Notes under the pieces: model-generated
Database searches by the model: none
Seen by the model: only the letters and a program-made list of their open reading frames with translations
What the model was told of the DNA's origin: nothing
Shown: positions 1 to 64,000 of the stretch, in pieces
Position numbering within the stretch: position 1 is the first letter of the stretch
How the letters are laid out: the number at the start of each line of letters is the position of its first letter
Assembly (NCBI GenBank): GCA_965219385.1
Contig: CBDCNM010000002.1
Coordinates: forward strand, 3,544,305-3,608,304
From: Candidatus Latescibacterota bacterium
GTDB lineage: Bacteria; Latescibacterota; UBA2968; UBA8231
DNA: 64,000 nucleotides
Reading direction: 5' to 3'
Program-made: the position numbers and the translations under genes

Positions 1-116
1 ATACCCAGCAATTGCAGACGATCATCGAAAAGATCTACCAGGTATCAGGCGTCACCGACGTGCGCAGAGTAGATGAACCGGACACCCCCCCGCTCATCCA
101 GCCCGACCAGGTCTGA
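1..116 (+). CDS. 3' end of a CDS entering from the window edge; C-terminal ACT-like domain, possibly RelA/SpoT
   Basis: Frame 3 reads TQQLQTIIEKIYQVSGVTDVRRVDE...QV* (TGA 114-116), resembling the L..II.KI..V.GV..V.R end of RelA/SpoT ACT domains. Confidence 0.45.
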   Translation, partial: TQQLQTIIEKIYQVSGVTDVRRVDEPDTPPLIQPDQV

Positions 117-315
117 ATTTCTGCCCTACCTCCTCATTTCCCTCCAGAGCCGTATCCAGTTTTTGTACAATGAGTACCGCTCCAGGATGAGTTCGATTTC
201 TCTGTGGGTCGGCAAAACGATCATGGGGACACCGAACAGTGTTGACAGCACGCCGACCGCCATCTATATTGCGTCAGCCAGCGTTGACCAGCTACCAAGT
301 CCGACCTCTAAGGTT

Positions 316-1377
316 ATGTCAAAAGAATTCTTTCTTCCCCATATCGCCCGGATGGAGGGCTACACACCTGGGGAACAGCCGCGGCAAGGAGGGTACATCA
401 AGCTCAACACCAATGAAAATCCCTATCCTCCTTCTCCGCTGGCCCTCGAACGACTTCGCGCTGCCTGCCAGGAGGGACTCAGGCTCTACCCGGATTCGGA
501 GGCCAGAGACGTGCGCCAAAGGTTGGGAGAAATCTTTGCGGTCTCACCTGCACAAACCATGGTGGGCAATGGGTCGGACGAGTTGCTCAGCATCATCATG
601 CGCTGTTTTGCAGGTCCGAATGACAAGGTCGTATACCCCTATCCCACCTACAGCTACTACCAGAAACTGATCCAGATACAGGATGCCCAGGAAGTAGTCA
701 TCGATTTTGATGAAGATTTCTCACTCCCACACAACCTGATCGTCGAAGACGCCAAGATCACCCTGGTCGCCAACCCCAATTCCCCTTCCGGAACCCTGAT
801 CCCCTACGAGGAAATAGAAGATCTGGCGGCCAGAATCGGCGGCATCCTGGTTGTCGACGAAGCCTATGTGGACTTTGCCGCCAGCGGGTGCATTCGCTTG
901 ATCGATCAGCACCCGAATACCATTATTCTGCGCACCATGTCCAAGTCTTTTTCCCTGGCCGGCGTGCGCCTCGGTTTCGGTTTTGCCGCACCCCAGCTGA
1001 TCGCCGGAATGTGGAAAATCAAGGACCACTACAATGTCAACTGCCTGAGCCTGGTGGCCGCCGAAGCCGCCCTGGATGACATCGGATGGATGCAAGCCAA
1101 TGCCGCGCGCGTCTGCAAGACCCGTGAACGCCTCACAACCAGACTTGCCCAACTCGGCTTTTCGGTCTGGGATTCCTCTGCCAATTTCATTCTGGCCCGT
1201 ATCGCAGCCCCACCCACAGCCTGGTTGTACCAGGAGCTTAAAAAACGCCGGATACTGGTCCGTTACTTCGACCAGAGCCGGCTGCGGGATTGTCTCCGGA
1301 TTACCGTGGGGACAGACCGGGAAATCGATACCTTTCTGGGTGAATTAGAAGATATCCTGGACCTTGGTTCGCCTTGA
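316..1377 (+). CDS. hisC: Histidinol-phosphate aminotransferase
   Basis: GYTPGEQP, IKLNTNENPY, GNGSDE, NPNSPSG, DEAY, RTMSKSFSLAGVRLG (PLP lysine); likely start ATG 316 (MSKEFF). Confidence 0.93.
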   Translation: MSKEFFLPHIARMEGYTPGEQPRQGGYIKLNTNENPYPPSPLALERLRAACQEGLRLYPDSEARDVRQRLGEIFAVSPAQTMVGNGSDELLSIIMRCFAGPNDKVVYPYPTYSYYQKLIQIQDAQEVVIDFDEDFSLPHNLIVEDAKITLVANPNSPSGTLIPYEEIEDLAARIGGILVVDEAYVDFAASGCIRLIDQHPNTIILRTMSKSFSLAGVRLGFGFAAPQLIAGMWKIKDHYNVNCLSLVAAEAALDDIGWMQANAARVCKTRERLTTRLAQLGFSVWDSSANFILARIAAPPTAWLYQELKKRRILVRYFDQSRLRDCLRITVGTDREIDTFLGELEDILDLGSP

Positions 1378-1431
1378 GATCTCACTCGCGAAATACCGTA
1401 ACTATTCGGACCTCAAGGCCGGGAGGGGATG

Positions 1432-1550
1432 GTGCCGGCAGCGTTTTATGGGGGGGTAGAGTGGGGAAAAGGGGGCTCTGGGACTCAGGCCTGCCTGGGG
1501 GGGTGACGAGGGGCAAGAGCGCCCTGGGCATCGTAAAACGCTGCCGGCAC
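1432..1550. repeat. 17-bp perfect inverted repeat enclosing a G-run-rich spacer
   Basis: gtgccggcagcgtttta (1432-1448) / taaaacgctgccggcac (1534-1550), between convergent hisC and GT2 genes. Confidence 0.85.
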
Positions 1551-1629
1551 AAGCCCCGCACGGCCAACCGCCGATTCCGTGAAGTACGGAGAATCCGGTA
1601 GCTCACTCCCAGCCCCAAGCCAGTTCGCA

Positions 1630-2622
1630 TTAATTATTTCCTTTGTGGTTATTACCAAGGCGCTCAAAAATCCGCGGAGTACGCCCACCACGCTGGTAAA
1701 GGCTGGCCAGCATATCGCCCAACAAGCCGGTAGAAAAAAACTGAATCCCGACGATGACCAGGAGTACGCCCAACAGCAACAGTGGAAAACGATCTTGTAT
1801 ATTACCGTATTCGTACCACAAAAAAGCGATGTACGCACAGATCGAGAAGCCGATCAGACTCACGCTTAGGCCCAGGCCCCCGAATATGTGCATGGGCGTG
1901 GTCATGAAGCGCACTACAAAGGTAATGGTCAACAGGTCCAAAAATCCACTCAACAGGCGCCTATAGCCAAACTTTGACTTGCCAAATCGCCGGGGATGAT
2001 GCACTACCGGGATCTCCCCTACGCGGTATCCCGCCCAGTGAGCAATGGCCGGCAGGTAGCGATAGAGTTCGCCGTACAGATAAGGTAAGGCATCTTCGAC
2101 CACCTCGCGGCGATAGGCCTTGAGTCCGCAATTAAAATCGTGCAGACGGACACCGGATACCACAGAGGTCACCCAGTTGAATAACCTGGAAGGTAAGGTC
2201 TTACTCAAGGGGTCGTGGCGCACCTTTTTCCAACCAGACATCAGGTCAAATCCTTCATCCAGTGCGGCCAGAAGATTGGGAATTTCCTCGGGATCGTCCT
2301 GCAAATCAGCGTCCATGGTGACGATTATTTCGCCGCATGCCTCTCTAAACCCGGCTGCCAGAGCCGCGGCCTTCCGTTGATTGCGCCTGAAACGCAGAGC
2401 ACAGATATAGCCGTAGTGTTGAGTCAACTCTTTAATGACGGTAAAAGATTGGTCCGTGCTACCGTCATCCACAAGAATAACCTCAGGTTTGAACTTCAAT
2501 TTTTCAAGGGCAATGTGAAGTTTTTCACACAGTGTAGGCAGGCTTTCCTCTTCATTGAGAATGGGAATTACAACGGATAGATCAACCTTTTCTTGGTTGC
2601 CCTTGTCTTTGGCACTTAGCAC
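1630..2622 (-). CDS. GT2 glycosyltransferase, ArnC/DPM-synthase-like, with two C-terminal TM helices
   Basis: LSVVIPILNEE, VDDGSTD, MDADLQDDP, HDFNCGLKAYR motifs. Confidence 0.92.
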   Translation of the reverse strand: MLSAKDKGNQEKVDLSVVIPILNEEESLPTLCEKLHIALEKLKFKPEVILVDDGSTDQSFTVIKELTQHYGYICALRFRRNQRKAAALAAGFREACGEIIVTMDADLQDDPEEIPNLLAALDEGFDLMSGWKKVRHDPLSKTLPSRLFNWVTSVVSGVRLHDFNCGLKAYRREVVEDALPYLYGELYRYLPAIAHWAGYRVGEIPVVHHPRRFGKSKFGYRRLLSGFLDLLTITFVVRFMTTPMHIFGGLGLSVSLIGFSICAYIAFLWYEYGNIQDRFPLLLLGVLLVIVGIQFFSTGLLGDMLASLYQRGGRTPRIFERLGNNHKGNN

Positions 2623-2824
2623 TTAACTTCCTCCAGATTGAAGGCGTAATTCCTGTATCAAAAGCTGGAGTCTCTCATCCTGAGGATTTATACTAAGGGT
2701 TTTGTCGACGGTAGGCCATGGCCAGCACATTGTAGGTTCCCTAATCCAATGTAAATTACCAGGGTATCCCGAGCAACAAAATGCCGCTTGACACTACTAC
2801 CCGATTCTCAGTATATAGCATATT

Positions 2825-4264
2825 ATGTACCTTCCTCCCAATGCACACATACACCTGATTGCTATCTGTGGCACAGCCATGGCCTCTCTCGCCGGCATGC
2901 TCAAGGAGCAAGGCTACCGCATAACCGGTTCTGATCATCACGTCTATCCTCCGATGAGCACTTTCCTCGAGACCCTCGGCATTGAGGTAGAGGAGGGTTT
3001 TGACGCGGCCCGACTGGCTCAGGCTCCCCATCTGGTCATTATCGGCAATGCGGTTTCGCGCGGCAACCCGGAAGTAGAGACCGTTCTCAATCGCAAGATT
3101 CCCTATCTGTCTCTCCCGGAAGTCCTGCGGGATTTTTTTATCCGCGGCAAGCGCTCTATCGTGGTGACCGGGACGCATGGCAAAACGACCACGACCGCGC
3201 TCACGGCACACCTGCTGACCCATGCTAAACTCGAACCATCTTTCCTGGTCGCAGGCTTACCGCGCAACTGCAAGCGCTCCTACCATCTGGGTAAAGGAGA
3301 CTTTTTCGTTATCGAGGGAGATGAGTACGACAGCGCTTTTTTTGCAAAAACCGCCAAATTTTACCACTACCTGCCCGAAATCCTGATCATCAACAACATC
3401 GAATTCGATCACGCAGATATCTATGACGACCTGGATTCTATCAAAAAGGCTTTCCAGCAACTCATCAATTTAGTTCCTCAAAAGGGTCTGCTCCTGGCCG
3501 GCGTCGACGACCCGGTAGTCTCTGATTTAATACCAGCGTCTTTCGCACCGGTCCAAACCTTTGGAATCGAACACCGAGCCTACTGGCAAGCCACCGAGAT
3601 TGAGTCCTCGCCTCAAGGCTGTTCTTTCACCGTGCGACGCCGAGGGGAACCTCTGGGACGTTTTGATTTACCCCTGGTCGGCACCTATAATATCCGCAAC
3701 GCGCTGGCCGGCCTGAGCGCGGCCAGCGCTGCCGGCCTGAGCATACGCCAACTCCAGACGGGCCTGCGTTCCTTTAGCGGCGTCAAGCGCCGACAGGAAT
3801 TTATTGGCACAGTGCAGGACATCACCCTCATTGACGATTTTGCCCACCATCCTACTGCCGTCGAGCAGACCCTGGGGGGGCTGCGCCAGGTCTATCCAGA
3901 TTCCCGTCTCTGGGCTGTTTTCGAGCCGGCCAGTGCGACCAATGCCCGAGCAATATTCGAAGAGCGTTATACCTACGCCTTTGCCTGTGCCGACGAGGTG
4001 ATTATCGGCAAAGTCCCGCGCCCGGAACGAGCACGCCAGGATCCCCCCTTTTCCGCCGAGCGCATCGTCCAGTCCATCCGCCGGCAAGGCAGATCAGCCC
4101 GATATCTTCCCGAGGTCTCCGATACTATCGCTTGTATTCTCGCTTCAGTCCATCCGGGAGATGTGGTAATTTTCATGAGTAATAGTGGTTTTGGCCACAT
4201 TCAGCAAGGCCTGCTGGAAGCTCTGCAAGAAAAATATGGCGCGAAAATTGCCAAAACCGTTTGA
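2825..4264 (+). CDS. mpl: Murein peptide ligase (Mpl/MurC family)
   Basis: IHLIAICGTAMASLA, YPPMS, GTHGKTTT, EGDEYDSAFF, IEFDHADIY, DDFAHHPTA. Confidence 0.9.
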   Translation: MYLPPNAHIHLIAICGTAMASLAGMLKEQGYRITGSDHHVYPPMSTFLETLGIEVEEGFDAARLAQAPHLVIIGNAVSRGNPEVETVLNRKIPYLSLPEVLRDFFIRGKRSIVVTGTHGKTTTTALTAHLLTHAKLEPSFLVAGLPRNCKRSYHLGKGDFFVIEGDEYDSAFFAKTAKFYHYLPEILIINNIEFDHADIYDDLDSIKKAFQQLINLVPQKGLLLAGVDDPVVSDLIPASFAPVQTFGIEHRAYWQATEIESSPQGCSFTVRRRGEPLGRFDLPLVGTYNIRNALAGLSAASAAGLSIRQLQTGLRSFSGVKRRQEFIGTVQDITLIDDFAHHPTAVEQTLGGLRQVYPDSRLWAVFEPASATNARAIFEERYTYAFACADEVIIGKVPRPERARQDPPFSAERIVQSIRRQGRSARYLPEVSDTIACILASVHPGDVVIFMSNSGFGHIQQGLLEALQEKYGAKIAKTV

Positions 4265-4415
4265 TGATACCTCTAGGCCATTATATTATATTTACTCCTA
4301 TTGAGCAGGCTCAAGCGGAAGAAATCTGATATATGAGGTGAAAAACAAGGGCTCCTTGAGGAGGCGAAAGCCGCGTTCGGCGCTGCCTGGGCCTTTGTAG
4401 GCGGGCAGGAGGGTC

Positions 4416-4703
4416 TTGATCGTCTACCTCTTGAGCAGGTGCCACAAGCGAGTGGATAGCGGCCCCAGAAAGGAGGTGCGGCAGTATACCTACTGGAGTG
4501 TGGTGCTTGGAAGCTTGGCCGCGATTGTAGGCACCTCCGAGAAGGCAGATGCTCATTATTGCTATGGCATCCCGGTGGGGGGAGAGGCAAACATATGTTT
4601 CGCCGACGATTGTGATGAGGAATACGGGATGTACTTTGTTAAGCATGTGTCGAAAGACTCCCGGCATGGGTGTATCGACTACCGTATAAGCTGTGACTGT
4701 TGA
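4416..4703 (+). CDS. Small putative secreted Cys-rich peptide (start uncertain, TTG 4416 or GTG ~4476)
   Basis: Hydrophobic stretch ending ADA (signal-peptidase-like), then ~49 aa with six Cys ending CDC*. Confidence 0.5.
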   Translation: MIVYLLSRCHKRVDSGPRKEVRQYTYWSVVLGSLAAIVGTSEKADAHYCYGIPVGGEANICFADDCDEEYGMYFVKHVSKDSRHGCIDYRISCDC

Positions 4704-4852
4704 GGAAGCAGGCTATATGGAATGGTTTCACCGCTGAGTCCAATTTTCGGATCCGAAGTGGACTCAGCATTCTCAGATCCTCGTATGTCCCACTTATTCT
4801 ACGCGATTTGACGCATTCTGAGAGTGAAATCATCGTTTTTTATAACACTCGC

Positions 4853-6050
4853 CACAGTACACGACAAAACGTAAAAGACCTGCACTCATTGGAACAAGGG
4901 TTTATGTTTAGGGTGTCGAATCCCGACTAACCCTCATCCTGGAGCACAGGTCTATGGCTTCCCAAACTAAGGATTTACATGCCGTTTTGCAATGGCATCT
5001 GCCCTGGCACAAAACCCGGGTGGTGTTTATCAGTGCGTTCATCTTATCCTTACTCAAGGTCATGACGGTCAATCTGACCAAAATTGCCAATGGGCTCAAC
5101 GGGCGGGTCGATAAACGGTCCAACTATCGCCGCATTCAACGCTTTTTGGCCCTATTTGAACTCGACTATGGGCTGATGGCTCAGCTGATGCTTCATCTGC
5201 TCCCCCCCCAGCGCAAGTGGCTGATGACGATGGACCGGACCACCGGGCAATTCGGCCGATTTACCATCAACATTTTGATGGTAGGTCTGGTCTACCAGGG
5301 GATGGCCTTCCCGCTGTTTTGGAGGCTGCTGAATAAAAAAGGCAATTCCAACACCCAAGAGCGCATCGCCTTGATGAAACAGGTGCTTGGGGTGCTGCCC
5401 GTCCGTCGCATCCACGCCTTGGTAGCCGACCGCGAATTCATTGGCCCGGACTGGTTTAGCTGGCTGGAGCAGCAGTCGATTCCCTTTGCCATTCGCATTC
5501 GCGAAAATGCGCAACTACCTCGGCCTACCGGCCGGTCCGGGCCGGTGCGTCGCCTCTTTGCCGACCTGCCCGTCCAGCATCAACGCATCTTGCGAAAACC
5601 GCGTCCGATCTACGGCCATTCCTTATATCTATCGGCGTTGCGCTTGGCCGAGGAGTATGGGATTGTGGTCCGCTTCCAGCAGGGGGCCTGGGGCCTCGAA
5701 CACTATCGCCCGCGTTGGGGCATTGAGTGTCTTTTCGCCGCGCTCAAATCGCGCGGCTTTGATTTTGAAGACACCCATCTCAATCAGGCCGAACGCATTG
5801 AGAAACTCATCGCCCTGTTGGCCCTGGCCGTTGCCTGGGCCTTCCTCGTGGGCCTCTGGTTAGCCCAGCACAAGCCGCTGAAAATCAAAAAACATGGCCG
5901 AAAAGAGCAAAGCCTCTTTCGCTACGGAGCGGATCATCTACAGTATATTCTGCTCAATATACAAGACCAATCCGATGCGTTTTATCAATGTGTCTGGTTA
6001 CTGATGATACCCGCAATGGCCTACAGAAACTAATTTTGTCGTGTACTATG
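4853..6050 (+). mobile_element. IS4-family element (IS10/ISAba1-like group)
   Basis: IRs cacagtacacgacaaaa / ttttgtcgtgtactatg (16/17); 8-bp TSD acactcgc at 4845-4852 and 6051-6058. Confidence 0.92.
4954..6033 (+). CDS. IS4-family DDE transposase
   Basis: SNYRRIQRF, ADREFIG, Y..RWGIE.LF..LKSRGF.FEDTH motifs. Confidence 0.92.
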   Translation: MASQTKDLHAVLQWHLPWHKTRVVFISAFILSLLKVMTVNLTKIANGLNGRVDKRSNYRRIQRFLALFELDYGLMAQLMLHLLPPQRKWLMTMDRTTGQFGRFTINILMVGLVYQGMAFPLFWRLLNKKGNSNTQERIALMKQVLGVLPVRRIHALVADREFIGPDWFSWLEQQSIPFAIRIRENAQLPRPTGRSGPVRRLFADLPVQHQRILRKPRPIYGHSLYLSALRLAEEYGIVVRFQQGAWGLEHYRPRWGIECLFAALKSRGFDFEDTHLNQAERIEKLIALLALAVAWAFLVGLWLAQHKPLKIKKHGRKEQSLFRYGADHLQYILLNIQDQSDAFYQCVWLLMIPAMAYRN

Positions 6051-6160
6051 ACACTCGCAATAAAGAACGAACAGAACGTCTATAAGTTCAGTAATATCAG
6101 CTGTATATGACCTGTCGTAGGTAGATCATGTGGGACTCACCCTTTTGGTGGAGAATTGGT

Positions 6161-6723
6161 ATGTCTGGGAAATGGTTGAGTGTTTTGCTGCTTTTCACTA
6201 CACCCGTACTGGGTATTACCTGGGAGTTTGAGGAAGAAGGAGACAGCCAGGGATGGGCGGCCGTTGAGGGTTTGAATTCAGGAGGCATTGTCTTTTATTG
6301 TCTTTTTCCTGTCCCCTCTCAAGTCGGTGGTGACAGATGGGGTATGGCGTATCTCCCTGGAAGAATTCGATCCGGCAGCTAATCTCCGGCCGGCAGTGCA
6401 ACTGGTTTCCCCTCACATCGGCCATGATTCTGAGTTGTTCGACCGGCTCGAAATCCATCTGCGGGTGATTGGTCAACAACCCTTGGAAGGGGGATCTGTG
6501 CGTTTTAGCTGGACCAATACCTTGAATCGGTTAAGCCCGGGAGTATGCGCTCCAAGACCCTGCGAAAGCCAATTTGGCCTTTGGGTGCGGGAGATAACCT
6601 ACACCACCGAATGGCAGGGAGTGGTGATCAGCGATTTGCGTAGTGGCATGTTTACGGAGAATACAGGCAACATGCGCGAAATCCTTTGGGAGGAGGAACT
6701 GATTGATCTGCGTCCCGAATTGC
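6161..6723 (+). pseudogene. 5' part of a secreted protein gene, frameshifted near 6290-6310 and interrupted by an IS1-like element
   Basis: Signal peptide MSGKWLSVLLLFTTPVLG then ITWEFEEEGDSQGWAA; reading continues in another frame (ORF 6288-6749) up to the IS end. Confidence 0.65.
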
Positions 6724-6732
6724 CCTGGTGTC

Positions 6733-7859
6733 CTAGTTCCATTGCATAGCGGGAAAGGTCAACCATTCACGTAACGACCATACATGGTCGGCTAATCCGG
6801 CGGCCATGGCCGGGGTTCGATCCGATCCGTGGCCCTGGGCGTCTTTGGCCCGAAGGGTTCGTACCGGCCAGCAGAAGTTGTAACTATACATGGTGAAATA
6901 GGTGACGGCTTCATGGATGTTCCAGTCTTTCGAGAAACAATAACTCTGGCGCGTTTTGCGCGCATTGCGATGCCGATCGGTGCCATTGTGCCGTTCCATG
7001 AACGCGGTGTTGACCGGCGCCCTGACGGCCGAGGCTTCCAAGGCGGCCTGGACGCTTTTGTCGGTGCCGCAGACGGTGCGAAATTCAATGTCAACGACGC
7101 GTCCCTGCTGGCGCGTTTTGTGCACCGTGGCCTAGTTGAGTCCCTCGGGGGGGAGGAGGTAGGGCTGCGCAGGACGCCCCGGCTTGCCGGTAGGGGGCGG
7201 GATCACTTCCTCTCCGTAGGCCTGATGAATCGCCCCTTCATAGGGCCGGTATTCGTCACGGATGAGCAGTTCAATGGCCGCATCATCGGTGCGCTGCTGG
7301 AATGCTTGCACCACCTGCTCGACCTGTTCGACCGTGCGCTTGCCCGGCACCACCGCGATCACCAGGCGATGTTCCGGATCATAGGCGACGTGATCCCAGT
7401 GGTCGCCCTGATGCGCATCCTGCGGATGCTCCGGATCACAGTGCTTCTCTTTCTTGCCGACGAAAGCCCATTTCTCATCGAACTGGCCTTTCCGGGTCTG
7501 AGGGGGGAAAAAGCGACCCACTCGTCATGTAGATCCTTGGAGTGGCGCCCTTCCAGCTTGTTGTAGCGGACCACGGTCTCTTTGGTTACCCCACCCCCCG
7601 TCAGGCGGGTGGTGGAACGGACCCCACACTCTTCCTGGATATGCTGGAGCACCGACACGATCTTGTCCTCGTCCAGGTGGGCCTGGAACAGGGCCGTACC
7701 TTTGCGCTGGGAAAAGCGGGCTTTGCAGCTGCGGCAATACAGCAGGCGCAGGGGCTTCTTCTTCCCATAGCGGGCGCACACCGTCAGATTTTCCAGACCG
7801 CGCAGACCGTAATCCGGGCAGTCCTTATTGGGGCAGCAGAAGGGGGAAAGGTCATCCAT
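6733..7859 (-). pseudogene. IS1-family transposase (Zn-finger/HTH plus DDE), frameshifted, with internal TAG at 7132-7134
   Basis: CCPNKDC...CRSC, QFDEKWAFV, NTAFMERHNGT, YNFCWP, RTPAMAAGLADHVW across three ORFs. Confidence 0.85.
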
Positions 7860-7941
7860 CGTTGTCCTCCATAAAGGGAACTTTAATCAAAAGCTTCACT
7901 TATCTAAACCTTGCTAGAGGATAAGAAAATAATCAAAACCG

Positions 7942-9180
7942 TGTAGTGGACCCCAAAAACTGGACCACTGGTTAAGGTGGAATTATCTTATCAGTGGAGG
8001 TAACCATGCGTCGAAAAATCATACGCCTGAATTCAAAGCCCAGGTGGCGCTGGAAGCGCTCAAAGGGCTGAAAACGCTCAATGAACTGGCCAGCGACTAT
8101 GGGGTCCATCCCAACCAGATCAGCCAGTGGAAGCGCCAACTGCAGAGCGAATCCCAGCATCTATTTACCCGCCGTCCTACGCCGGACCAACGAGCCGAAG
8201 AAGAATTGAAAGCTCATCTGTATCAGCAAATCGGCCCGCTCAAGGTGGAGCTGGACTGGGTGAAAAAAAAGCTGCCCTCTTCGATTGAGATGAAACGGGC
8301 CCTTATTGATGTGCCGCATCCCCCACTCAGCATCCGACGCCAGTGTGCCTTGTTGGGTTTACCGCGTTCGTCGTTTTACTATAGCCCGGCTCAGGCTAGC
8401 GCTGAGGAGTTGGTCCTGATGCGGCGGATCGACGAGCAATATACGCGTACTCCTTTCTATGGCAGTCGAAAGATGGTCACCTATCTGGGGCAGCAAGGCT
8501 GCTCAGTCAATCGCAAACGGGTCCAGCGTCTCATGCGCCCGATGGGGTTAGAAGCGATCGCGCCTGGAAAGCGGACCAGCACGCCTCATCCAGGGCACAA
8601 AGTCTACCCCTATCTGCTGCGCGGCTTGACCATTGATCGCAGTGATTACGTAGGGTGCACCGACATCACTTATATCCGTCTATACCAAGGCTTTATGTAT
8701 CTAGTCGCCGTCATGGACTGGTGTAGCCGCTACGTGTTGACCTGGCAGCTATCCAATACACTGGACGTGAACTTCTGCCTCGATGCCTTGGAGACGGCAC
8801 TGAGGGGGGGGCCACCCGACATCTTTAACAGCGACCAGGGCGCTCAGTTTACCCGTCATGCTTTTACTGATCGTTTGCAACAGGCTCACATCGCCATCAG
8901 TATGGATGGACGCGGCCGGATGCTGGACAATATCTTTATCGAGCGGCTTTGGCGTAGTCTCAAATACGAAGATATCTACCTGAAGGACTACGCCACCGTC
9001 CCCCAACTCTACGAGGGATTAACGGCGTATTTCCATTTCTACAACGAGGAGCGTCCTCATCCGTCCTTGGATAATCAGGTCCCAATTGAGGTGTATCATG
9101 CCGGCCGAATCCATCTCATTTAACCCCAGCTTTTCACCTTAAAATACCCCAGAGTGGTCCAAACAATGGGGTCCACCTCC
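7942..9180 (+). mobile_element. IS3-family element, copy a; orfA/orfB fused, 1-bp deletion just after the start codon
   Basis: IRs tgtagtggacccc...ggacca / tggtcc...ggggtccacctcc; 3-bp TSD ccg; DITY, NSDQGAQF, NIFIERLWRSLKYE; A5 vs A6 run after ATG compared with copy b. Confidence 0.92.
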
Positions 9181-9206
9181 CCGCTCAATGGTTCCCGTAC
9201 ACGAGG

Positions 9207-9615
9207 CGAATTCCCTAAGGCAACACAATTGTACATGCGTATTATTGAACAGTTCCCCGAAACTCAGGAAGCCTTTCAGGCACAGCAGGTTCTGATCTAC
9301 TTGAGCGATATGGCAGCCGACTCGCTCTACACTGAGGGCATGGCTCTGTACGACAGAGGGGAATACAAGCAGGCAATTGAGGTCTTACGGCAAATCGTCG
9401 AGCGCTATCTCGGCACACCCAGTGAGGCAGCAGCCCGGTGCAATATCGGCGTTTCCTACCAGCAGATGGGCGAATGGCGCAAAGCTGCCAAAGTTTACGA
9501 GGAAGCCATAACGGCGCTGAAGGGGCGAGAAGAGGAGTGGCAAGCTCTGGAGTTTGCTCGGGCAAATCGGAGGTGGATTACGCGCACATACTTCGGCGAG
9601 GAGGTGATGGAGTGA
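9207..9615 (+). pseudogene. TPR-repeat C-terminal fragment left of the IS insertion's downstream side
   Basis: ADSLYTEGMALYDRGEYKQAIEVL..IVERY, ARCNIGVSYQQMGEWRKAAKVYEE; no start outside the IS. Confidence 0.75.
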
Positions 9616-10367
9616 CGCATTTCTGGAACAGGTTTGTCTTGCTGGTGATTTTCCCATCCAGTTGCCTCCAGATACCACCTGACCTCCTTTACAAGATTCG
9701 CATTGAGCCGCATGAAGCTTTTTTGCAGGAAACAACCTACTACTTTGATCTGGAGGACAGTACTACTGTGTTCCAGAAAAAGGGTTTCCGTCTGAAGCTG
9801 CACTATATGAGCGATCAGGAACTGAACCGAGAATACGCCCGCTCCACCTTCCGCGATCCCAATCTCAATCCCTTCACTTACGGCACGGACCGCGATCTGG
9901 ACAAGGGGTATTCCCCTCCACGCTTCACGGTCTTCCAAATGACTGTGGTCAACCAGAATAACTCTAAGGCCATGGTGGACCCGGCCAAAATGGCTTTACA
10001 TACGGACCGAAGTGAGGTATTCGAGTACTGGGACGTGCTCAAGCACGATGCAACGAACAGCTTCGAGCAATACTACCTTAAGCGACGCGGTAAGGGCGGC
10101 AACGAGAATTACTACTTTCAGGAGCGCATGGGTCTGGTGCGGCAGGACCTGTACAGGCGTCATGTCTTCGTCTTCAAGGGGGAGGAGTACAGTGGCAAGA
10201 TAGTCTTCGCTCCGCTGCACAAGGATGTGCGCGAGGTGAAGATAAAGGTGAAGGACATTGTGCTGCAAGTGGATGCGTTCGACCGGCCTAAGGAGACTGT
10301 GGACGCCGAGTTCCGTTTCCAGGTAGAGCAAAAGGTAGTATCCATGGACCTAGAACGGTCTCAATGA
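9612..10367 (+). CDS. Lipoprotein of unknown function, paralog of 18592-19329
   Basis: GTG start overlapping the upstream stop; lipobox-like VIFPSSC; shared NPFT[YF]G, RFTVF, DP.K..L, LH.DV motifs. Confidence 0.8.
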   Translation: MTHFWNRFVLLVIFPSSCLQIPPDLLYKIRIEPHEAFLQETTYYFDLEDSTTVFQKKGFRLKLHYMSDQELNREYARSTFRDPNLNPFTYGTDRDLDKGYSPPRFTVFQMTVVNQNNSKAMVDPAKMALHTDRSEVFEYWDVLKHDATNSFEQYYLKRRGKGGNENYYFQERMGLVRQDLYRRHVFVFKGEEYSGKIVFAPLHKDVREVKIKVKDIVLQVDAFDRPKETVDAEFRFQVEQKVVSMDLERSQ

Positions 10368-10536
10368 ATGGGGATGGAAGACGCGGCGGGGCTTGATGAT
10401 TTTGCACAAGGTGCTGTTGAGCGATTCAATGGCATTGGTGGTGTAGATAACGCGGCGAATGTCTTTGGGAGAGGCGAAAAAGGGTAAGATAAAGGTAGTG
10501 ACCGATTGCCAGTTACACAGTTAAATTGACAGACCC
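10368..10536 (-). mobile_element. IS256-family remnant (terminal IR plus short transposase fragment)
   Basis: Minus strand ILPFFASPKDIRRVIYTTNAIESLNSTLCKIIK; IS256-type end ttacacagttaaattgacagaccc. Confidence 0.8.
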
Positions 10537-10827
10537 ACGAAAAGTGCCAAAACCGTTTGATGATACGTCTATTCCACCATCCGTCTGGAAATCGTCCGGG
10601 CTCTCTATGTATCCTTTGTGTAACAAATATGAGGATAAAACTACTCACTCCCTGCTGTTCAAGCCTCTGGCAGTCCTTGTTTATATTTCATCTATCTATC
10701 TGTTATAATTTCATTTAGACCGTTTTCTATAATCTTGGCATACATTTTGCGCGGCAGCCTGGCGAACCTCTCTCAGATACCCTGAGTGGAGCGTTTTCCC
10801 TTACACCTTACCCCATAGGAGGTTGTC

Positions 10828-11505
10828 ATGCACCTCGTTTTTGCTCTGCTGCTCTGCAGTCTTGGAACCGTCGCTCAGGCCCAAAACCCCGGTCCTATCG
10901 TCTTTAGCGAACTGATGTGGATGGGCAGTTCTGCATCGAGCTCGGATGAATGGATCGAGTTGTACAACCGGAGCGATGCACAAGTAGACTTGGTCAACTG
11001 GACTATTGTCCGGCTGACCAAGGATGGAGAGGAAGTAGTCATGCTGCAAATACAGGAGGGGGAAATCCCTGCGCACGCCACCTTCCTCATTTCCAACTAT
11101 TCATCCGACGACTCTCGTTCCCGCTTGGCTGTACAACCCCAATTGGTTGACCCTGCGGTTTCCCTGCCCAATACCAAACTGCAGCTGCGGCTCTACAATG
11201 GAGACCCAGAAAAGGGCGCCAAGCTGGTAGATACAGCCGACGACGGCAGTGGCGCCCCTTTGGCCGGCGACAACAAGCTGAAGCGCGCCATGGTGCGGAT
11301 TGCTGTTGATCAAGATGGTGGCCTTTCGACCAGTTGGTCCACAGCCCAGGAAGCCATTGGCTGGGATGAAGAAGCGGTCGAACGCGGAACCCCGGGCTCA
11401 GTGCCGGATCATCTTCAGACCCATCGCACAATGGAGCACTCTGCCACCACGCAGATCCGGCCCATGGCCTGGGCAATAATTAAAAGCAACATGGCAAACA
11501 GGTAA
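10828..11505 (+). CDS. Secreted lamin-tail-domain protein with C-terminal W[GA]xIK motif
   Basis: Signal peptide (AQA), IVFSELMWMG..DEWIELYN....VDL..W, GTPG; ends TQIRPMAWAIIKSNMANR. Confidence 0.85.
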   Translation: MHLVFALLLCSLGTVAQAQNPGPIVFSELMWMGSSASSSDEWIELYNRSDAQVDLVNWTIVRLTKDGEEVVMLQIQEGEIPAHATFLISNYSSDDSRSRLAVQPQLVDPAVSLPNTKLQLRLYNGDPEKGAKLVDTADDGSGAPLAGDNKLKRAMVRIAVDQDGGLSTSWSTAQEAIGWDEEAVERGTPGSVPDHLQTHRTMEHSATTQIRPMAWAIIKSNMANR

Positions 11506-11512
11506 GTCCAAA

Positions 11513-11549
11513 GAAACGCCCCGGAGGAATGCATCCTCCGGGGCGTTTC
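11513..11549. terminator. Likely bidirectional intrinsic terminator
   Basis: 16-bp stem gaaacgccccggagga / tcctccggggcgtttc between convergent genes. Confidence 0.85.
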
Positions 11550-11569
11550 ATAACGATGAAGAGCAAAGC

Positions 11570-12910
11570 TTATTTAGAAAACTGGCTCACATTGGCAATT
11601 CCACCAGGCTGGGTCAGGGCGTAAACAATCAAATTAACCCCGAATTGCAGGCCTCGTTCCCTCTCGCTGTCCGCACAAGTATCACCCCAGTACCAACTGA
11701 GATTCAGATCGCTGAATACAACCACGATCCGCCCGCGCAATTCCAGCATCTCCAGATCAAAAACATTGCCACCAGGAGCACCGCCCATAGGGGGGCCATC
11801 TGGAAAATTCCAGAAACTCTCATAAAGAGCATGATTTTTGGGGATTTTTTGCCACTTGGATCCATCACCGCCCAATACGAGAGGGTCTTTCATCAAGCCT
11901 TTGAACTGACGATCGAAAGGGGTGCCTTCAACCCCAGGACTCCTGGTGTTCAGCTTGTCGTCGCAGTTTTCACTCTGGCGGATATCATCGGCATAGAGAA
12001 ACCCACCTGTCTTCAGATAATCGCCCAGATTCAGCTTTTCCGTATTGCTGATTTGGAAAATCGCATCGTGGCCTGTCATGTAGAGAAAAGGGGCGTCCAG
12101 GATCTTGGGATCGCTAAATTCGAGGGTTGTCCCCTCGATTCGCGCCTTGATCTTGGTGTGATCCCGCATGTAGCGCATCAATTCCTCCGCAGCCGTGGGG
12201 AAACGATCCCTGTTTTTATCAGCTACATCGTAATCGACGATGGTCATATTGAAATAACCCCTAATATTCTTTTTATCTTCGGGATCCTGGATAACAACCG
12301 CCTGGTACCGACCAATGTCCAGATCATCGACATCCATCAGTGCCTGTCCCAGACTGATGGCTTCTTGTACAGGAGTCGCTGTTTCGGTCAGTTCTACCAT
12401 CTCCACCTGATCAAACGACAACTCTTCGGCCTTTGCACCGCTGAAGGCACCCAGTGTCTGGGTACCGGGCAACACCGCGCCCAGCAGGTCACTACCCACC
12501 GCGCTCACATCGGCAATGGCAGTGAGGTCCTGGGGCATATCAGGGGGCGCCAGGGAAGCCAGCATTTCCATCTGCACCTCGGAAATCTCCGGTCGCTTGG
12601 CCAGGTCGAAGTTTTTCTGTAGAATCGGCGGAGGAGCTTCAAAGCGGAGGAGGCGCTCTTTTTCTTCTTCAAATGCCGCCCCAAAGAAATAATAATAACC
12701 GAATACACTGCCATGCCCCACCAGAGAGACTATAAAAGCGGTGCTCATCCCAATCCGCTGACCTTGGGTGGCTTTGTACAGGGCGAAGAGCAGCAGGAGA
12801 ATGCCGGACAACCCAAAGGCTATGGCGACCCACTTGGAGAGGATAAAACCCAGGTGAATGAGGACAGCCAGTCCAAAGACGCCGTATAGTATTTTTTTAT
12901 GCTCGTCCAC
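11570..12910 (-). CDS. Membrane-anchored DUF4159-like protein with Pro/acidic linker
   Basis: Three N-terminal hydrophobic segments; PFLYMTGH, L..YLKTGGFLYADD, H.LYESFW, GVNLIVYALT. Confidence 0.75.
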   Translation of the reverse strand: MDEHKKILYGVFGLAVLIHLGFILSKWVAIAFGLSGILLLLFALYKATQGQRIGMSTAFIVSLVGHGSVFGYYYFFGAAFEEEKERLLRFEAPPPILQKNFDLAKRPEISEVQMEMLASLAPPDMPQDLTAIADVSAVGSDLLGAVLPGTQTLGAFSGAKAEELSFDQVEMVELTETATPVQEAISLGQALMDVDDLDIGRYQAVVIQDPEDKKNIRGYFNMTIVDYDVADKNRDRFPTAAEELMRYMRDHTKIKARIEGTTLEFSDPKILDAPFLYMTGHDAIFQISNTEKLNLGDYLKTGGFLYADDIRQSENCDDKLNTRSPGVEGTPFDRQFKGLMKDPLVLGGDGSKWQKIPKNHALYESFWNFPDGPPMGGAPGGNVFDLEMLELRGRIVVVFSDLNLSWYWGDTCADSERERGLQFGVNLIVYALTQPGGIANVSQFSK

Positions 12911-12951
12911 GACAATCCTTACCTCAGTTTAAGAGGAGAAAAAGGGATTGG

Positions 12952-13356
12952 CTATTCTCCCCTCTGCGGTTCCGTAGCTATTATCTGATCGACAACGCCG
13001 GCCTGGCGGGCAATATCCATGATCTTCACAATCTGCCCGTGAGTTGCGCGTTCATCCCCCTGAATAATGATCATCGTGGTGTTGTCCAGTATCTCCCTCT
13101 TGGCCTGGATTTCATCCTTCAGGGTGGTCCAGGTCACGGTCTTGTGGTTCAGCTTCATATTGCCATCCTGATCCACCACGATGAAGAGATTTTCCTTCTC
13201 CGGGGCCTGGGCTTCTTCGGCTTCAGGGAGTTTGATATCCAAGCCCGGCGTAATAGCAAACACAGCCGTCACCATGAAGAAAATCAGCAGCTGGAAGACT
13301 ACGTCAATCATGGGGGTCAGATCAAGTTTTTCATCTTTTTTTTCCACTGCAGCCAT
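12952..13356 (-). CDS. exbD: ExbD/TolR-family protein
   Basis: LTPMIDVVFQLLIFFMVT with conserved Asp; IQGDERATHG.IVKIMD. Confidence 0.93.
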   Translation of the reverse strand: MAAVEKKDEKLDLTPMIDVVFQLLIFFMVTAVFAITPGLDIKLPEAEEAQAPEKENLFIVVDQDGNMKLNHKTVTWTTLKDEIQAKREILDNTTMIIIQGDERATHGQIVKIMDIARQAGVVDQIIATEPQRGE

Positions 13357-13395
13357 TATCTATAGGACCTCCGATTCCGATAGTGAGAACGACAA

Positions 13396-14049
13396 TCAGG
13401 CTGTCTGGCCGCCCTGCCAGCGGCGCAGCAAAGCATCCACAAAGCCGTGCCCGTAGGCCTCGAACTGAATGGACTTGCCAGAAGCTCGAGTGCTGAAATA
13501 GCTGTAAATAGCCAGCGAAGGCACGGCTATTACCAGCCCAGTAACAGTGGTGATCAGGGCTTCGGAGATACCGGCGGCAACGATGGTCGGCTCACCAAGC
13601 CCTTTCTCGGCAATACCCTCAAAGGCGTTGATCATACCATTCACCGTGCCCAGCAGTCCTAGCAATACCACGGAAGATGACACAAAACTGATAACCGACA
13701 GATAGCGCTCAAGGTAGCCCATGGCAGCGCGTTCCACAGTCCCGTTCATCTCCTCGCGCATCTCCTCCATGGTGCGCTGCTCGCGCGAAAGGTGCTCGAA
13801 ACGCTCGATTCCCTCGCCATACACCTCGCCCTCAAGCCTGCCCAGTTCGGAGCAATACTCCCTCAGCTGATCGAAAGAAGTTCCCGAGTCAATACGAGAG
13901 CTTATATCGTTGGTCACCTCTGCCAGGTCGTTCTCGGAACGCATCCGCGCATAGGTGATTACCCGCTCGAGAAAGAAGGCCAGAGCCATGATCGACCAGA
14001 GAGCCAGAGGATACATGAAAGGTCCGCCATCGCGAAAAAAATCTAACAT
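13396..14049 (-). CDS. exbB: MotA/TolQ/ExbB proton-channel protein
   Basis: GGPFMYPL, LLGLLGTVNGMINAF, AAGISEALITTVTGLVIAVP. Confidence 0.92.
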   Translation of the reverse strand: MLDFFRDGGPFMYPLALWSIMALAFFLERVITYARMRSENDLAEVTNDISSRIDSGTSFDQLREYCSELGRLEGEVYGEGIERFEHLSREQRTMEEMREEMNGTVERAAMGYLERYLSVISFVSSSVVLLGLLGTVNGMINAFEGIAEKGLGEPTIVAAGISEALITTVTGLVIAVPSLAIYSYFSTRASGKSIQFEAYGHGFVDALLRRWQGGQTA

Positions 14050-14110
14050 CTCTCTATACTCCTTTTTGGGGGTTGACCGCTATGAGTTCTCTCAGCAATT
14101 CACCTGCAAG

Positions 14111-17100
14111 CTAGAGGACGCGTGCTTCCTCCAGGGTTTCCAGTTGCTGCTTGGCAAAATCTACCTGTATCTGATACTGGGAGTTGTCGCTGTACTTTTC
14201 GACCACTTCCGTGAAGAACGCCCCCGCCTTGCGATAATCTTCTTCCGCCATGTACGACGCCCCGATATTGAGCGCGGCATTCACGGCCTGATCGCTGTCC
14301 GGGTACTTCTCCTGCACTTCCTTAAAAATCTTCCTGGCCTCGTCGTAATCCTCGCTATCGAAGAGTTGCTCGCCTTGCGCGTAGAGGTTGTAGGCATCAA
14401 TCTCCGCCAGATGCCCTAATAATACCCTCGCTTTTCTACGCAGCGCCCTGTCCCGCTGGGTCTTCAGTTTGTCCTCGGGAAAGAGGGCCAGGAACTTCTG
14501 GTAGTTCGTCGTGGCCTGCTCGTACTCTTTGAGGCCGTAGTAGTAATCGCCCAGGGTAAACTGGCTGCGCGCACCATAACGCCCATCCGGATACCTGGTC
14601 ACGATCTCTTCGAAAATCGGAATGCCCTCCTCGGTCCGATCCAGGTTGATCAGACACCAGGCCTTGTTGTAAAGCGCATCATCGGCGTATTGCGACCTGG
14701 GATAGCGATCCAGAAGCCGCTGGTAGAGGGCCATGGCCTCCTGGTTATTCTGATCTTTTTCCTCAACCGTTTTTCCTCGTAGGTTAAAAATTGCATCTCC
14801 AGCCCGAAAAAGGGACTCACCGGCATACTTCGACTTCGGGTAGTTACTGGACAGTTTCACAAATACCCCACTGGCATCCCGCCATTTGCCAAGTCTATAC
14901 CTGGCCCAGGCATCGTAGTAATAGGCGTGGACAGCGCGTTCATCTTCGGGATACTTGGTGTAGTATTCCTTGAAGGTGGCGGACATGGATGGCAGTAGAT
15001 TGAGGTCTTCCGCGGAGAGTTTCTGGTAGCAAATCCCAATCTGGAACAAAGCATTTTTGGCCCAGCCGATCTGTGGATAGTTTTCCATGATGCTGCGGTA
15101 AACCTCGATAGCCTTGACGTAATCGTCGGACTTGTAGTAGCTGTTGCCCTGGATGAACATGGCATTGGAGATACTCTCTATATCCATTGCCAGGTCAATC
15201 AACTCCTGGGTGGTCTCGATGCTCTTCTGGAATTGGTTCAGCCTGAAATACGCACTCGCCAGGCGGATCAGGACCCGCTGTTTTTCTTCCTCGGTTTCTA
15301 TCCCGGCCAGCAACTCCTCGTAGATCTTGATAGCCTCTTCAGGATCCCGTTTTTCGGCCATGGAAATCAACTGCAAACGGGCCGAGCGGGCCAAGCTCTC
15401 ATCCCCCTTCTCGATAACATCGTTCAGCAGATTTTTAGCCCGAGCATCTTTGCCCTGGGCGGAGTACGAAAGGGCCATGGAAAACTCCACTTTCCGCTGC
15501 ATTGTCTCGGGCAAATCGGTATCGAGCAACCACTGGTAATCCGCCAAAGCTCTGTCGTAACGGCCTACGTAGTGATAGGCCAGGCCGCGGCCGTAGTGGA
15601 CATCTCTGATTACATCGCTTGCGGGATACTCCTCGATGACCCGGGTGTATCTACTCAAGGCATCAACGTAATTTTTGTTGTTCAGATCGAGCTGGGCCAT
15701 CTGGAAATGAGCCCGTGCTTCGAGTCCCGGATCACCGGTGACGCCCTCCAACAATTTCTCCAGAAGCTTTTTCCCCTCGGAGGAACGCCCTTCTTTGATA
15801 TGGATATTAGCCGCTTCGATCAAAGCCGCGATGTAGGTCTCCCGGGCATTCCGTCCGACCTTTGAAAAAGCTTCTACAGCCTCGTCCAGGCGTCCCTCAC
15901 CCCGATAAAGTCTGCCCAAGCCATAGTAAGCATCCGCTGCTTCGGGGGTTTGATTATAGGATTCAGCAATTTTTTCATAGGCTTTTAGAGCCTCAGGTAT
16001 GCGCTGCTGCTCCTGGTTCAACCAGGCGATCCGCAACAGACACCTGGGGGCCTGCTCAGAGCGTGGGAAAGCATCTACCACCCGGCTATAGTATTTGAGG
16101 GCCTCATCGGGCTCTGCCAACTTTTCGGACGACCAGGCAGCGGTATAGAGTGCCGCTGCCCGCAACTCGGTGTCGCTATCGGGGTAGTCCTCCAGAACCT
16201 TCAGGTATTCCTCGCGGGCAGTGGCAAAATCACCGCCGTAGTAGCGCGCTTCACCCTTGTAATACTGAGCGTTGGGAGGATAGGAGGTGTCGCTGTAGAG
16301 TTCGATGACCTGGTTGTAGGTGTTGTAGGCATTGTCGTAGCGCTCCCACTCCAGGTAGTTGTCACCCATGCGCATCTGAACCTTGGCTTTATAGTCGCGA
16401 GCTTCCGCGGTCTCCTGGGCGGCGATGAGTTCCTTGTAGGCTTTCTCGTACTGGTTTGTCTTGCGGTAGATTTCCGCCACGCGCAAGGATGAGGTTTCAA
16501 AAAGCTGAAGATAGCTCTCAAAATCCAGGTTTTTACCTTCTCGGAACGAACCGCGCAGCAACTCGAACATGCGGTCGTAGAGATCGCGCACCTCTCTGTA
16601 GGTGGCTATGGCCTCCTCGTCGCGTCCCAACTTGTCGTAGGCATTGGCTTTGAGGTACACGGCCTGCCCGATCACGGGACTGTTGGGGTAGTTGTCCAGG
16701 ACGAGTTGGGCTTCGCCGACCGCGCGCTGGTAATCTCCTTTCTCATAGTACGAACTGGCTATGCGAAACTGGGAGTCCGGAGCGTATTTGTCTTCGGGAT
16801 AACCTTCCAGCATCGCCTGGAGCGTCGCAATCGTTTGATCGTACTGCTTGAGGTTGAATTCGCTCCATCCACTGTAGAAAAAGGCCTTTCCAGCCAAATA
16901 GGAACCGGGGTACAGCTCGACGTATTTCTTGTATTCCTTGACCGCTTCGCCGTACTCTTTCTGAAAAAAGCGGGTCTCGGCCACTTCGAACTGCACCTTC
17001 GAGCGGAAATCCTCCGGGACGCCTTCCACATCCATGACCTGGCGATAGGCCTCCACTGCTTCCTCGTGCCGATCGCTTTCCTTATAACATTCACCTAGCT

Positions 17101-17365
17101 TATACCACGCAGCGGCCACTATGGGTAGTTCAATTTCCGCTATCTCAAAATACCACCGCACACTGTCCGTGCGCACCGCCCAACTCCTGCCCCTGTCTTT
17201 AAACGAGACGACCTTTTTGAATTCCAGAATCGCGCCCTCGTATTCCTCTGCCGCATAGAGCTTTTTACCAGCTTCGAAATTGGTCCTGAGGTTCTGGGGC
17301 ACGGGCAGAAAAAGACTGCTTCCCAAACCCAGTCCCAGCGCAATTAGCCCAATCCAGACCGCCAT
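14111..17365 (-). CDS. 1084-aa TPR-repeat protein (BamD/CpoB-type repeats) with N-terminal anchor
   Basis: Many repeats of the form A.Y..G..YY..G.Y..A...Y..V...YP.S. Confidence 0.92.
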   Translation of the reverse strand: MAVWIGLIALGLGLGSSLFLPVPQNLRTNFEAGKKLYAAEEYEGAILEFKKVVSFKDRGRSWAVRTDSVRWYFEIAEIELPIVAAAWYKLGECYKESDRHEEAVEAYRQVMDVEGVPEDFRSKVQFEVAETRFFQKEYGEAVKEYKKYVELYPGSYLAGKAFFYSGWSEFNLKQYDQTIATLQAMLEGYPEDKYAPDSQFRIASSYYEKGDYQRAVGEAQLVLDNYPNSPVIGQAVYLKANAYDKLGRDEEAIATYREVRDLYDRMFELLRGSFREGKNLDFESYLQLFETSSLRVAEIYRKTNQYEKAYKELIAAQETAEARDYKAKVQMRMGDNYLEWERYDNAYNTYNQVIELYSDTSYPPNAQYYKGEARYYGGDFATAREEYLKVLEDYPDSDTELRAAALYTAAWSSEKLAEPDEALKYYSRVVDAFPRSEQAPRCLLRIAWLNQEQQRIPEALKAYEKIAESYNQTPEAADAYYGLGRLYRGEGRLDEAVEAFSKVGRNARETYIAALIEAANIHIKEGRSSEGKKLLEKLLEGVTGDPGLEARAHFQMAQLDLNNKNYVDALSRYTRVIEEYPASDVIRDVHYGRGLAYHYVGRYDRALADYQWLLDTDLPETMQRKVEFSMALSYSAQGKDARAKNLLNDVIEKGDESLARSARLQLISMAEKRDPEEAIKIYEELLAGIETEEEKQRVLIRLASAYFRLNQFQKSIETTQELIDLAMDIESISNAMFIQGNSYYKSDDYVKAIEVYRSIMENYPQIGWAKNALFQIGICYQKLSAEDLNLLPSMSATFKEYYTKYPEDERAVHAYYYDAWARYRLGKWRDASGVFVKLSSNYPKSKYAGESLFRAGDAIFNLRGKTVEEKDQNNQEAMALYQRLLDRYPRSQYADDALYNKAWCLINLDRTEEGIPIFEEIVTRYPDGRYGARSQFTLGDYYYGLKEYEQATTNYQKFLALFPEDKLKTQRDRALRRKARVLLGHLAEIDAYNLYAQGEQLFDSEDYDEARKIFKEVQEKYPDSDQAVNAALNIGASYMAEEDYRKAGAFFTEVVEKYSDNSQYQIQVDFAKQQLETLEEARVL

Positions 17366-17458
17366 TTACACATCTCCTTGTCTCTTAGCTCTGTTGGTTC
17401 CGAAAAACCCTATCTCGGTTCGCGCCACTCGACTTCTGACCACACTACCCAGGCTTCC

Positions 17459-18532
17459 TTAAAACTCGTATCCAAAGGAGAAGCGATGGGCCCCGTTGGT
17501 CTCGACCAGATCCAGAGGCAGGTGATAGCTGTAGTCGAACAGCAGGTTGGTGTTCCACCGATAGCCCAACCCCGCATTCAAAGCCCCCTGAGCCTCCTCC
17601 TCGAAAGGCCGACTGCCCCCCACCCGCAACATCAACCCTTCCCGCAACCGCGTCTCTCCCCCGAGCACCAGCTTGCTCATGCGGCTCGACCGCTCCTCCA
17701 GGACATACTTGTCCACCCCCAACGCCTCGTCAAACTCCGTGCCCGCCTCCACCAACGCCGACGCGGCCATCACATCCCGCACCACCCACTGCACCGACAG
17801 CAGCGACGAGGGATTGACCTGATAGGACACCCCTACGTGCAAATCCGCCGGCAACTTGCCCGCGTCCACATCCTCCTCGGCCACCAGCGCATCCCCCGGG
17901 TCGAGCACCCCATTGTCATTGGTATCCCGGCGCACCCCGCGCATCCCCTTGCCCTTGGATATCCCCGGCTCATTCACATTCTTGAGCAACACCCCCAACT
18001 GGGCCCCGGCCACCGGGGTGTGCCACAACACCCCCACGTCCACCCCCACGCCCCCGGCCCCCTGCCCCGAGAGCGGATCGGCCGGGTCAAAATCGCCCAC
18101 GCTCCAGAATAGATACTTGGCGTTGAGCCCCAGGCTCAACTTTTGGCTCAGGTTCACCCCCACCGACAAAAACGCCCCGTTCTCGCTCATCAGGTCCGAG
18201 CCGATCCGCTCGAAGCCCAGTCCCAACCCCAGTTTGGCCCCCAACGGCTGCACATAGGAGACGACGTGTTGCCCCAGGTTGTTGCCGTCGTCCATGCCGC
18301 TAAAAAACAGCGACACATTGGTATAGGCCAGCTGTTTGCGCGGGAGCCGCCCCACCCCGGCCGGATTTTCGAACACGGCATCCGGGTTGTCGGCCACGGC
18401 CACAAAGCTGTTGCCCAGGGCCTGGGAGCGGGCCCCGGCCCCCACATTCTGGATGTTTACTACTGCCTCGGCTGAAAGTGCAAAGCAGAGCATCGTTCCC
18501 AAAATGATCGCCAAATATTGCTTAGTCTTCAT
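17459..18532 (-). CDS. PorV/PorQ/FadL-like outer-membrane beta-barrel
   Basis: Signal peptide; GAGARSQALGNSFVAVADNPDAVFENPAG N-terminal motif; terminal HRFSFGYEF beta-signal. Confidence 0.8.
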   Translation of the reverse strand: MKTKQYLAIILGTMLCFALSAEAVVNIQNVGAGARSQALGNSFVAVADNPDAVFENPAGVGRLPRKQLAYTNVSLFFSGMDDGNNLGQHVVSYVQPLGAKLGLGLGFERIGSDLMSENGAFLSVGVNLSQKLSLGLNAKYLFWSVGDFDPADPLSGQGAGGVGVDVGVLWHTPVAGAQLGVLLKNVNEPGISKGKGMRGVRRDTNDNGVLDPGDALVAEEDVDAGKLPADLHVGVSYQVNPSSLLSVQWVVRDVMAASALVEAGTEFDEALGVDKYVLEERSSRMSKLVLGGETRLREGLMLRVGGSRPFEEEAQGALNAGLGYRWNTNLLFDYSYHLPLDLVETNGAHRFSFGYEF

Positions 18533-18591
18533 CAGGTATCTCCTCCTTCATTTAGTTGGGAGCACAGCCGATCCTGAGGGATCCTCTTCTT

Positions 18592-19329
18592 TCAGTTAGT
18601 GAGCTCTCTTCTACCATCTGTATACTCTTTGCCAATATCCCTGACAAAACTGTAGTTTAGATCCAGGGTCTCAATAGGTTCGTTGCGAAAATCAAACCGC
18701 GTAACAATATCGTGCACTTCCACCTTTATTTGTTTAACGTCGGGATGGAGCACTTCGAAAATGACAAAACCATCTGATTCCTGGCCGCTAAATATCTCTT
18801 CGTTCTCGAACATGGTACGGCGCAACAGATCTCGCCGCTCCTGGTAACGATCATATTCATTCCCTCTGTAACCAATTGCATAGGCGCGGTAGTAGGTATC
18901 TAGCTGATCGAATCCAAGACTCCAGTACTCGCGCTCATTTGAAGCCTTCAGCACGATTTTGGAGGGATCTATCCGGACCTTTGGGTAGGCATAGTTTTTG
19001 ACGCTGAGTCGGAAAACCGTAAAGCGGCGTTTTTGCTGAGTGTCTCCCCAAAATTTAGTATCGCCAAAGGTAAATGGATTGGTAGATTTAGGGCCTTTAT
19101 TAGAGTGGCTGGGGAACTGGCGGTTCAGTTCATCATCGGTCATAGGTTTCAACCTTACTTCGAAACGATCCTGGCTGAATGTCACAGTACCATCGTCGGC
19201 GATGCTCATGGAAGTTCCCTGCGACCCATCTGGCTTCAGATCGCCTGCATAGTAATAGTATCCACAACCATGTAAAGAAGATATGGCCAGGAGTATTAAA
19301 AATGGTGCGTATTGAAATTTAAAAGCCAT
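18592..19329 (-). CDS. Lipoprotein of unknown function, paralog of 9612-10367
   Basis: Lipobox LHGC; NPFTFG, RFTVF, DPSKIVL, LHPDV. Confidence 0.82.
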   Translation of the reverse strand: MAFKFQYAPFLILLAISSLHGCGYYYYAGDLKPDGSQGTSMSIADDGTVTFSQDRFEVRLKPMTDDELNRQFPSHSNKGPKSTNPFTFGDTKFWGDTQQKRRFTVFRLSVKNYAYPKVRIDPSKIVLKASNEREYWSLGFDQLDTYYRAYAIGYRGNEYDRYQERRDLLRRTMFENEEIFSGQESDGFVIFEVLHPDVKQIKVEVHDIVTRFDFRNEPIETLDLNYSFVRDIGKEYTDGRRELTN

Positions 19330-19394
19330 TAGCTAATCCCCCTTCTACAATTGCAAGACACTTACAATACAATCAATCTTCAAGAACAATATAA

Positions 19395-20321
19395 TCAATC
19401 TTCGAGAAAAGCCTTGATTCGCCCCCAACTTTTCAATTCTACAAACGCGGGGCGGAAAATCTCCTCCAGGGGCATCAATTGCAAATCGGCAAACCGCTCG
19501 GAAAACTTAAAGCTGTTATGGCCTCCTGAGAGCGACCATTTTGCATCAAAGAACTCGGAGAAACCATCAAAGTCGCTAAACTCCACGTTGAAGCCCAGTA
19601 TTTCACCTTCCTGGAGGGTATGTTTAGTACTCAGAATGGCTGCGTCCATATTCACTTGATCAAAAGGCTCGAGCATCAATTCGTAGGTCGTTACACTGCC
19701 AGTCTCCGTCAATCCATGGGAATAGGCCGCTTTCGTAAAAGGGCCATCGGGTAAAGCATACCAGGCCGCAGCGGAAAAATTGACGAAGAAATCACCGTCC
19801 GGAGGAGGACCGGCTATGACAAAATGACTGGCCGCTGATCCATTTAAGGCCAGTTGCTCCTCAGAGGGCAAATCAACGAAATTCGCATATTGGCCACCTG
19901 AGTGATCTGCGTCGAGATAAACTTCCATATCATCGTCCTGAAAAATCCGGCCAGCTGCTGTTCCGGCAGGACGATCAACCTGGTGCATATCGTCATTCAC
20001 CTGGGCAGCAAAAAAGAGTTTATTCTCCGTCTTGGTCCAGCCCACCATCAAACGAACAGAGAAATCAACTGGGTCGAGCTCGTCGTCTTCCGGGCGGACT
20101 AGATCAAAAAAGTCTTCCGTTGTAATAATATAAGATTGTTCCACCACCTTCCAGTCCCCCAGGTCGCCATCAATGACGGGTACCAGCCGATCCGGGAACT
20201 GAAAAGCCTTGTAGAATGTTTCAGAGGGTAAATGGGCCCGCACAGAAGCGCAAAAGACCCAGAAACTGGCCAAAATTACAATCGGGAAATACCTATAATT
20301 CTTGGGCTGTATGATAACCAA
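19395..20321 (-). CDS. Secreted CBM9/DOMON-like protein with C-terminal SWGRIK motif
   Basis: Signal peptide (VRA), PVIDGDLGDW, LFFAAQVNDD, DDMEVYLDAD, GFNVEFSDFD; ends AFVELKSWGRIKAFLED. Confidence 0.75.
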   Translation of the reverse strand: MVIIQPKNYRYFPIVILASFWVFCASVRAHLPSETFYKAFQFPDRLVPVIDGDLGDWKVVEQSYIITTEDFFDLVRPEDDELDPVDFSVRLMVGWTKTENKLFFAAQVNDDMHQVDRPAGTAAGRIFQDDDMEVYLDADHSGGQYANFVDLPSEEQLALNGSAASHFVIAGPPPDGDFFVNFSAAAWYALPDGPFTKAAYSHGLTETGSVTTYELMLEPFDQVNMDAAILSTKHTLQEGEILGFNVEFSDFDGFSEFFDAKWSLSGGHNSFKFSERFADLQLMPLEEIFRPAFVELKSWGRIKAFLED

Positions 20322-20401
20322 TGGTTGAAGCTATGTCAAGCTGATAGTATTCTCTGGCGCTCTGTATTTATGCATTTAGTACAATACTGGGGACACTTTT
20401 T

Positions 20402-20475
20402 ATAAGTGATTGATTTTCAATAAGTTATGCAATATGGTGCTCAAATCCATAACTTGTTGTTTCTACGTCACTTAT
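20402..20475. promoter_or_regulatory. Pair of inverted 28-bp sites in an AT-rich intergenic region (candidate operator)
   Basis: ataagtga-N8-caataagttatg (20402-20429) and cataacttgttg-N8-tcacttat (20448-20475). Confidence 0.5.
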
Positions 20476-20685
20476 GAATTTGAGATCGCTCAGATTGGCC
20501 GTTTTGCTCAAAAAGTTGTCCGAACCATTGATAAAATTACTATATAAAAAACCAGAATGGCAAGAAAAAACTTGAAAATTTGCCAGCAAAAAAATTATAG
20601 AGTTAAGTAACCGAAGGTAACAAGAACAACAGATAGGCCGCCAACAGAAAAATAATAAGACATTGAAAAAATTAGACTTATGGCA

Positions 20686-21633
20686 CTAATTAGCCTTCTC
20701 CATTTCCGCGTCCCTCTGGTTATCCCCCTCCTGATTATGCTTTTCGGCCCCATTGGACTCACTGTCTTCTGCATCCCGGCGAAAACGGATATGTTTGACG
20801 TCCCGCAAACCAATGGCGAAGGATCCGACCTTAGAATCCCCTGTAAAAACCTCATTCAGGCGAGCATAGTAGTTCCTGTCGGTCTCGCCAGGTAAGCGCA
20901 CGGTACTGATGCCCACTGTCCCCTGTAGGGTTTTTCCCTTCCGCAATACAATGGTTACAGGACGCTGTTCTTCAGCCCCCCCAGAGTCGATGAAATCAAT
21001 CTTCTCAATCTTGCTCATAGGCAGTGAACGCCGCATGCGCCCCTGAGTGAAATCGAACCGGGTCTTGCCAAGAAAGCGCAGCTGGGACACTTCAAACCGC
21101 TTGCCTTTCATGGTGATGAGGGTTGCTTTGAGAGGGGCATCTGGAATGGGCAAAGAGCCGGCCGGATGACGAATGATTACTTCGCGAACCTCATTGAGGC
21201 GCATGATGAAGGGCCCTAACTCGCTCACTCCAGAGAAAAGTATTTCCGCCCGCCCGCTGCCGAATGAATCTTGAGCGCGGGGTGCTGAGTTGCCCCCTGT
21301 CAGAATAGACCCCGATTCCGTCACACCATTCCTCAGATACACACTGATCGCCTGTTGTTCATCGCCGCGGTTTCCTTCAAAGACGATGCGATCGATCCGG
21401 GCAAATGGTTTGATCCGCCGCACATCCCCCACGTAGTATTCCAGTTCAACCCGATCCTGATAGGTGAACTTGGACACTTCGTGTTTGTTGCCGAGGCGGT
21501 CTACGACAGTCGCTTTGATCTTTGACTGTATTGCCCGACCCTCTCCCCCCCACATCACAGCCAGGACCAGCAGCCTCACCAGCCATTTGCTACAAAGATG
21601 TATCTTGCAGGTTGATACCACGCTAAAAGCCAT
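20686..21633 (-). CDS. Secreted hypothetical protein with an internally duplicated domain
   Basis: Signal-like N-terminus; two copies of KAT.....G...EVS...RR..P...I..I.F...EQ......LR.G....G. Confidence 0.8.
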   Translation of the reverse strand: MAFSVVSTCKIHLCSKWLVRLLVLAVMWGGEGRAIQSKIKATVVDRLGNKHEVSKFTYQDRVELEYYVGDVRRIKPFARIDRIVFEGNRGDEQQAISVYLRNGVTESGSILTGGNSAPRAQDSFGSGRAEILFSGVSELGPFIMRLNEVREVIIRHPAGSLPIPDAPLKATLITMKGKRFEVSQLRFLGKTRFDFTQGRMRRSLPMSKIEKIDFIDSGGAEEQRPVTIVLRKGKTLQGTVGISTVRLPGETDRNYYARLNEVFTGDSKVGSFAIGLRDVKHIRFRRDAEDSESNGAEKHNQEGDNQRDAEMEKAN

Positions 21634-21680
21634 GCCTTCTGCCCTCCTAGCAATTCATCAGGGGGGGTGAACTGAATTCT

Positions 21681-22373
21681 CTAGGGTCCTAGATCCTGAT
21701 CTCCAGGCTCCTCCTCACCCACATCGGGTTCCAGCTCTATGAAAATCGGAGTAACCCTACCCATGCTGACCTCCACGTCCCTGATGTGGTCAATCTCGGC
21801 GCTCAACATTGCTATCCGCACCTTGTAAATACCAGGACGCACTATAAAATGGCGCACCTGAGTCGATGTCATACCCTCCCCTAGCACCGAACGCATCTGG
21901 TAATCGAAGATCAGGAAGCGCACCTGTGTGGGGATTCCACTCCTGGTGACATTGAGCATAAACCGCCCGACCTGGATCGGCACCCACTTCTCCTCGCCGA
22001 GCACGACTTCCACGTCGGGAATTTCTATACTGTCCCTCGACAGGTCGGTATTGACAACTATGGTGTATATCCCCGGATCCAGATAGGTGTGCAGCCTGTT
22101 TTCCGTTATGCTGCGCTCAAAAGCGCTCGGAGACGTGGAAGCGGGCCGGGGCGTGTCGGCAAAAACCTGCTCTTCGGTCTCTTGATCGATGACGAACCAA
22201 TTCAGTTGATTGATGCCGCCGGCCTCTAAGATGAGGTGTCCCTTGCCCTCCGGAATCGGTGGCGGCAAATTATGGCCCCCTTCCGTAGCAGCACATCCAG
22301 CCAGCAAGAAGGATAAAGTTGTTGCCAGGCCCAGTATCTTGATACATGGCCCTCTGTTAAAAATGCGTGCCAC
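21681..22373 (-). CDS. Lipoprotein with two beta-sandwich-like segments
   Basis: Lipobox LLAGC; two PGIY.[IV] motifs. Confidence 0.8.
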   Translation of the reverse strand: MARIFNRGPCIKILGLATTLSFLLAGCAATEGGHNLPPPIPEGKGHLILEAGGINQLNWFVIDQETEEQVFADTPRPASTSPSAFERSITENRLHTYLDPGIYTIVVNTDLSRDSIEIPDVEVVLGEEKWVPIQVGRFMLNVTRSGIPTQVRFLIFDYQMRSVLGEGMTSTQVRHFIVRPGIYKVRIAMLSAEIDHIRDVEVSMGRVTPIFIELEPDVGEEEPGDQDLGP

Positions 22374-22444
22374 AGGTCCCTCCTTTTTTATGCCTGCATC
22401 CTGCTTTATTTATGCCTGGGGTCCAGAATGGTTCCCCATCTACT

Positions 22445-22927
22445 TCAAAATGAACGCCAGCTTGGAGACTTGTCGTCCCGGTCATCTCTGTTGGTAAGAT
22501 TCACAGGAAGCACTGCTGGGGATTCCACCTCATCCAGATCGAAGCCCGAGATCCCAGTTGCGCACCTTGGTTGGGGTGGAGGCGTAGACGATGGTTCCCT
22601 CTCTTGCAACCCTGGCGTTGCTTCCGGAAGGTAGATCAAATACCAGCGAGTAGGTCTCCATCTCCGAAATAGGTGCTGAATCGAGTTGAAGTTCCTTGGT
22701 TTCGTGATAGCCACTGGCTACGACACTGGCCTTGTAGATCCCGCTTCTTAATTCCTTGAAGGAGAAGGTCCCAGTATCTACAGACGATTGAACTTGAATT
22801 CGGGATCATTGGCATCCAGACGCAATCTACGCCCATCCCTACCTCTAATCTTTACGGTGACTTCGTTTGTGCCACATCCCGTAATCAGCATCCCGTAAAT
22901 TACTACAAAACCCAAACTTCTGAGCAT
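22445..22927 (-). pseudogene. Degenerate lipoprotein with TolB/PD40-like remnants
   Basis: RBS ggaggag, ATG 22927, lipobox LITGC, stop after ~49 aa; other frames give GTIVYAS..NWDL and NLTNRDDRDDKSPSW. Confidence 0.6.
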
Positions 22928-22959
22928 GTTCTCCTCCTGAAAAACACACGGTTTGCCGG

Positions 22960-23685
22960 CTATACTAGGGGGCGAATCGGGTCATCCTGTTGCAGCCCAC
23001 TAAGCAGGCGGATACGCCTCCCAACCTCGTCTATCAAGTCGTCCTGATCGCCGAACCGGTCAGAGTAGATTGGTTCGCCGACGCGAAAATATATCTGGGA
23101 ACGAGGTTCCCCCAAGCTTTCGTACTCCAGGCCCACGGGAATCAAGGGTATCCTCAGATCAAACTCTCGTTCTACCCATAGCAGATGATCGACTATCTCC
23201 CTTTGCAGGGGCCCCATAGTGTCCTGATAACGCATGCCTTCGGGGTGGGAAACAATACACTCGCCCTGTCTGTAAAGCCAGGCAAGATAATTCAGGGTCT
23301 GCTGGTTTTCCTCCCGGGCCCAGCGAATTTGGGCCCTTCTGGCCTCCCGATCTTTCACCCTTCTAATATCCTTGGGACGGACGATTTTGACCCCTCCTAT
23401 CCACTCCAGGATGCCGTAGAGACCTACTTTCATCACATAGTTGGCGTGGCGCCTGGTAAACCGGTACAGTACCACAGCTTCGACCAGGATATCGCGGTAG
23501 GCCCGGTGCTTGGGCAATAATAGGACCGGGCCTTGGGGCGGTAAGTATTCCGCACCTTCCACCATAAGGCGATGGTAATGGAGCGCTCCTGCCGCCAGTG
23601 AGCGAATACAACCGGTAATCCAGTCTGTGCGGCGCAATGTAAAGTCTTGAGAGGGGCCAGATTCAGACATATTCCGCAAAAACAA
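22960..23685 (-). CDS. Lysophospholipid acyltransferase (PlsC-like)
   Basis: HRAYRD (HX4D), HPEGMR, PLIPVGLEY, GEPI; start may be ATG 23670. Confidence 0.85.
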   Translation of the reverse strand: MFLRNMSESGPSQDFTLRRTDWITGCIRSLAAGALHYHRLMVEGAEYLPPQGPVLLLPKHRAYRDILVEAVVLYRFTRRHANYVMKVGLYGILEWIGGVKIVRPKDIRRVKDREARRAQIRWAREENQQTLNYLAWLYRQGECIVSHPEGMRYQDTMGPLQREIVDHLLWVEREFDLRIPLIPVGLEYESLGEPRSQIYFRVGEPIYSDRFGDQDDLIDEVGRRIRLLSGLQQDDPIRPLV

Positions 23686-23740
23686 AAAGGGACTTTATAG
23701 TGAAAGCCCCAGGATTTCAAATCATTGTCCCATTGGCAGC

Positions 23741-24286
23741 CTAGTTGAAAAGAATCTTGATCTTGCCCCAGGTATTCTCTTCTATTTCGGTGGGAAGGTG
23801 TTGGAGATCAAGAGCGGAAATGATCTGCACGAGTTCCTGGATAGTCTCGACAGGTGTGCGCTCACCCCGGGCATCTACAAAAAGCATGAAGTCATTAGGT
23901 GCCTTTAGCTCCTTTTTCACTTCGTCCAGAACCCTGAAATCACGGAAGGCCTTTTCGCCGTCCTCAAGCTTGTAGGATAGTCCATTGCGAGTGCGAAAAT
24001 CCTCGGGATCAACGGCTGTCTTCTCCCCTCCTGGCTCGGAGAGCACAATACCGGTTACCTGCAGCCAATCTTCGTAGTCCTGAACCAGCTCCTGCAACTC
24101 GCGCGCTTGGGCCTGGTGCTCTGGATCGTCGGCAAAGAAGAGATAAAACAGTCTATGAGGATGCGTTTTTTTCCGATTTTCGGGATCTGAGATTCCACCC
24201 TTCTCCTCACCCGATACGACCTGGGCAATCAGGATAAATCCAAGCCCTATCAAACCACTTTTGACAAATCGCTTCATCGTGCTCAT
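23741..24286 (-). CDS. Secreted protein, possibly a degenerate thioredoxin-like fold, with C-terminal TWGKIK motif
   Basis: Signal-like N-terminus; ends PTEIEENTWGKIKILFN. Confidence 0.7.
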   Translation of the reverse strand: MSTMKRFVKSGLIGLGFILIAQVVSGEEKGGISDPENRKKTHPHRLFYLFFADDPEHQAQARELQELVQDYEDWLQVTGIVLSEPGGEKTAVDPEDFRTRNGLSYKLEDGEKAFRDFRVLDEVKKELKAPNDFMLFVDARGERTPVETIQELVQIISALDLQHLPTEIEENTWGKIKILFN

Positions 24287-24308
24287 TCCCTCAAAATGGC
24301 ATATTGAT

Positions 24309-25379
24309 TCACTCCGCCCGGATACTGTACCCTTTGTGGATCTGCTCCTGACCCTCCAGGATGGTAACCAGAGAAAGGTGATCCCCCAAGACCTGTTTTA
24401 CCTGAACCACCCCAATCCTGCGGGGCAATGCTCGACCTAAAAAGATCCCCGTCTCGGTATCCGTGAGTTCACGACCATTATCCCATACTCCGAATTTGTA
24501 TCCATTCTGCACCCCTTCCACCACTCCTATATTAATATAAGCGCGAGCACCGTCAATATCTATTATTTTTGGTTTGGAGACCGTCAACTCCGACGGCGGA
24601 CTGATCAGTTCGGCCAACCCCGTGGCCAACTTCTGCAGACATGAACCCGCAGCCTGCCCCAGAAGGGTTTGGTGAAACTCCTCCGAGCCCCACTTCACCT
24701 CCCCCAGCAGCAGATATTCCTTTTCAAATTTCACATAGGCTGCCGGATTGGTTACGCCGTATTTTTTTTCGTCGGTCTCCCCCTCGCCTTTTACCTCGTT
24801 TGTCGGACGCCCGTCAATTACTTTGAATGGCTTGAGGGTGATGTTGGCAATCCCTTGATAGCTGCGATAGCCCCCGATGGGCACAGTAGCTCGAAAGCGC
24901 TTCATGCTCAAATCTTCAATCTCGCCCAAAATCACGTAATCCGCATTCAATTCGCGTCCCCACTGCAACGCTTTTTCGGGAGCGATACGTCCTTTGAATT
25001 CTTTGCCTTGCAAACGCGCCAGAACTGAATCTATTGGGATTATGCGAAAAAGCGAGTTGCTTCGCAAGGTATCGCTCAAGCTCCGGGGCAACTCGACCTG
25101 AATCTCCCAGGGGCCCTTGTACTTCGAAAGATCCTTGAAAGGCACAAATAGCAGTGCCTGGGCCAGAGCATCGGAGCTGTCCCCTGGCGTTTGACTGTGC
25201 AAAATCTCCTCAGCTCCTGCGAGCTTCTTTTGCTCCCCTGCTCTGGCTGCCCTGTCTCCTGCTACCGAGGTCGTATCCTGGAAAATCTCTTCCCCTCCCA
25301 TGAGGATGGGGGTTTCTCTCAGCTGGGCACAGCCCGTCCAAGACAACGTGAGCAGGATCAATAATCCCCAGCTTTGCAT
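24309..25379 (-). CDS. Lipoprotein with CsgG/HfaB-like domain and FlgT-C-like terminal domain
   Basis: Lipobox WTGC; ALQWGRELNADYVILGEI; AYINIG...GV..G..F.V...G.EL.D.ETG..LG. Confidence 0.7.
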   Translation of the reverse strand: MQSWGLLILLTLSWTGCAQLRETPILMGGEEIFQDTTSVAGDRAARAGEQKKLAGAEEILHSQTPGDSSDALAQALLFVPFKDLSKYKGPWEIQVELPRSLSDTLRSNSLFRIIPIDSVLARLQGKEFKGRIAPEKALQWGRELNADYVILGEIEDLSMKRFRATVPIGGYRSYQGIANITLKPFKVIDGRPTNEVKGEGETDEKKYGVTNPAAYVKFEKEYLLLGEVKWGSEEFHQTLLGQAAGSCLQKLATGLAELISPPSELTVSKPKIIDIDGARAYINIGVVEGVQNGYKFGVWDNGRELTDTETGIFLGRALPRRIGVVQVKQVLGDHLSLVTILEGQEQIHKGYSIRAE

Positions 25380-26287
25380 CAGTCGTCCTCTCGAACAGCA
25401 GTAAGCACATATGGCCCTAATTTCTCCTGGAGATAAGCGCGAAATCGCTCACCGTATTGTGGATCTGCGAGGACAAAATCGGCAAAGGCCTGATAATAGG
25501 TCTGGGGCGTGCCGATGTCATAGCGCTGCTCATCCGGCATCATCCGCACACAACGCACCTTCTTGCCCTGGGCCAAAAGGACGCGAATCGCATCTGTAAG
25601 CCATATCTCGCCCCCCGTTCCCGGTTCGGTGGCTTCGAGAGCCGCAAAAATATCCGGTGTAAAAACGTAGCGAGCGGCTACGGCCAAGCAACTGGGGATC
25701 TCTTCGGGCCGGGGTTTCTCGACAATATCCGCTATTTCAAAGTCATCGGCGGACTCTCCCAGAGGCCGTATCATGCCGTACTTGGAGGTCTCCTCCCGCG
25801 GCACCTGGCGCACTCCAATGGTTGCAGCTGATCCGTGGCGTTCGTGCGAAGCGATCAAACGACCGACTATCCCTGGATTGTGCTTGGAGCGGATGATGGT
25901 ATCGCCAAAACCGACGACAAAGGACTCATCCCCAATGAATTCGGCGGCCAGACGAACCGCATCTCCATTGCCGGCTGCCCGCCGCTGACGAACATAAAAA
26001 AAATCAACTCCCGCGGCCGAATAATTCACTTCGTCAAGGGAATGGTCTTTGGTGAGAAGGGAGGCATTGAGTTCCGGATCGTCGTCAAAGTAATCCTCTA
26101 TAGCGCGTTTTTTCCGACTGGTGACAAACAGGAACTTCTTTAACCCCTGTGCCATCATTTCTTCTACGACGTAATGCACAACGGGTTTGCAGCCTAGAGG
26201 CAACATCTCCTTGGGCTGGACCTTGGTTGCCGGCAACAGGCGGGTACCCAATCCCGCCACGGGAAAAACCGCTTTGCAAATGGTCAT
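25379..26287 (-). CDS. galU: UTP-glucose-1-phosphate uridylyltransferase
   Basis: KAVFPVAGLGTRLLPATK.QPKEMLP, VEKP, GEIWLTDAI, RYDIG. Confidence 0.88.
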   Translation of the reverse strand: MTICKAVFPVAGLGTRLLPATKVQPKEMLPLGCKPVVHYVVEEMMAQGLKKFLFVTSRKKRAIEDYFDDDPELNASLLTKDHSLDEVNYSAAGVDFFYVRQRRAAGNGDAVRLAAEFIGDESFVVGFGDTIIRSKHNPGIVGRLIASHERHGSAATIGVRQVPREETSKYGMIRPLGESADDFEIADIVEKPRPEEIPSCLAVAARYVFTPDIFAALEATEPGTGGEIWLTDAIRVLLAQGKKVRCVRMMPDEQRYDIGTPQTYYQAFADFVLADPQYGERFRAYLQEKLGPYVLTAVREDD

Positions 26288-26288
26288 A

Positions 26289-26318
26289 GCCTCGGTTCAG
26301 GCCTCGGTTCAGGCCTCG
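26289..26318. repeat. 12-bp tandem repeat (2.5 copies) directly upstream of the galU start
   Basis: gcctcggttcag gcctcggttcag gcctcg. Confidence 0.85.
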
Positions 26319-26348
26319 AACTGAAATCCAGTAAAGAAATCACTTTAA

Positions 26349-26592
26349 GAGCCTATACGAAAATCCCCAGCTGGGCTTCGAGCAGGGCGGTCGGGACTGC
26401 GAGCAGGCACAGCAGCAGGGCGTGAGCAGAAGGGGCGTGGATCGGCGTTGCCTTCGGTCGGCATATCGCAGCGAATATGCCGACCGAAGGCAGGGCGGTG
26501 GGCTGCGAGTGGGCGCAGCAGCAGGCGGAGTGGTGACCCATGCCCCTTCTCGCTCGCTCTCGGGCCGCAGAGCGAATTTCCGTTATGGACTC
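26349..26592. mobile_element. 244-bp MITE with IS5/IS1031-like ends and a central palindrome
   Basis: Imperfect termini gagcctatacgaaaat / atttccgttatggactc; TAA on both flanks; perfect 18-bp internal IR at 26449-26466 / 26475-26492. Confidence 0.8.
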
Positions 26593-26707
26593 TAAGTTAA
26601 CCTCAAAAAGATATACTACTTGCTACAGTAAATCAAGTCTGTGCAAAAACCGGTGCTGCATCAGTTTGAAATCCACCCGAACCCAGGCACGGGAGTTGCT
26701 TTGTCCC

Positions 26708-26734
26708 TTGACAAGTCTACGGAGATTGTATAAT
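26708..26734 (+). promoter_or_regulatory. Consensus sigma70-type promoter inside the left end of the IS1 element
   Basis: TTGACA-N15-TATAAT (short spacer). Confidence 0.5.
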
Positions 26735-26775
26735 AGTAGATAAACATATGTACCAAATAGACGAACATCTTAATA

Positions 26776-27228
26776 TCAGACGCTCGCGCCGAGACGAACA
26801 CCCGGCCGGTGTAGCGCGATTGAAGGCCGTCCCTGTCGATGATCTTCTGCTCGACGGATTGAAGGTAGGGGTAGTCCCTCCGGTCGTAGGGGCTGCACCT
26901 GTCCTCTGGGGCGACGGTCAAGCCATGGAAGGATTCGGCAAATCGCTCGAAGAAAAAGAGCGTAAAGTTTTCGAGCGCGTACTTTCTCAGACGGCGTTGG
27001 AGTGGGGTCTACCTGACGCATGCAGTAATCCACCCAAAAACTTATTCGATCTCTCATGCTCTCTTTTTGAGTGCTATACTGACCAGATTTCTCAAAGTCT
27101 GAAAAAGCACCCGCCAAGGCGAGCATCAGGAGGCTAAAGGGTCTAGCAACCTGCTCCCTATTCTGCTCAAGTAGTTTTTCCAGCCATTCATAGTGATCCC
27201 CCTGTGGTGGATCAGAAAATTCGGTCAT
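26776..27228 (-). CDS. Passenger hypothetical protein, overlapping a probable truncated nuclease-like fragment in another frame
   Basis: RBS ggag before ATG 27228; overlapping frame reads GLTVAPEDRCSPYDRRDYPYLQSVEQKII..SRYTGRVF..DI. Confidence 0.45.
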   Translation of the reverse strand: MTEFSDPPQGDHYEWLEKLLEQNREQVARPFSLLMLALAGAFSDFEKSGQYSTQKESMRDRISFWVDYCMRQVDPTPTPSEKVRARKLYALFLRAICRILPWLDRRPRGQVQPLRPEGLPLPSIRRAEDHRQGRPSIALHRPGVRLGASV

Positions 27229-27256
27229 TTCGATTCTCCTGGTTTGAGTGGTTAAT

Positions 27257-28036
27257 TCACTTCAGCACCTCAAGGACGTTGCCGTCCAGGTCAACCTTCA
27301 CCTTTACCGTATTCTTCACCGTCCCTCCATACGCATTTTTGCCCCGGAACTCAGTAATCACAATCAAGTGATCTCCCCGGTCCCAATATTTCGTTGACAC
27401 GTGCTTGTAACTGTCCGGGTCGTGCATGGATTCCTTGACGAGCTTCGTCACGGCCCTATGCGATCCGTCCCAGCTGCTGAACGCCGATTCAAGGTGCTTT
27501 TGTCGTTGCGCCTGCTCCTGTAGCCGCCGCTCTTGAGCGCCTTTCCCGGTATCGGCATAGAGGATCGTCTGAGAGTCCCTATCGGCCACAAAAGATATAT
27601 TTATTTTGGGTAGATAGACGACCCAATACTTTTCATCGGAGCCGTCTATGTTCATCTCGGCCCCCCCAAATCGATCCCACTGGCCGTGTGGGATCGGCTA
27701 GCCGACGAACTGCGTCATAAAGGTGTCGGCTTTGGCCCTCCACAGCGCACGCTCTTCAGCCAAAGGGCCCGACTTTGGAGCAACTGCCGGAGCCGCCTTG
27801 ACCGGAGGCTTCTTGGGAGCCACCGCCTCTTCGACCTCAAGGATCTCTTGAGCAGGGGGAAGCGCCGCCTCTCTCGAGTCAGCCGGCCTGGATTCCCTCG
27901 ATCCGATCCAGACGCCGACGAACACGGCGAGGGTATATCTGAAGAAGACGATCCACCAACGGATGTACCAGGGCCGCTTCTTGGGCAGATCTGACGAGGA
28001 AGAGGATGGATGGGTAGAAATGGGTAGGAACAACAT
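27257..28036 (-). pseudogene. Passenger membrane-anchored protein split by one in-frame TAG (27698-27700)
   Basis: RBS aaggagg; KKRPWYIRWW plus TM; ORFs 27698-28036 and 27257-27655 are in the same frame; C-terminal FSSWDGSH..DPDSY.HV.T..FRGKNAYGG domain. Confidence 0.75.
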
Positions 28037-28340
28037 GGTCAACCCTCCTTGCCGCGGATAGTGGCCGATACCTGGCAAGGAAAAAGGCTGGCCGGGCCCG
28101 ACCACTATCTCATGCAGCAGAGGGCATGGGAAGTCCTACATATTTACCCAGTCCCCCGGGAGGGAGCTACCCCCCCAACAGGGACCTTATCAGGCTGTTG
28201 TATTCAGTAGAGAACCCGACCCAAGGGCCCCCCGCAAGAAATAGTGGTTGAGGGAAATATACGGTCGGGCCTTGACAAATCAAAAGTATTTTTTTTCTTT
28301 ACCAGCGGGAAGAAGGAGGATCGACATAACGGCCCCTACC

Positions 28341-28523
28341 ATGACCACGGAAGAGCGCCTTACCCGGATAGAGGCGGTGTACGAGCACCTGGCGACCAAA
28401 GCCGACCTTGCTCGACTTGAGGGTGAACTCAAGGTTGAGTTACACAGGGGCTTGACCCGCAACCTCTATATCACCATAGTCGCCGTTGCGACGGCAGTGA
28501 CCCTGGTGAAATACCTTCCCTGA
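28341..28523 (+). CDS. Small coiled-coil plus TM protein (LATKADL, DUF1640-like)
   Basis: MTTEERLTRIEAVYEHLATKADLARLE followed by a hydrophobic C-terminus. Confidence 0.7.
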   Translation: MTTEERLTRIEAVYEHLATKADLARLEGELKVELHRGLTRNLYITIVAVATAVTLVKYLP

Positions 28524-28672
28524 TGTGCGATCCCTCCCCCGATGAGGTGGCTCGTGCCGTAGAAGTCGGCCGGATTGCTACTCGCCAGAAGAAAGATCCA
28601 TACCCCATAGATCCAGCCGAGTCCATCCTGCGTGCCCTTTGCGAAGAGGAACAGGAGGGCGAAAGCGGCTAA
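28523..28672 (+). CDS. 49-aa protein immediately upstream of the IS1 transposase
   Basis: TGATG overlap with the upstream ORF; PDEVARAVEVGRIAT resembles small ORFs recalled next to this IS1 subgroup. Confidence 0.5.
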   Translation: MCDPSPDEVARAVEVGRIATRQKKDPYPIDPAESILRALCEEEQEGESG

Positions 28673-28701
28673 AAAACCCTGCCCATTTGTTCACTTTTTT
28701 C

Positions 28702-28730
28702 TTGACTAAGTTCAAGTGATTTCATAGACT
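28702..28730 (+). promoter_or_regulatory. Probable transposase promoter
   Basis: TTGACT-N17-TAGACT just before GTG 28737; cttga..tcaag palindrome overlaps the -35. Confidence 0.55.
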
Positions 28731-28736
28731 TAAGGG

Positions 28737-29548
28737 GTGAGCAATCGCCTACCCCTGACTACTCGAAAACTCCTGCTCTCCATGCTGGTTGAGGGCCTAT
28801 CCATGCGCTCGATCAGCCGCACCCTGGACATATCCTTCAACACGGTAAAGAAGATGCTGATTGACGCGGGGAAGGTCTGTGCGGCCTACCACGACAGCCG
28901 GGTTCGGGCCGTGGAGTCGCTCTATGTCGAGTGCGATGAGATGTGGTCTTCTGCTACGCCAAAGAGAAAACGGTAGCGGAGAAGGGGTCTGGTATCGGCA
29001 CTGAGGCGGGAGATGTGTGGGTATGGACGGCGATTGATCCTGAGACCAAACTACTGATTTCCTGGTATGCCGGGGACCGCTCCATGGAGAGCGGGCGGAT
29101 CTTCCTGAAGGATCTTTATAGCCGGATGGCGATCCGGGTACACCTTATCTCAGACCAGTATGGCGTCTACCTGGAAGCGGTCGACGAGGTGTTCGGGATG
29201 GACGCGAAACATACTCTGCTCAAAAGGGGCGGCCCCCGAGGGGAGGGCTTGCCCACCACGGCCCACGTCGAGCGACACAACCTGACCATGCGGATGGCAA
29301 TGCGGCGGTTTACCCGACGCACCAACGCCTTCAGCAAGCGCCTGCCGCGTCATCGGGATATGCTGGCCCTCTACATGGTGCATTACAACTTTGTGCGGAT
29401 TCATCAGAGCTTGCGAATGACACCGGCTATGGCGGCAGGCTTGACCGATACCCTCCACGATATAGAATGGTTGGCCGGGCTTATTGAGGCGGAGCAGCCC
29501 GAGCCGGACAGGCCCAAGACCTACCGGAAAAAATTCATTTCAAACTGA
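28737..29548 (+). pseudogene. IS1-family transposase with a single frameshift near 28950
   Basis: LVEGLSMRSISR HTH; ECDEMWS|FCYAKEK; VWVWTAID; HVERHNLTMRMAMRRFTRRTNAFSK; YNFVRIH; TPAMAAG. Confidence 0.88.
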
Positions 29549-29631
29549 TACAAAACCCAAAAACCCTATCTCTATTCCGGATCTTGACACCACCGGCACC
29601 CCCCCCGTACAATTCGATGCCGACCTTTAAG

Positions 29632-31078
29632 CTCGATTTTATCCAAACGCGCATGGCAGGAGGCCGGTATCCTCCGTACTGTTGATGGTATCCAAGCATC
29701 GACAGCCCAGGAGAAACCGATGAGCCCCCTGCCGAAAGATATAATAACGATTTTGTCGCCCTTTGCCCCCCTTTTTTCGAGCCGCGTTTGGCCGCAGGCT
29801 CAGACGCTGTTGGTCGGGGCGCTGTTAGCCCCGGGTAAACGCACGGTCAGCGCCGTGTTGGAGGTGTTGGGCTTGAGCCAACAGCCTACCTTTCAAACCT
29901 ACCACCGGATCCTCAACCGCTGTGTGTGGTCGCCCCTGGCCGGCAGTAAGCTACTCCTCCAGGCGTTGGTGGCCGCCTTTGCCCCCCACGGGCCCCTGGT
30001 CCTGGGCCTGGATGAGACCATCGAGCGGCGCCGGGGCGCCCAGATTGGGGCCCGAGGCATCTACCGGGATCCCGTCCGCTCGAGTGGGCCCCACCTGGTC
30101 AAGGCTAGCGGCTTGCGCTGGCTGTCGTTGATGCTGGTAGCGCCTATCCCTTGGGCGGATCGAAGTTGGGCCTTACCCTTTATGAGTGTGCTGTGTCCGT
30201 CGGCCCGCTACTATACTCAGCGCCAGCGCACCCCCCTCACCCTGTTGCAACGGGGGCAGACTATGCTCAAGCTGGTAGCGCGCTGGCTGCCCACCCGCCG
30301 GCTGGTCGTGGTCGCCGATAGCACCTTCTCCGCCTTGGCCTTTCTCGACGCGGTTCGGCCCCACGTGGGGCTGATTACCCGCTTGCGGTTGGATGCGGCC
30401 CTGTATGACCCACCACCAACCCGCACGCCGCACACGCGGGGACGCCCCCGCGGCAAAGGCGCCCGGCAGCCCACCCTCCAGCAGCACCTGAACGATCCGA
30501 CTACCCCTTGGCACCCCCTCACCCTGGACCGGTGGTATGCCGCCGGCCCCTATACAGTGGAAACCTACAGCCAAACGGCGCTGTGGTATCACACTGGCTT
30601 GCCCGCCGTGCCCCTCCGCTGGCTGCTGATCCGAGACCCGGCCGGCCGCTTCGCGCCCCAAGCCTTGCTCTCGACCGATGTGCGTCTGTCCCCTCGGCAA
30701 ATGCTGACCTATTTTCTCCAACGCTGGTCGGTAGAAACTACCTTTGAGGAAGCCCGCGCCCATCTGGGCATGGAAACCCAACGCCAATGGAATGAGCGGG
30801 CCATTGCCCGGACCACGCCGGTCATCTTGGCCTTGTTTAGTCTGGTCGCCCTCATCGCCAATCGGCTGGCCCCCAAAAGCGCCTCCCCCTGCCATGCCAC
30901 GGCCTGGTATGGCAAACGAAAACCCACCTTTTCCGATGCCGTGGCCTGGGTCCGACAACGGCTCTGGCAGGCTTTTTCCAACCTGCCCAACCAACACGAC
31001 CTGATAAAAATCCCTCGAAGCCTACTCAACCGCTTGATACACACCGTCTCGTACGCTACATAAATGGATAAAGTCGAG
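29632..31078 (+). mobile_element. IS701-like element, copy 1 (transposase 29720-31063)
   Basis: IRs ctcgattttatcca / tggataaagtcgag; intact 447-aa DDE ORF; no full TSD. Confidence 0.9.
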
Positions 31079-31079
31079 A

Positions 31080-31111
31080 GAGCCTATACGAAAATCCCCA
31101 TCTGAGCTTCG
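31080..31111 (+). repeat. Solo copy of the MITE left end
   Basis: gagcctatacgaaaatccccatctgagcttcg, 30/32 identical to 26349-26380. Confidence 0.8.
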
Positions 31112-31167
31112 CCCGGCTGCACAAGTGCCGGCACAAATTCCGCGGCGCTACAGGGAGGTGAATCACC

Positions 31168-32274
31168 ATGGTCTATAGCCAGGCAGACCCCCGCCGCCTC
31201 AGGCTACAACCCCTGGCGGCCAGAACAAGCAAATTTCACCTGAGCGAGATCCTCTTAGATCCAGACGCTCCAGCACCCGATCCCGGCCCCCTGAAGCCCC
31301 GGATCCGCCTGGTGGCCGAACGCATCAGAGCTGCACGCCAGAGCAATGCCGCGGTGGTACTGGCCTACGGAGCCCATCTGGTGAAAAACGGCCTGGGGCC
31401 TCTGGTGAGCCGGCTCTTGGAAGCGGGTTGGGTCACACACCTGGCCACCAACGGCGCCGGGACCATTCACGACTGGGAATATGCCTTCCAGGGGCGCTCG
31501 GAGGAGGATGTTCGCACCAATGTCGCCAGCGGGACTTTTGGCACCTGGGACGAAACGGGCCGCCATATTCACCTCGCCGTCCTGGCGGGTGCGCTAGCAG
31601 ACATGGGATACGGCGAATCGCTGGGAAAATTTATCTGGGAGGATGGCTGCGAAATCCCCGACCCTGCCGGGTTGGCCACAACCCTGGCGGCCTGGACTCA
31701 AGACCCGGTGGACGACGCCCTGATGCCGGCCAGGGCCGAACTGCTGCAGGCCCTGGTTCGCTTTGCCCTGCCCGCGGGCTTCTGGCAGGTTCGGCATCCC
31801 CACAAGGCCTTTTCGCTCACCGCCAACGCCTATCGCCTGCGGATCCCGCTCACCGTACATCCGGGCATTGGCTACGACATCATTTATAACCATCACTTGG
31901 CCAATGGCGCTGCCCTGGGACGAGGAGCGGATATCGACTACCGGGTCTTCGTGGAAAGCGTGAGACAACTGGAGGGCGGGGTTCTCCTTTCTGTCGGTTC
32001 GGCGATCATGGCCCCTCAGATCTTTGAAAAAGCCCTGTCTTTCGCCAATAACCTGCGTCTGCAGGAAGGCCTGGAGGGCATCCGTCCCTTCATCCTAGTG
32101 AACGACCTGGAGCCCGTGGAATGGGACTGGTCGCGGGGAGAGCCCCCCCAAGACAACCCTGCCTATTATCTCAGATTCTGCAAATCATTCAGTCGCATGG
32201 GCGGAGAAATGGTCTATGTGGGTGGGGATAATAGAGTCCTGCTGCACAACCTGTATTGCGAACTGCTCCGCTAG
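31168..32274 (+). CDS. Conserved hypothetical protein, possibly deoxyhypusine-synthase-like fold
   Basis: YGAHLVKNGL, THLATNGAGTIHDWE, TVHPGIGYDII, GSAIMAPQIFEKA; good RBS. Confidence 0.65.
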   Translation: MVYSQADPRRLRLQPLAARTSKFHLSEILLDPDAPAPDPGPLKPRIRLVAERIRAARQSNAAVVLAYGAHLVKNGLGPLVSRLLEAGWVTHLATNGAGTIHDWEYAFQGRSEEDVRTNVASGTFGTWDETGRHIHLAVLAGALADMGYGESLGKFIWEDGCEIPDPAGLATTLAAWTQDPVDDALMPARAELLQALVRFALPAGFWQVRHPHKAFSLTANAYRLRIPLTVHPGIGYDIIYNHHLANGAALGRGADIDYRVFVESVRQLEGGVLLSVGSAIMAPQIFEKALSFANNLRLQEGLEGIRPFILVNDLEPVEWDWSRGEPPQDNPAYYLRFCKSFSRMGGEMVYVGGDNRVLLHNLYCELLR

Positions 32275-32280
32275 AAGAAC

Positions 32281-34137
32281 CTACTCTGCATAGGCCTGTT
32301 CGATAAGCCCCCGATAACGCTCTACTACTGCCTTGGGGACGATCTTCTTGAGGCCCTTTGTCAGAGTGCCGGCCTCCTCGCTCAATACCTCGGGTAACAG
32401 CAAGACTTTCTGAGGCCGTTCGTGGCCGGGCAGGCCAGCGCTCCGGGCCTCCTGGAGGAGCAATTCGCGGACCCGGTCGGCCACGGCCGGATGGCAGCGC
32501 AGCGCCTCCTCATCGTCCAGGAGCAATCCAGCCAGATCGGCCTGATTGCCGACCTCCTCCACATCCACCGCCACCAGGGGCAAGGGAAATCCCCGACTCT
32601 GGTCGCCATAGACCACAACATGTTCGACGAGGGCGACCCGCGCAAAAATCCGCTCCAGCAGTTCTGGATTGACAAACTCCCCGTTGCCGAGCTTGAACTG
32701 CCGCCCCACGCGTCCTCTGAACGTGAGAAAGCCCTCCTCGTCGATACTGAACAGATCACCGGTGCGGTACCAGATCTTACCGTCCTCGTCCTCGACCAGG
32801 ACCTTGGCGGTTTGTTCGGGATCGTCGAGATAGCCCTTCATGACATTGGGGCCATGGACCTGGAGTTCGCCCACCTTTTCACCACTGCTTTGGTACGTCC
32901 CCGTGGCGGGATCGCCGTATCCCACTCTTGCGCCCTGGTGATCCTTCAATTCGACCTCCAGAAGCGGCCGTCCCACGGTGCCAGTCTTGCGGCCACGCAG
33001 GTGGTTGGTCGCGATGAGCGGGGCACACTCCGTCGTCCCATAACCTTCAAATGTCGTGATATCCAGAACCTCGTGAAAAAAATCCAGAGCCTCTGGATCG
33101 GCTTTGGCGGATCCGACGATGAGCAACCCCAGCCGTTCACCTACCCTGTTGGCCAGGGCGCTGCGGATCTGAGCGATGATCTTCCTGCCGATCGTCGCCT
33201 GGACCAGGCGATCGAGCAAGCCGGCCTGTCCGCGAGCCAGTCTTTGTTTGGCCCCCACCGACCGCGCGATCAGTTTGCCCTTCGGCCCCCCGGCTTCTAT
33301 TTCCTTGCGCACATTGCCGTAGACCTTGTCCAGAATGAGGGGAACCGTCAGAAAACCGTCCGGTTCGGAGTAGCGGATATCGCTGAGCACGCGATCCGGG
33401 GAGCGAGCCAGATCCAGCACCCAGCCCTTGGCCAGAGGATAGTATATATTGAGGATGCCCATGGAGTGGTAATCCGGGGCCGACTTGAACATCCTGAGGG
33501 GCTCGCGCTCGCTGAGGACCTCCCAGACCTCTTCTATATTGGCCACGATGTTGGCATGGGTCTGGACCACCCCTTTGGGTAGTCCAGACGAACCAGATGT
33601 GTACAGGATCTTGGATTCGTCATCCGGTGTCACTTCCACATCAGGGGGAGACACTCCTGCTGGGGCATCCAATAACTCCTCCCACGCCACGGCTCCATCC
33701 TCTCGCCCTTGGGTGAGAACAAGCCGGGGAGGATGATCCAGAGATGGGTGAATAGCCTCCAATTGTTCATAGCCTTTTGGATCGACCACCACTACCTCTA
33801 CCCTGGAGTGATTGATGCTATGGCTGAGGATCTCCGCCGCGGATTTGTTGCACAGTGGAACCGCGGATACGCCGATCAGATCAGTGGCCAGAAAGACCAG
33901 CAGGGGCTCTACCCCCCCATCTGTGAGAATCCCGATTCGCTGTCCCTTGCGCAACCCCAGCCGGGACAACCCGGCGGCCAGTTGATTCCGCTGGGCTTCA
34001 AGTTCCTGGTATTTCAAGGGCTGGTAGCTCAGTTTACCTGCTTTGTCCCCACTGATCGGCTGCAAAAGACGGATGGCTGTGCGTTCGGCGTAGCGCGTAA
34101 AACTGTCGTTCAATAAATCTTTTAAGGTTTGTCCCAT
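32281..34137 (-). CDS. Long-chain fatty acyl-CoA synthetase (AMP-binding)
   Basis: YTSGSSGLPKGV, EGYGTTE, GPNVMKGY, YRTGD. Confidence 0.92.
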   Translation of the reverse strand: MGQTLKDLLNDSFTRYAERTAIRLLQPISGDKAGKLSYQPLKYQELEAQRNQLAAGLSRLGLRKGQRIGILTDGGVEPLLVFLATDLIGVSAVPLCNKSAAEILSHSINHSRVEVVVVDPKGYEQLEAIHPSLDHPPRLVLTQGREDGAVAWEELLDAPAGVSPPDVEVTPDDESKILYTSGSSGLPKGVVQTHANIVANIEEVWEVLSEREPLRMFKSAPDYHSMGILNIYYPLAKGWVLDLARSPDRVLSDIRYSEPDGFLTVPLILDKVYGNVRKEIEAGGPKGKLIARSVGAKQRLARGQAGLLDRLVQATIGRKIIAQIRSALANRVGERLGLLIVGSAKADPEALDFFHEVLDITTFEGYGTTECAPLIATNHLRGRKTGTVGRPLLEVELKDHQGARVGYGDPATGTYQSSGEKVGELQVHGPNVMKGYLDDPEQTAKVLVEDEDGKIWYRTGDLFSIDEEGFLTFRGRVGRQFKLGNGEFVNPELLERIFARVALVEHVVVYGDQSRGFPLPLVAVDVEEVGNQADLAGLLLDDEEALRCHPAVADRVRELLLQEARSAGLPGHERPQKVLLLPEVLSEEAGTLTKGLKKIVPKAVVERYRGLIEQAYAE

Positions 34138-34192
34138 CGCTCCTATTACTCCCTGCCGACCAGGCTCGTCACACGTCCTAGGAAGGCTCTAA

Positions 34193-34220
34193 GAGTCCAT
34201 GCGAAAATCCCTATCTGGGC
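34193..34220 (+). repeat. Degenerate solo MITE end
   Basis: taa|gagtccatgcgaaaatccctatctgggc resembles the sequence starting at 26349. Confidence 0.55.
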
Positions 34221-34394
34221 CGCCAGCCCTCTGTAATTATAAGGTTGACAGAGCTTCCTGTAAAAGCCACTATACACTATAATAATTATAGTTAGGAATA
34301 GCTTCTCCTTCCAGTAAGGGGCCCTTCCAGTAAGGGGCGGCAAGGTGGACCCAGATCAGCCGAAGCCGCGTTTAACTTCTGGGGTTGGGACACT

Positions 34395-35507
34395 ATGAAA
34401 ATCACTCGCATTTCAGCCCTGTACCTGCGCCTCCCGCAGGTGACGGCCGCCTGCGACGGTACCCAGGATACCTGTCTGATCAAGGCGGAGACCGACGCCG
34501 GTCTCACCGGCTGGGGCGAGGTGGATTCCGCTCCTACCGTGGTCAAAGCCATCGTGGAGGCCCCGCTCTCCCACCAAATATCCAATGGCCTGGCCAACGC
34601 CCTGGAAGGAGCCGATCCCCTGGCCCTGGATGTGTGCCGGGCGCGCATGCTGGAAGCGGCCAATTACTACGGTCGCACCGCCGTGGGAACCCATGCCATG
34701 GCCGGCATCGAAATCGCCTTGTGGGATATTGCCGGCAAGGCTTGTGGACGGCCGATCTACCAGCTCCTGGGCGGTCCCCACAAGACAGCTTTCCGAGCCT
34801 ACTGCTCCATCCTCTTCGGGGATACCCCTTCCCAGACCCACGACCTGGGCCGCAGATTCGCCGACCAGGGCTTCACCGCCATCAAGTTCGGCTGGGGCCC
34901 CATGGGACAGAGCGAAGAAACCGATATCGCCCTGGTGCAGCAGGCCCGCCAGGGCGCTGGTCCCCAGGTCGACATCCTCATTGACGCCGGCCAAGTCTGG
35001 GACTGGAAGACCGCTCTGAAGAGGGCCCACCAGTTCGCTGAATTCGCCCCGTTTTGGCTGGAAGAGCCCCTGCACCCCGAAGACGTCAAGGGTTATGCCC
35101 GGTTGTGTGCCGCCAGCCCGCTGCCCATTGCCTCGGGTGAAGCCGAATCGCGCTACCAGGACTTCGAACACCTCCTGGTCAACGGCGATCTCGACTGGAT
35201 CCAGCCCGACCCGGCCCGGTGCGGCATCACTACCATGGTGGAAGTGGGTCGCCTGGCGCACCGCCTCCACAAACGCGTGGTCAACCACAGCTTCAAAAGC
35301 GGTATCACCATTGCCGCTTCTCTGCACGCCCTGGCCGCCGTGCCGCACGGCGAGGTCTTCGAATTCTGCATGTCGGACTCGCCCCTGCGCCACGAACTGA
35401 CCCACGAACGCTTCGCGGTCGAGGACGGTCATGTCAGGGTGCCGGATGCTCCGGGTCTGGGCGTGACCGTCGACGAAGAAACCGTGCAAAAATACCTGGT
35501 GCGCTGA
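34395..35507 (+). CDS. Mandelate racemase/muconate-lactonizing (enolase superfamily) enzyme
   Basis: TDAGLTGWGE, ALWDIAGKA, GFTAIKFG, WLEEP, ASGE, QPD, PGLGV. Confidence 0.92.
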   Translation: MKITRISALYLRLPQVTAACDGTQDTCLIKAETDAGLTGWGEVDSAPTVVKAIVEAPLSHQISNGLANALEGADPLALDVCRARMLEAANYYGRTAVGTHAMAGIEIALWDIAGKACGRPIYQLLGGPHKTAFRAYCSILFGDTPSQTHDLGRRFADQGFTAIKFGWGPMGQSEETDIALVQQARQGAGPQVDILIDAGQVWDWKTALKRAHQFAEFAPFWLEEPLHPEDVKGYARLCAASPLPIASGEAESRYQDFEHLLVNGDLDWIQPDPARCGITTMVEVGRLAHRLHKRVVNHSFKSGITIAASLHALAAVPHGEVFEFCMSDSPLRHELTHERFAVEDGHVRVPDAPGLGVTVDEETVQKYLVR

Positions 35508-35512
35508 GCAAA

Positions 35513-36655
35513 ATGCCTCGAGACCCCCTCCTGATCATCGACGGCCATCTGGACATGGCCTACAATGCCCTGTTCCACCGGCGCGACCTGACCCAGAGCG
35601 TTCAGACCCTGCGCGAACGCGAAGATTCCACCCCACCCCGGGATCCGGATCATCCCGATTCCCTGCGCCAGCGTCGCGGCCCGGAGGCCCTGGGCAAGGG
35701 GGTTGCCACCGTGGCCCTGCCCGAAATGCGCCAGGCCCATGTGGGCATCATGCTCTCGACCATCATGTCGCGGGTGCAACAGCCCATGAGCACCATGAAC
35801 GATGGGGTGCGCACCCAGGGAGCCGCCCACGCCACCGGACAGGCCCACCTCCACTACTACAAAGCCCTGGAGCGCCAGGAAGAGATCACCTGGATCCACA
35901 ACAGCGCCGATCTCGATGCCTGCGTCGAGGCCTGGAAAGCCCCGACCTCCGAGACCCCGGTGGGTCTGATCCTCTCTATGGAAAGCGCCGATCCCATCCT
36001 CGGACCCGACCAGGTCCAGGAGTGGTGGGACGCGGGCCTGCGCTCGGTCGGGCTCACCCATTTCGGCGCCAATACCTGGGGCCACGGCACCGGTACCAGG
36101 GGGGGACTCTATGCCTGCGCTTACCCGCTGATGGACGCCCTGCGCGCTGTAGGCATGATCCTCGACCTGACCCACGCCGCCGACCTGACCTTCTGGCAGA
36201 TCCTCGACTACTGGGACGGCCCGGTCCATGCCAGCCACTGCATGTGCCGCACCCTGGTGCCCGGTCAGCGCCACCTCAGCGACGAAATGATCCTTGCCCT
36301 GACCCAACGCGGCGGTGTCATCGGCATGGTCTTTGCCGAAGCCATGCTCAATCCCGAGTGGAATTTCGACCACACCTCCTCGTACCAGCCCACTGCCAAA
36401 CGCACCATGGGGGCGGTGGTAGAACACCTCGACCACATCTGCCAGCTGACCGGCAACTGCGACCACGTTGCCATCGGCACCGACTTGGACGGCGGCTTCG
36501 GCCGCGAGCTGTCTCCGGTGGACTACGACACCATCGTGGATCTACAGAAATTCCTCCACATCCTCGAGCGCCGGGGATATGGCCAGGAGGACATCGCCAA
36601 AATCGCCCACGGCAATCTCTTGCGCTTTTTCCACATCGCCTGGAGTTCAAGCTGA
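35513..36655 (+). CDS. Membrane dipeptidase (peptidase M19) 1
   Basis: IDGHLD, MESADPI, DLTH, ASH, GGVIG, IGTDLDGG; start ATG 35513. Confidence 0.9.
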   Translation: MPRDPLLIIDGHLDMAYNALFHRRDLTQSVQTLREREDSTPPRDPDHPDSLRQRRGPEALGKGVATVALPEMRQAHVGIMLSTIMSRVQQPMSTMNDGVRTQGAAHATGQAHLHYYKALERQEEITWIHNSADLDACVEAWKAPTSETPVGLILSMESADPILGPDQVQEWWDAGLRSVGLTHFGANTWGHGTGTRGGLYACAYPLMDALRAVGMILDLTHAADLTFWQILDYWDGPVHASHCMCRTLVPGQRHLSDEMILALTQRGGVIGMVFAEAMLNPEWNFDHTSSYQPTAKRTMGAVVEHLDHICQLTGNCDHVAIGTDLDGGFGRELSPVDYDTIVDLQKFLHILERRGYGQEDIAKIAHGNLLRFFHIAWSSS

Positions 36656-37740
36656 TGCGCAACCATCCCCCTCTCATCCTCGACAGTCACCTGGACCTGG
36701 CCTTCAACGCTTTGCAGCTCAACCGCGACCTGAAACAGCCCGCCGCCGTGGTCCGCACCCACGACCCTGTGGCCGCCATGGAAAGCTTTGGCTCCTGTAC
36801 GACTACCCTTCCCGAGTTGCGGCGTGGTCACATCGGCCTTGTCTGCGCTACGGTCATGTCGCGCCTCGATCCTAACGACCAGTGGACCCGCACCGGCATG
36901 TACGCCCAAAATCAGTGCCATGGCCTAGGCCGTGGCCACCTGGCCTACTACCAGGCCCTGGAACGGGAGGGTTTCCTCCGCTTCATCCACACGGCTGCGG
37001 ATCTGGATCAGGTCGTAGCCGCCTGGCAACGGCCGACCGCGGATACCCCCATCGGCCTGATCCTGGCCATGGAAAGCGCCGACCCCATCCTCGGACCCGA
37101 TCAGGTGCCCGAGTGGTACGCCCTGGGCCTGCGCATGGTCAGCATTTCCCACTACGGCACCAGCACCTATTCGCACGGCACCGGCACCGAAGGTGGCCTG
37201 CTGCCGCCGGCCAAACCCTTGCTGGATGCCTTCCGCCAGGCCGGCATCATCGTCGACATGACCCACCTGACCGACCAGGCCCACTGGGAATTGCTGGAAA
37301 TCTACGACGGTCCGGTCTGTGCTTCCCACCACAATTGCCGCGCCCTGGTGCCGGGCCAGCGCCAACTCACCGACGCGATGATCCGCTCCATAGCGGAACG
37401 CGGCGGCGTCATCGGCACGGCCATGGACGCCTGGATGCTCGACCCGGACTGGCAGCGCCAGGTTCCGCCCTATGAGCAACAGACCCGGGCCACCTTCGAG
37501 ACCGTGGCCGACCACATTGACCACATCGCCCAGTTAGTGGGCACCTCTCGCCCCTGCGGCATCGGCACGGATCTGGATGGCGGTTTCGGCACCGAACAGG
37601 CTCCGCGCGATCTCAACACCATTGCCGATCTGCAAAAACTCCGCCCCACCCTCGTCCGGCGCGGCTACTCCGAAGAGGATATCCAGGGCATCTTTTCGGG
37701 CAACTGGTTCCACTTCTTCAAAGAGGTTTGGAGTCGTTAA
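36655..37740 (+). CDS. Membrane dipeptidase (peptidase M19) 2
   Basis: LDSHLD, MESADPI, DMTH, ASHHN, IGTDLDGG; ATG overlaps the upstream TGA. Confidence 0.9.
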   Translation: MRNHPPLILDSHLDLAFNALQLNRDLKQPAAVVRTHDPVAAMESFGSCTTTLPELRRGHIGLVCATVMSRLDPNDQWTRTGMYAQNQCHGLGRGHLAYYQALEREGFLRFIHTAADLDQVVAAWQRPTADTPIGLILAMESADPILGPDQVPEWYALGLRMVSISHYGTSTYSHGTGTEGGLLPPAKPLLDAFRQAGIIVDMTHLTDQAHWELLEIYDGPVCASHHNCRALVPGQRQLTDAMIRSIAERGGVIGTAMDAWMLDPDWQRQVPPYEQQTRATFETVADHIDHIAQLVGTSRPCGIGTDLDGGFGTEQAPRDLNTIADLQKLRPTLVRRGYSEEDIQGIFSGNWFHFFKEVWSR

Positions 37741-37904
37741 ATAATCTCTCATTGCGAAGAAACTCCTTTTTTGTTGATATATTTAGTGCAAATTTGAATT
37801 TTTTCCTGCTGAACTATTGCGATTATCCAATAAACAGACTATACTTATCAATTCAGATATACATAATGTTTATATAAACACATTTTTCTGGAGAAAGATA
37901 TATC

Positions 37905-39611
37905 ATGAAACGAGGGGCTGACCTGGTCATCGAAGCAGTAGAAAGACATGGCGTGGAGTACATTTTCGGCCACCCAGGCGGAGCGGCCATGCCCATCTTC
38001 GATGCCCTGGTGGATTCGGAAAAGATCAGATTCGTCCTGACCCGCCACGAGCAGGGGGCCACCCACATGGCCGACGGGTACGCCCGGGCAACCGGCAAAC
38101 CCGGCGTGGTCCTGGTGACTTCGGGACCGGGAGCCACCAATACCATCACCGGCATCCTGACCGCCCAGATGGATTCCGCTCCCCTGGTCATCCTCACCGG
38201 CCAGACCATCACCCCCATGCTGGGCAAAGACGCCTTTCAGGAAGCCGACGTCTTCGGCGTCTCCATGCCCGTGGTCAAGCACTCCTACCTGGTCAAGGAT
38301 GCCAGCGATATCCCGCGCGTCATGATGGAGGCTTTTCACATAGCCACTACGGGCCGTCAGGGACCGGTGCTGGTGGATTTGCCCAAGGATGTCACCTCGG
38401 CGGAATGCGCTGCCCCCTCCCCCGAAAAGGTCTACCTCCCGGGTTACCACTGGCAACCCAAGCCCGATGTGGAACGGCTCGAAGAGGCCGGTAAATTGCT
38501 CGCAGCCAGCAAAAGGCCCCTGCTCTACCTGGGCGGCGGCTGTATCTCCTCCGGGGCCCACCAGGTGGCGCTGGCTTTTGCCGAAAAGACCCGCATGCCG
38601 GTGACCAATACCCTGCTGGGCAAGGGCAGCTTTCCCGAGCAACACCCGCTTTCCGTGGGCATGCTCGGCATGCACGGTACCGCCTATGCCAACAAAGCCG
38701 TGATAGGCTGCGACCTGATCATGTCGGTGGGAGGCCGCTGGGACGACCGCATCACCGGCAAGCTGTCCGAGTTCTGTCCCGACGCCAAGAAGATTCACGT
38801 GGATATCGACCCGGCCGAGTACGGCAAGGTGGTGATGCCCGATGTCTTCATCGAAGGCGACGCGCTCCAGGTCCTGGAAGAATTGATCAACTACGTGGGC
38901 CCCCTCGATACCACCGAGTGGCTGAGCCAGATCGACACATGGAAAAAGAAGTACCCCTTGCACTACGGGCGCAAAGGAGGGCTCAAGATGCAGGCTGTTT
39001 TCGACCGCCTCTACCACCTCACCGAGGGCAGGGCCGTGATTACCACCGACGTAGGGCAGCACCAGATGTGGGCCGCCCAGTTCTACAAGACCCGCTTCTA
39101 CCGCCAGTGGCTCTCTTCGGGCGGTTCGGGAACCATGGGTTTTGGCTTCCCCGCCGCCATCGGCGCCCAGTTTGGTCGCCCCGATGACATCGTGGTCGCC
39201 ATTGTCGGAGACGGCGGCTTCCAGATGACTCTGTGCGAACTTGCCACCGCGGCGCTGCACAATTTGCCCATCAAAATCCTGGTCATGGACAATAAATACC
39301 TGGGCATGGTGCGCCAGTGGCAGAACCTGTTCTTCGACAACCGGCTTTTGGGAGTGGACCTGGAGGGGAATCCCGACTTTGTCAAGCTGGCCGAATCCTA
39401 CGGCATCAAGGGTTTCCATTTGCGCCGCACGGCCGATATCGACAAGGTCCTGAAACAAGCACTCGAATACAACGACGGACCCTGCGTGGTCCACGCCGAG
39501 TGCGAAAAAGAGGACAATGTCTACCCCATGATACCAGCCGGTGCCGCGGTCCACGAAATGCTTATCGAAGCGCCCAGAAAAAAACTGGCCCAACCCACTG
39601 GGAGTACTTGA
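37905..39611 (+). CDS. ilvB: Acetolactate synthase large subunit
   Basis: RHEQGATHMADGYAR, TSGPGATN, TDVGQHQMW, GDGGFQM, GMVRQWQ. Confidence 0.96.
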   Translation: MKRGADLVIEAVERHGVEYIFGHPGGAAMPIFDALVDSEKIRFVLTRHEQGATHMADGYARATGKPGVVLVTSGPGATNTITGILTAQMDSAPLVILTGQTITPMLGKDAFQEADVFGVSMPVVKHSYLVKDASDIPRVMMEAFHIATTGRQGPVLVDLPKDVTSAECAAPSPEKVYLPGYHWQPKPDVERLEEAGKLLAASKRPLLYLGGGCISSGAHQVALAFAEKTRMPVTNTLLGKGSFPEQHPLSVGMLGMHGTAYANKAVIGCDLIMSVGGRWDDRITGKLSEFCPDAKKIHVDIDPAEYGKVVMPDVFIEGDALQVLEELINYVGPLDTTEWLSQIDTWKKKYPLHYGRKGGLKMQAVFDRLYHLTEGRAVITTDVGQHQMWAAQFYKTRFYRQWLSSGGSGTMGFGFPAAIGAQFGRPDDIVVAIVGDGGFQMTLCELATAALHNLPIKILVMDNKYLGMVRQWQNLFFDNRLLGVDLEGNPDFVKLAESYGIKGFHLRRTADIDKVLKQALEYNDGPCVVHAECEKEDNVYPMIPAGAAVHEMLIEAPRKKLAQPTGST

Positions 39612-40123
39612 TGGACAGCGAAAATGTTCCCCAGCCTAAAACCACCACGGTCGGTCTGCTGGTCAACGATCGCCCCGGGGTGCTGGTGCGCATCAGTCAG
39701 GTTTTCAGTCGCCGTGGTTACAACATAGGATCGTTGGTGGTCTCTCCAGCGCACGTACCCAATACCTCCCGCATGACCCTCACCTGCACCGGCCCGGAGG
39801 ATGTCCTGCACCAGATCATCCTGCAGCTCAACAAGCTGGTGGATGTCATCCACGCCCGGGACCACACCGATGACCAGGCGGTCGCGCGCGAGTTGGCCCT
39901 GTTCAAGGTCGGTTGCAGCGTGGCCGAACGCACCGAGGTCCTGCAGATCACCGAGGTCTTCCGCGGCAAGACCATCGACATCTCGGAAGAGACCATTACC
40001 ATCGAAGCTACCGGTACCTCCGAAAAAATGGATGCCCTGGAAGCCCTGCTCGCCAAGTTCGACCTGCGCGAAATGGTGCGCACCGGCAAGGTGGTCATGG
40101 CCCGTGGCAGCGAGATCACCTGA
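39611..40123 (+). CDS. ilvN: Acetolactate synthase small (regulatory) subunit
   Basis: LVNDRPGVLVRISQVFSRRGYNI.SL, QLNKLVDV, RELALFKV, EMVRTG. Confidence 0.94.
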   Translation: MDSENVPQPKTTTVGLLVNDRPGVLVRISQVFSRRGYNIGSLVVSPAHVPNTSRMTLTCTGPEDVLHQIILQLNKLVDVIHARDHTDDQAVARELALFKVGCSVAERTEVLQITEVFRGKTIDISEETITIEATGTSEKMDALEALLAKFDLREMVRTGKVVMARGSEIT

Positions 40124-40148
40124 AATCTGCTTTATCGAGGAGAAAAGT

Positions 40149-41171
40149 ATGTCCACCACCCTCAAACTCGCCTTTGTCGGCTGTGGCGCCATTGCCCGTT
40201 TCCACCTGGACGGCATCAAAGAGGCAGCGCCCCGGATCCAGGTTACCGCGGCCATTGATCCCCTGCGCGAAAAGGCTGCTTCAATCGCCGCCGAAACCGG
40301 AGCCCAGGTCTTTTCCTCGCTGGACGAAGCCCTGGAGAAAGGCGACTTCGACGCGGTCAATCTGATGCTGCCCCACGACCTGCACGAAGAATTCGCCATC
40401 CAGTCCTTCGCCGCCGGCAAACACGTGCTCCTGGAAAAGCCCATGGCCCCTACCCTGGACGCCTGCGAACGCATCCTGACCGCCGCCAGTGAAGCCGGTA
40501 CGGTGTTCATGGTAGCCGAAAATTCCCAGTACTGGCCCGAAATCGTCAAGGCGCGCGCCCTCATCCAGGACGGTGCCATCGGCGATATCCTCACGGCCCG
40601 GGCCGGCTTTGTCATGGAATTCGACGACTACTGGTTCAAAGAAAAGAAGCCCTGGCGCTACGAAAAGAAACGCACCGGCGGGGGCATCATCATAGACGGG
40701 GGATCCCACTGGCTGCGACCTCTGCGCATGTGGATGGGCGAAATCGACGAGGTCGTCGCCGCCCTGGACCATCCGCTCGAGCGCATGGAGGGCGAGTCTT
40801 TGGCACGCGCCCTCATCCGCTTCCAGTCCGGCAAAATCGCCGCCTTCGACGCCATGATGCTGGACACCGTCCTGGGCCCAGACCCATGGTGGCGCATCAT
40901 CGGCACCCGGGGAGAGATCCTCCTCGACAGCGGCTTTGGCGGCCTGGGCGGGGTCCGTCTCTTCGATGCCGACCACCGCGACGGCCTGCAGGTGCAGGAG
41001 GCGCGAGGCTACGCCAAATCCTTCGGGCCCGAGCTGCTCGACTTTTCCCTCGCCGTACTCGACGGCAAGGAACTGGAGGCCGGGCCCGAGCAGGCCCTCG
41101 GGGAGTTGCGCGCCGCCCTGGCCATGTATCGCTCGGCCGAGACCCGACAGTGGGAAAAGGTTTGGGATTGA
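40149..41171 (+). CDS. Gfo/Idh/MocA-family oxidoreductase
   Basis: VGCGAIA, GKHVLLEKPMA, GGGIIIDGGSH; start ATG 40149. Confidence 0.92.
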   Translation: MSTTLKLAFVGCGAIARFHLDGIKEAAPRIQVTAAIDPLREKAASIAAETGAQVFSSLDEALEKGDFDAVNLMLPHDLHEEFAIQSFAAGKHVLLEKPMAPTLDACERILTAASEAGTVFMVAENSQYWPEIVKARALIQDGAIGDILTARAGFVMEFDDYWFKEKKPWRYEKKRTGGGIIIDGGSHWLRPLRMWMGEIDEVVAALDHPLERMEGESLARALIRFQSGKIAAFDAMMLDTVLGPDPWWRIIGTRGEILLDSGFGGLGGVRLFDADHRDGLQVQEARGYAKSFGPELLDFSLAVLDGKELEAGPEQALGELRAALAMYRSAETRQWEKVWD

Positions 41172-41409
41172 TATCCGGCAGGTTGCGCAAAACGCGCAAA
41201 TGACGTAGATGCGCCGGTTGGAGCTGTCTCAAACCTCCGCACGACACCGCTCGACACCGCCGGACCACTGAAACTTGCATTCCCCCTTAGTTTTAGATAT
41301 ATTTCTGCGCCATGGACCAGGCGTTTAATTCCCCCACTTCTGCCTATCCAGAGAGCACCTATTTTGTCGGCAACCTCTCACCATAACTGAAAGGCTTCTA
41401 CGTTGTAAC

Positions 41410-44058
<2,649 letters not shown>

Positions 44059-44065
44059 AGACCCT

Positions 44066-44830
44066 ATGAGTAAGATTATCGCCGTAGCCAACCAGAAAGG
44101 TGGCGTAGGCAAAACCACCACCGCCGTAAATCTGGCTGCCTGCCTGGCCGTAGCCGAGCATCCTACCCTGCTGGTAGACATGGATCCTCAGGCCAATGCA
44201 ACCAGCGGCTGTGGCATCCAGCCCCAGGACATCGAAAAGGAGAACATCTACCACGTCCTGCTCGGCGACCGGCCCGCGGCGACCGTCATACATCAGACCG
44301 AAATATCCTACCTCTCGCTGATGCCGTCCCACCTCAACCTCACGGGAGCGGAGGTCGAGATGGTCAACATGATCGCCCGGGAGCAAAAGCTGGAGGGTAT
44401 CCTGGCGGAACTGCGCGAGAAATACGCCTATATCATCGTCGATTGTCCGCCTTCTCTGGCGCTCCTCACCATCAATGCCCTCACCGCGGCCGATTCCGTG
44501 CTCATCCCCATTCAGTGTGAGTATTACGCTCTCGAGGGCCTGAGCAAGCTGCTCAACACCATCCGCCTCATTCAGCGCCATCTGAATCCAAAGCTGCAAA
44601 TCGCCGGTGTCCTGCTCACCATGTTCGACGCCCGCTTGAACCTGTCCCGCCAGGTGGCCACAGAGGTCAAGTCTTATTTTGGCGATAAGGTCTACAAGAC
44701 AGCCATCACCCGCAATGTCCGCCTGGCCGAAGCACCCAGCCACGGCCAACCTATCGTCCTTTACGATATTCTATCCCCTGGCGCGCAGAACTATATGAGC
44801 CTTGCAGGAGAAGTCATCAACCATGGGTAA
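44066..44830 (+). CDS. parA: ParA/Soj chromosome-partitioning ATPase
   Basis: [44 protein letters not shown]. Confidence 0.95.
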
Positions 44831-45701
44831 AAAGTCAGTCCTAGGAAAGGGCATCAACGCCTTAATCCACGAGTACCCCGAATCCGGTTCCACCGACGAA
44901 AGCGGACGGCAGATCGTCCACCTCAACGTGGAAGAAATCGAGCCCAATCCGCACCAGGCCCGCACCGACTTTGACGAGGAGCACATAGACGAACTGAAAC
45001 GCTCCATCGAGGAAAAAGGCGTGATCCAGCCCATCACGGTGAACCGAGTAGGCCAGACCTACCATCTCATCACCGGCGAGCGCCGCTGGCGGGCGGCCAA
45101 GAAGGCCGGCCACGAGACCATTCCGGCCATCATCTACGAAATCGATTCGCAGCAAGAGTTGATGGAGTTGTCCCTGATCGAGAACATCCAGCGCGAGGAC
45201 CTCAGCCCGATCGAAGAGGCCGAGGGCTACCGCGCCCTGCGCAACAATTGCTACCTCACGCACGAGGAGGTGGCTCAGAGGGTGGGCAAGGACCGCTCGA
45301 CCATTACCAATCTGATGCGCCTGCTCAAGCTGCCGCTCGAGGTCCAGGAGCACCTTAAAAAAGGCAACCTCCAGATGGGCCATGCACGGGCCCTGCTCGG
45401 GCTCGAAGACGATGAGGACCGGCTCGAACTGGGTCGCCGCTGCATAGAGGAAAAAATGACCGTGCGGGAGATCGAAAAGGCCGTCAACGCGCGGCGCACC
45501 GGTCGGGACAAACCCCGCTCGTCTCCTACCGAGGACCGCACGGATCCGCTCATAGTCTCCTTTGAAGAAAAATTGCAGCACCGCTATGGCACCGCGGTCA
45601 ATATCCGCCGCAACTCCCAAAAAGGACGGATCGAAATCGAGTTCTACGACAATGGAGATCTGGAGCGGATCCTCGAACTCCTCCTCAGCGAGGGTGAATG
45701 A
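44823..45701 (+). CDS. parB: ParB/Spo0J partitioning protein
   Basis: [33 protein letters not shown]. Confidence 0.95.
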
Positions 45702-46450
45702 CCTCTGCTTCGGCACTCTTTCTCTTTTTCTTTTTCCTCAGCGCCTGCAGTCTGTTCCACCAGGACCACCCCAACCAAGCCCCGGTTATCCAGGGCAGCA
45801 CCGCCGACACCCTCAAGGTCCGTCGCGAGGGCCGCATCTCTCTGAGGGTACAGGCGTCTGATGAAGACGATGATCCGCTCTTTTACCAGTGGTCGGCCCT
45901 GGGAGCCGGCGATTTTTCAGATACGACCTGTGTCCGTACAGCCGGACCGGCGCAGTTGTGTTCCAACATCACCTGGAAGGCTCCCGAGACCATCAGCAGC
46001 GGTTCTGATTCCGAGCTTTTCCCGATCGCGGTTACCATCCGGGATCGCCGGTGCGAAATCGTCCAGGTAGAGGAGGCCCGCCGGCAATGCGAAACAGAGG
46101 CCGGGGAAATCGTCGAGACCTTTTTGGTCGAGGTGGTTCAGACCCCTCCCACGCTCGAGATCGGTCCGGATACCACGGTCGTCTTTAGCGGCCAGCCCAT
46201 TGAGCTGGATGCCTTTGGTATGGATGGGGAAAATGATGTTCTTACTTATAATTGGGAACAAATTGACGGGGAGCCCATTGGAGACCTAGAGGTGCGGAGG
46301 ATTGACGACAATCACTCTCGTATGAGCTTTGTTCCCCCTTCCCTTGGCGGCTACCGTTTCCGGGTGGAGGTTAGCGATGGGATTGATGCGGATGCCGGCG
46401 AAATCCAGGTCCATGTCATTGCCGATTCCGATCCTCCTGAGGAGGGATAA
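45698..46450 (+). CDS. Lipoprotein with Ig/PKD-like domains
   Basis: Lipobox LSAC; ASDEDDDPLFYQW and DGENDVLTYNWEQ repeats. Confidence 0.8.
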   Translation: MTSASALFLFFFFLSACSLFHQDHPNQAPVIQGSTADTLKVRREGRISLRVQASDEDDDPLFYQWSALGAGDFSDTTCVRTAGPAQLCSNITWKAPETISSGSDSELFPIAVTIRDRRCEIVQVEEARRQCETEAGEIVETFLVEVVQTPPTLEIGPDTTVVFSGQPIELDAFGMDGENDVLTYNWEQIDGEPIGDLEVRRIDDNHSRMSFVPPSLGGYRFRVEVSDGIDADAGEIQVHVIADSDPPEEG

Positions 46451-46486
46451 CCAGCAACTGTTCAAAGTGGTTGGGGAGGCTTGGAC

Positions 46487-47976
46487 CACCCCTTTGAAGG
46501 TGGGTTAATTTCCATTTATGATGCCTGTTTTGTGGTTTTTCGTTGTGCTATAAGTCGAGCGGTCGAAAGGTGCGGTTTGGTCTTTTCCGTTCGTCGCTTG
46601 GGCGGTTGTTTTTGGGGCCCCCGTGGATGCTTTTTAAAACATCTCAGGTCGACTTTTCCAGCTAAGTGCAGCAGCCTTTCCACCCACTGGGGCATGCTCC
46701 ATTGACGGAAAAGGCCCCATTGCTCCGGAGCAATGGCAATCATCATGCCGCGATAGGGGTTGGCCATTTCGTTGGCTAGATAGTAGCCTGAACGCTCTTT
46801 TTCAATCTTCTCGACGCCGTGTACACAGCGTAAGGCCGCCTTGACCACGACGAGCAGGTTGTAGGCGACCAGGGCCAGGCAAAAGGCAAACAGGGCCGCG
46901 GGTGGATAGCCCAGCGTGTTGATTTCAGCATTGAGGGGCTCGGCCAATTCTTGAAAGGCACGTTCTATCGTCCACCGAGGGCGATACAGACGCGCGATCT
47001 TTTGAGCCGAAGCGCTGCGTTGGGGCAGATTGGTCAGGATGATGATCTCGGTTTCGCCCTCCCGGGTGGGTTGATCCAGCTGCAAAGCGGTACGACGCCA
47101 TAGATGGGTGCCCCCGTCTTCATCCCCCACGCGGATGCGTTGTTCATAGACCACACCCGTGTCAATACGTCCTTGCTCGATGAGCACGCTGGCTTCTTCC
47201 CAGGGCAGTTTCTGATGATGACGTATAATGAAATAAGCCGATCGGGCTTCGAGCCCCGATAGAAAGCCGCGGGTACAAAAGGTGCGATCGGCCAACCATA
47301 CATCGTTGGCCTCGACCAAGGGGAGCACCTGGTCCAACAAGGCGCGTTCCTGGGCATGCCCCTCTTCACAGCAAATGGCCGGCGTGGCCATCTGTAGGGC
47401 GGGGTCATAGACCACCAGCGATTTACCCGGTAAGGCGCCCGAGGACAGTACGCGTAATTCGTCCAGGCGATGCGGGGTGGCCCCCAGACAATTACCGTCC
47501 ACAATCTTGAGACGGTAGCCGGGCACCCAAGGCGGAAGCACGCCCCCCATCTGGGTCACGATGGGCCCCATTGATTCCACACTATAGTCTACCAAGGCGG
47601 AGGAGGTGGGCGGCTCGATTCCATTGAGCTTGTTGTAGACCGACTGGATGGACACACTCAGGTTGGCCACGTCGGCTTGATAGGCGGCATGCATGGACGG
47701 TTGAATCCCACAGACCACCTGACTCATCAGATCGAACACGGTGGAAAACAACAACGCACGGGTATACTGCCGGTCGGCCGTATGCGCGAATAATTCATCG
47801 AGCTTTTCCGGTTGCAGCACCCGTTCCAACAGGCCGCCCACCATCACCGCGACCGGACTGTGCTCTTCAAAACGCTTGAAAACAGGGTCTAACATGGAGG
47901 ACTCCTCCAGTTTGTGTGGATTAACTGGAGTTAAATTAATGGGTTAGTGGATGCTCTGTCCACCTTCAAAGGGGTG
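46487..47976 (-). mobile_element. IS4-family element (transposase 46516-47895) with 12-bp TSD
   Basis: Perfect 17-bp IR cacccctttgaaggtgg; TSD ggaggcttggac at 46475-46486 and 47977-47988; VDG, ADR, Y..RWTIE.AF motifs. Confidence 0.93.
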
Positions 47977-47996
47977 GGAGGCTTGGACCAAAAGAA

Positions 47997-48026
47997 AAGC
48001 CCCGCCTCATTTTCGACGCGGGGCTT
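47997..48026. terminator. Intrinsic terminator for the minus-strand outer-membrane protein gene
   Basis: aagccccgc / gcggggctt stem, T-rich tail on the minus strand. Confidence 0.7.
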
Positions 48027-48049
48027 CCAAGCTGCTTGGGGTATACAGT

Positions 48050-49234
48050 TCAGAAAGTCCGGCTGCAGCGCACAAAGTAGCGCCAGTCCTCCTCCGGCCC
48101 ATCCAAGGGACGGGCCAAGCCGATCTGGAAATCATCGTCAATGCGGCCGGCAAACCCCAGGCTTCTCTTGAAATGAGCTTGCTCGTCTGGTTCAATAGCG
48201 CCCCATTCCAGGGCCCGTTGGGCCCCTTCGTGGGAAAACCAGACGGCGCCCGTATCGAACAAGACCCCTATGTCGTCGTGCCAATACTCGATATTCAACA
48301 AAGCCATCCGATCGCCGGAAAAGGCCTTGTGAGGGTAGCCGCGCAAAGTGGAATATCCCCCGAGATTGTAGAGGTATTGGCGGGGCAATTCCCCGGAGCC
48401 CCTCCCCAGGCGCAGGCGCAGATCCAGCTCACTCTCTCCGTCTTCCAAGTATCGCCTCATCTCCAACAAGACCCGGCGAAAGGTGAAGTCGCCCCCTAGA
48501 CGGCCCCCGCCTTGTTCGACCATGCTGTTGACCAGCCATTCCCGGCGGTGCCATCTCCGATGGTCCCGATTGTCCACTTGAATATCGAGCCGCAGGCTGT
48601 TGGCCTTGCCTTCATCGACTGCTGGATTGACTCTGAATGTTTTGCGGGCCAGCCTATTGCCCACCGGGATCCAATCCACCTGCGAATCCAGGGAGGAGAA
48701 TTCGTCCTGGCTCCAGCGAGCCGTCAGATGTACCAGACCAGCGTAGTCATGGATGGTGTACACACTCCATCCCCGACGCTGGTAATAGTCGAAGAAATCC
48801 CGGCGAAAGAGCGCCGCGTACAGCGAATTCTCCTCGGCGCTCAACAGCCAAGTGTCTTGTGAGGTGGTCACATCGTGCAATTCCGCACCGATGCTGGACA
48901 GGCTCCGGGGCGAGCCGTGAAAGGAGAACTCTTCGATGCCTACCTGGTACTGCCATTCTCGGGCGCCGAAGCCATAGCCCAAATGGCCGTAGCCGGCAAA
49001 ACCCTGGCCGGTATGGTCGGTATGGTAGGAGAGAGGTTCGCGCGCACCCAAGAAGAGGCCCTCGACCCGGTTGTAACGCACGAGGCAGTCGTCCTGCTCC
49101 GAACTGTACGCCGACCCCACTCCCCACTTATGTTCCCAACCCAGGTATTTTTTCTCTTCGTGTCCGTCCGCCCCAGGCACGACCACGAGGCCGGCGAACA
49201 GCACCAGTCCCCACGGCACTTTTCGTCTGTTCAT
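48050..49234 (-). CDS. Omp85/BamA-TamA-like beta-barrel lacking obvious POTRA domains
   Basis: Start ATG 49234 with signal peptide; RYNRVEGLFLG; LGGYSTLRGY loop motif; terminal Phe. Confidence 0.75.
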   Translation of the reverse strand: MNRRKVPWGLVLFAGLVVVPGADGHEEKKYLGWEHKWGVGSAYSSEQDDCLVRYNRVEGLFLGAREPLSYHTDHTGQGFAGYGHLGYGFGAREWQYQVGIEEFSFHGSPRSLSSIGAELHDVTTSQDTWLLSAEENSLYAALFRRDFFDYYQRRGWSVYTIHDYAGLVHLTARWSQDEFSSLDSQVDWIPVGNRLARKTFRVNPAVDEGKANSLRLDIQVDNRDHRRWHRREWLVNSMVEQGGGRLGGDFTFRRVLLEMRRYLEDGESELDLRLRLGRGSGELPRQYLYNLGGYSTLRGYPHKAFSGDRMALLNIEYWHDDIGVLFDTGAVWFSHEGAQRALEWGAIEPDEQAHFKRSLGFAGRIDDDFQIGLARPLDGPEEDWRYFVRCSRTF

Positions 49235-49339
49235 CAATGCCCCCTTGGTGCAATTGGGTCCATATAGTTCTATGGGAAAATTAACCATGAAGTGCGCCAT
49301 GTCAAGCACGCCCGATGAGTTCGTGTTTGCGCAAGAGGT

Positions 49340-49430
49340 GGAACGGTCATGGGGCAGCCCCAGCGCCTGGGTCGCGTCCTTCTGGCTGCCTCCGGTCTGT
49401 TCCAAAGCCCTGGTGAGCAGACGCAATTTG
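49340..49430 (-). pseudogene. Fis-type HTH remnant of an NtrC-like regulator
   Basis: RLLTRALEQTGGSQKDATQALGL; the rest of the gene is replaced by IS debris. Confidence 0.55.
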
Positions 49431-49502
49431 AGGTTGCGCACCTAGTCGTTAAAATTACCTCCCAGCATAATTGCCCTCAAAATTTGGGGAATTATATACA
49501 AT

Positions 49503-50354
49503 CTACTCGGATCCGGCTCTTGAGACGGCGCTGACGTTTCGCACGCTGTTGGGCTTGGGCTTGCGGCAGACCGAAGGCGTTGTCCTGTCGCTGCGCTCTA
49601 TGCGGGGCCTGGAGCTGTCGACGCCGGACGATTCGACGCGGTCGCGTCGTCCCCAAGGATTGAAGGTGAATCGGCCCGTAAAGCCGACCGACGAACCGAG
49701 GCCTCTGGTGGCCGACGGCACGGGATTGAAACGGTATGACGCAGGCGAAGGGCGGGTCCGTCAACACGGCTGGACCCAGCGTCGCGCCTAGCGCAAACCG
49801 CATCCGGGCTTCGAGGCTGAAACGGGCGAGGTGGTCGCCCAGACCTTGACGACCCCTAGCCAGGATGACGCCTCGCAGGGAGCCCCACTGCTGGGGCAAG
49901 TCGAGCAGGCCATGGACCGGTTGAGCGCCGATGGGGCCTATGATAAACGCAAGGTCTTCGATGCCTTCGGTCCCCAACAGGGCCGGCCCATTCGTCCTAT
50001 CATGCCGCCCCGTAAGGACGCCCAGATCGCGCAACATGGTAATACCCAAGCCGAGCCATTGGCGCGATGAGACGATTCGAGCGATCTGCAAAGGGGGGCG
50101 AATGCAGTGGAAAAAGGCGAGCGGCTATCCTCGCCGCTCGCTGGCCGAAACCCAGATGTTTCGCTACAAGCTGGTCATTGGTGACAAACTGCGAGCACGG
50201 ACCTTGGGCAACCAACAGGTCGAACATCGGCTGGGCTGTGCCCTGCTCAACCGGCTGCTTCAAGGTAACCCTCAGTCCTAGGCGGTAGAGAAAGGCGCTT
50301 AAACCACAGGGGAAGGGGCCAAAAGGCCCCTTCCGGTTTTCAGGCAACAACGCC
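49503..50354 (+). mobile_element. IS5-family (IS903 group) degenerate remnant
   Basis: YSD.ALE, LRQTEG, DGTGLK, ADGAYD, GY.RRSLAET; internal TAG and frameshift; terminal gcaacaacgcc. Confidence 0.82.
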
Positions 50355-50676
50355 CCTACTCGACGAAGACCGAGCCGAGTAGCCGTCGACGTTGTACTCT
50401 AGTTAATTAAGAAGGCTTCTTAGTACTACTCTGTCGATTAGCAGTGCTAGACCCATAAGTCCCTATTTTTCAGCAGACTGCCGAAAGGCTTAAAACTTCT
50501 CTATTTCTGATAATGCGCTGTTTCTTCGGAGCTTACGGCACAACTCCTAATCGGTGTTGGCCAGAAGATTGCGACCCAAATGGGCAAAAATAGTGGACAA
50601 TTGAGCGCATTGTCCGCCAATTAACAAAGTAGTATTAGGCTGACTTGGTGACGAATCAGTATTCTGACTGTTCTTA

Positions 50677-51604
50677 GAAGCTGTTTTAGAATTCAGATTT
50701 TCCACCGATTCTCTTGACCAAGAGGTGAATCATCGCAATGTAAATAAAGGCTTCGCTATTTCGGGGTAGGACTTCATAGTCCTTGGAAAGGCGTCGAAAA
50801 TTCAATAACCAGGCAAAGGTGCGCTCCACCACCCAACGCCATTTCATCACTTGAAATCCCTGGCCTTCTCGCTGGACCACTGCCAGGTCAATTTTGTGCG
50901 TCCGCTTCAAACTTGCAACCCATGCCTTGATGGCCTCGCCGCGATACCCACCATCGACCCATAGCTTTCGAAGGCGGGTCAAGCCAGCGGCAAAATAGGC
51001 TTTGAGCAACACCTTCAACCCGTCCGGATCGGCACCGTCGGCAGGCGAGACAAACGCGGAGATGATAAGCCCCAAGGGGTCAACAAGGAGAGGGCGCTTG
51101 CGGCCATTGACCTTCTTGCCAGCATCATAACCCTTTGATTCACCTTGGGTTGCAGTCTTGATGCTTGGGCTGTCTATAGAGCCTGCCGAAGCGGTGGGCT
51201 TGCGGCCTTGACGGCGCCTTTCCCTTCTGGAGAGTGCCGGATGGATCTGCCTCCAGATGCCTTTTTTGCTCCAGGTGTTGAATACCCATACACGGTTTGC
51301 CAGCACCCATACTCCTTGGGCAGCATCCGCCACTGACCGCCCGTTTGGGTCACATACACAATGGCGTTGAACCCCTCGCGCAGAGGAACCGGTGGACGAC
51401 CGCGACTCCCGGGATGCCATTTGCGTTTGGGAAGGAGGGTGAGGAGAAGTTGCCATTGCGCTTCGATCAAATCGGTCGGATATTGTCTGAGCGTATTCAT
51501 CTTCATCCTTTCGTTTCAGGTGGTTTTGGACAACCTGAATTTGGATAGATGAATACGCGCTTTTCAACTCTTTTTTTAACCCCTCACATTTTTAAAACAG
51601 CTTC
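50677..51604 (-). mobile_element. IS5-family (IS1031 group) element, frameshifted transposase
   Basis: IRs gaagctgtttta / taaaacagcttc; TSD TTA; GYDAGKKVNGRKR, RWVVERTFAW. Confidence 0.9.
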
Positions 51605-51608
51605 TTAG

Positions 51609-53055
51609 CTCGACTTTATCCATTTATGTAGCGTACGAGACGGTGTGTATCAAGCGGTTGAGTAGGCTTCGAGGGATTTTTATCAGGTCGTGTTGGTTGG
51701 GCAGGTTGGAAAAAGCCTGCCAGAGCCGTTGTCGGACCCAGGCCACGGCATCGGAAAAGGTGGGTTTTCGTTTGCCATACCAGGCCGTGGCATGGCAGGG
51801 GGAGGCGCTTTTGGGGGCCAGCCGATTGGCGATGAGGGCGACCAGACTAAACAAGGCCAAGATGACCGGCGTGGTCCGGGCAATGGCCCGCTCATTCCAT
51901 TGGCGTTGGGTTTCCATGCCCAGATGGGCGCGGGCTTCCTCAAAGGTAGTTTCTACCGACCAGCGTTGGAGAAAATAGGTCAGCATTTGCCGAGGGGACA
52001 GACGCACATCGGTCGAGAGCAAGGCTTGGGGCGCGAAGCGGCCGGCCGGGTCTCGGATCAGCAGCCAGCGGAGGGGCACGGCGGGCAAGCCAGTGTGATA
52101 CCACAGCGCCGTTTGGCTGTAGGTTTCCACTGTATAGGGGCCGGCGGCATACCACCGGTCCAGGGTGAGGGGGTGCCAAGGGGTAGTCGGATCGTCCAGG
52201 TGCTGCTGGAGGGTGGGCTGCCGGGCGCCTTTGCCGCGGGGGCGTCCCCGCGTGTGCGGCGTGCGGGTTGGTGGTGGGTCATACAGGGCCGCATCCAACC
52301 GCAAGCGGGTAATCAGCCCCACGTGGGGCCGAACCGCGTCGAGAAAGGCCAAGGCGGAGAAGGTGCTATCGGCGACCACGACCAGCCGGCGGGTGGGCAG
52401 CCAGCGCGCTACCAGCTTGAGCATAGTCTGCCCCCGTTGCAACAGGGTGAGGGGGGTGCGCTGGCGCTGAGTATAGTAGCGGGCCGACGGACACAGCACA
52501 CTCATAAAGGGTAAGGCCCAACTTCGATCCGCCCAAGGGATAGGCGCTACCAGCATCAACGACAGCCAGCGCAAGCCGCTAGCCTTGACCAGGTGGGGCC
52601 CACTCGAGCGGACGGGATCCCGGTAGATGCCTCGGGCCCCAATCTGGGCGCCCCGGCGCCGCTCGATGGTCTCATCCAGGCCCAGGACCAGGGGCCCGTG
52701 GGGGGCAAAGGCGGCCACCAACGCCTGGAGGAGTAGCTTACTGCCGGCCAGGGGCGACCACACACAGCGGTTGAGGATCCGGTGGTAGGTTTGAAAGGTA
52801 GGCTGTTGGCTCAAGCCCAACACCTCCAACACGGCGCTGACCGTGCGTTTACCCGGGGCTAACAGCGCCCCGACCAACAGCGTCTGAGCCTGCGGCCAAA
52901 CGCGGCTCGAAAAAAGGGGGGCAAAGGGCGACAAAATCGTTATTATATCTTTCGGCAGGGGGCTCATCGGTTTCTCCTGGGCTGTCGATGCTTGGATACC
53001 ATCAACAGTACGGAGGATACCGGCCTCCTGCCATGCGCGTTTGGATAAAATCGAG
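51609..53055 (-). mobile_element. IS701-like element, copy 2 (transposase 51624-52967)
   Basis: Near-identical to copy 1 (one N>D change); 5-bp TSD cttag. Confidence 0.92.
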
Positions 53056-53095
53056 CTTAGGGTTTTGGTCCTTTTTCCTCCTCTCAACTATAGAA

Positions 53096-54251
53096 GGAGG
53101 TGGACCCCATTGTTTGGACCACCCTGGGGTATTTTAAGGTGAAAAGCTGGGGTTAAATGAGATGGATTCGGCCGGCATGATACACCTCAATTGGGACCTG
53201 ATTATCCAAGGACGGATGAGGACGCTCCTCGTTGTAGAAATGGAAATACGCCGTTAATCCCTCGTAGAATCCGGCCGCGTCCATCCATACTGATGGCGAT
53301 GTGAGCCTGTTGCAAACGATCAGTAAAAGCATGACGGGTAAACTGAGCGCCCTGGTCGCTGTTAAAGATGTCGGGTGGCCCCCCCCTCAGTGCCGTCTCC
53401 AAGGCATCGAGGCAGAAGTTCACGTCCAGTGTATTGGATAGCTGCCAGGTCAACACGTAGCGGCTATACCAGTCCATGACGGCGACTAGATACATAAAGC
53501 CTTGGTATAGAGACGGATATAAGTGATGTCGGTGCACCCTACGTAATCACTGCGATCAATGGTCAAGCCGCGCAGCAGATAGGGGTAGACTTTGTGCCCT
53601 GGATGAGGCGTGCTGGTCCGCTTTCCAGGCGCGATCGCTTCTAACCCCATCGGGCGCATGAGACGCTGGACCCGTTTGCGATTGACTGAGCAGCCTTGCT
53701 GCCCCAGATAGGTGACCATCTTTCGACTGCCATAGAAAGGAGTACGCGTATATTGCTCGTCGATCCGCCGCATCAGGACCAACTCCTCAGCGCTAGCCTG
53801 AGCCGGGCTATAGTAAAACGACGAACGCGGTAAACCCAACAAGGCACACTGGCGTCGGATGCTGAGTGGGGGATGCGGCACATCAATAAGGGCCCGTTTC
53901 ATCTCAATCGAAGAGGGCAGCTTTTTTTTCACCCAGTCCAGCTCCACCTTGAGCGGGCCGATTTGCTGATACAGATGAGCTTTCAATTCTTCTTCGGCTC
54001 GTTGGTCCGGCGTAGGACGGCGGGTAAATAGATGCTGGGATTCGCTCTGCAGTTGGCGCTTCCACTGGCTGATCTGGTTGGGATGGACCCCATAGTCGCT
54101 GGCCAGTTCATTGAGCGTTTTCAGCCCTTTGAGCGCTTCCAGCGCCACCTGGGCTTTGAATTCAGGCGTATGATTTTTTCGACGCATGGTTACCTCCACT
54201 GATAAGATAATTCCACCTTAACCAGTGGTCCAGTTTTTGGGGTCCACTACA
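53096..54251 (-). mobile_element. IS3-family element, copy b (2-bp insertion and ~80-bp internal deletion)
   Basis: Near-identical to 7942-9180 with the same IRs; the LDNIFIERLW..YATVPQ segment is missing. Confidence 0.92.
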
Positions 54252-54308
54252 GTTTAAAGTGGACCCCTTTGTCAAGACCATTTTTGGGAAAAGATAAGAC
54301 ACCCTTTA

Positions 54309-55180
54309 GAAGCTGTTGAGTTATTCAGATGCATTTAGCGACCGTAATCTTTATCATGGCAATACGAATCATGTTCTCTGCGGATTGGGTGAGGATTTCG
54401 AAGTCTTTGGCCAAGCGTCGAAATCCACCCAACCAAGCCAAGGTTCGTTCGATGATCCAGCGTTTGGGCACCACTTGGAACCCTTGGGTTGGTTTATCCG
54501 CTATATCGAGTCGCAACCCCAACAGGTTTTCAACGAATGCAACGGTGGTACCGCGATAGCCTTGGTCGCCGCAGAAGGCTTCGACCGAATCATACTTTTT
54601 TCCGCGACCCGATCACATACGTCCCATCCTTGGCTAGTATCGGCCCCATTGGCGGCATGTACTTGGACGGTCAGCATATTACCCAGCGTATCGGGGGCGA
54701 GGTGGCGTTTACGGCCTTTGATCTTTTTCCCCCCCATCCACGCCTCGATCCTGACTGGCCTATTGGGTTTTAACCGATTGCGAATCGATCAAGGCATAGG
54801 TCGGATGCTCGTTTTTGCCCTGCTTGTGACGGGCGCGCTCATGCAGCGCGTCCAGGGCTTGTTCCCACACGCCACGCTGATTCCAGCGTCGGTAATGGTC
54901 CTAGACGGTATCCCAAGGGGGAAAATCAAGCGGCAGCATCCGCCACGGAATACCCCCTTTGACGACCTATAAAATGGCATTGACCACCTCGCGTTTGGCA
55001 TACTTGCCGGGGTTGCCCCGGGGATCAGGACGGTCGAAAAACCCCGCGATCAGGGCCCATTCTGGATCCGTCAAGTCACTTGGATACCCGCCCATACTAA
55101 AAGCCTCCCTGCGCAAAAAAGACAGCAAGCAATACATTATACATACAATACATACAGAGCTTTTTTAACTCAACAGCTTC
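54309..55180 (-). mobile_element. IS5-family (IS1031-like) element, degenerate
   Basis: Perfect 15-bp IR gaagctgttgagtta; TA on both flanks; GKKIKGRKRH, RWIIERTLAW. Confidence 0.88.
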
Positions 55181-55486
55181 TAAGATCCCCCCTGGTGGAC
55201 TTCCGCTGGCGTTTGGTAGGCCAACGATTGGTGTGGTCTTTGGTGGTTATAATAGTCGAAATAGGTGTCCAGCCCCTGGGTCAAGTCGGGTACGGTCTCG
55301 TACGATTTAAGGTAGATGTCCTCATACTTTAGACTGCGCCAGAGCCGTTCAATGAAGATGTTGTCCACGCACCGGCCTCGTCCATCCATCGAGAGGGCGA
55401 TCGGTTCGGCTTCTAAGGCGTCGGTGAACGGGTGCCCGGTAAATTGAGCCCCTTGATCGGTATTGAAGATCTCTGGTTTGCCCTGA

Positions 55487-56418
55487 GAGGCCGTCTGAAA
55501 ACCATGTTTATTCTAAGCGAGTCGTTTGAGTAGCAAGTAAATCATGGCGATCTGAATCAACGCTTCGCTGTGGCGGGTCAACACTTCATAATCTCGGGCA
55601 TGCCGACGAAAGTTCATCAACCACGCAAAGGTTCGTTCGACCACCCACCGTCGTTTGAGCGGTGTAAATCCATTTCCTTGTTTAGCGACGACTTCCAAGT
55701 CGATCTTATGCGTCTTTTTTAAGTCGGCTACCCACCCTTTGAGATCGGCTCCCGCAGAGCCGCCATTGACCCACAGCTTACGTAGCCTAGGTAGGCCGGG
55801 CGCAACATAGCGGGTCAACACCCGCTTCAAGCCGTCCCGATCGCCCACATCGGCGGCGGTGACTTCCACCGGCCGGATCCATCCCAAGGTATCTACCACC
55901 AGGTGACGTTTGCGTCCTTTGATCTTTTTGCCGGCGTCATAACCGATTGTTTCTCCTTGGGTTGCCGTCTTGATGGTCTGGCTATCGACCCCGCCGGCCG
56001 ACGGGGTCGATAGCCGACCCTGCCGGCGGCGTTCCCGCTGGGTGAGTCGATCCAATATCGGCGGCCAGACCCCTTGTAGGCTCCAGCGGCGAAAGTAGTC
56101 ATACACCGTTTTCCACGGCCCCAAACTCGCGGGTAACAAAGCCCAAGGACAGCCGGTCTTGGTCAGATACAAAAGACCATTGATGATCTGGCGTGGATCC
56201 CGCCGCGGGCGGCCCGGCCCGCCAGGAGGCCACGTCGAGGCGGGTAGTAACGGCTTGATTAGACGCCATTGCGCATCGGTTAGATCGGTGGCATATTCGT
56301 CGGCAGGCGTACTCATCATAGGGGCCTTTCTATTCAGATTTTGTGGTGAAACCTGAATATGGCCCGATGAGTACGCCGATTCAAATACGGGCTACATCAA
56401 GAGTTTTCAGACGGCCTC
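55487..56418 (-). mobile_element. IS5-family (IS1031 group) element (transposase 55513-56319)
   Basis: 16-bp IR gaggccgtctgaaaac; TSD TGA; YATDLTDAQW, GYDAGKKIKGRKRH, RWVVERTFAW. Confidence 0.93.
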
Positions 56419-56963
56419 TGAGAAAGCGCCGTGTATAAGGCGTCCAAGCAAAAATAGCCATCCAACGTGTTGGACAACGCCCAGGCCAGGACATAGCGAC
56501 TATACCAGTCGATGATCGCTACCAGGTACATGAAACCGGTGGCCATCGGAAGATAGGTGATAGCCGTCGACCATACCTGATTGGGGTAGCCGATGGGGAC
56601 CTGGTTCAATAGATAGGGATACACTTTGTGCTCCGGTTGAGCGACCGAGGTCTTGGGTTTCGGATAGAGCGCTTCAATCCCCATCGTGTGCATCAAGCGC
56701 TGGACCCGTTTGCGATTGACCCGGTAGCCGGCCCGACCCAGATAGGCACGGAGCCGTCTCGATCCTAAGAAAGGATGGCGCATATACTCTTCGTCGATCA
56801 AACGCATCAAATGCAGATTCTCTTCCGATTCTTGGGCGGGTTCATAGTAGTAGGCCGACCGGTGCAGGCCAACGAGTTGACATTGCCGACGCAGACTCAG
56901 CGTCGGATGACGCGGCTCGATGAGGGCGCGTTTGGCCTCAAGAGAGCTGGGTAGCTTTTTTTT

Positions 56964-57335
56964 GGCTCGTCAGTAGAATTCGTGGGTGAATTGTGGCTCG
57001 GGTAAATCGCCAAGCTGATGGAATGAAGCGATTTGGAGTGCCTTGAAGGTGCGGCATCCGAATGCTTTTCTCACGGTCAGATTCCATTTCAGGTTCAAGC
57101 CCTCGACCATGGCGTTGTTGAACTGCTTTTTGGCCCTGAACCAATTGAGGATGAGCTCTCGATGACGGCGTAGCCTCTTGGCGATGTCTTTCATCGGTTC
57201 GATCTTGCTTCTCATCGTGCGGAAACACCAGCGGTTGAGGAATTTCTCAGCCCAGGCAGGGTAGGTGTAGTTCCAGAAGCGCTGGAAGTCCTCCTTGAGC
57301 AGGTAGGCTCTGACCGTCCGCAGGTTCATCTTCAC
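56964..57335 (-). mobile_element. ISL3-family 3' fragment
   Basis: GGCTC terminus; RAYLLKEDF, ILNWF, VEGLNLK, LPEPQFTHEFY. Confidence 0.85.
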
Positions 57336-57337
57336 TA

Positions 57338-58291
57338 GGCTGTGTACGATAAAAGGTTTTTGAGCCAAATACGGATGAAAGCGAGTATGATCATCGCCTG
57401 ATACCTGTCGGCGTGTTTTTCATATCGGGTGGCAATGCGTCGGTTTTCTTTGAGCCGTCCGATGAGTCGTTCCACCACATTGCGCTGCCGATATAAGTCC
57501 TTGTCGAATCCGATGGCCTCAGGGGGATACTCCCCCTGCCGATTTTTTCGATGGGCGATCACGGGCTTGGTTCGCCGTTGGCGCAGTTTCTCGCGGATGG
57601 ATTGACTATCATAGGCTTTATCACCGGCCAGGGCTTCAAACCGGGTGCGCTTGGGACCGGGTTTGCCTCCAATGGCCACTGAATCGAGCAAGGCGTCTAC
57701 CTGGGTGGATTCATGCTGCTGACCCGGGGTTATGGTAACCGTGATGGGCTTGCCCGCCCCTTCACAAAGGACATGAATTTTGGTGGTATAGCCGCCACGG
57801 CTTTGCCCAAGCCCCTGTTTTTGAAGGCTTTCTTCACGGCTTATGGAAACACCATTTATGTTTTTTTTGCCCCGGCGGCTGCTTTATGCGCCCGAACGAT
57901 GCTCCCATCGAGGGCGGCGAACGTAAAATCGATCTGATCCATATGGCGCGCTTGGGCTTCTAACGCATCCAGGATCTGTTGCCATAAGCCTTTTTGTTCC
58001 CAACGACGAAACCGGTCGGCCCCCGTGCTCCAAGGGCCGTACCGGGGGGGCAAATCGCGCCAAGGCGCGCCGGTGCGTAAAATCCAGAAAATGCCGTTGA
58101 GCACTTGGCGATGACTCCGATAAGGGCAGCCCGGTTTGCCCGACCGTTCGGCAGGTAACAACGGCTTTAGCAGGGCAAATTCTTCATCGGTTAAGTCGTA
58201 GCGGGCCATCGGTATCCCCTCCTTCGATTCAATGGTTGAAAGAGAGTATACCACGTCCCAATACTATTTCAAGCAATTATCGTACACAGCC
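57338..58291 (-). mobile_element. IS5-family (IS427 group) element with an orfA/orfB A-run frameshift
   Basis: Perfect 15-bp IR ggctgtgtacgataa; TSD TA; RYDLTDEE, WRDLP.RYGPW, GDKAYDS, RNVVER, RRIATRYEK. Confidence 0.92.
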
Positions 58292-58295
58292 TAGT

Positions 58296-59742
58296 CTCGA
58301 CTTTATCCATTTATGTAGCGTACGAGACGGTGTGTATCAAGCGGTTGAGTAGGCTTCGAGGGATTTTTATCAGGTCGTGTTGGTTGGGCAGGTTGGAAAA
58401 AGCCTGCCAGAGCCGTTGTCGGACCCAGGCCACGGCATCGGAAAAGGTGGGTTTTCGTTTGCCATACCAGGCCGTGGCATGGCAGGGGGAGGCGCTTTTG
58501 GGGGCCAGCCGATTGGCGATGAGGGCGACCAGACTAAACAAGGCCAAGATGACCGGCGTGGTCCGGGCAATGGCCCGCTCATTCCATTGGCGTTGGGTTT
58601 CCATGCCCAGATGGGCGCGGGCTTCCTCAAAGGTAGTTTCTACCGACCAGCGTTGGAGAAAATAGGTCAGCATTTGCCGAGGGGACAGACGCACATCGGT
58701 CGAGAGCAAGGCTTGGGGCGCGAAGCGGCCGGCCGGGTCTCGGATCAGCAGCCAGCGGAGGGGCACGGCGGGCAAGCCAGTGTGATACCACAGCGCCGTT
58801 TGGCTGTAGGTTTCCACTGTATAGGGGCCGGCGGCATACCACCGGTCCAGGGTGAGGGGGTGCCAAGGGGTAGTCGGATCGTTCAGGTGCTGCTGGAGGG
58901 TGGGCTGCCGGGCGCCTTTGCCGCGGGGGCGTCCCCGCGTGTGCGGCGTGCGGGTTGGTGGTGGGTCATACAGGGCCGCATCCAACCGCAAGCGGGTAAT
59001 CAGCCCCACGTGGGGCCGAACCGCGTCGAGAAAGGCCAAGGCGGAGAAGGTGCTATCGGCGACCACGACCAGCCGGCGGGTGGGCAGCCAGCGCGCTACC
59101 AGCTTGAGCATAGTCTGCCCCCGTTGCAACAGGGTGAGGGGGGTGCGCTGGCGCTGAGTATAGTAGCGGGCCGACGGACACAGCACACTCATAAAGGGTA
59201 AGGCCCAACTTCGATCCGCCCAAGGGATAGGCGCTACCAGCATCAACGACAGCCAGCGCAAGCCGCTAGCCTTGACCAGGTGGGGCCCACTCGAGCGGAC
59301 GGGATCCCGGTAGATGCCTCGGGCCCCAATCTGGGCGCCCCGGCGCCGCTCGATGGTCTCATCCAGGCCCAGGACCAGGGGCCCGTGGGGGGCAAAGGCG
59401 GCCACCAACGCCTGGAGGAGTAGCTTACTGCCGGCCAGGGGCGACCACACACAGCGGTTGAGGATCCGGTGGTAGGTTTGAAAGGTAGGCTGTTGGCTCA
59501 AGCCCAACACCTCCAACACGGCGCTGACCGTGCGTTTACCCGGGGCTAACAGCGCCCCGACCAACAGCGTCTGAGCCTGCGGCCAAACGCGGCTCGAAAA
59601 AAGGGGGGCAAAGGGCGACAAAATCGTTATTATATCTTTCGGCAGGGGGCTCATCGGTTTCTCCTGGGCTGTCGATGCTTGGATACCATCAACAGTACGG
59701 AGGATACCGGCCTCCTGCCATGCGCGTTTGGATAAAGTCGAG
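58296..59742 (-). mobile_element. IS701-like element, copy 3 (transposase 58311-59654)
   Basis: Protein identical to copy 1; 5-bp TSD ctagt at 58291-58295 and 59743-59747. Confidence 0.92.
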
Positions 59743-59745
59743 CTA

Positions 59746-60923
59746 GTGTTGCGTCGTATAAATAACTTTACGAGATGGTGGTCATGTCGTAGGTTTCTCT
59801 TACCACCCCTTCTGAAAGGAGAGATCTATGGCGATGGGGCGTCCGTTAACGCCGTTAGCGCTGAGTGCGTCGGCCCGAGAACAATTGGAATCGATGGCCC
59901 AATCACGGAGTCTTCCACACGGGTGGGTGCGGCGAGCGGAGATCGTCCTTTTGGCCGCCGAAGGCTGGCCCCATGAAGCGGTCGCTGCAGCGGTGGGTGT
60001 GACGCGCGCTACGGTGGGCAAGTGGCGCCGGCGTTTTCTCGAAAACGGACTCCATGGCTTGCATGATGAACTGCGTTCAGGGGCGCCGCGATCGATCACC
60101 GACGAGCAGGTGGCCGAGGTGGTATACAAGACGCTGAAGACCAAGCCCCAAAGACCGAACCCAGTGGTCGGTGCGCTCCATGGGCGCGGAAACCGGCCTC
60201 ACCAAGGACGCGGTGCATCGCATCGGGCGCACGTATGGTTTGCAGCCCCACCGACACAAGCACTTCAAGCTTTCCACCGATCCTTTCTTGGTCGACAAAG
60301 TACGGGATATCGTCGGCTTATACATGCATCCCCCCGAGCACGCCCTGGTTTTATGCGTCGACGAGAAGAGCCAGATCCAGGCGTTGGAACGAAGTCAGCC
60401 CCTGTTGCCCCTGGGCCTGGGCTACGTGGAAGGGGTTACGCACGACTACAAGCGCCATGGCACCACCACTCTGTTTGCCGCCCTGGACGTGGCCACCGGT
60501 GAAGTGATGACTCCGTGCAAGCCCCGTCATCGTCACCAGGAGTTCCTCCCGTTCCTACGCCACATCGAGGACAACGTGCCCCGCGGTCTCGACGTGCATC
60601 TCGTGGTTGACCATTACGCCACCCACAAGCATGCCAAGGTCAAAAAGTGGCTGGCGCGGCGCCCCCGATTTCACCTTCACTACACCCCCCCCTATGCTTC
60701 GTGGCTCAACCAGGTGGAGATTGGGTTCAACATCATCACGCGCCAGGCGGTTCGGCGGCACTCGTTCCGCAAGGTAAGAGAGCGCATCGAGCGCATCGAG
60801 CGCATCGAACGCTATACCGCCCAATGGAACGCCAACGCGCACCCTTTCGTATGGACGGCTACGGCCGATTCCATCCTCGCGAAAATCAAGAGACTTTGTG
60901 AACGAATCTCTACGACACAACAC
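59746..60923 (+). mobile_element. IS630-family element (two ORFs, frameshift)
   Basis: IRs gtgttgcgtcgta / tacgacacaacac; TA flanks; VDEKSQIQAL, HDYKRHGTTTLFAALD, SWLNQVE. Confidence 0.92.
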
Positions 60924-60925
60924 TA

Positions 60926-61487
60926 GGTCCCATTTTCCCTGTTCTGGATTTTCTCTCAAGGTGATGTAGCGGGGCTGCAGTCCGAAGATGTGGGCCTGGG
61001 CAGGGTACATCTCGTGAAAGGGCTGGAAGACCACCACCCCGTCCCCGGGCTCGCAAAGGGCCCGGAGCACGGAGGATACCCCCTCGGTGGCGCCGAGGAC
61101 CACGGTGATTTCGGTCTCGGGATCGGGATGGAAGTGGTAGAGGCGATGAGTGTAGTCGGCGATGGCCCGGCGTAGTTCGGGCAGACCAAAGGGGTAGGAG
61201 TATTGATTGAAACGATCCCTCGGGTTTTGCAAGCGGGCGAACAGGTCCTTGAGGGACAGATCCAGAAAGTCGCCGACGGCTTCTCCTCCCTGGCTCAATA
61301 CCTGCCTCAGGGTGAGGTCCTCGAAGGCTTGCAGGTGATCGTCGGTACCTCCGATCAGCGCCGCGATGCCGCCCCAGACCAGTTCGTAAAAGGGGGCCTC
61401 ATCGGTAAATCCCTGGGCCAGGTTGACGGCCTGGTGCTCGACGGCCAGCCGGGTCATGAGTCGGATTGAGGATTCTTTTGTTTCCAC
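60926..61487 (-). pseudogene. PLP-dependent class I/II aminotransferase, 3'-truncated by IS630
   Basis: ESSIRLMTRLA, VNLAQGF, QYSYPFGLPELRRAIA, GATEG; the PLP-lysine half is missing. Confidence 0.85.
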
Positions 61488-61655
61488 TGATGTTGCCCTT
61501 GATTTGTGCTGGAGAAAGTTGTATTTTTATATTCTGTCTGGCTACTTAAAATATAAATGGTTGTTTTTATAAAATTTATAGTATTAAAATTGAGATGGTC
61601 CACCAGCTCGCAACACGTGGTGCTCCCGGCGCCACCCTAACCAGCGGGATAGGAT

Positions 61656-62510
61656 ATGTACGATATTCAGGCTGACAGGGAAACTACCTTGCGTTCCTAC
61701 TTCGACGATATTGCGACATCCGAACCGCTGACGCGCGAGCGGGAGGTGGAACTGGCCGTTCGCATCAAAGCGGGCGATATGAAGGCGCGAGACGAGCTGG
61801 TGCAGGCCAACCTGCGCTTTGTCATTGACGTGGCCAAGCACTACCAGAACCGCGGCCTGTTGCTGGCCGACCTGATCGGTGCCGGCAACCTGGGTCTGAT
61901 GACCGCGGCTGAGCGCTTTGACGGCACCCGCGGCTACAAGTTCATCTCCTATGCGGTGTGGTGGATCCGCCAGTCCATCATCCAGACCCTGGCCGAGCAC
62001 GTGCGCACCGTGCGCTTACCTCTCAATAAGGTAAACCTGCTCAAGGACATCTCCAAGGCCTCGCATCGGCTGGGCCAGGGGCGCGAGGGAGGCGAACCCG
62101 GGATGGAGGAAATCGCCGCGGAAATGAACGTGCCGGCCGAAGTGGTTACGGATGCCGTGCTCAGCGCCCGGCCGGTGAGTTCCCTGGACGATGTCTTCGA
62201 AGACGACGACAAGCGCACCTTGTTGAGTCTGCTGGCCGACACCACCCAGGAGTCTCCGGACGCCGGTGTGATGCGCGACTCGGCTCGGGAGCAACTGGAG
62301 AGCGTGCTCGATAGTCTGGAAGAACGCGAGCAGCGCATCATCCGCCTCTACTTTGGCCTGGACGGCAAGGAAGCCCTCACCCTGGAGGAGATCGGCACCC
62401 TGATGGGCGTAACCCGCGAGCGGGTGCGCCAGATCAAAGAGCGGGCCCTGAGCAGACTCCGGCATCCGTCACGGCACGAGTGCCTGAAGTCCCTCGAAGA
62501 AGAGGTCTGA
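61656..62510 (+). CDS. Sigma-70 factor, RpoD/RpoS-like, lacking region 1.1
   Basis: ANLRFVIDVAK.Y, KFISYAVWWIRQSI, TLEEIG..MGVTRERVRQIK. Confidence 0.93.
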   Translation: MYDIQADRETTLRSYFDDIATSEPLTREREVELAVRIKAGDMKARDELVQANLRFVIDVAKHYQNRGLLLADLIGAGNLGLMTAAERFDGTRGYKFISYAVWWIRQSIIQTLAEHVRTVRLPLNKVNLLKDISKASHRLGQGREGGEPGMEEIAAEMNVPAEVVTDAVLSARPVSSLDDVFEDDDKRTLLSLLADTTQESPDAGVMRDSAREQLESVLDSLEEREQRIIRLYFGLDGKEALTLEEIGTLMGVTRERVRQIKERALSRLRHPSRHECLKSLEEEV

Positions 62511-63054
62511 GCAAGTCCCGGGCAGGTTAAAAACCCTCTCAACCCCCCCCGCCGGGCAATGCCCCACGATGGAACCTGACGAGCACCAGAACCCGGCGGT
62601 TGATTATCATTATCACCACCTCCTTTAAATCGCGGTTTCTCGATTGTTCCTGGTTCTACCGGATTTTGAGTTGGATGGTGAATAAATGAATTCCAGCGAA
62701 ACTCAAAAAACGATGCTCTCGTCCCGGAGTTCGGCCGCCTGTCACTACCTGGGCGGGTACGGCTGACTTCTCCAGAATCCTCGCAAGCCGCTAATTAAAG
62801 AGTGATGAGTGATGTCCTCCGAAAGGTGCCTGGTATCCGCTGCCAGCCGGTTCAGCTGAAGGGTCGCTACAACACCCATGCGGCCCTCATCACTGTTCTG
62901 ATGGCCGCCAGATCAAAAAGGTGGGCGCGTATTGAGAGCTTTTTTGAAGAGTGGATATTCAGCCACGACCTGTCCCCGCAGGAGGGTAAAAAACAAAAAG
63001 GGCACAATGCACAATAGATTTGCATCGCACCCTTTCTTTGCTATTGTCTTATGT

Positions 63055-63267
63055 TCAGGACAAAGCAACTACGTCTTGCGCCTGCGGTCCTTTTTGTCCC
63101 TGGACGACTTCAAATTCCACTGACTGCCCCTCGTCTAACGAGCGGTATCCCTCGCCGCGAACGGAACTGTAATGGACGAATACGTCGTCTCCGCCTTCGC
63201 GTGCGATGAAGCCAAAGCCTTTAGAACCATTGAACCACTTAACCGTGCCGGTCTCGCGCTCTGCCAT
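63055..63267 (-). CDS. Cold-shock protein (CspA family)
   Basis: [27 protein letters not shown]. Confidence 0.96.
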
Positions 63268-63551
63268 GGTAGATCACCCCCTTTCTATAGTGGATTGAGT
63301 TGGAAAGAGCGTTCCAAACCGGCCTCAGGTAGCGATCTACTTGCGTACAGATTAGAACGACTGCCAACAACAATGCGCCGATACTTCGACGCATCGGATT
63401 AAATATAAAGAAAACAAAGGAAACCACAAGGGGCTTGTGTCGCCCGGATGTTCCGGAGGCTACGCCGTGAGGCAATTTGTCCTTGATGCCCCAGGGACAA
63501 AGACTCATCTTTTTGCGGAACAAAGGGTTAAATTCTCATCAGGAGGTGGTT

Positions 63552-64000
63552 ATGACAGTGCACAACCTGGCCGGGTTGCTGGATCTCAGCGGCCAGGTCG
63601 CCCTGATCACCGGGGCCAGCCGGGGCATTGGCCGGGCCCTGGCCGAGGTTTTCGGCCAGGGCGGAGCCCGGCTGGCCCTGATGGCCCGGACTCCGGCGCC
63701 GCTGGAAGAGCTGGCGGATCGTCTGAACGCGGCGCACGGAGAGGATAAAGCCCTGGCCCTGGCGGCCGACGTGGCGGACGAGAGTCAGGTCAACCTGGCG
63801 GTGGAGCAGACCCTCCAGAAGTGGGGCCGTGTGGATGTCCTGGTCAATAACGCCGGTCTGATCAGCCTCGGTTCGGGGCTGCGGATGGAACTGGCCGAGT
63901 GGGAGCGGATCATCGGCGCCAACCTGACCGGGGCCTTTTTGTGCAGCCGGGCGGTGGTTCCGGTGATGGAGCGCCAGCAGAGCGGCCGGATCATCAATAT
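63552..64000 (+). CDS. SDR-family oxidoreductase (runs off the window end)
   Basis: RBS aggagg; LSGQVALITGASRGIG, DVLVNNAG, NLTG, GRIIN. Confidence 0.92.
   Translation, partial: MTVHNLAGLLDLSGQVALITGASRGIGRALAEVFGQGGARLALMARTPAPLEELADRLNAAHGEDKALALAADVADESQVNLAVEQTLQKWGRVDVLVNNAGLISLGSGLRMELAEWERIIGANLTGAFLCSRAVVPVMERQQSGRIIN

Follow-up and report, generated by a model that had tools for sequence, protein, structure and literature searches.

Background

Bacterial insertion sequences (IS) are thought to be lost through deletion and ordinary, transition-led decay. In Neurospora and other Ascomycota, repeat-induced point mutation (RIP) converts C to T, usually in the context CpA, and needs homologous pairing together with RID/DIM-2. 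Diversity-generating retroelements (DGRs) change adenines to any base (A>N) within a short variable repeat, on one of its strands. As far as the accessible parts of the reports go, the mutT spectrum consists of context-free T>G changes in Pseudomonas aeruginosa (PMC10625568) and has a 3'-A bias in Escherichia coli (10.1101/2022.10.21.513255). Likewise according to the available text, A:T>C:G is a leading transversion in the GC-leaning wild types of Burkholderia cenocepacia and Mycobacterium smegmatis, which have no known repair defect, with hot spots in M. smegmatis at GACC and CACC (3' CC); an AC3+ (GGGT) transient-misalignment hot spot, with at least three C 3' of the A, is described for E. 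coli and Salmonella (PMC13250602). Mutagenic break repair in E. coli, which involves DinB, RpoS and 8-oxo-dG, is described in its abstract as local error-prone synthesis at repaired breaks (PMC5542668).

We analyzed a 64,000-nucleotide stretch (the window) of the genome of a Candidatus Latescibacterota bacterium (labeled G000), in which a first-pass annotation had noticed a pervasive A>C/T>G signature across transposases of many IS families. The signature is confirmed and exceeds chance, and a search of the literature found no description of such a signature. The reading that we prefer, tentatively, is that IS DNA is subject to a process in which A:T becomes C:G, chiefly at 5'-CpA (equivalently 5'-TpG), with both strands affected and some of the changes in patches, and that the changes were laid down by error-prone re-synthesis.

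Elements of the window and verification of the letters

The elements concerned are listed below with their window coordinates and strand.

4853..6050, + strand: IS4-family element; transposase at 4954-6033, above the cut-off of NCBIfam NF033591; W98G via T>G at 5245
6733..7900 (ends approximate), - strand: fragmented IS1-like transposase; TAG at 7132-7134; weak matches to Pfam DDE_Tnp_IS1
7942..9180, + strand: IS3-family copy a; T>G at 8653 (W217G), A>C at 8854 (S284R), A>C at 8237 (Q78P)
28737..29548, + strand: IS1-family transposase; weak Pfam and NCBIfam IS1 matches; the control chosen by the first-pass annotation
29628..31078, + strand: IS701-family element of a 37-copy family with 0 A>C variants between copies; clean control
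46487..47977, - strand: IS4-family element, 2 copies; ADRTF codon at 47283
50673..51608, - strand: IS5-family element; Q>P (codon 51168) and H>P (codon 51093)
51609..53057, - strand: IS701-family copy; clean control
53096..54251, - strand: IS3-family copy b; 99.5% identity to copy a, with W217G and S284R in common
55483..56422, - strand: IS5-family element of an 8-copy family; four polymorphic A>C changes, four-gamete conflicts
56425..56960 (5' part) and 55180-55480 (3' part), - strand: IS3-family copy c; D>A in the catalytic motif, A>C at 56563
56964..57338, - strand: ISL3 fragment, identical to C2:1319213-1319587
57334..58294, - strand: IS5-family element, 14 copies with zero variants; clean control
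58296..59744, - strand: IS701-family copy; clean control
59742..60927, + strand: IS630-family element of a 7-copy family; N>H (60612), T>P (60690), W>G (60723)

T>G errors are common in short reads. The letters named in the first-pass annotation are all present at the positions it gave. In Logan contigs from four of four public runs (three studies), the IS4 element at 4853-6050, the IS1-like transposase and IS3 copy a were reproduced with 0-1 other letters per contig, in a comparison that covers window positions 1-20000 and in which one of the four runs may be the source sample. Because four runs of three studies agree on the letters, read errors are excluded for the elements within these positions. 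Outside REP repeats the contigs showed few between-strain differences, and the single-site ones among those listed were transitions. Although the library types of the runs are not on record, a sequencing, polishing or assembly artifact is largely refuted for positions 1-20000 and hardly credible as a source of the signature, given that the 37-copy family is clean and that other genomes carry the signature as well.

Fifteen changes of conserved motifs had been claimed. Thirteen of them were compared with homologues from other genomes, or 14 counting ADRNF>ADRTF of the IS4 element at 46516, which has two relatives only and was left out of the count, with N in its single homologue. Ten proved to be A>C/T>G departures. 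The altered W of DRTNW in the IS4 transposase at 4954 is W in 18/20 homologues. For IS3 copy a, the W of VWCTD (now GGG at 8653) is present in 18/18 homologues and the S of QFTS (now R) in 15/17, while IGQLK>IGPLK drew weaker support (Q in 8/14); in copy c, the catalytic D of TDITY (now TAITY) is present in 18/19. The IS5 changes DSQS>DSPS and RKRH>RKRP depart from Q in 23/23 and H in 22/23 homologues, and the IS630 changes DNY>DHY, PTY>PPY and VEIWF>VEIGF from N in 15/15, T in 15/15 and W in 13/15. Two claims found no support: N>T in DRTNW, where 20/20 homologues have H, and GCQW>GCPW of IS5, where P already stands in 18/23. Homologues were split over RPHQSL>RPHPSL of IS3 (S 7, Q 6, T 1; n=14). 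For the IS1-like Y>TAG and for FGFR>FGCR of ISL3, the comparison yielded no homologues that could be used.

Substitution spectrum and sequence context

With homologues from relatives in Ca. Latescibacterota as reference, and 16 of 41 element clusters contributing, A:T>C:G accounted for 35 of the 68 single-base departures that were unambiguous and affected conserved transposase residues, compared with 100 of 902 departures in host paralogues (Fisher p 1e-14). All 41 clusters of G000 taken without a closeness filter gave 105/408. The direction of change was read from majority or outgroup letters in each column, not from a tree-based reconstruction. C:G>T:A transitions (G>A 13/68) are not the class in excess, and A:T>C:G outnumbers A>G by 35:1. 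The 35 changes fell on a coding-strand A in 17 cases and on a T in 18, beside one A>G and five A>T. On the basis of this strand symmetry, a transcription-coupled origin was rejected.

The A>C changes prefer 5'-CpA (23/32 against a background of 30%; p 2e-6, and p 3e-6 in a second comparison). Two C precede the changed A (CC[A]) in 14/32, against 11% in the background, and no clear bias was seen on the 3' side. Over-dispersion of A>C among elements is marginal (p 0.047), a point against re-synthesis. The signature is also seen in other genomes and differs between them. In IS4 elements of genome G156, A>C stands at 6.2% of non-synonymous and 6.4% of 4-fold sites, and A>G at 2.4% and 40.4%, the 4-fold A>G rate being possibly inflated because repeated C>T at silent sites can look like A>G.

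The heaviest load was found outside the window, in one ISKra4 copy with 27 A>C changes at the DNA level among 381 A/T opportunities (G>A 5/473). At its conserved residues, 19/23 departures were A:T>C:G. The CpA context, shared by 23 of the 27 changes but by 4/23 in neighboring non-IS genes, fades at the IS boundary. Twelve of the 27 are packed into 35 codons, a density that 0/5000 random draws matched. Seven relatives of the same IS carry 0-5 A>C each. The cluster of 12 mixes both strands, and any partner that the copy has in the present-day genome is at most 68% identical; both observations speak against re-synthesis.

Copy number and exchange between copies

The highest-copy families (37, 24 and 15 copies), which are young, showed 0 A>C among 12 variants. 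These are the families expected to convert most, and their lack of A>C runs counter to re-synthesis. As regards dependence on a second copy, the highest-copy families are clean and the most loaded copy, ISKra4, is now single. A search of 155 IS blocks for host genes interrupted by old IS found nine interruptions, most of them caused by young families.

Four-gamete conflicts affected 29/55 site pairs in the IS5 family, which indicates sequence conversion between its copies, and 2649/5565 in the G156 IS4 elements. GC-biased conversion by MutY repair of A:G heteroduplexes was considered and rejected, because the mean frequency of derived A>C alleles (0.31 at 52 sites) does not exceed that of G>A alleles (0.37 at 94 sites; p 0.56).

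IS3 copies a and b carry changes in common, as the first-pass annotation had reported. Several A>C changes are common to all copies of a family and are therefore older than its last copying; two IS630 copies have seven A>C in common and differ from each other mostly by transitions. Together with the variation of the signature among genomes, such shared changes would fit elements damaged elsewhere, in an earlier mutator host or a plasmid or phage vector, and then imported. We regard this as improbable, since A>C makes up 12/18 of the variants segregating between G000 copies in low-copy families, and one context is common to five unrelated families.

Host DNA and non-IS repeats

Six broken single-copy host genes yielded A:T>C:G in 7/52 departures, compared with 54/91 for the IS (35/68) and the ISKra4 copy (19/23) together (p 7e-8); these controls are few, with no scorable column in 11 of 23 listed genes, and may be younger than the IS. 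An earlier set of 26 broken host loci gave 5/48 A>C, and a frameshifted enolase-family gene adjoining an IS630 copy had none in 14 departures over 315 conserved columns. Copies of host gene fragments, mostly repeat-domain paralogues and thus a weak control, had 23 A>C among 190 non-synonymous changes. The first-pass annotation had left a choice between mutagenesis directed at mobile or repeated DNA and a mutator visible in unselected DNA. The former fits G000 better, and A:T>C:G is not dominant in other unselected DNA, whether REP/MITE repeats (32/276 changes) or the two sets of broken genes. A focus on IS is unproven, given the small number and perhaps younger age of the host controls.

A genome-wide, lineage-variable A:T>C:G bias at CpA could leave a similar picture if IS were the oldest unselected DNA, host pseudogenes being young or quickly lost and silent A/T sites few. 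We consider this unlikely, though well worth weighing. Non-IS repeats of G000 do have the same 5'-C context (28/46 A>C in host duplicates, 17/32 in REP/MITE repeats); per site, A>C outranks every other transversion in REP/MITE repeats (6.1 per 1000 vs 2.1-3.5); and host duplicates have more A>C (39) than A>G (25) among their non-synonymous changes. However, singletons in REP/MITE repeats are led by G>A (123 vs 32 A>C), host duplicates of at least 96% identity contain 2 A>C among 46 tabulated changes, the broken host genes show little A:T>C:G, and the ISKra4 cluster is left unexplained. In the related genus g13, host silent sites of genomes with A>C-rich IS have 24 A>C, or 35.6 per 1000 A/T sites vs 4.6, and A>C vs G>A at 4-fold sites is 24:153 in the seven such genomes and 5:255 in the others (p 2e-6), a contrast in favor of such a bias but confounded by branch length and kinship, and without significance when A>C is set against A>G (24:19 vs 5:11, p 0.14), where misread C>T may likewise have inflated A>G. 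Single-copy host genes of g13 are without the 5'-C context (26/99, 11/37). The g13 silent sites count against re-synthesis, whereas the 5'-C context shared by host duplicates and REP/MITE repeats, but not by g13 single-copy genes, counts for it. Wild-type B. cenocepacia offers a precedent for a genome-wide bias, as far as the available text of the report goes (10.1101/011841).

Repair and polymerase genes

A check of the repair genes, proposed in the first-pass annotation, found MutS, MutL, MutM and a MutY-MutT fusion: mutS, mutM and mutL are without stops in 5/5 genomes searched, and mutY scores above cut-off in G000. A TIGR00586 search found no stand-alone MutT in G000, in line with a genome-wide bias; its sole match is fused to MutY and lies just below cut-off. 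The Nudix box appears intact in the alignment of 29/29 genomes. An accessory-island Nudix gene is cut by ISL3 and fails to match TIGR00586 at E 1e-12. Loss of mutT is an unlikely cause, the fused Nudix domain being alike in genomes with and without the signature, and a plain mutT mutator fits poorly with the 5'-C preference and the intact MutT-like domain. Of five genomes searched, only G000 and G153 yielded a full DinB, and the G000 copy is cut by IS5, so that these searches point to no polymerase; this distribution also speaks against re-synthesis.

Possible mechanisms and their significance

Under error-prone re-synthesis, A>C changes would be laid down while IS DNA is copied anew, in the repair of excision breaks or in gene conversion between copies. 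G or oxidized G would be put opposite template A and then fixed, possibly helped by MutY, which acts on A:G and A:8-oxoG. Trp, Gln, His, Leu and Thr would give way to Gly, Pro and Arg, with frames staying open because A>C rarely creates stops. Damaged copies would still be multiplied by trans-acting transposase or conversion, and only recent invaders would be clean; other repeats would receive a weaker dose and single-copy genes little. Break repair made mutagenic via oxidized guanine has a precedent, according to the abstract of the report (PMC5542668).

A dedicated RIP-like defense would have a host enzyme or guide-directed complex recognize IS or repeats and damage or mis-repair adenines at CpA, so that transposases are inactivated while their frames stay intact. 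All IS-versus-host contrasts agree with it, as do the action on IS3, IS4, IS5, IS630 and ISKra4 families with their differing transposition chemistries and the blindness to selection seen in the G156 IS4 elements. From the accessible text, a bacterial Argonaute selectively cleaves IS along with other multicopy DNA (10.1101/2020.03.01.971358). Such a defense nonetheless seems quite unlikely: no candidate enzyme was identified in the material examined, the most numerous families are unaffected, the 7-copy IS630 family has spread although its A>C changes are fixed, and loads are mild (1-7% of A/T sites). If true, it would explain the radical changes at conserved residues in nearly every older IS family, with recent invaders clean.

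A context-specific, one-way load of transversions on many IS families would represent a new mutational process, possibly a defense. If it is focused on IS, many open-frame transposases would be damaged, neutral spectra estimated from IS would be biased, and IS would drift to high GC for mechanistic reasons. Read conservatively, the data give an uncultured phylum a CpA>CpC signature of its own, which differs between sister species.

Comparison with known systems

The signature resembles a mutT mutator, which has lost the 8-oxo-dGTPase, in that A:T>C:G dominates on both strands. A mutT mutator acts genome-wide, whereas here the bias is toward 5'-C, the changes are concentrated in IS and the Nudix box appears intact. 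In B. cenocepacia and M. smegmatis, judging from the available text, A:T>C:G is genome-wide and below transitions; at conserved IS residues here it exceeds A>G. The AC3+ hot spot, as far as its description goes, likewise gives context-dependent, run-extending A:T>C:G, but its geometry is mirrored: our data have one or two C on the 5' side of the A. Break repair in E. coli serves as the model for re-synthesis, although its abstract mentions neither a restriction to IS nor a CpA context, and DinB is cut or was not found in several affected genomes.

Like DGRs, the process is an adenine-specific mutagenesis in bacteria; unlike them, it yields A>C, acts on both strands and extends over whole elements. 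In form the process resembles RIP, the changes being one-directional, dinucleotide-biased with a CpA context, patchy, and concentrated in transposons of many families. Here, however, it is the A that changes in place of the C, in a bacterial host, and the data show no clear need for a second copy. The term RIP-like, used in the first-pass annotation, stands as an analogy only; it is the families with the highest copy numbers that are clean. An undescribed defense that writes A:T>C:G at CpA into IS and repeats, which we think doubtful, would be a prokaryotic counterpart of RIP with a different chemistry.

Sequence support and motif claims

The genome under study (G000) comprises two contigs, C1 and C2, of 5.81 Mb in total at 60% GC, and the window spans C2:3544305-3608304. 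The window carries insertion sequences (IS) of the IS1, IS3, IS4, IS5, IS630, IS701 and ISL3 families. Its main features are:

4853-6050, IS4
6733-7900, IS1-like element
7942-9180, IS3 copy a
53096-54251, IS3 copy b
56425-56960, 5' part of IS3 copy c (3' part at 55180-55480), which is split by an IS5 and an ISL3 fragment
50400-60930, about 10 IS of six families, stacked or nested
60927-61487, aminotransferase class I/II fragment running into an IS630 end, probably a truncated host gene

The first-pass annotation had reported single A>C or T>G deviations at conserved transposase residues and had considered read errors. For window positions 1-20000, the letters are real: long contigs from four public sequencing runs covered the IS4, the IS1-like element and IS3 copy a with 0-1 differing letters each. 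One of these runs possibly represents the source sample, and their library types are unrecorded. Positions 4700-11600 were present in six runs from three studies. The contig of run X3 is interrupted precisely at the two ends of the IS4, over which depth was 39.9 versus about 22 in the flanks; this suggests a second identical copy of the mutated IS4 in that run's population. Small strain-level insertions occur at 8678 in IS3 copy a (runs X2 and X3) and at 7677 in the IS1-like element (X3), the former at the same place as the frameshift of IS3 copy b. A 1014-bp host gene segment (17459-18472) is duplicated at C1:945001-946014 with 99.9% identity, and CTAG is the most depleted tetramer of the genome, at 0.41 of expectation.

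Homologues from other genomes upheld ten of the claimed motif changes as departures. Another, ADRNF>ADRTF in the IS4 at 46516, was supported by a single homologue, and for RPHQSL the homologues were split. The claimed N>T change in DRTNW was incorrect, since H occurs in 20/20 homologues, as was GCQW>GCPW, where P is found in 18/23. Overall, the observation holds and can be narrowed to a CpA>CpC signature (A:T>C:G at an A with C on its 5' side) that appears to centre on IS.

Substitution spectrum and sequence context

Homologues were gathered for four families (IS3, IS4, IS5 and IS630), and columns with at least 85% agreement among at least eight element clusters of other genomes were scored. 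A closeness filter, requiring 30 or more columns and no more than 5% multi-step or ambiguous departures, retained 16 of the 41 G000 clusters and 61 of the 79 from other genomes. Among the latter, A>C was concentrated in certain genomes (G144, 8/9; G153, 5/5; G156, 4/4).

Substitution counts by strand-merged class
Set	A>C	A>G	A>T	G>A	G>C	G>T
Unfiltered G000 IS clusters (41)	105	43	56	90	70	44
16 filtered G000 clusters (1598 columns; 29 ambiguous left aside)	35	1	5	13	7	7
61 filtered clusters, other genomes	50	19	6	37	22	6
IS630 copies of G000, DNA level	27	6	0	31	7	3
IS630 copies of G153, DNA level	15	7	1	13	4	4
IS630 copies of G101, DNA level	1	7	4	9	17	8
ISKra4 copy versus seven relatives, non-synonymous	27	2	3	5	5	1
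REP/MITE singletons, G000	32	58	11	123	26	26

On the coding strand, the 35 filtered A>C changes fell 17 times at A and 18 times at T. A 5' C preceded the changed A in 23/32 distinct events against a 30% background (p 2e-6), and CC in 14/32 against 11%; no clear 3' preference was seen in these 32 events. The IS630 DNA-level set agreed (16/24, p 7e-4), while the preference was weaker in G153 and G088 together (9/17, p 0.12).

An ISKra4 element at C2:1638087-1639673, its family name taken from a relative's protein, was met by chance in a region chosen as host control. Of its 27 A>C changes, 23 lie at CpA, and its seven relatives carry an A>C load of 0-5. Twelve A>C fall inside 35 codons, on both strands, a clustering reached in 0/5000 draws from CpA sites. 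A close second copy is absent from the genome today.

Relatives of the window's IS630 at 82-94% amino-acid identity occur in other genera (loci L074-L103 and L134-L173; at most 36 matches per genome), pointing to recent horizontal spread. Between near-identical G000 IS copies, for example in the 55483-56422 and IS630 families, both strands show repeated transitions at the C and the G of TCGA. This suggests that methylated cytosine creates a hot spot there; across the whole genome, TCGA shows no depletion.

Selection, copy number and exchange

In the 23 IS4 copies of G156, A>C occurred at 23/373 non-synonymous and 3/47 four-fold opportunities, and A>G at 7/291 and 19/47, the silent A>G being possibly inflated by misread direction. 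Thus, A>C ignores selection, whereas transitions do not. Low-copy G000 families showed 34 A/C-type non-synonymous differences and 30 transitions; four high-copy families showed 0 and 7. After outgroup polarisation, A>C made up 12/18 variants in low-copy versus 0/12 in three high-copy families (p 3e-4), three of the families having one outgroup row. IS copies exchange sequence, with four-gamete conflicts at 29/55 site pairs in a G000 IS5 family and 2649/5565 in the G156 IS4 copies. Derived A>C alleles were not more frequent among IS copies than G>A.

Comparison with host DNA

Our second-ranked explanation, a bias acting genome-wide, is less likely than the first-ranked one. Several results speak for it. 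Unpolarised A/C-type differences made up 149/477 in IS repeats and 988/5292 in host repeats, a modest contrast, and in host duplicates non-synonymous A>C exceeded A>G (39 versus 25). The 5'-C context was shared by host duplicates (28/46, background 33%) and REP/MITE repeats (17/32, background 26%), yet the REP/MITE singletons were led by transitions and host duplicates sharing at least 96% identity showed 2 A>C among 46 tabulated changes. In 24 host genes of 25 genomes of the related genus g13 (about 90% identity), four-fold A>C per 1000 A/T sites was 35.6 in seven genomes with A>C-rich IS versus 4.6 in the group without, the grouping being by IS counts with an earlier result already in view and the A>C-rich genomes being kin on longer branches. 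The A>C:A>G ratio differed at non-synonymous sites (p 0.02), with no significant group difference at four-fold sites (p 0.14), and the CpA context was absent from these 24 single-copy genes.

Broken host genes argue against a genome-wide bias. Scored against in-genome paralogues, 26 broken loci, little decayed and some with frameshifts that may be assembly errors, gave A>C in 5/48 departures. A frameshifted enolase-family gene adjoining an IS630 copy showed, in comparison with 29 orthologues of 87-92% identity, 14 departures in 315 columns, exceeding every orthologue among those listed, and no A>C. In five other broken genes A>C made up 7/41. Four non-IS genes in the island of the ISKra4 copy were transition-led, with 4/23 of their A>C changes at CpA; one is a truncated fragment with a stop and three had only two comparison rows. 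Pooled, A>C reached 54/91 in IS versus 7/52 in broken single-copy host genes (p 7e-8, ISKra4 added post hoc). Host paralogue families gave A>C in 100/902 unambiguous departures (627 genes, a few IS still included). The pattern tracks repetitiveness or mobility, being strong in IS, weaker but with shared context in other repeats, and low in single-copy genes.

Repair genes

The genes mutS, mutL and mutM were found in all five genomes searched, and full DinB in two. TIGR00586 matched 72 of the 76 genomes of the family, almost always with a single match, and most matches lay inside frames of at least 370 residues. The only MutT-like match of G000 is the C-terminal domain of MutY (L300:2396-3529; C2:2717395-2718531). 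MutY with such a full-Nudix-box domain is conserved across the family, the box being intact in 29/29 aligned genomes, signature present or absent. The only full-scoring dinB of G000 (locus L370, C2:4040055) is cut by an IS5 that adjoins an IS701 copy. An accessory Nudix hydrolase gene (locus L301, C2:1318858-1319211) had its 5' end removed by an ISL3 insertion; on the far side of this IS, the 5' end of katG is present as a partial duplicate.

Possible origin and comparison with known systems

We tentatively rank first a model in which IS DNA would be re-synthesised in an error-prone manner during break repair or conversion; its chemical step is inferred and offered as a candidate only. Ranked third, behind the genome-wide bias, a dedicated defence appears less likely still, and the import of already damaged elements, ranked fourth, is improbable.

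In titles and abstracts, with most subscription journals outside the scope, we found no report of IS-restricted A:T>C:G mutagenesis in prokaryotes. Comparison was made with reports on wild-type spectra (Burkholderia cenocepacia, 10.1101/011841; PMC4938668), the AC3+ hot spot of E. coli and Salmonella (PMC13250602), mutT spectra (E. coli, 10.1101/2022.10.21.513255; P. aeruginosa, PMC10625568), bacterial Argonaute (10.1101/2020.03.01.971358) and mutagenic break repair (PMC5542668). The first-pass annotation had raised RIP-like mutagenesis directed at repeated or mobile DNA, or a mutator visible only in unselected DNA, and had named A:T>C:G as the mutT signature; the pattern found here is neither RIP nor a plain mutT spectrum.

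Follow-up and report, generated by a model that had tools for sequence, protein, structure and literature searches.

Results

A portable tag at the C-terminus of exported proteins

Three proteins encoded in the window (the whole 64,000-nt stretch of DNA analysed here) share an ending that serves as a portable tag, roughly 16 residues long, which is found on Sec-exported proteins of about 16 unrelated families and is conserved across classes of Latescibacterota. It may well be a docking peptide by which exported proteins would be tethered to an envelope receptor; both the binding and the location are what we infer from its occurrence.

The window belongs to the 5.81 Mb genome of a Candidatus Latescibacterota bacterium, from which every six-frame ORF with a length of 80 aa or more was scanned (n = 21,331). 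The strict motif W[GA].IK occurs 42 times genome-wide, and in 36 cases no more than 8 residues separate it from the stop (about 1.8 expected, because only 4.3% of positions qualify). The tail HMM found 61 ORFs with the tail at the extreme C-terminus, which fall into 16 body groups when the carrier bodies, minus their last 25 aa, are compared by blastp; one of the 61, of 145 aa, is probably spurious. The consensus is T-A-V-E-x-x-[ST]-W-G-x-[IVL]-K-x-x-F-x-stop, with Trp and Lys invariant and Gly nearly so. Behind the invariant Lys there are four residues in 12 ORFs, five in 31 and 13 at most, with no hydrophobic span, and the last residue is R in 25 of the 61 tails, K in 15 and F in one. A crude signal-peptide rule picked out 41 of 52 tagged ORF-genes but only 856 of the 3,945 ORF-genes without the tag, an odds ratio of 13 (p = 5e-18). 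The earlier note had read the ending as a tag on exported proteins of different families, and had proposed a genome-wide scan for C-terminal enrichment and for association with signal peptides; both are borne out.

The domains of the carriers include LTD, CBM9-like, FGE-sulfatase, PD40, LRR, Cache, VWA and HmuY. The known Pfam domains stop 15–28 residues short of the stop, and the tail follows directly after the last of them. Since, in addition, the columns before T-A-V-E are unconserved, the tail was rejected as the end of a larger hidden domain. A DNA repeat overlapping the gene ends was rejected as well, because different body groups use different synonymous codons for the conserved T, G, I and K, which places the constraint on the protein and not on the DNA. 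Some paralogues terminate exactly ahead of where the tail would begin.

When 23 tagged proteins were scanned, no Pfam-A (2025) or NCBIfam 20.0 (2026) model covered the tail; this negative is strong without being absolute, since short models can drop out in HMMER's filters. A literature search (tail motif strings; Latescibacteria with sorting or T9SS; DUF4159) found nothing relevant. The view that the tail has no known name therefore stands for the libraries and papers searched.

Conformation and copy number of the tail

The proposal that the tail forms an amphipathic helix found no support. Its helical hydrophobic moment was not above that of shuffled sequences (mean z 0.36; z > 1 in 8 of 39 tails), and the strand moment gave a mean z of 0.79, with z > 1 in 19 of 39 tails. 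The AlphaFold2 model of tagged protein 2 has a beta-sandwich body and a detached, low-confidence tail, in which the helix at residues 298–306 reaches a pLDDT of only 30–36.

Among library proteins from other genomes, some have 2–5 tandem copies of the motif, others have one copy behind each repeated domain (P0005 is one example), and still others have one copy after the signal peptide and one at the end. Restriction to C-termini, which the earlier note had made a test of its idea, thus applies as a strong enrichment in this genome and fails outside it. The tandem and post-signal-peptide copies indicate that the motif behaves as a module, probably one for docking.

The tagged genes and their surroundings

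The three ORFs from which the analysis started were reproduced exactly, in coordinates and in tail sequences (Table 1), and they are the only carriers within the window among the 61 found by the profile search. The tail of tagged protein 1 scores 23.8 bits (E = 1.3e-5) and that of tagged protein 3 scores 27.1 bits; the latter protein matched no family in the Pfam and NCBIfam scans. Tagged protein 2 belongs to the CBM9-like proteins, the main carrier family with 31 members in this genome; its own CBM9-like match is weak (19.2 bits, under the cut-off of 23.4). The three had been called unrelated, which is right for their domain content. However, in two genomes (L108 and L113) the orthologue of tagged protein 3 is tagged and adjoins the orthologues of tagged proteins 1 and 2, so the three are not independent draws.

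Table 1. Positions in the window of the tagged genes and of the genes around them.
Feature	Position	Strand	Description
Paralogue of the 245-aa lipoprotein, 309 aa	9438..10367	+	1.3e-28 to the 245-aa protein
Tagged protein 1, 225 aa	10828..11505	+	Signal peptide; lamin-tail domain (LTD, 3.4e-11); divergent tail coded at ~11446-11502
Long membrane-anchored DUF4159 protein, 446 aa	11570..12910	-	DUF4159 match 1.3e-28
ExbB/ExbD proton-channel motor pair	12952..14049	-	ExbB 13396-14049 (PF01618, 6.8e-25); ExbD 12952-13356 (PF02472, 1.8e-28)
TPR protein, 1084 aa	14111..17365	-	BamD/CpoB-like repeats
PorV/PorQ-family outer-membrane barrel	17459..18532	-	NF033709, 75 bits, below the cut-off of 90
Lipoprotein, 245 aa	18592..19329	-	Directly downstream of tagged protein 2; no Pfam family
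Tagged protein 2, 308 aa	19395..20321	-	CBM9-like; tail coded at ~19398-19448
Three genes between tagged proteins 2 and 3	20686..23685	-	315 aa and 230 aa, without family; 241-aa PlsC-type acyltransferase
Tagged protein 3, 181 aa	23741..24286	-	Signal peptide; tail coded at ~23744-23791
Lipoprotein, 356 aa	24309..25379	-	Begins the minus-strand gene run; its LpoB/FlgT-like matches are weak

The order tagged CBM9-like gene, lipoprotein, PorV-like barrel recurs in G000, G003, G004, G010, G013 and L126, and in G036 the lipoprotein is directly downstream of a tagged gene in all four copies. This genome has four paralogous modules, but the majority of its 61 tagged genes are distant from them, which counts against the docking explanation. 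For the 245-aa lipoprotein, the ESM Atlas returned only clusters of unnamed lipoproteins, with a weak DUF4352-like lead (0.79). A complex prediction that paired residues 24–357 of the PorV-like barrel (16-row alignment) with a 32-residue tail (39-row alignment) scored 0.00, which, for a run without controls, gives no answer.

Distribution across Latescibacterota

At E <= 0.001, 92 of the phylum's 168 genomes gave a tail match, with a patchy pattern by family: none of the 61 genomes of families f2, f3, f4 and f14 did so, while T9SS type A CTDs are present in all 168. The canonical ending T-A-V-E-x-x-S-W-G-Q-I-K-A-L-F-[KR] was found in five genomes of four other families. Between 3 and 85 proteins carry the tag in each genome of the relatives that were searched, which are all uncultured bacteria; several of the related records come from bins with names suggesting sponge origin.

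The family of the 245-aa lipoprotein follows nearly the same pattern over the 168 genomes, being present in f1 and f5–f13 (104 genomes; f10 and f13 carry tails in relaxed searches) and absent from f2, f3, f4 and f14, which makes it the best-correlated candidate for a component of a tag reader. The match is imperfect in f14, where two of three genomes have one tail-ending protein yet no lipoprotein homologue at E <= 1e-8, and one f3 genome has a doubtful tail ORF of 79 aa. The long DUF4159 protein was found in six of six tail-bearing families, and only short domain hits were obtained in four of four tail-poor ones (10 genomes spot-checked). The 356-aa lipoprotein was found in five of six tail-bearing families and in none of four tail-poor ones; the exception is a low-tail genome of f10 (G041), in which it was not found. 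Two control proteins from the window were found in five of five genomes. PorV-like homologues occur in 160 of the 168 genomes, and their scores split tail-bearing from other families only partly. Of the neighbours that the earlier note had suggested profiling, the DUF4159 protein in its long form therefore follows the tail in the 10 genomes, but the barrel does not separate the families cleanly.

The same note had the tail read by the adjacent machinery. The co-distribution of the two lipoproteins and the DUF4159 protein lends indirect support to this part of the claim, but it amounts to about two independent loss events, one in f2–f4 (of the same class as f1) and one in f14. Moreover, the CBM9-like main carrier family was not found in five of five tail-poor genomes, so the whole gene set may have been lost together.

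Discussion

Alternative explanations

The T9SS type A CTD (Por_Secre_tail, TIGR04183 / PF18962) likewise stands at the extreme C-terminus of many unrelated Sec-exported families, with dozens per genome in the same organisms as the tail and with a PorV/PorQ-family barrel near the tagged genes. The tail might accordingly be a minimal T9SS signal that replaces the CTD of about 80 residues and has PorV-type shuttles together with the T9SS sortase as its readers, an explanation that we regard as unlikely but deserving of weight. It agrees with the presence of CTDs in every genome of the phylum, with the barrel within the operon, with the basic residue in which tail and CTD endings both mostly finish, and with the mutual exclusion of the two on one protein (81 CTD-ending and 61 tail-ending ORFs in this genome, without overlap). 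Among 300 genes close to tagged ones, 23 are CTD genes, whose share of all genes is 1.7%, and a count of 23 was not attained in any of 1,000 random placements, although this test disregards the clustering of tagged genes in arrays. However, the CTD folds as a domain and its model spans 72 positions, and the tail, which as claimed before is far shorter and has no transmembrane helix, is too short for such a domain and matches no CTD model. Por_Secre_tail had no C-terminal match in the 23 tagged proteins scanned; one internal match in L010 (residues 240–288, 15.4 bits) is below the cut-off of 23. The likeness of the 81 CTD endings to the tail is loose (a hydrophobic run and then a basic last residue) and was judged too weak. 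Unlike the CTD, the tail can stand in tandem or near the N-terminus, which is ill-suited to a terminal secretion signal. Its distribution (92 of 168 genomes, against 168 of 168) does not follow T9SS: each of the 61 genomes of f2, f3, f4 and f14 has T9SS, yet none of them gave the tag at E <= 0.001, so that T9SS alone does not explain the tag.

A self-sufficient anchor, in which a short Trp/Lys peptide would sit at the membrane interface or on a wall polymer without a protein reader, is improbable in our judgement. The invariant Trp and Lys, the detached helix in the AlphaFold2 model and the avidity that tandem copies would add are in its favour, but the helical moment, no greater than in shuffles, and the low pLDDT of that helix count against it; specific recognition is suggested by the conserved, polar T-A-V-E stretch and by the Gly, which hardly varies, and whole families with the same type of envelope lack the tag. 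A role in processing or turnover, with the tail serving a periplasmic protease as a cleavage site or degradation tag and not as an address, is very improbable. The tail after each repeated domain in P0005 is what an inter-unit cleavage site would look like, and paralogues that stop exactly before the tail would also fit; but no protease gene is generally linked to the tagged genes (an A24-type peptidase lies beside one expanded paralogue array only), and a degradation tag on 61 proteins, retained across classes, would come at a high cost. That the shared ending arose by chance, or through the common descent of paralogues, is hardly credible. One expanded family does supply 31 of the 61 carriers, but fifteen further body groups with different Pfam domains have the tail, and these groups, together with the 36 C-terminal motifs against about 1.8 expected and the synonymous codon variation at conserved residues, refute it.

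Comparison with known tags and anchors

The tail resembles SLH, LysM and choline-binding repeats in being modular, portable between families, and single or tandem. Those repeats are folded domains of 20–60 residues with known ligands, whereas the tail is a single short peptide with no ligand assigned. The beta-signal of outer-membrane barrels is C-terminal and is read by the BAM complex, which includes the TPR protein BamD. The tail has in common with it the short C-terminal peptide, the strand-like periodicity and a BamD/CpoB-like TPR protein in the same operon, but the carriers are soluble-domain proteins and not barrels, and the 61 tails do not share the terminal aromatic residue of a barrel end (R or K in 40, Phe in one). 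LPXTG/sortase, PEP-CTERM/exosortase, GlyGly-CTERM/rhombosortase and MYXO-CTERM/myxosortase follow the same many-to-one logic, with a short signature on unrelated exported proteins, and their signals are tripartite, the motif being joined by a transmembrane helix and by a cluster of basic residues (PMC1569441, PMC3237569, PMC11980579, bioRxiv 10.1101/2023.06.07.544157). These systems and the tail are also alike in their patchy lineages and in having few tagged genes beside the candidate machinery and most dispersed. The tail differs from the tripartite signals, since usually 4–5 residues follow the invariant Lys (43 of 61) without a hydrophobic span. No NCBIfam name for a sortase, exosortase or rhombosortase was obtained among the 11 window proteins scanned.

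Proposed docking to the cell envelope

A specific reader is probably needed for the tag, because the tag is patchy and T9SS CTDs are in all genomes. In the docking explanation that we prefer, a dedicated reader would bind the tail peptide after export. The most likely reader would be the co-inherited envelope gene set of this window. To this set belong the family of the 245-aa lipoprotein, the long membrane protein with DUF4159, the TPR protein and the ExbB/ExbD motor; some of its copies have a PorV/PorQ-like barrel as well. Binding would put tagged proteins at or on the outer membrane, and additional motif copies would raise avidity.

Short C-terminal tags have repeatedly led to sorting machines, namely sortase, exosortase, rhombosortase and T9SS. 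The tag described here is built differently from these earlier ones, as it lacks both a membrane helix and a folded domain and can occur in repeated copies. A curated profile of the tail would allow its carriers to be flagged as envelope or surface proteins, and the co-distribution yields a short list of candidate readers. Tentatively, and as a doubtful extension of the docking explanation, the tag and the lipoprotein/DUF4159/TPR/ExbBD set (with the barrel in some copies) could constitute an undescribed localisation pathway of Latescibacterota and allied uncultured phyla, in which a proton-driven machine would capture a 16-residue peptide and place dozens of proteins on the outer membrane, parallel to and independent of T9SS.

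A portable C-terminal tag on exported proteins

The three open reading frames (ORFs) described in the earlier note were recovered with the tails quoted there and with domains that differ from one to the next (table below). Each has a hydrophobic signal-like segment at its N-terminus, and they are the only window members of the genome-wide tail set. The genome comprises 5.81 Mb in two contigs at about 60% G+C (the window is C2:3544305-3608304), and the enrichment test took in every six-frame ORF of 80 aa or more (21,331 in total). The strict motif W[GA].IK occurs 42 times genome-wide, and 36 of these occurrences lie no more than 8 residues from the stop, with a peak 4–5 residues past the lysine, while qualifying positions make up 4.3%, so that about 1.8 C-terminal motifs were expected. 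A hidden Markov model of the tail identified 61 ORFs that terminate in the tail (one, of 145 aa, is probably spurious). Using blastp on the tagged ORFs without their last 25 residues, 16 body groups were obtained: a CBM9-like family of 31 members, including the 308-aa protein of the window, FGE-sulfatase/PD40 (n = 7), LRR (n = 6) and groups of 1–3 members each. The enrichment at the C-termini of unrelated bodies that the earlier note anticipated is thus borne out. Pfam domains in 20 representatives (FGE-sulfatase, PD40, LRR, Cache, VWA, HmuY and CBM9) end 15–28 residues before the stop, and the anticipated co-occurrence with signal peptides was also found (a crude rule is satisfied by 41/52 tagged ORF-genes and 856/3,945 others, p = 5e-18).

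The alignment gives the consensus T-A-V-E-x-x-[ST]-W-G-x-[IVL]-K-x-x-F-x, in which Trp and Lys never vary and Gly hardly does, with no conservation upstream. The lysine is followed by 4 residues in 12 and by 5 in 31 of the 61 ORFs; the third residue after it is Phe in 37/58, and 40/61 end in Arg or Lys. Codons of the conserved residues vary synonymously between body groups, and the constraint therefore acts on the protein. In a scan of 23 tagged proteins, the tail was not covered by any Pfam-A or NCBIfam model. Literature searches for the motif strings, for Latescibacteria with sorting or T9SS, and for DUF4159 returned nothing relevant. The known small C-terminal sorting signals that were found are three-part and include a membrane helix; this helix is absent from the tail, as the earlier note had claimed. 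In broad terms it is one more C-terminal protein tag, but it lacks the defining features of every named family tested. The exported proteins thus share a tag of about 16 residues that is portable and uncatalogued.

Among 80 related CBM9-like loci, 61 have the tail. The other 19 comprise four cut by contig ends, three with the tail plus a 15-residue extension, three with the Trp replaced and nine tailless, some of which stop just ahead of the tail start. A public library of 1.84 billion representatives yielded 66 proteins at E <= 0.001, with the best stretch at most 8 residues from the C-terminus in 56 (table read by eye). Thirteen of the 66, picked as exceptions or for multiple stretches, were fetched. 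P0007, P0013, P0004 and P0028 have 2–5 tandem motif copies, P0005 has three repeated domains with one copy after each, and P0003, P0018 and P0051 have one copy right after the signal peptide and another at or near the C-terminal end (followed by nine residues in P0051). Outside this genome, a strict restriction to C-termini is contradicted by these tandem and post-signal copies. The stretches in P0001 and P0052 look like unrelated repeats. P0003, P0005, P0007, P0013, P0018 and P0051 are lipoproteins, and their body family was not encountered in this genome. As a separate observation on CBM9-like carriers, His directly follows the predicted signal-peptide cleavage site in six of nine aligned proteins (the window protein and L002–L007 among them), the four closest paralogues all share an unchanged D-A-D-H-S stretch, and these sequences suggest a putative metal-binding site at the mature N-terminus.

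Coordinates of the tagged genes and of other features (window positions unless a contig of this genome, G000, is named)
Feature	Position	Strand	Remarks
Tagged LTD protein	10828-11505	+	225 aa; lamin-tail domain, 3.4e-11
Tagged CBM9-like protein	19395-20321	-	308 aa; weak CBM9-like match, 19.2 bits (cut-off 23.4)
Tagged 181-aa protein	23741-24286	-	no family match
245-aa lipoprotein	18592-19329	-	
Gene run	25379 down to 11570	-	
IS3-type transposase	8044-9123		
Transposase-like ORF	29720-31063		447 aa; same ends as next
Transposase-like ORF	58311-59654		447 aa
581-aa ORF	37851-39593		
PorV-like barrel, second copy	G000:C1:944944-946011		96% identical
Large protein L191	G000:C2:2822865-2825651		no Pfam match
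Large protein L192	G000:C2:516913-519708		no Pfam match
A24 prepilin-peptidase-like membrane protein L193	G000:C2:4198757-4199830		
AhpC/TSA redoxin L194	G000:C2:4113556-4114134		

Neighbourhood of the tagged genes

The minus-strand run opens with a 356-aa lipoprotein, followed by the tagged 181-aa protein, a PlsC-type acyltransferase, two proteins that match no family and then the tagged CBM9-like protein. Next come the 245-aa lipoprotein, a barrel of the PorV/PorQ family (75 bits, cut-off 90) and a 1084-aa TPR protein with BamD/CpoB-like repeats, and the run closes with ExbB, ExbD and a membrane-anchored DUF4159 protein of 446 aa. On the plus strand, the tagged LTD gene is convergent with the run. 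TPR, DUF4159, lipoprotein, ExbB and ExbD genes together make up four paralogous modules in this genome, two of them also with a lipoprotein of the 356-aa type, and the majority of tagged genes lie far from all four. The order tagged CBM9-like gene, lipoprotein, barrel is also found at G003:C458, G010:C143, G013:C1 and locus L126; at G004:C205 the tagged gene precedes the lipoprotein with no barrel among the matches listed, and in genome G036 the tagged gene–lipoprotein pair occurs in 4/4 copies. Loci L108 and L113 have the tagged 181-aa gene, the acyltransferase, the tagged CBM9-like gene and the tagged LTD gene in this order and lack the lipoprotein-to-DUF4159 block. Because of this gene order, the tagged genes form a conserved trio and the block is cassette-like.

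Several other features of these regions were recorded. The first 28 kb of the window has 50–54% G+C (about 60% in the genome) and holds an IS3-type transposase; several transposase-like ORFs recur, two of 447 aa among them. These features were noted for window 1-28000 and 46000-60000, and the tagged cluster may occupy a stretch that is mobile or was acquired recently. On the other contig, the second copy of the PorV-like barrel gene stands without the remaining cluster genes. Expanded arrays of CBM9-like tagged paralogues recurrently have an A24 prepilin-peptidase-like membrane protein and an AhpC/TSA redoxin beside them. Eight proteins of 930–1094 aa (L191, L192 and six more), with Tyr-Ala-Gly-rich C-terminal stretches and no Pfam match, are neighbours of CBM9-like tagged proteins and may be large outer-membrane partners of these.

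Distribution of the tail and of candidate reader genes

The 80 CBM9-like loci are labelled Candidatus Latescibacterota, apart from a few bins labelled Gemmatimonadota, Bryobacterales, Chloroflexota or Opitutaceae. With a 26-position profile, 18/18 genomes of the same family had 3–85 tail matches each, and none was found in 12 genomes of two sister families. Over the phylum, 92/168 genomes had a match at E <= 0.001.

Genomes with the tail (E <= 0.001) and with the 245-aa lipoprotein family (E <= 1e-8) in 14 families of the phylum, and DUF4159 matches in one genome per family
Family	Tail	Lipoprotein	Long DUF4159 protein
f1	75/75	75/75	
f2	0/31	0/31	short domain matches only
f3	0/3	0/3	short domain matches only
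f4	0/22	0/22	short domain matches only
f5	3/3	3/3	
f6	3/3	3/3	7e-131
f7	1/1	1/1	46 matches (G037)
f8	1/1	1/1	16 matches (G038)
f9	2/2	2/2	1e-133
f10	0/13	11/13	13 matches
f11	1/1	1/1	
f12	5/6	5/6	
f13	0/1	1/1	present
f14	0/5	0/5	short domain matches only

Five genomes of four distant families have canonical tails (T-A-V-E-x-x-S-W-G-Q-I-K-A-L-F, then K or R and the stop), carried by orthologues of the same bodies and by other bodies. Relaxed searches (E <= 1, read by eye) found five distinct tail-ending proteins in f13 (G061), one and two in f10 (G041 and G048), one each in G064 and G065 of f14 with none in G063, a doubtful 79-aa ORF in G024 of f3 with none in G020, and none in f4 (G083) or f2 (G098). 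The tail is thus patchily distributed, in a phylum with T9SS cargo domains in every genome searched.

The lipoprotein family is present in 104/168 genomes (as a longer form of about 405 aa in f10), and the families bearing it are nearly those with at least two tails per genome, relaxed searches counted (G041 of f10 has one). The short DUF4159 matches in f2, f3, f4 and f14 scored 1e-5 to 1e-8; the match numbers in G037 and G038 are an unusual expansion for the family. The 356-aa lipoprotein was found in f6, f7, f8, f9 and f13 and not in f10, f2, f3, f4 or f14, and the 315-aa protein of the gene run in f9, where it adjoins the lipoprotein, and f6 only. PorV-like homologues occur in 160/168 genomes, with scores below 1e-25 only in f1, f5, f6, f9 and f12; those in f7, f8 and f11 overlap the tail-poor families. 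Two control proteins from the window were found in 5/5 genomes, the matches of the first containing in-frame stops. The 581-aa ORF, whose homologues in five other genomes all have several in-frame stops, is possibly a shadow frame or a gene of a mobile element in decay.

The earlier proposal that the tag is read by the adjacent machinery gains indirect support from the lipoprotein and, in the one genome per family examined, from the long DUF4159 protein, which track the tail-bearing families. It is weakened by single tails in f14 without the lipoprotein, and the co-distribution may amount to about two loss events because f2–f4 belong to the same class as f1. The CBM9-like carrier family itself was not found in 5/5 tail-poor genomes.

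Conformation and possible role of the tail

An amphipathic helix, as first supposed, is not supported. Over the ten residues from the Ser/Thr before the Trp, periodicity against shuffles was more strand-like (mean z 0.79, z > 1 in 19/39 tails) than helix-like (0.36 and 8/39). An AlphaFold2 model of the tagged CBM9-like protein (9-row alignment, mean pLDDT 59.5) has a body folded as a beta-sandwich, then a linker without structure and a predicted helix at 298-306, with pLDDT below 50 for residues 287-308; the predicted detachment of the tail from the body is the only point on which the model agrees.

The model of the T9SS type A C-terminal domain (CTD; Por_Secre_tail, TIGR04183) scored over cut-off in 168/168 genomes; genomes thus have T9SS cargo domains whether or not they have the tail, and T9SS is not sufficient for the tag. 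In this genome, 81 ORFs end in a CTD by a home-made profile and none is among the 61 tagged ORFs, so that the two are mutually exclusive on any one protein. Of the 300 genes at most three genes away from a tagged one, 23 are CTD genes, against a CTD share of 1.7% among all genes, and a CTD neighbour occurs for 18/61 tagged genes. Random placement gave a mean of 6.1 and never as many as 23 in 1,000 trials, in a test that ignores the array clustering of tagged genes. That the tail is a minimal T9SS signal is unlikely: CTDs occur in every genome whereas the tail is patchy, and tandem and post-signal copies fit a terminal secretion signal less well. These copies fit a docking or anchoring module better, and we give roughly an even chance to such a module being read by a lineage-specific envelope gene set. 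An anchor acting without any reader seems rather improbable to us, and a processing signal very improbable. As a docking or anchoring module, the tag would be bound by a reader confined to tail-bearing lineages, for which the strongest candidates are the lipoprotein, the long DUF4159 protein, the TPR protein and ExbBD as a set, joined in some copies by the PorV-like barrel.

What is new here is a family-level map of the tail in the phylum, the insufficiency of T9SS for the tag and a set of co-distributed candidate reader genes, together with the conserved tagged trio and the occurrence of the motif in tandem and just behind signal peptides.
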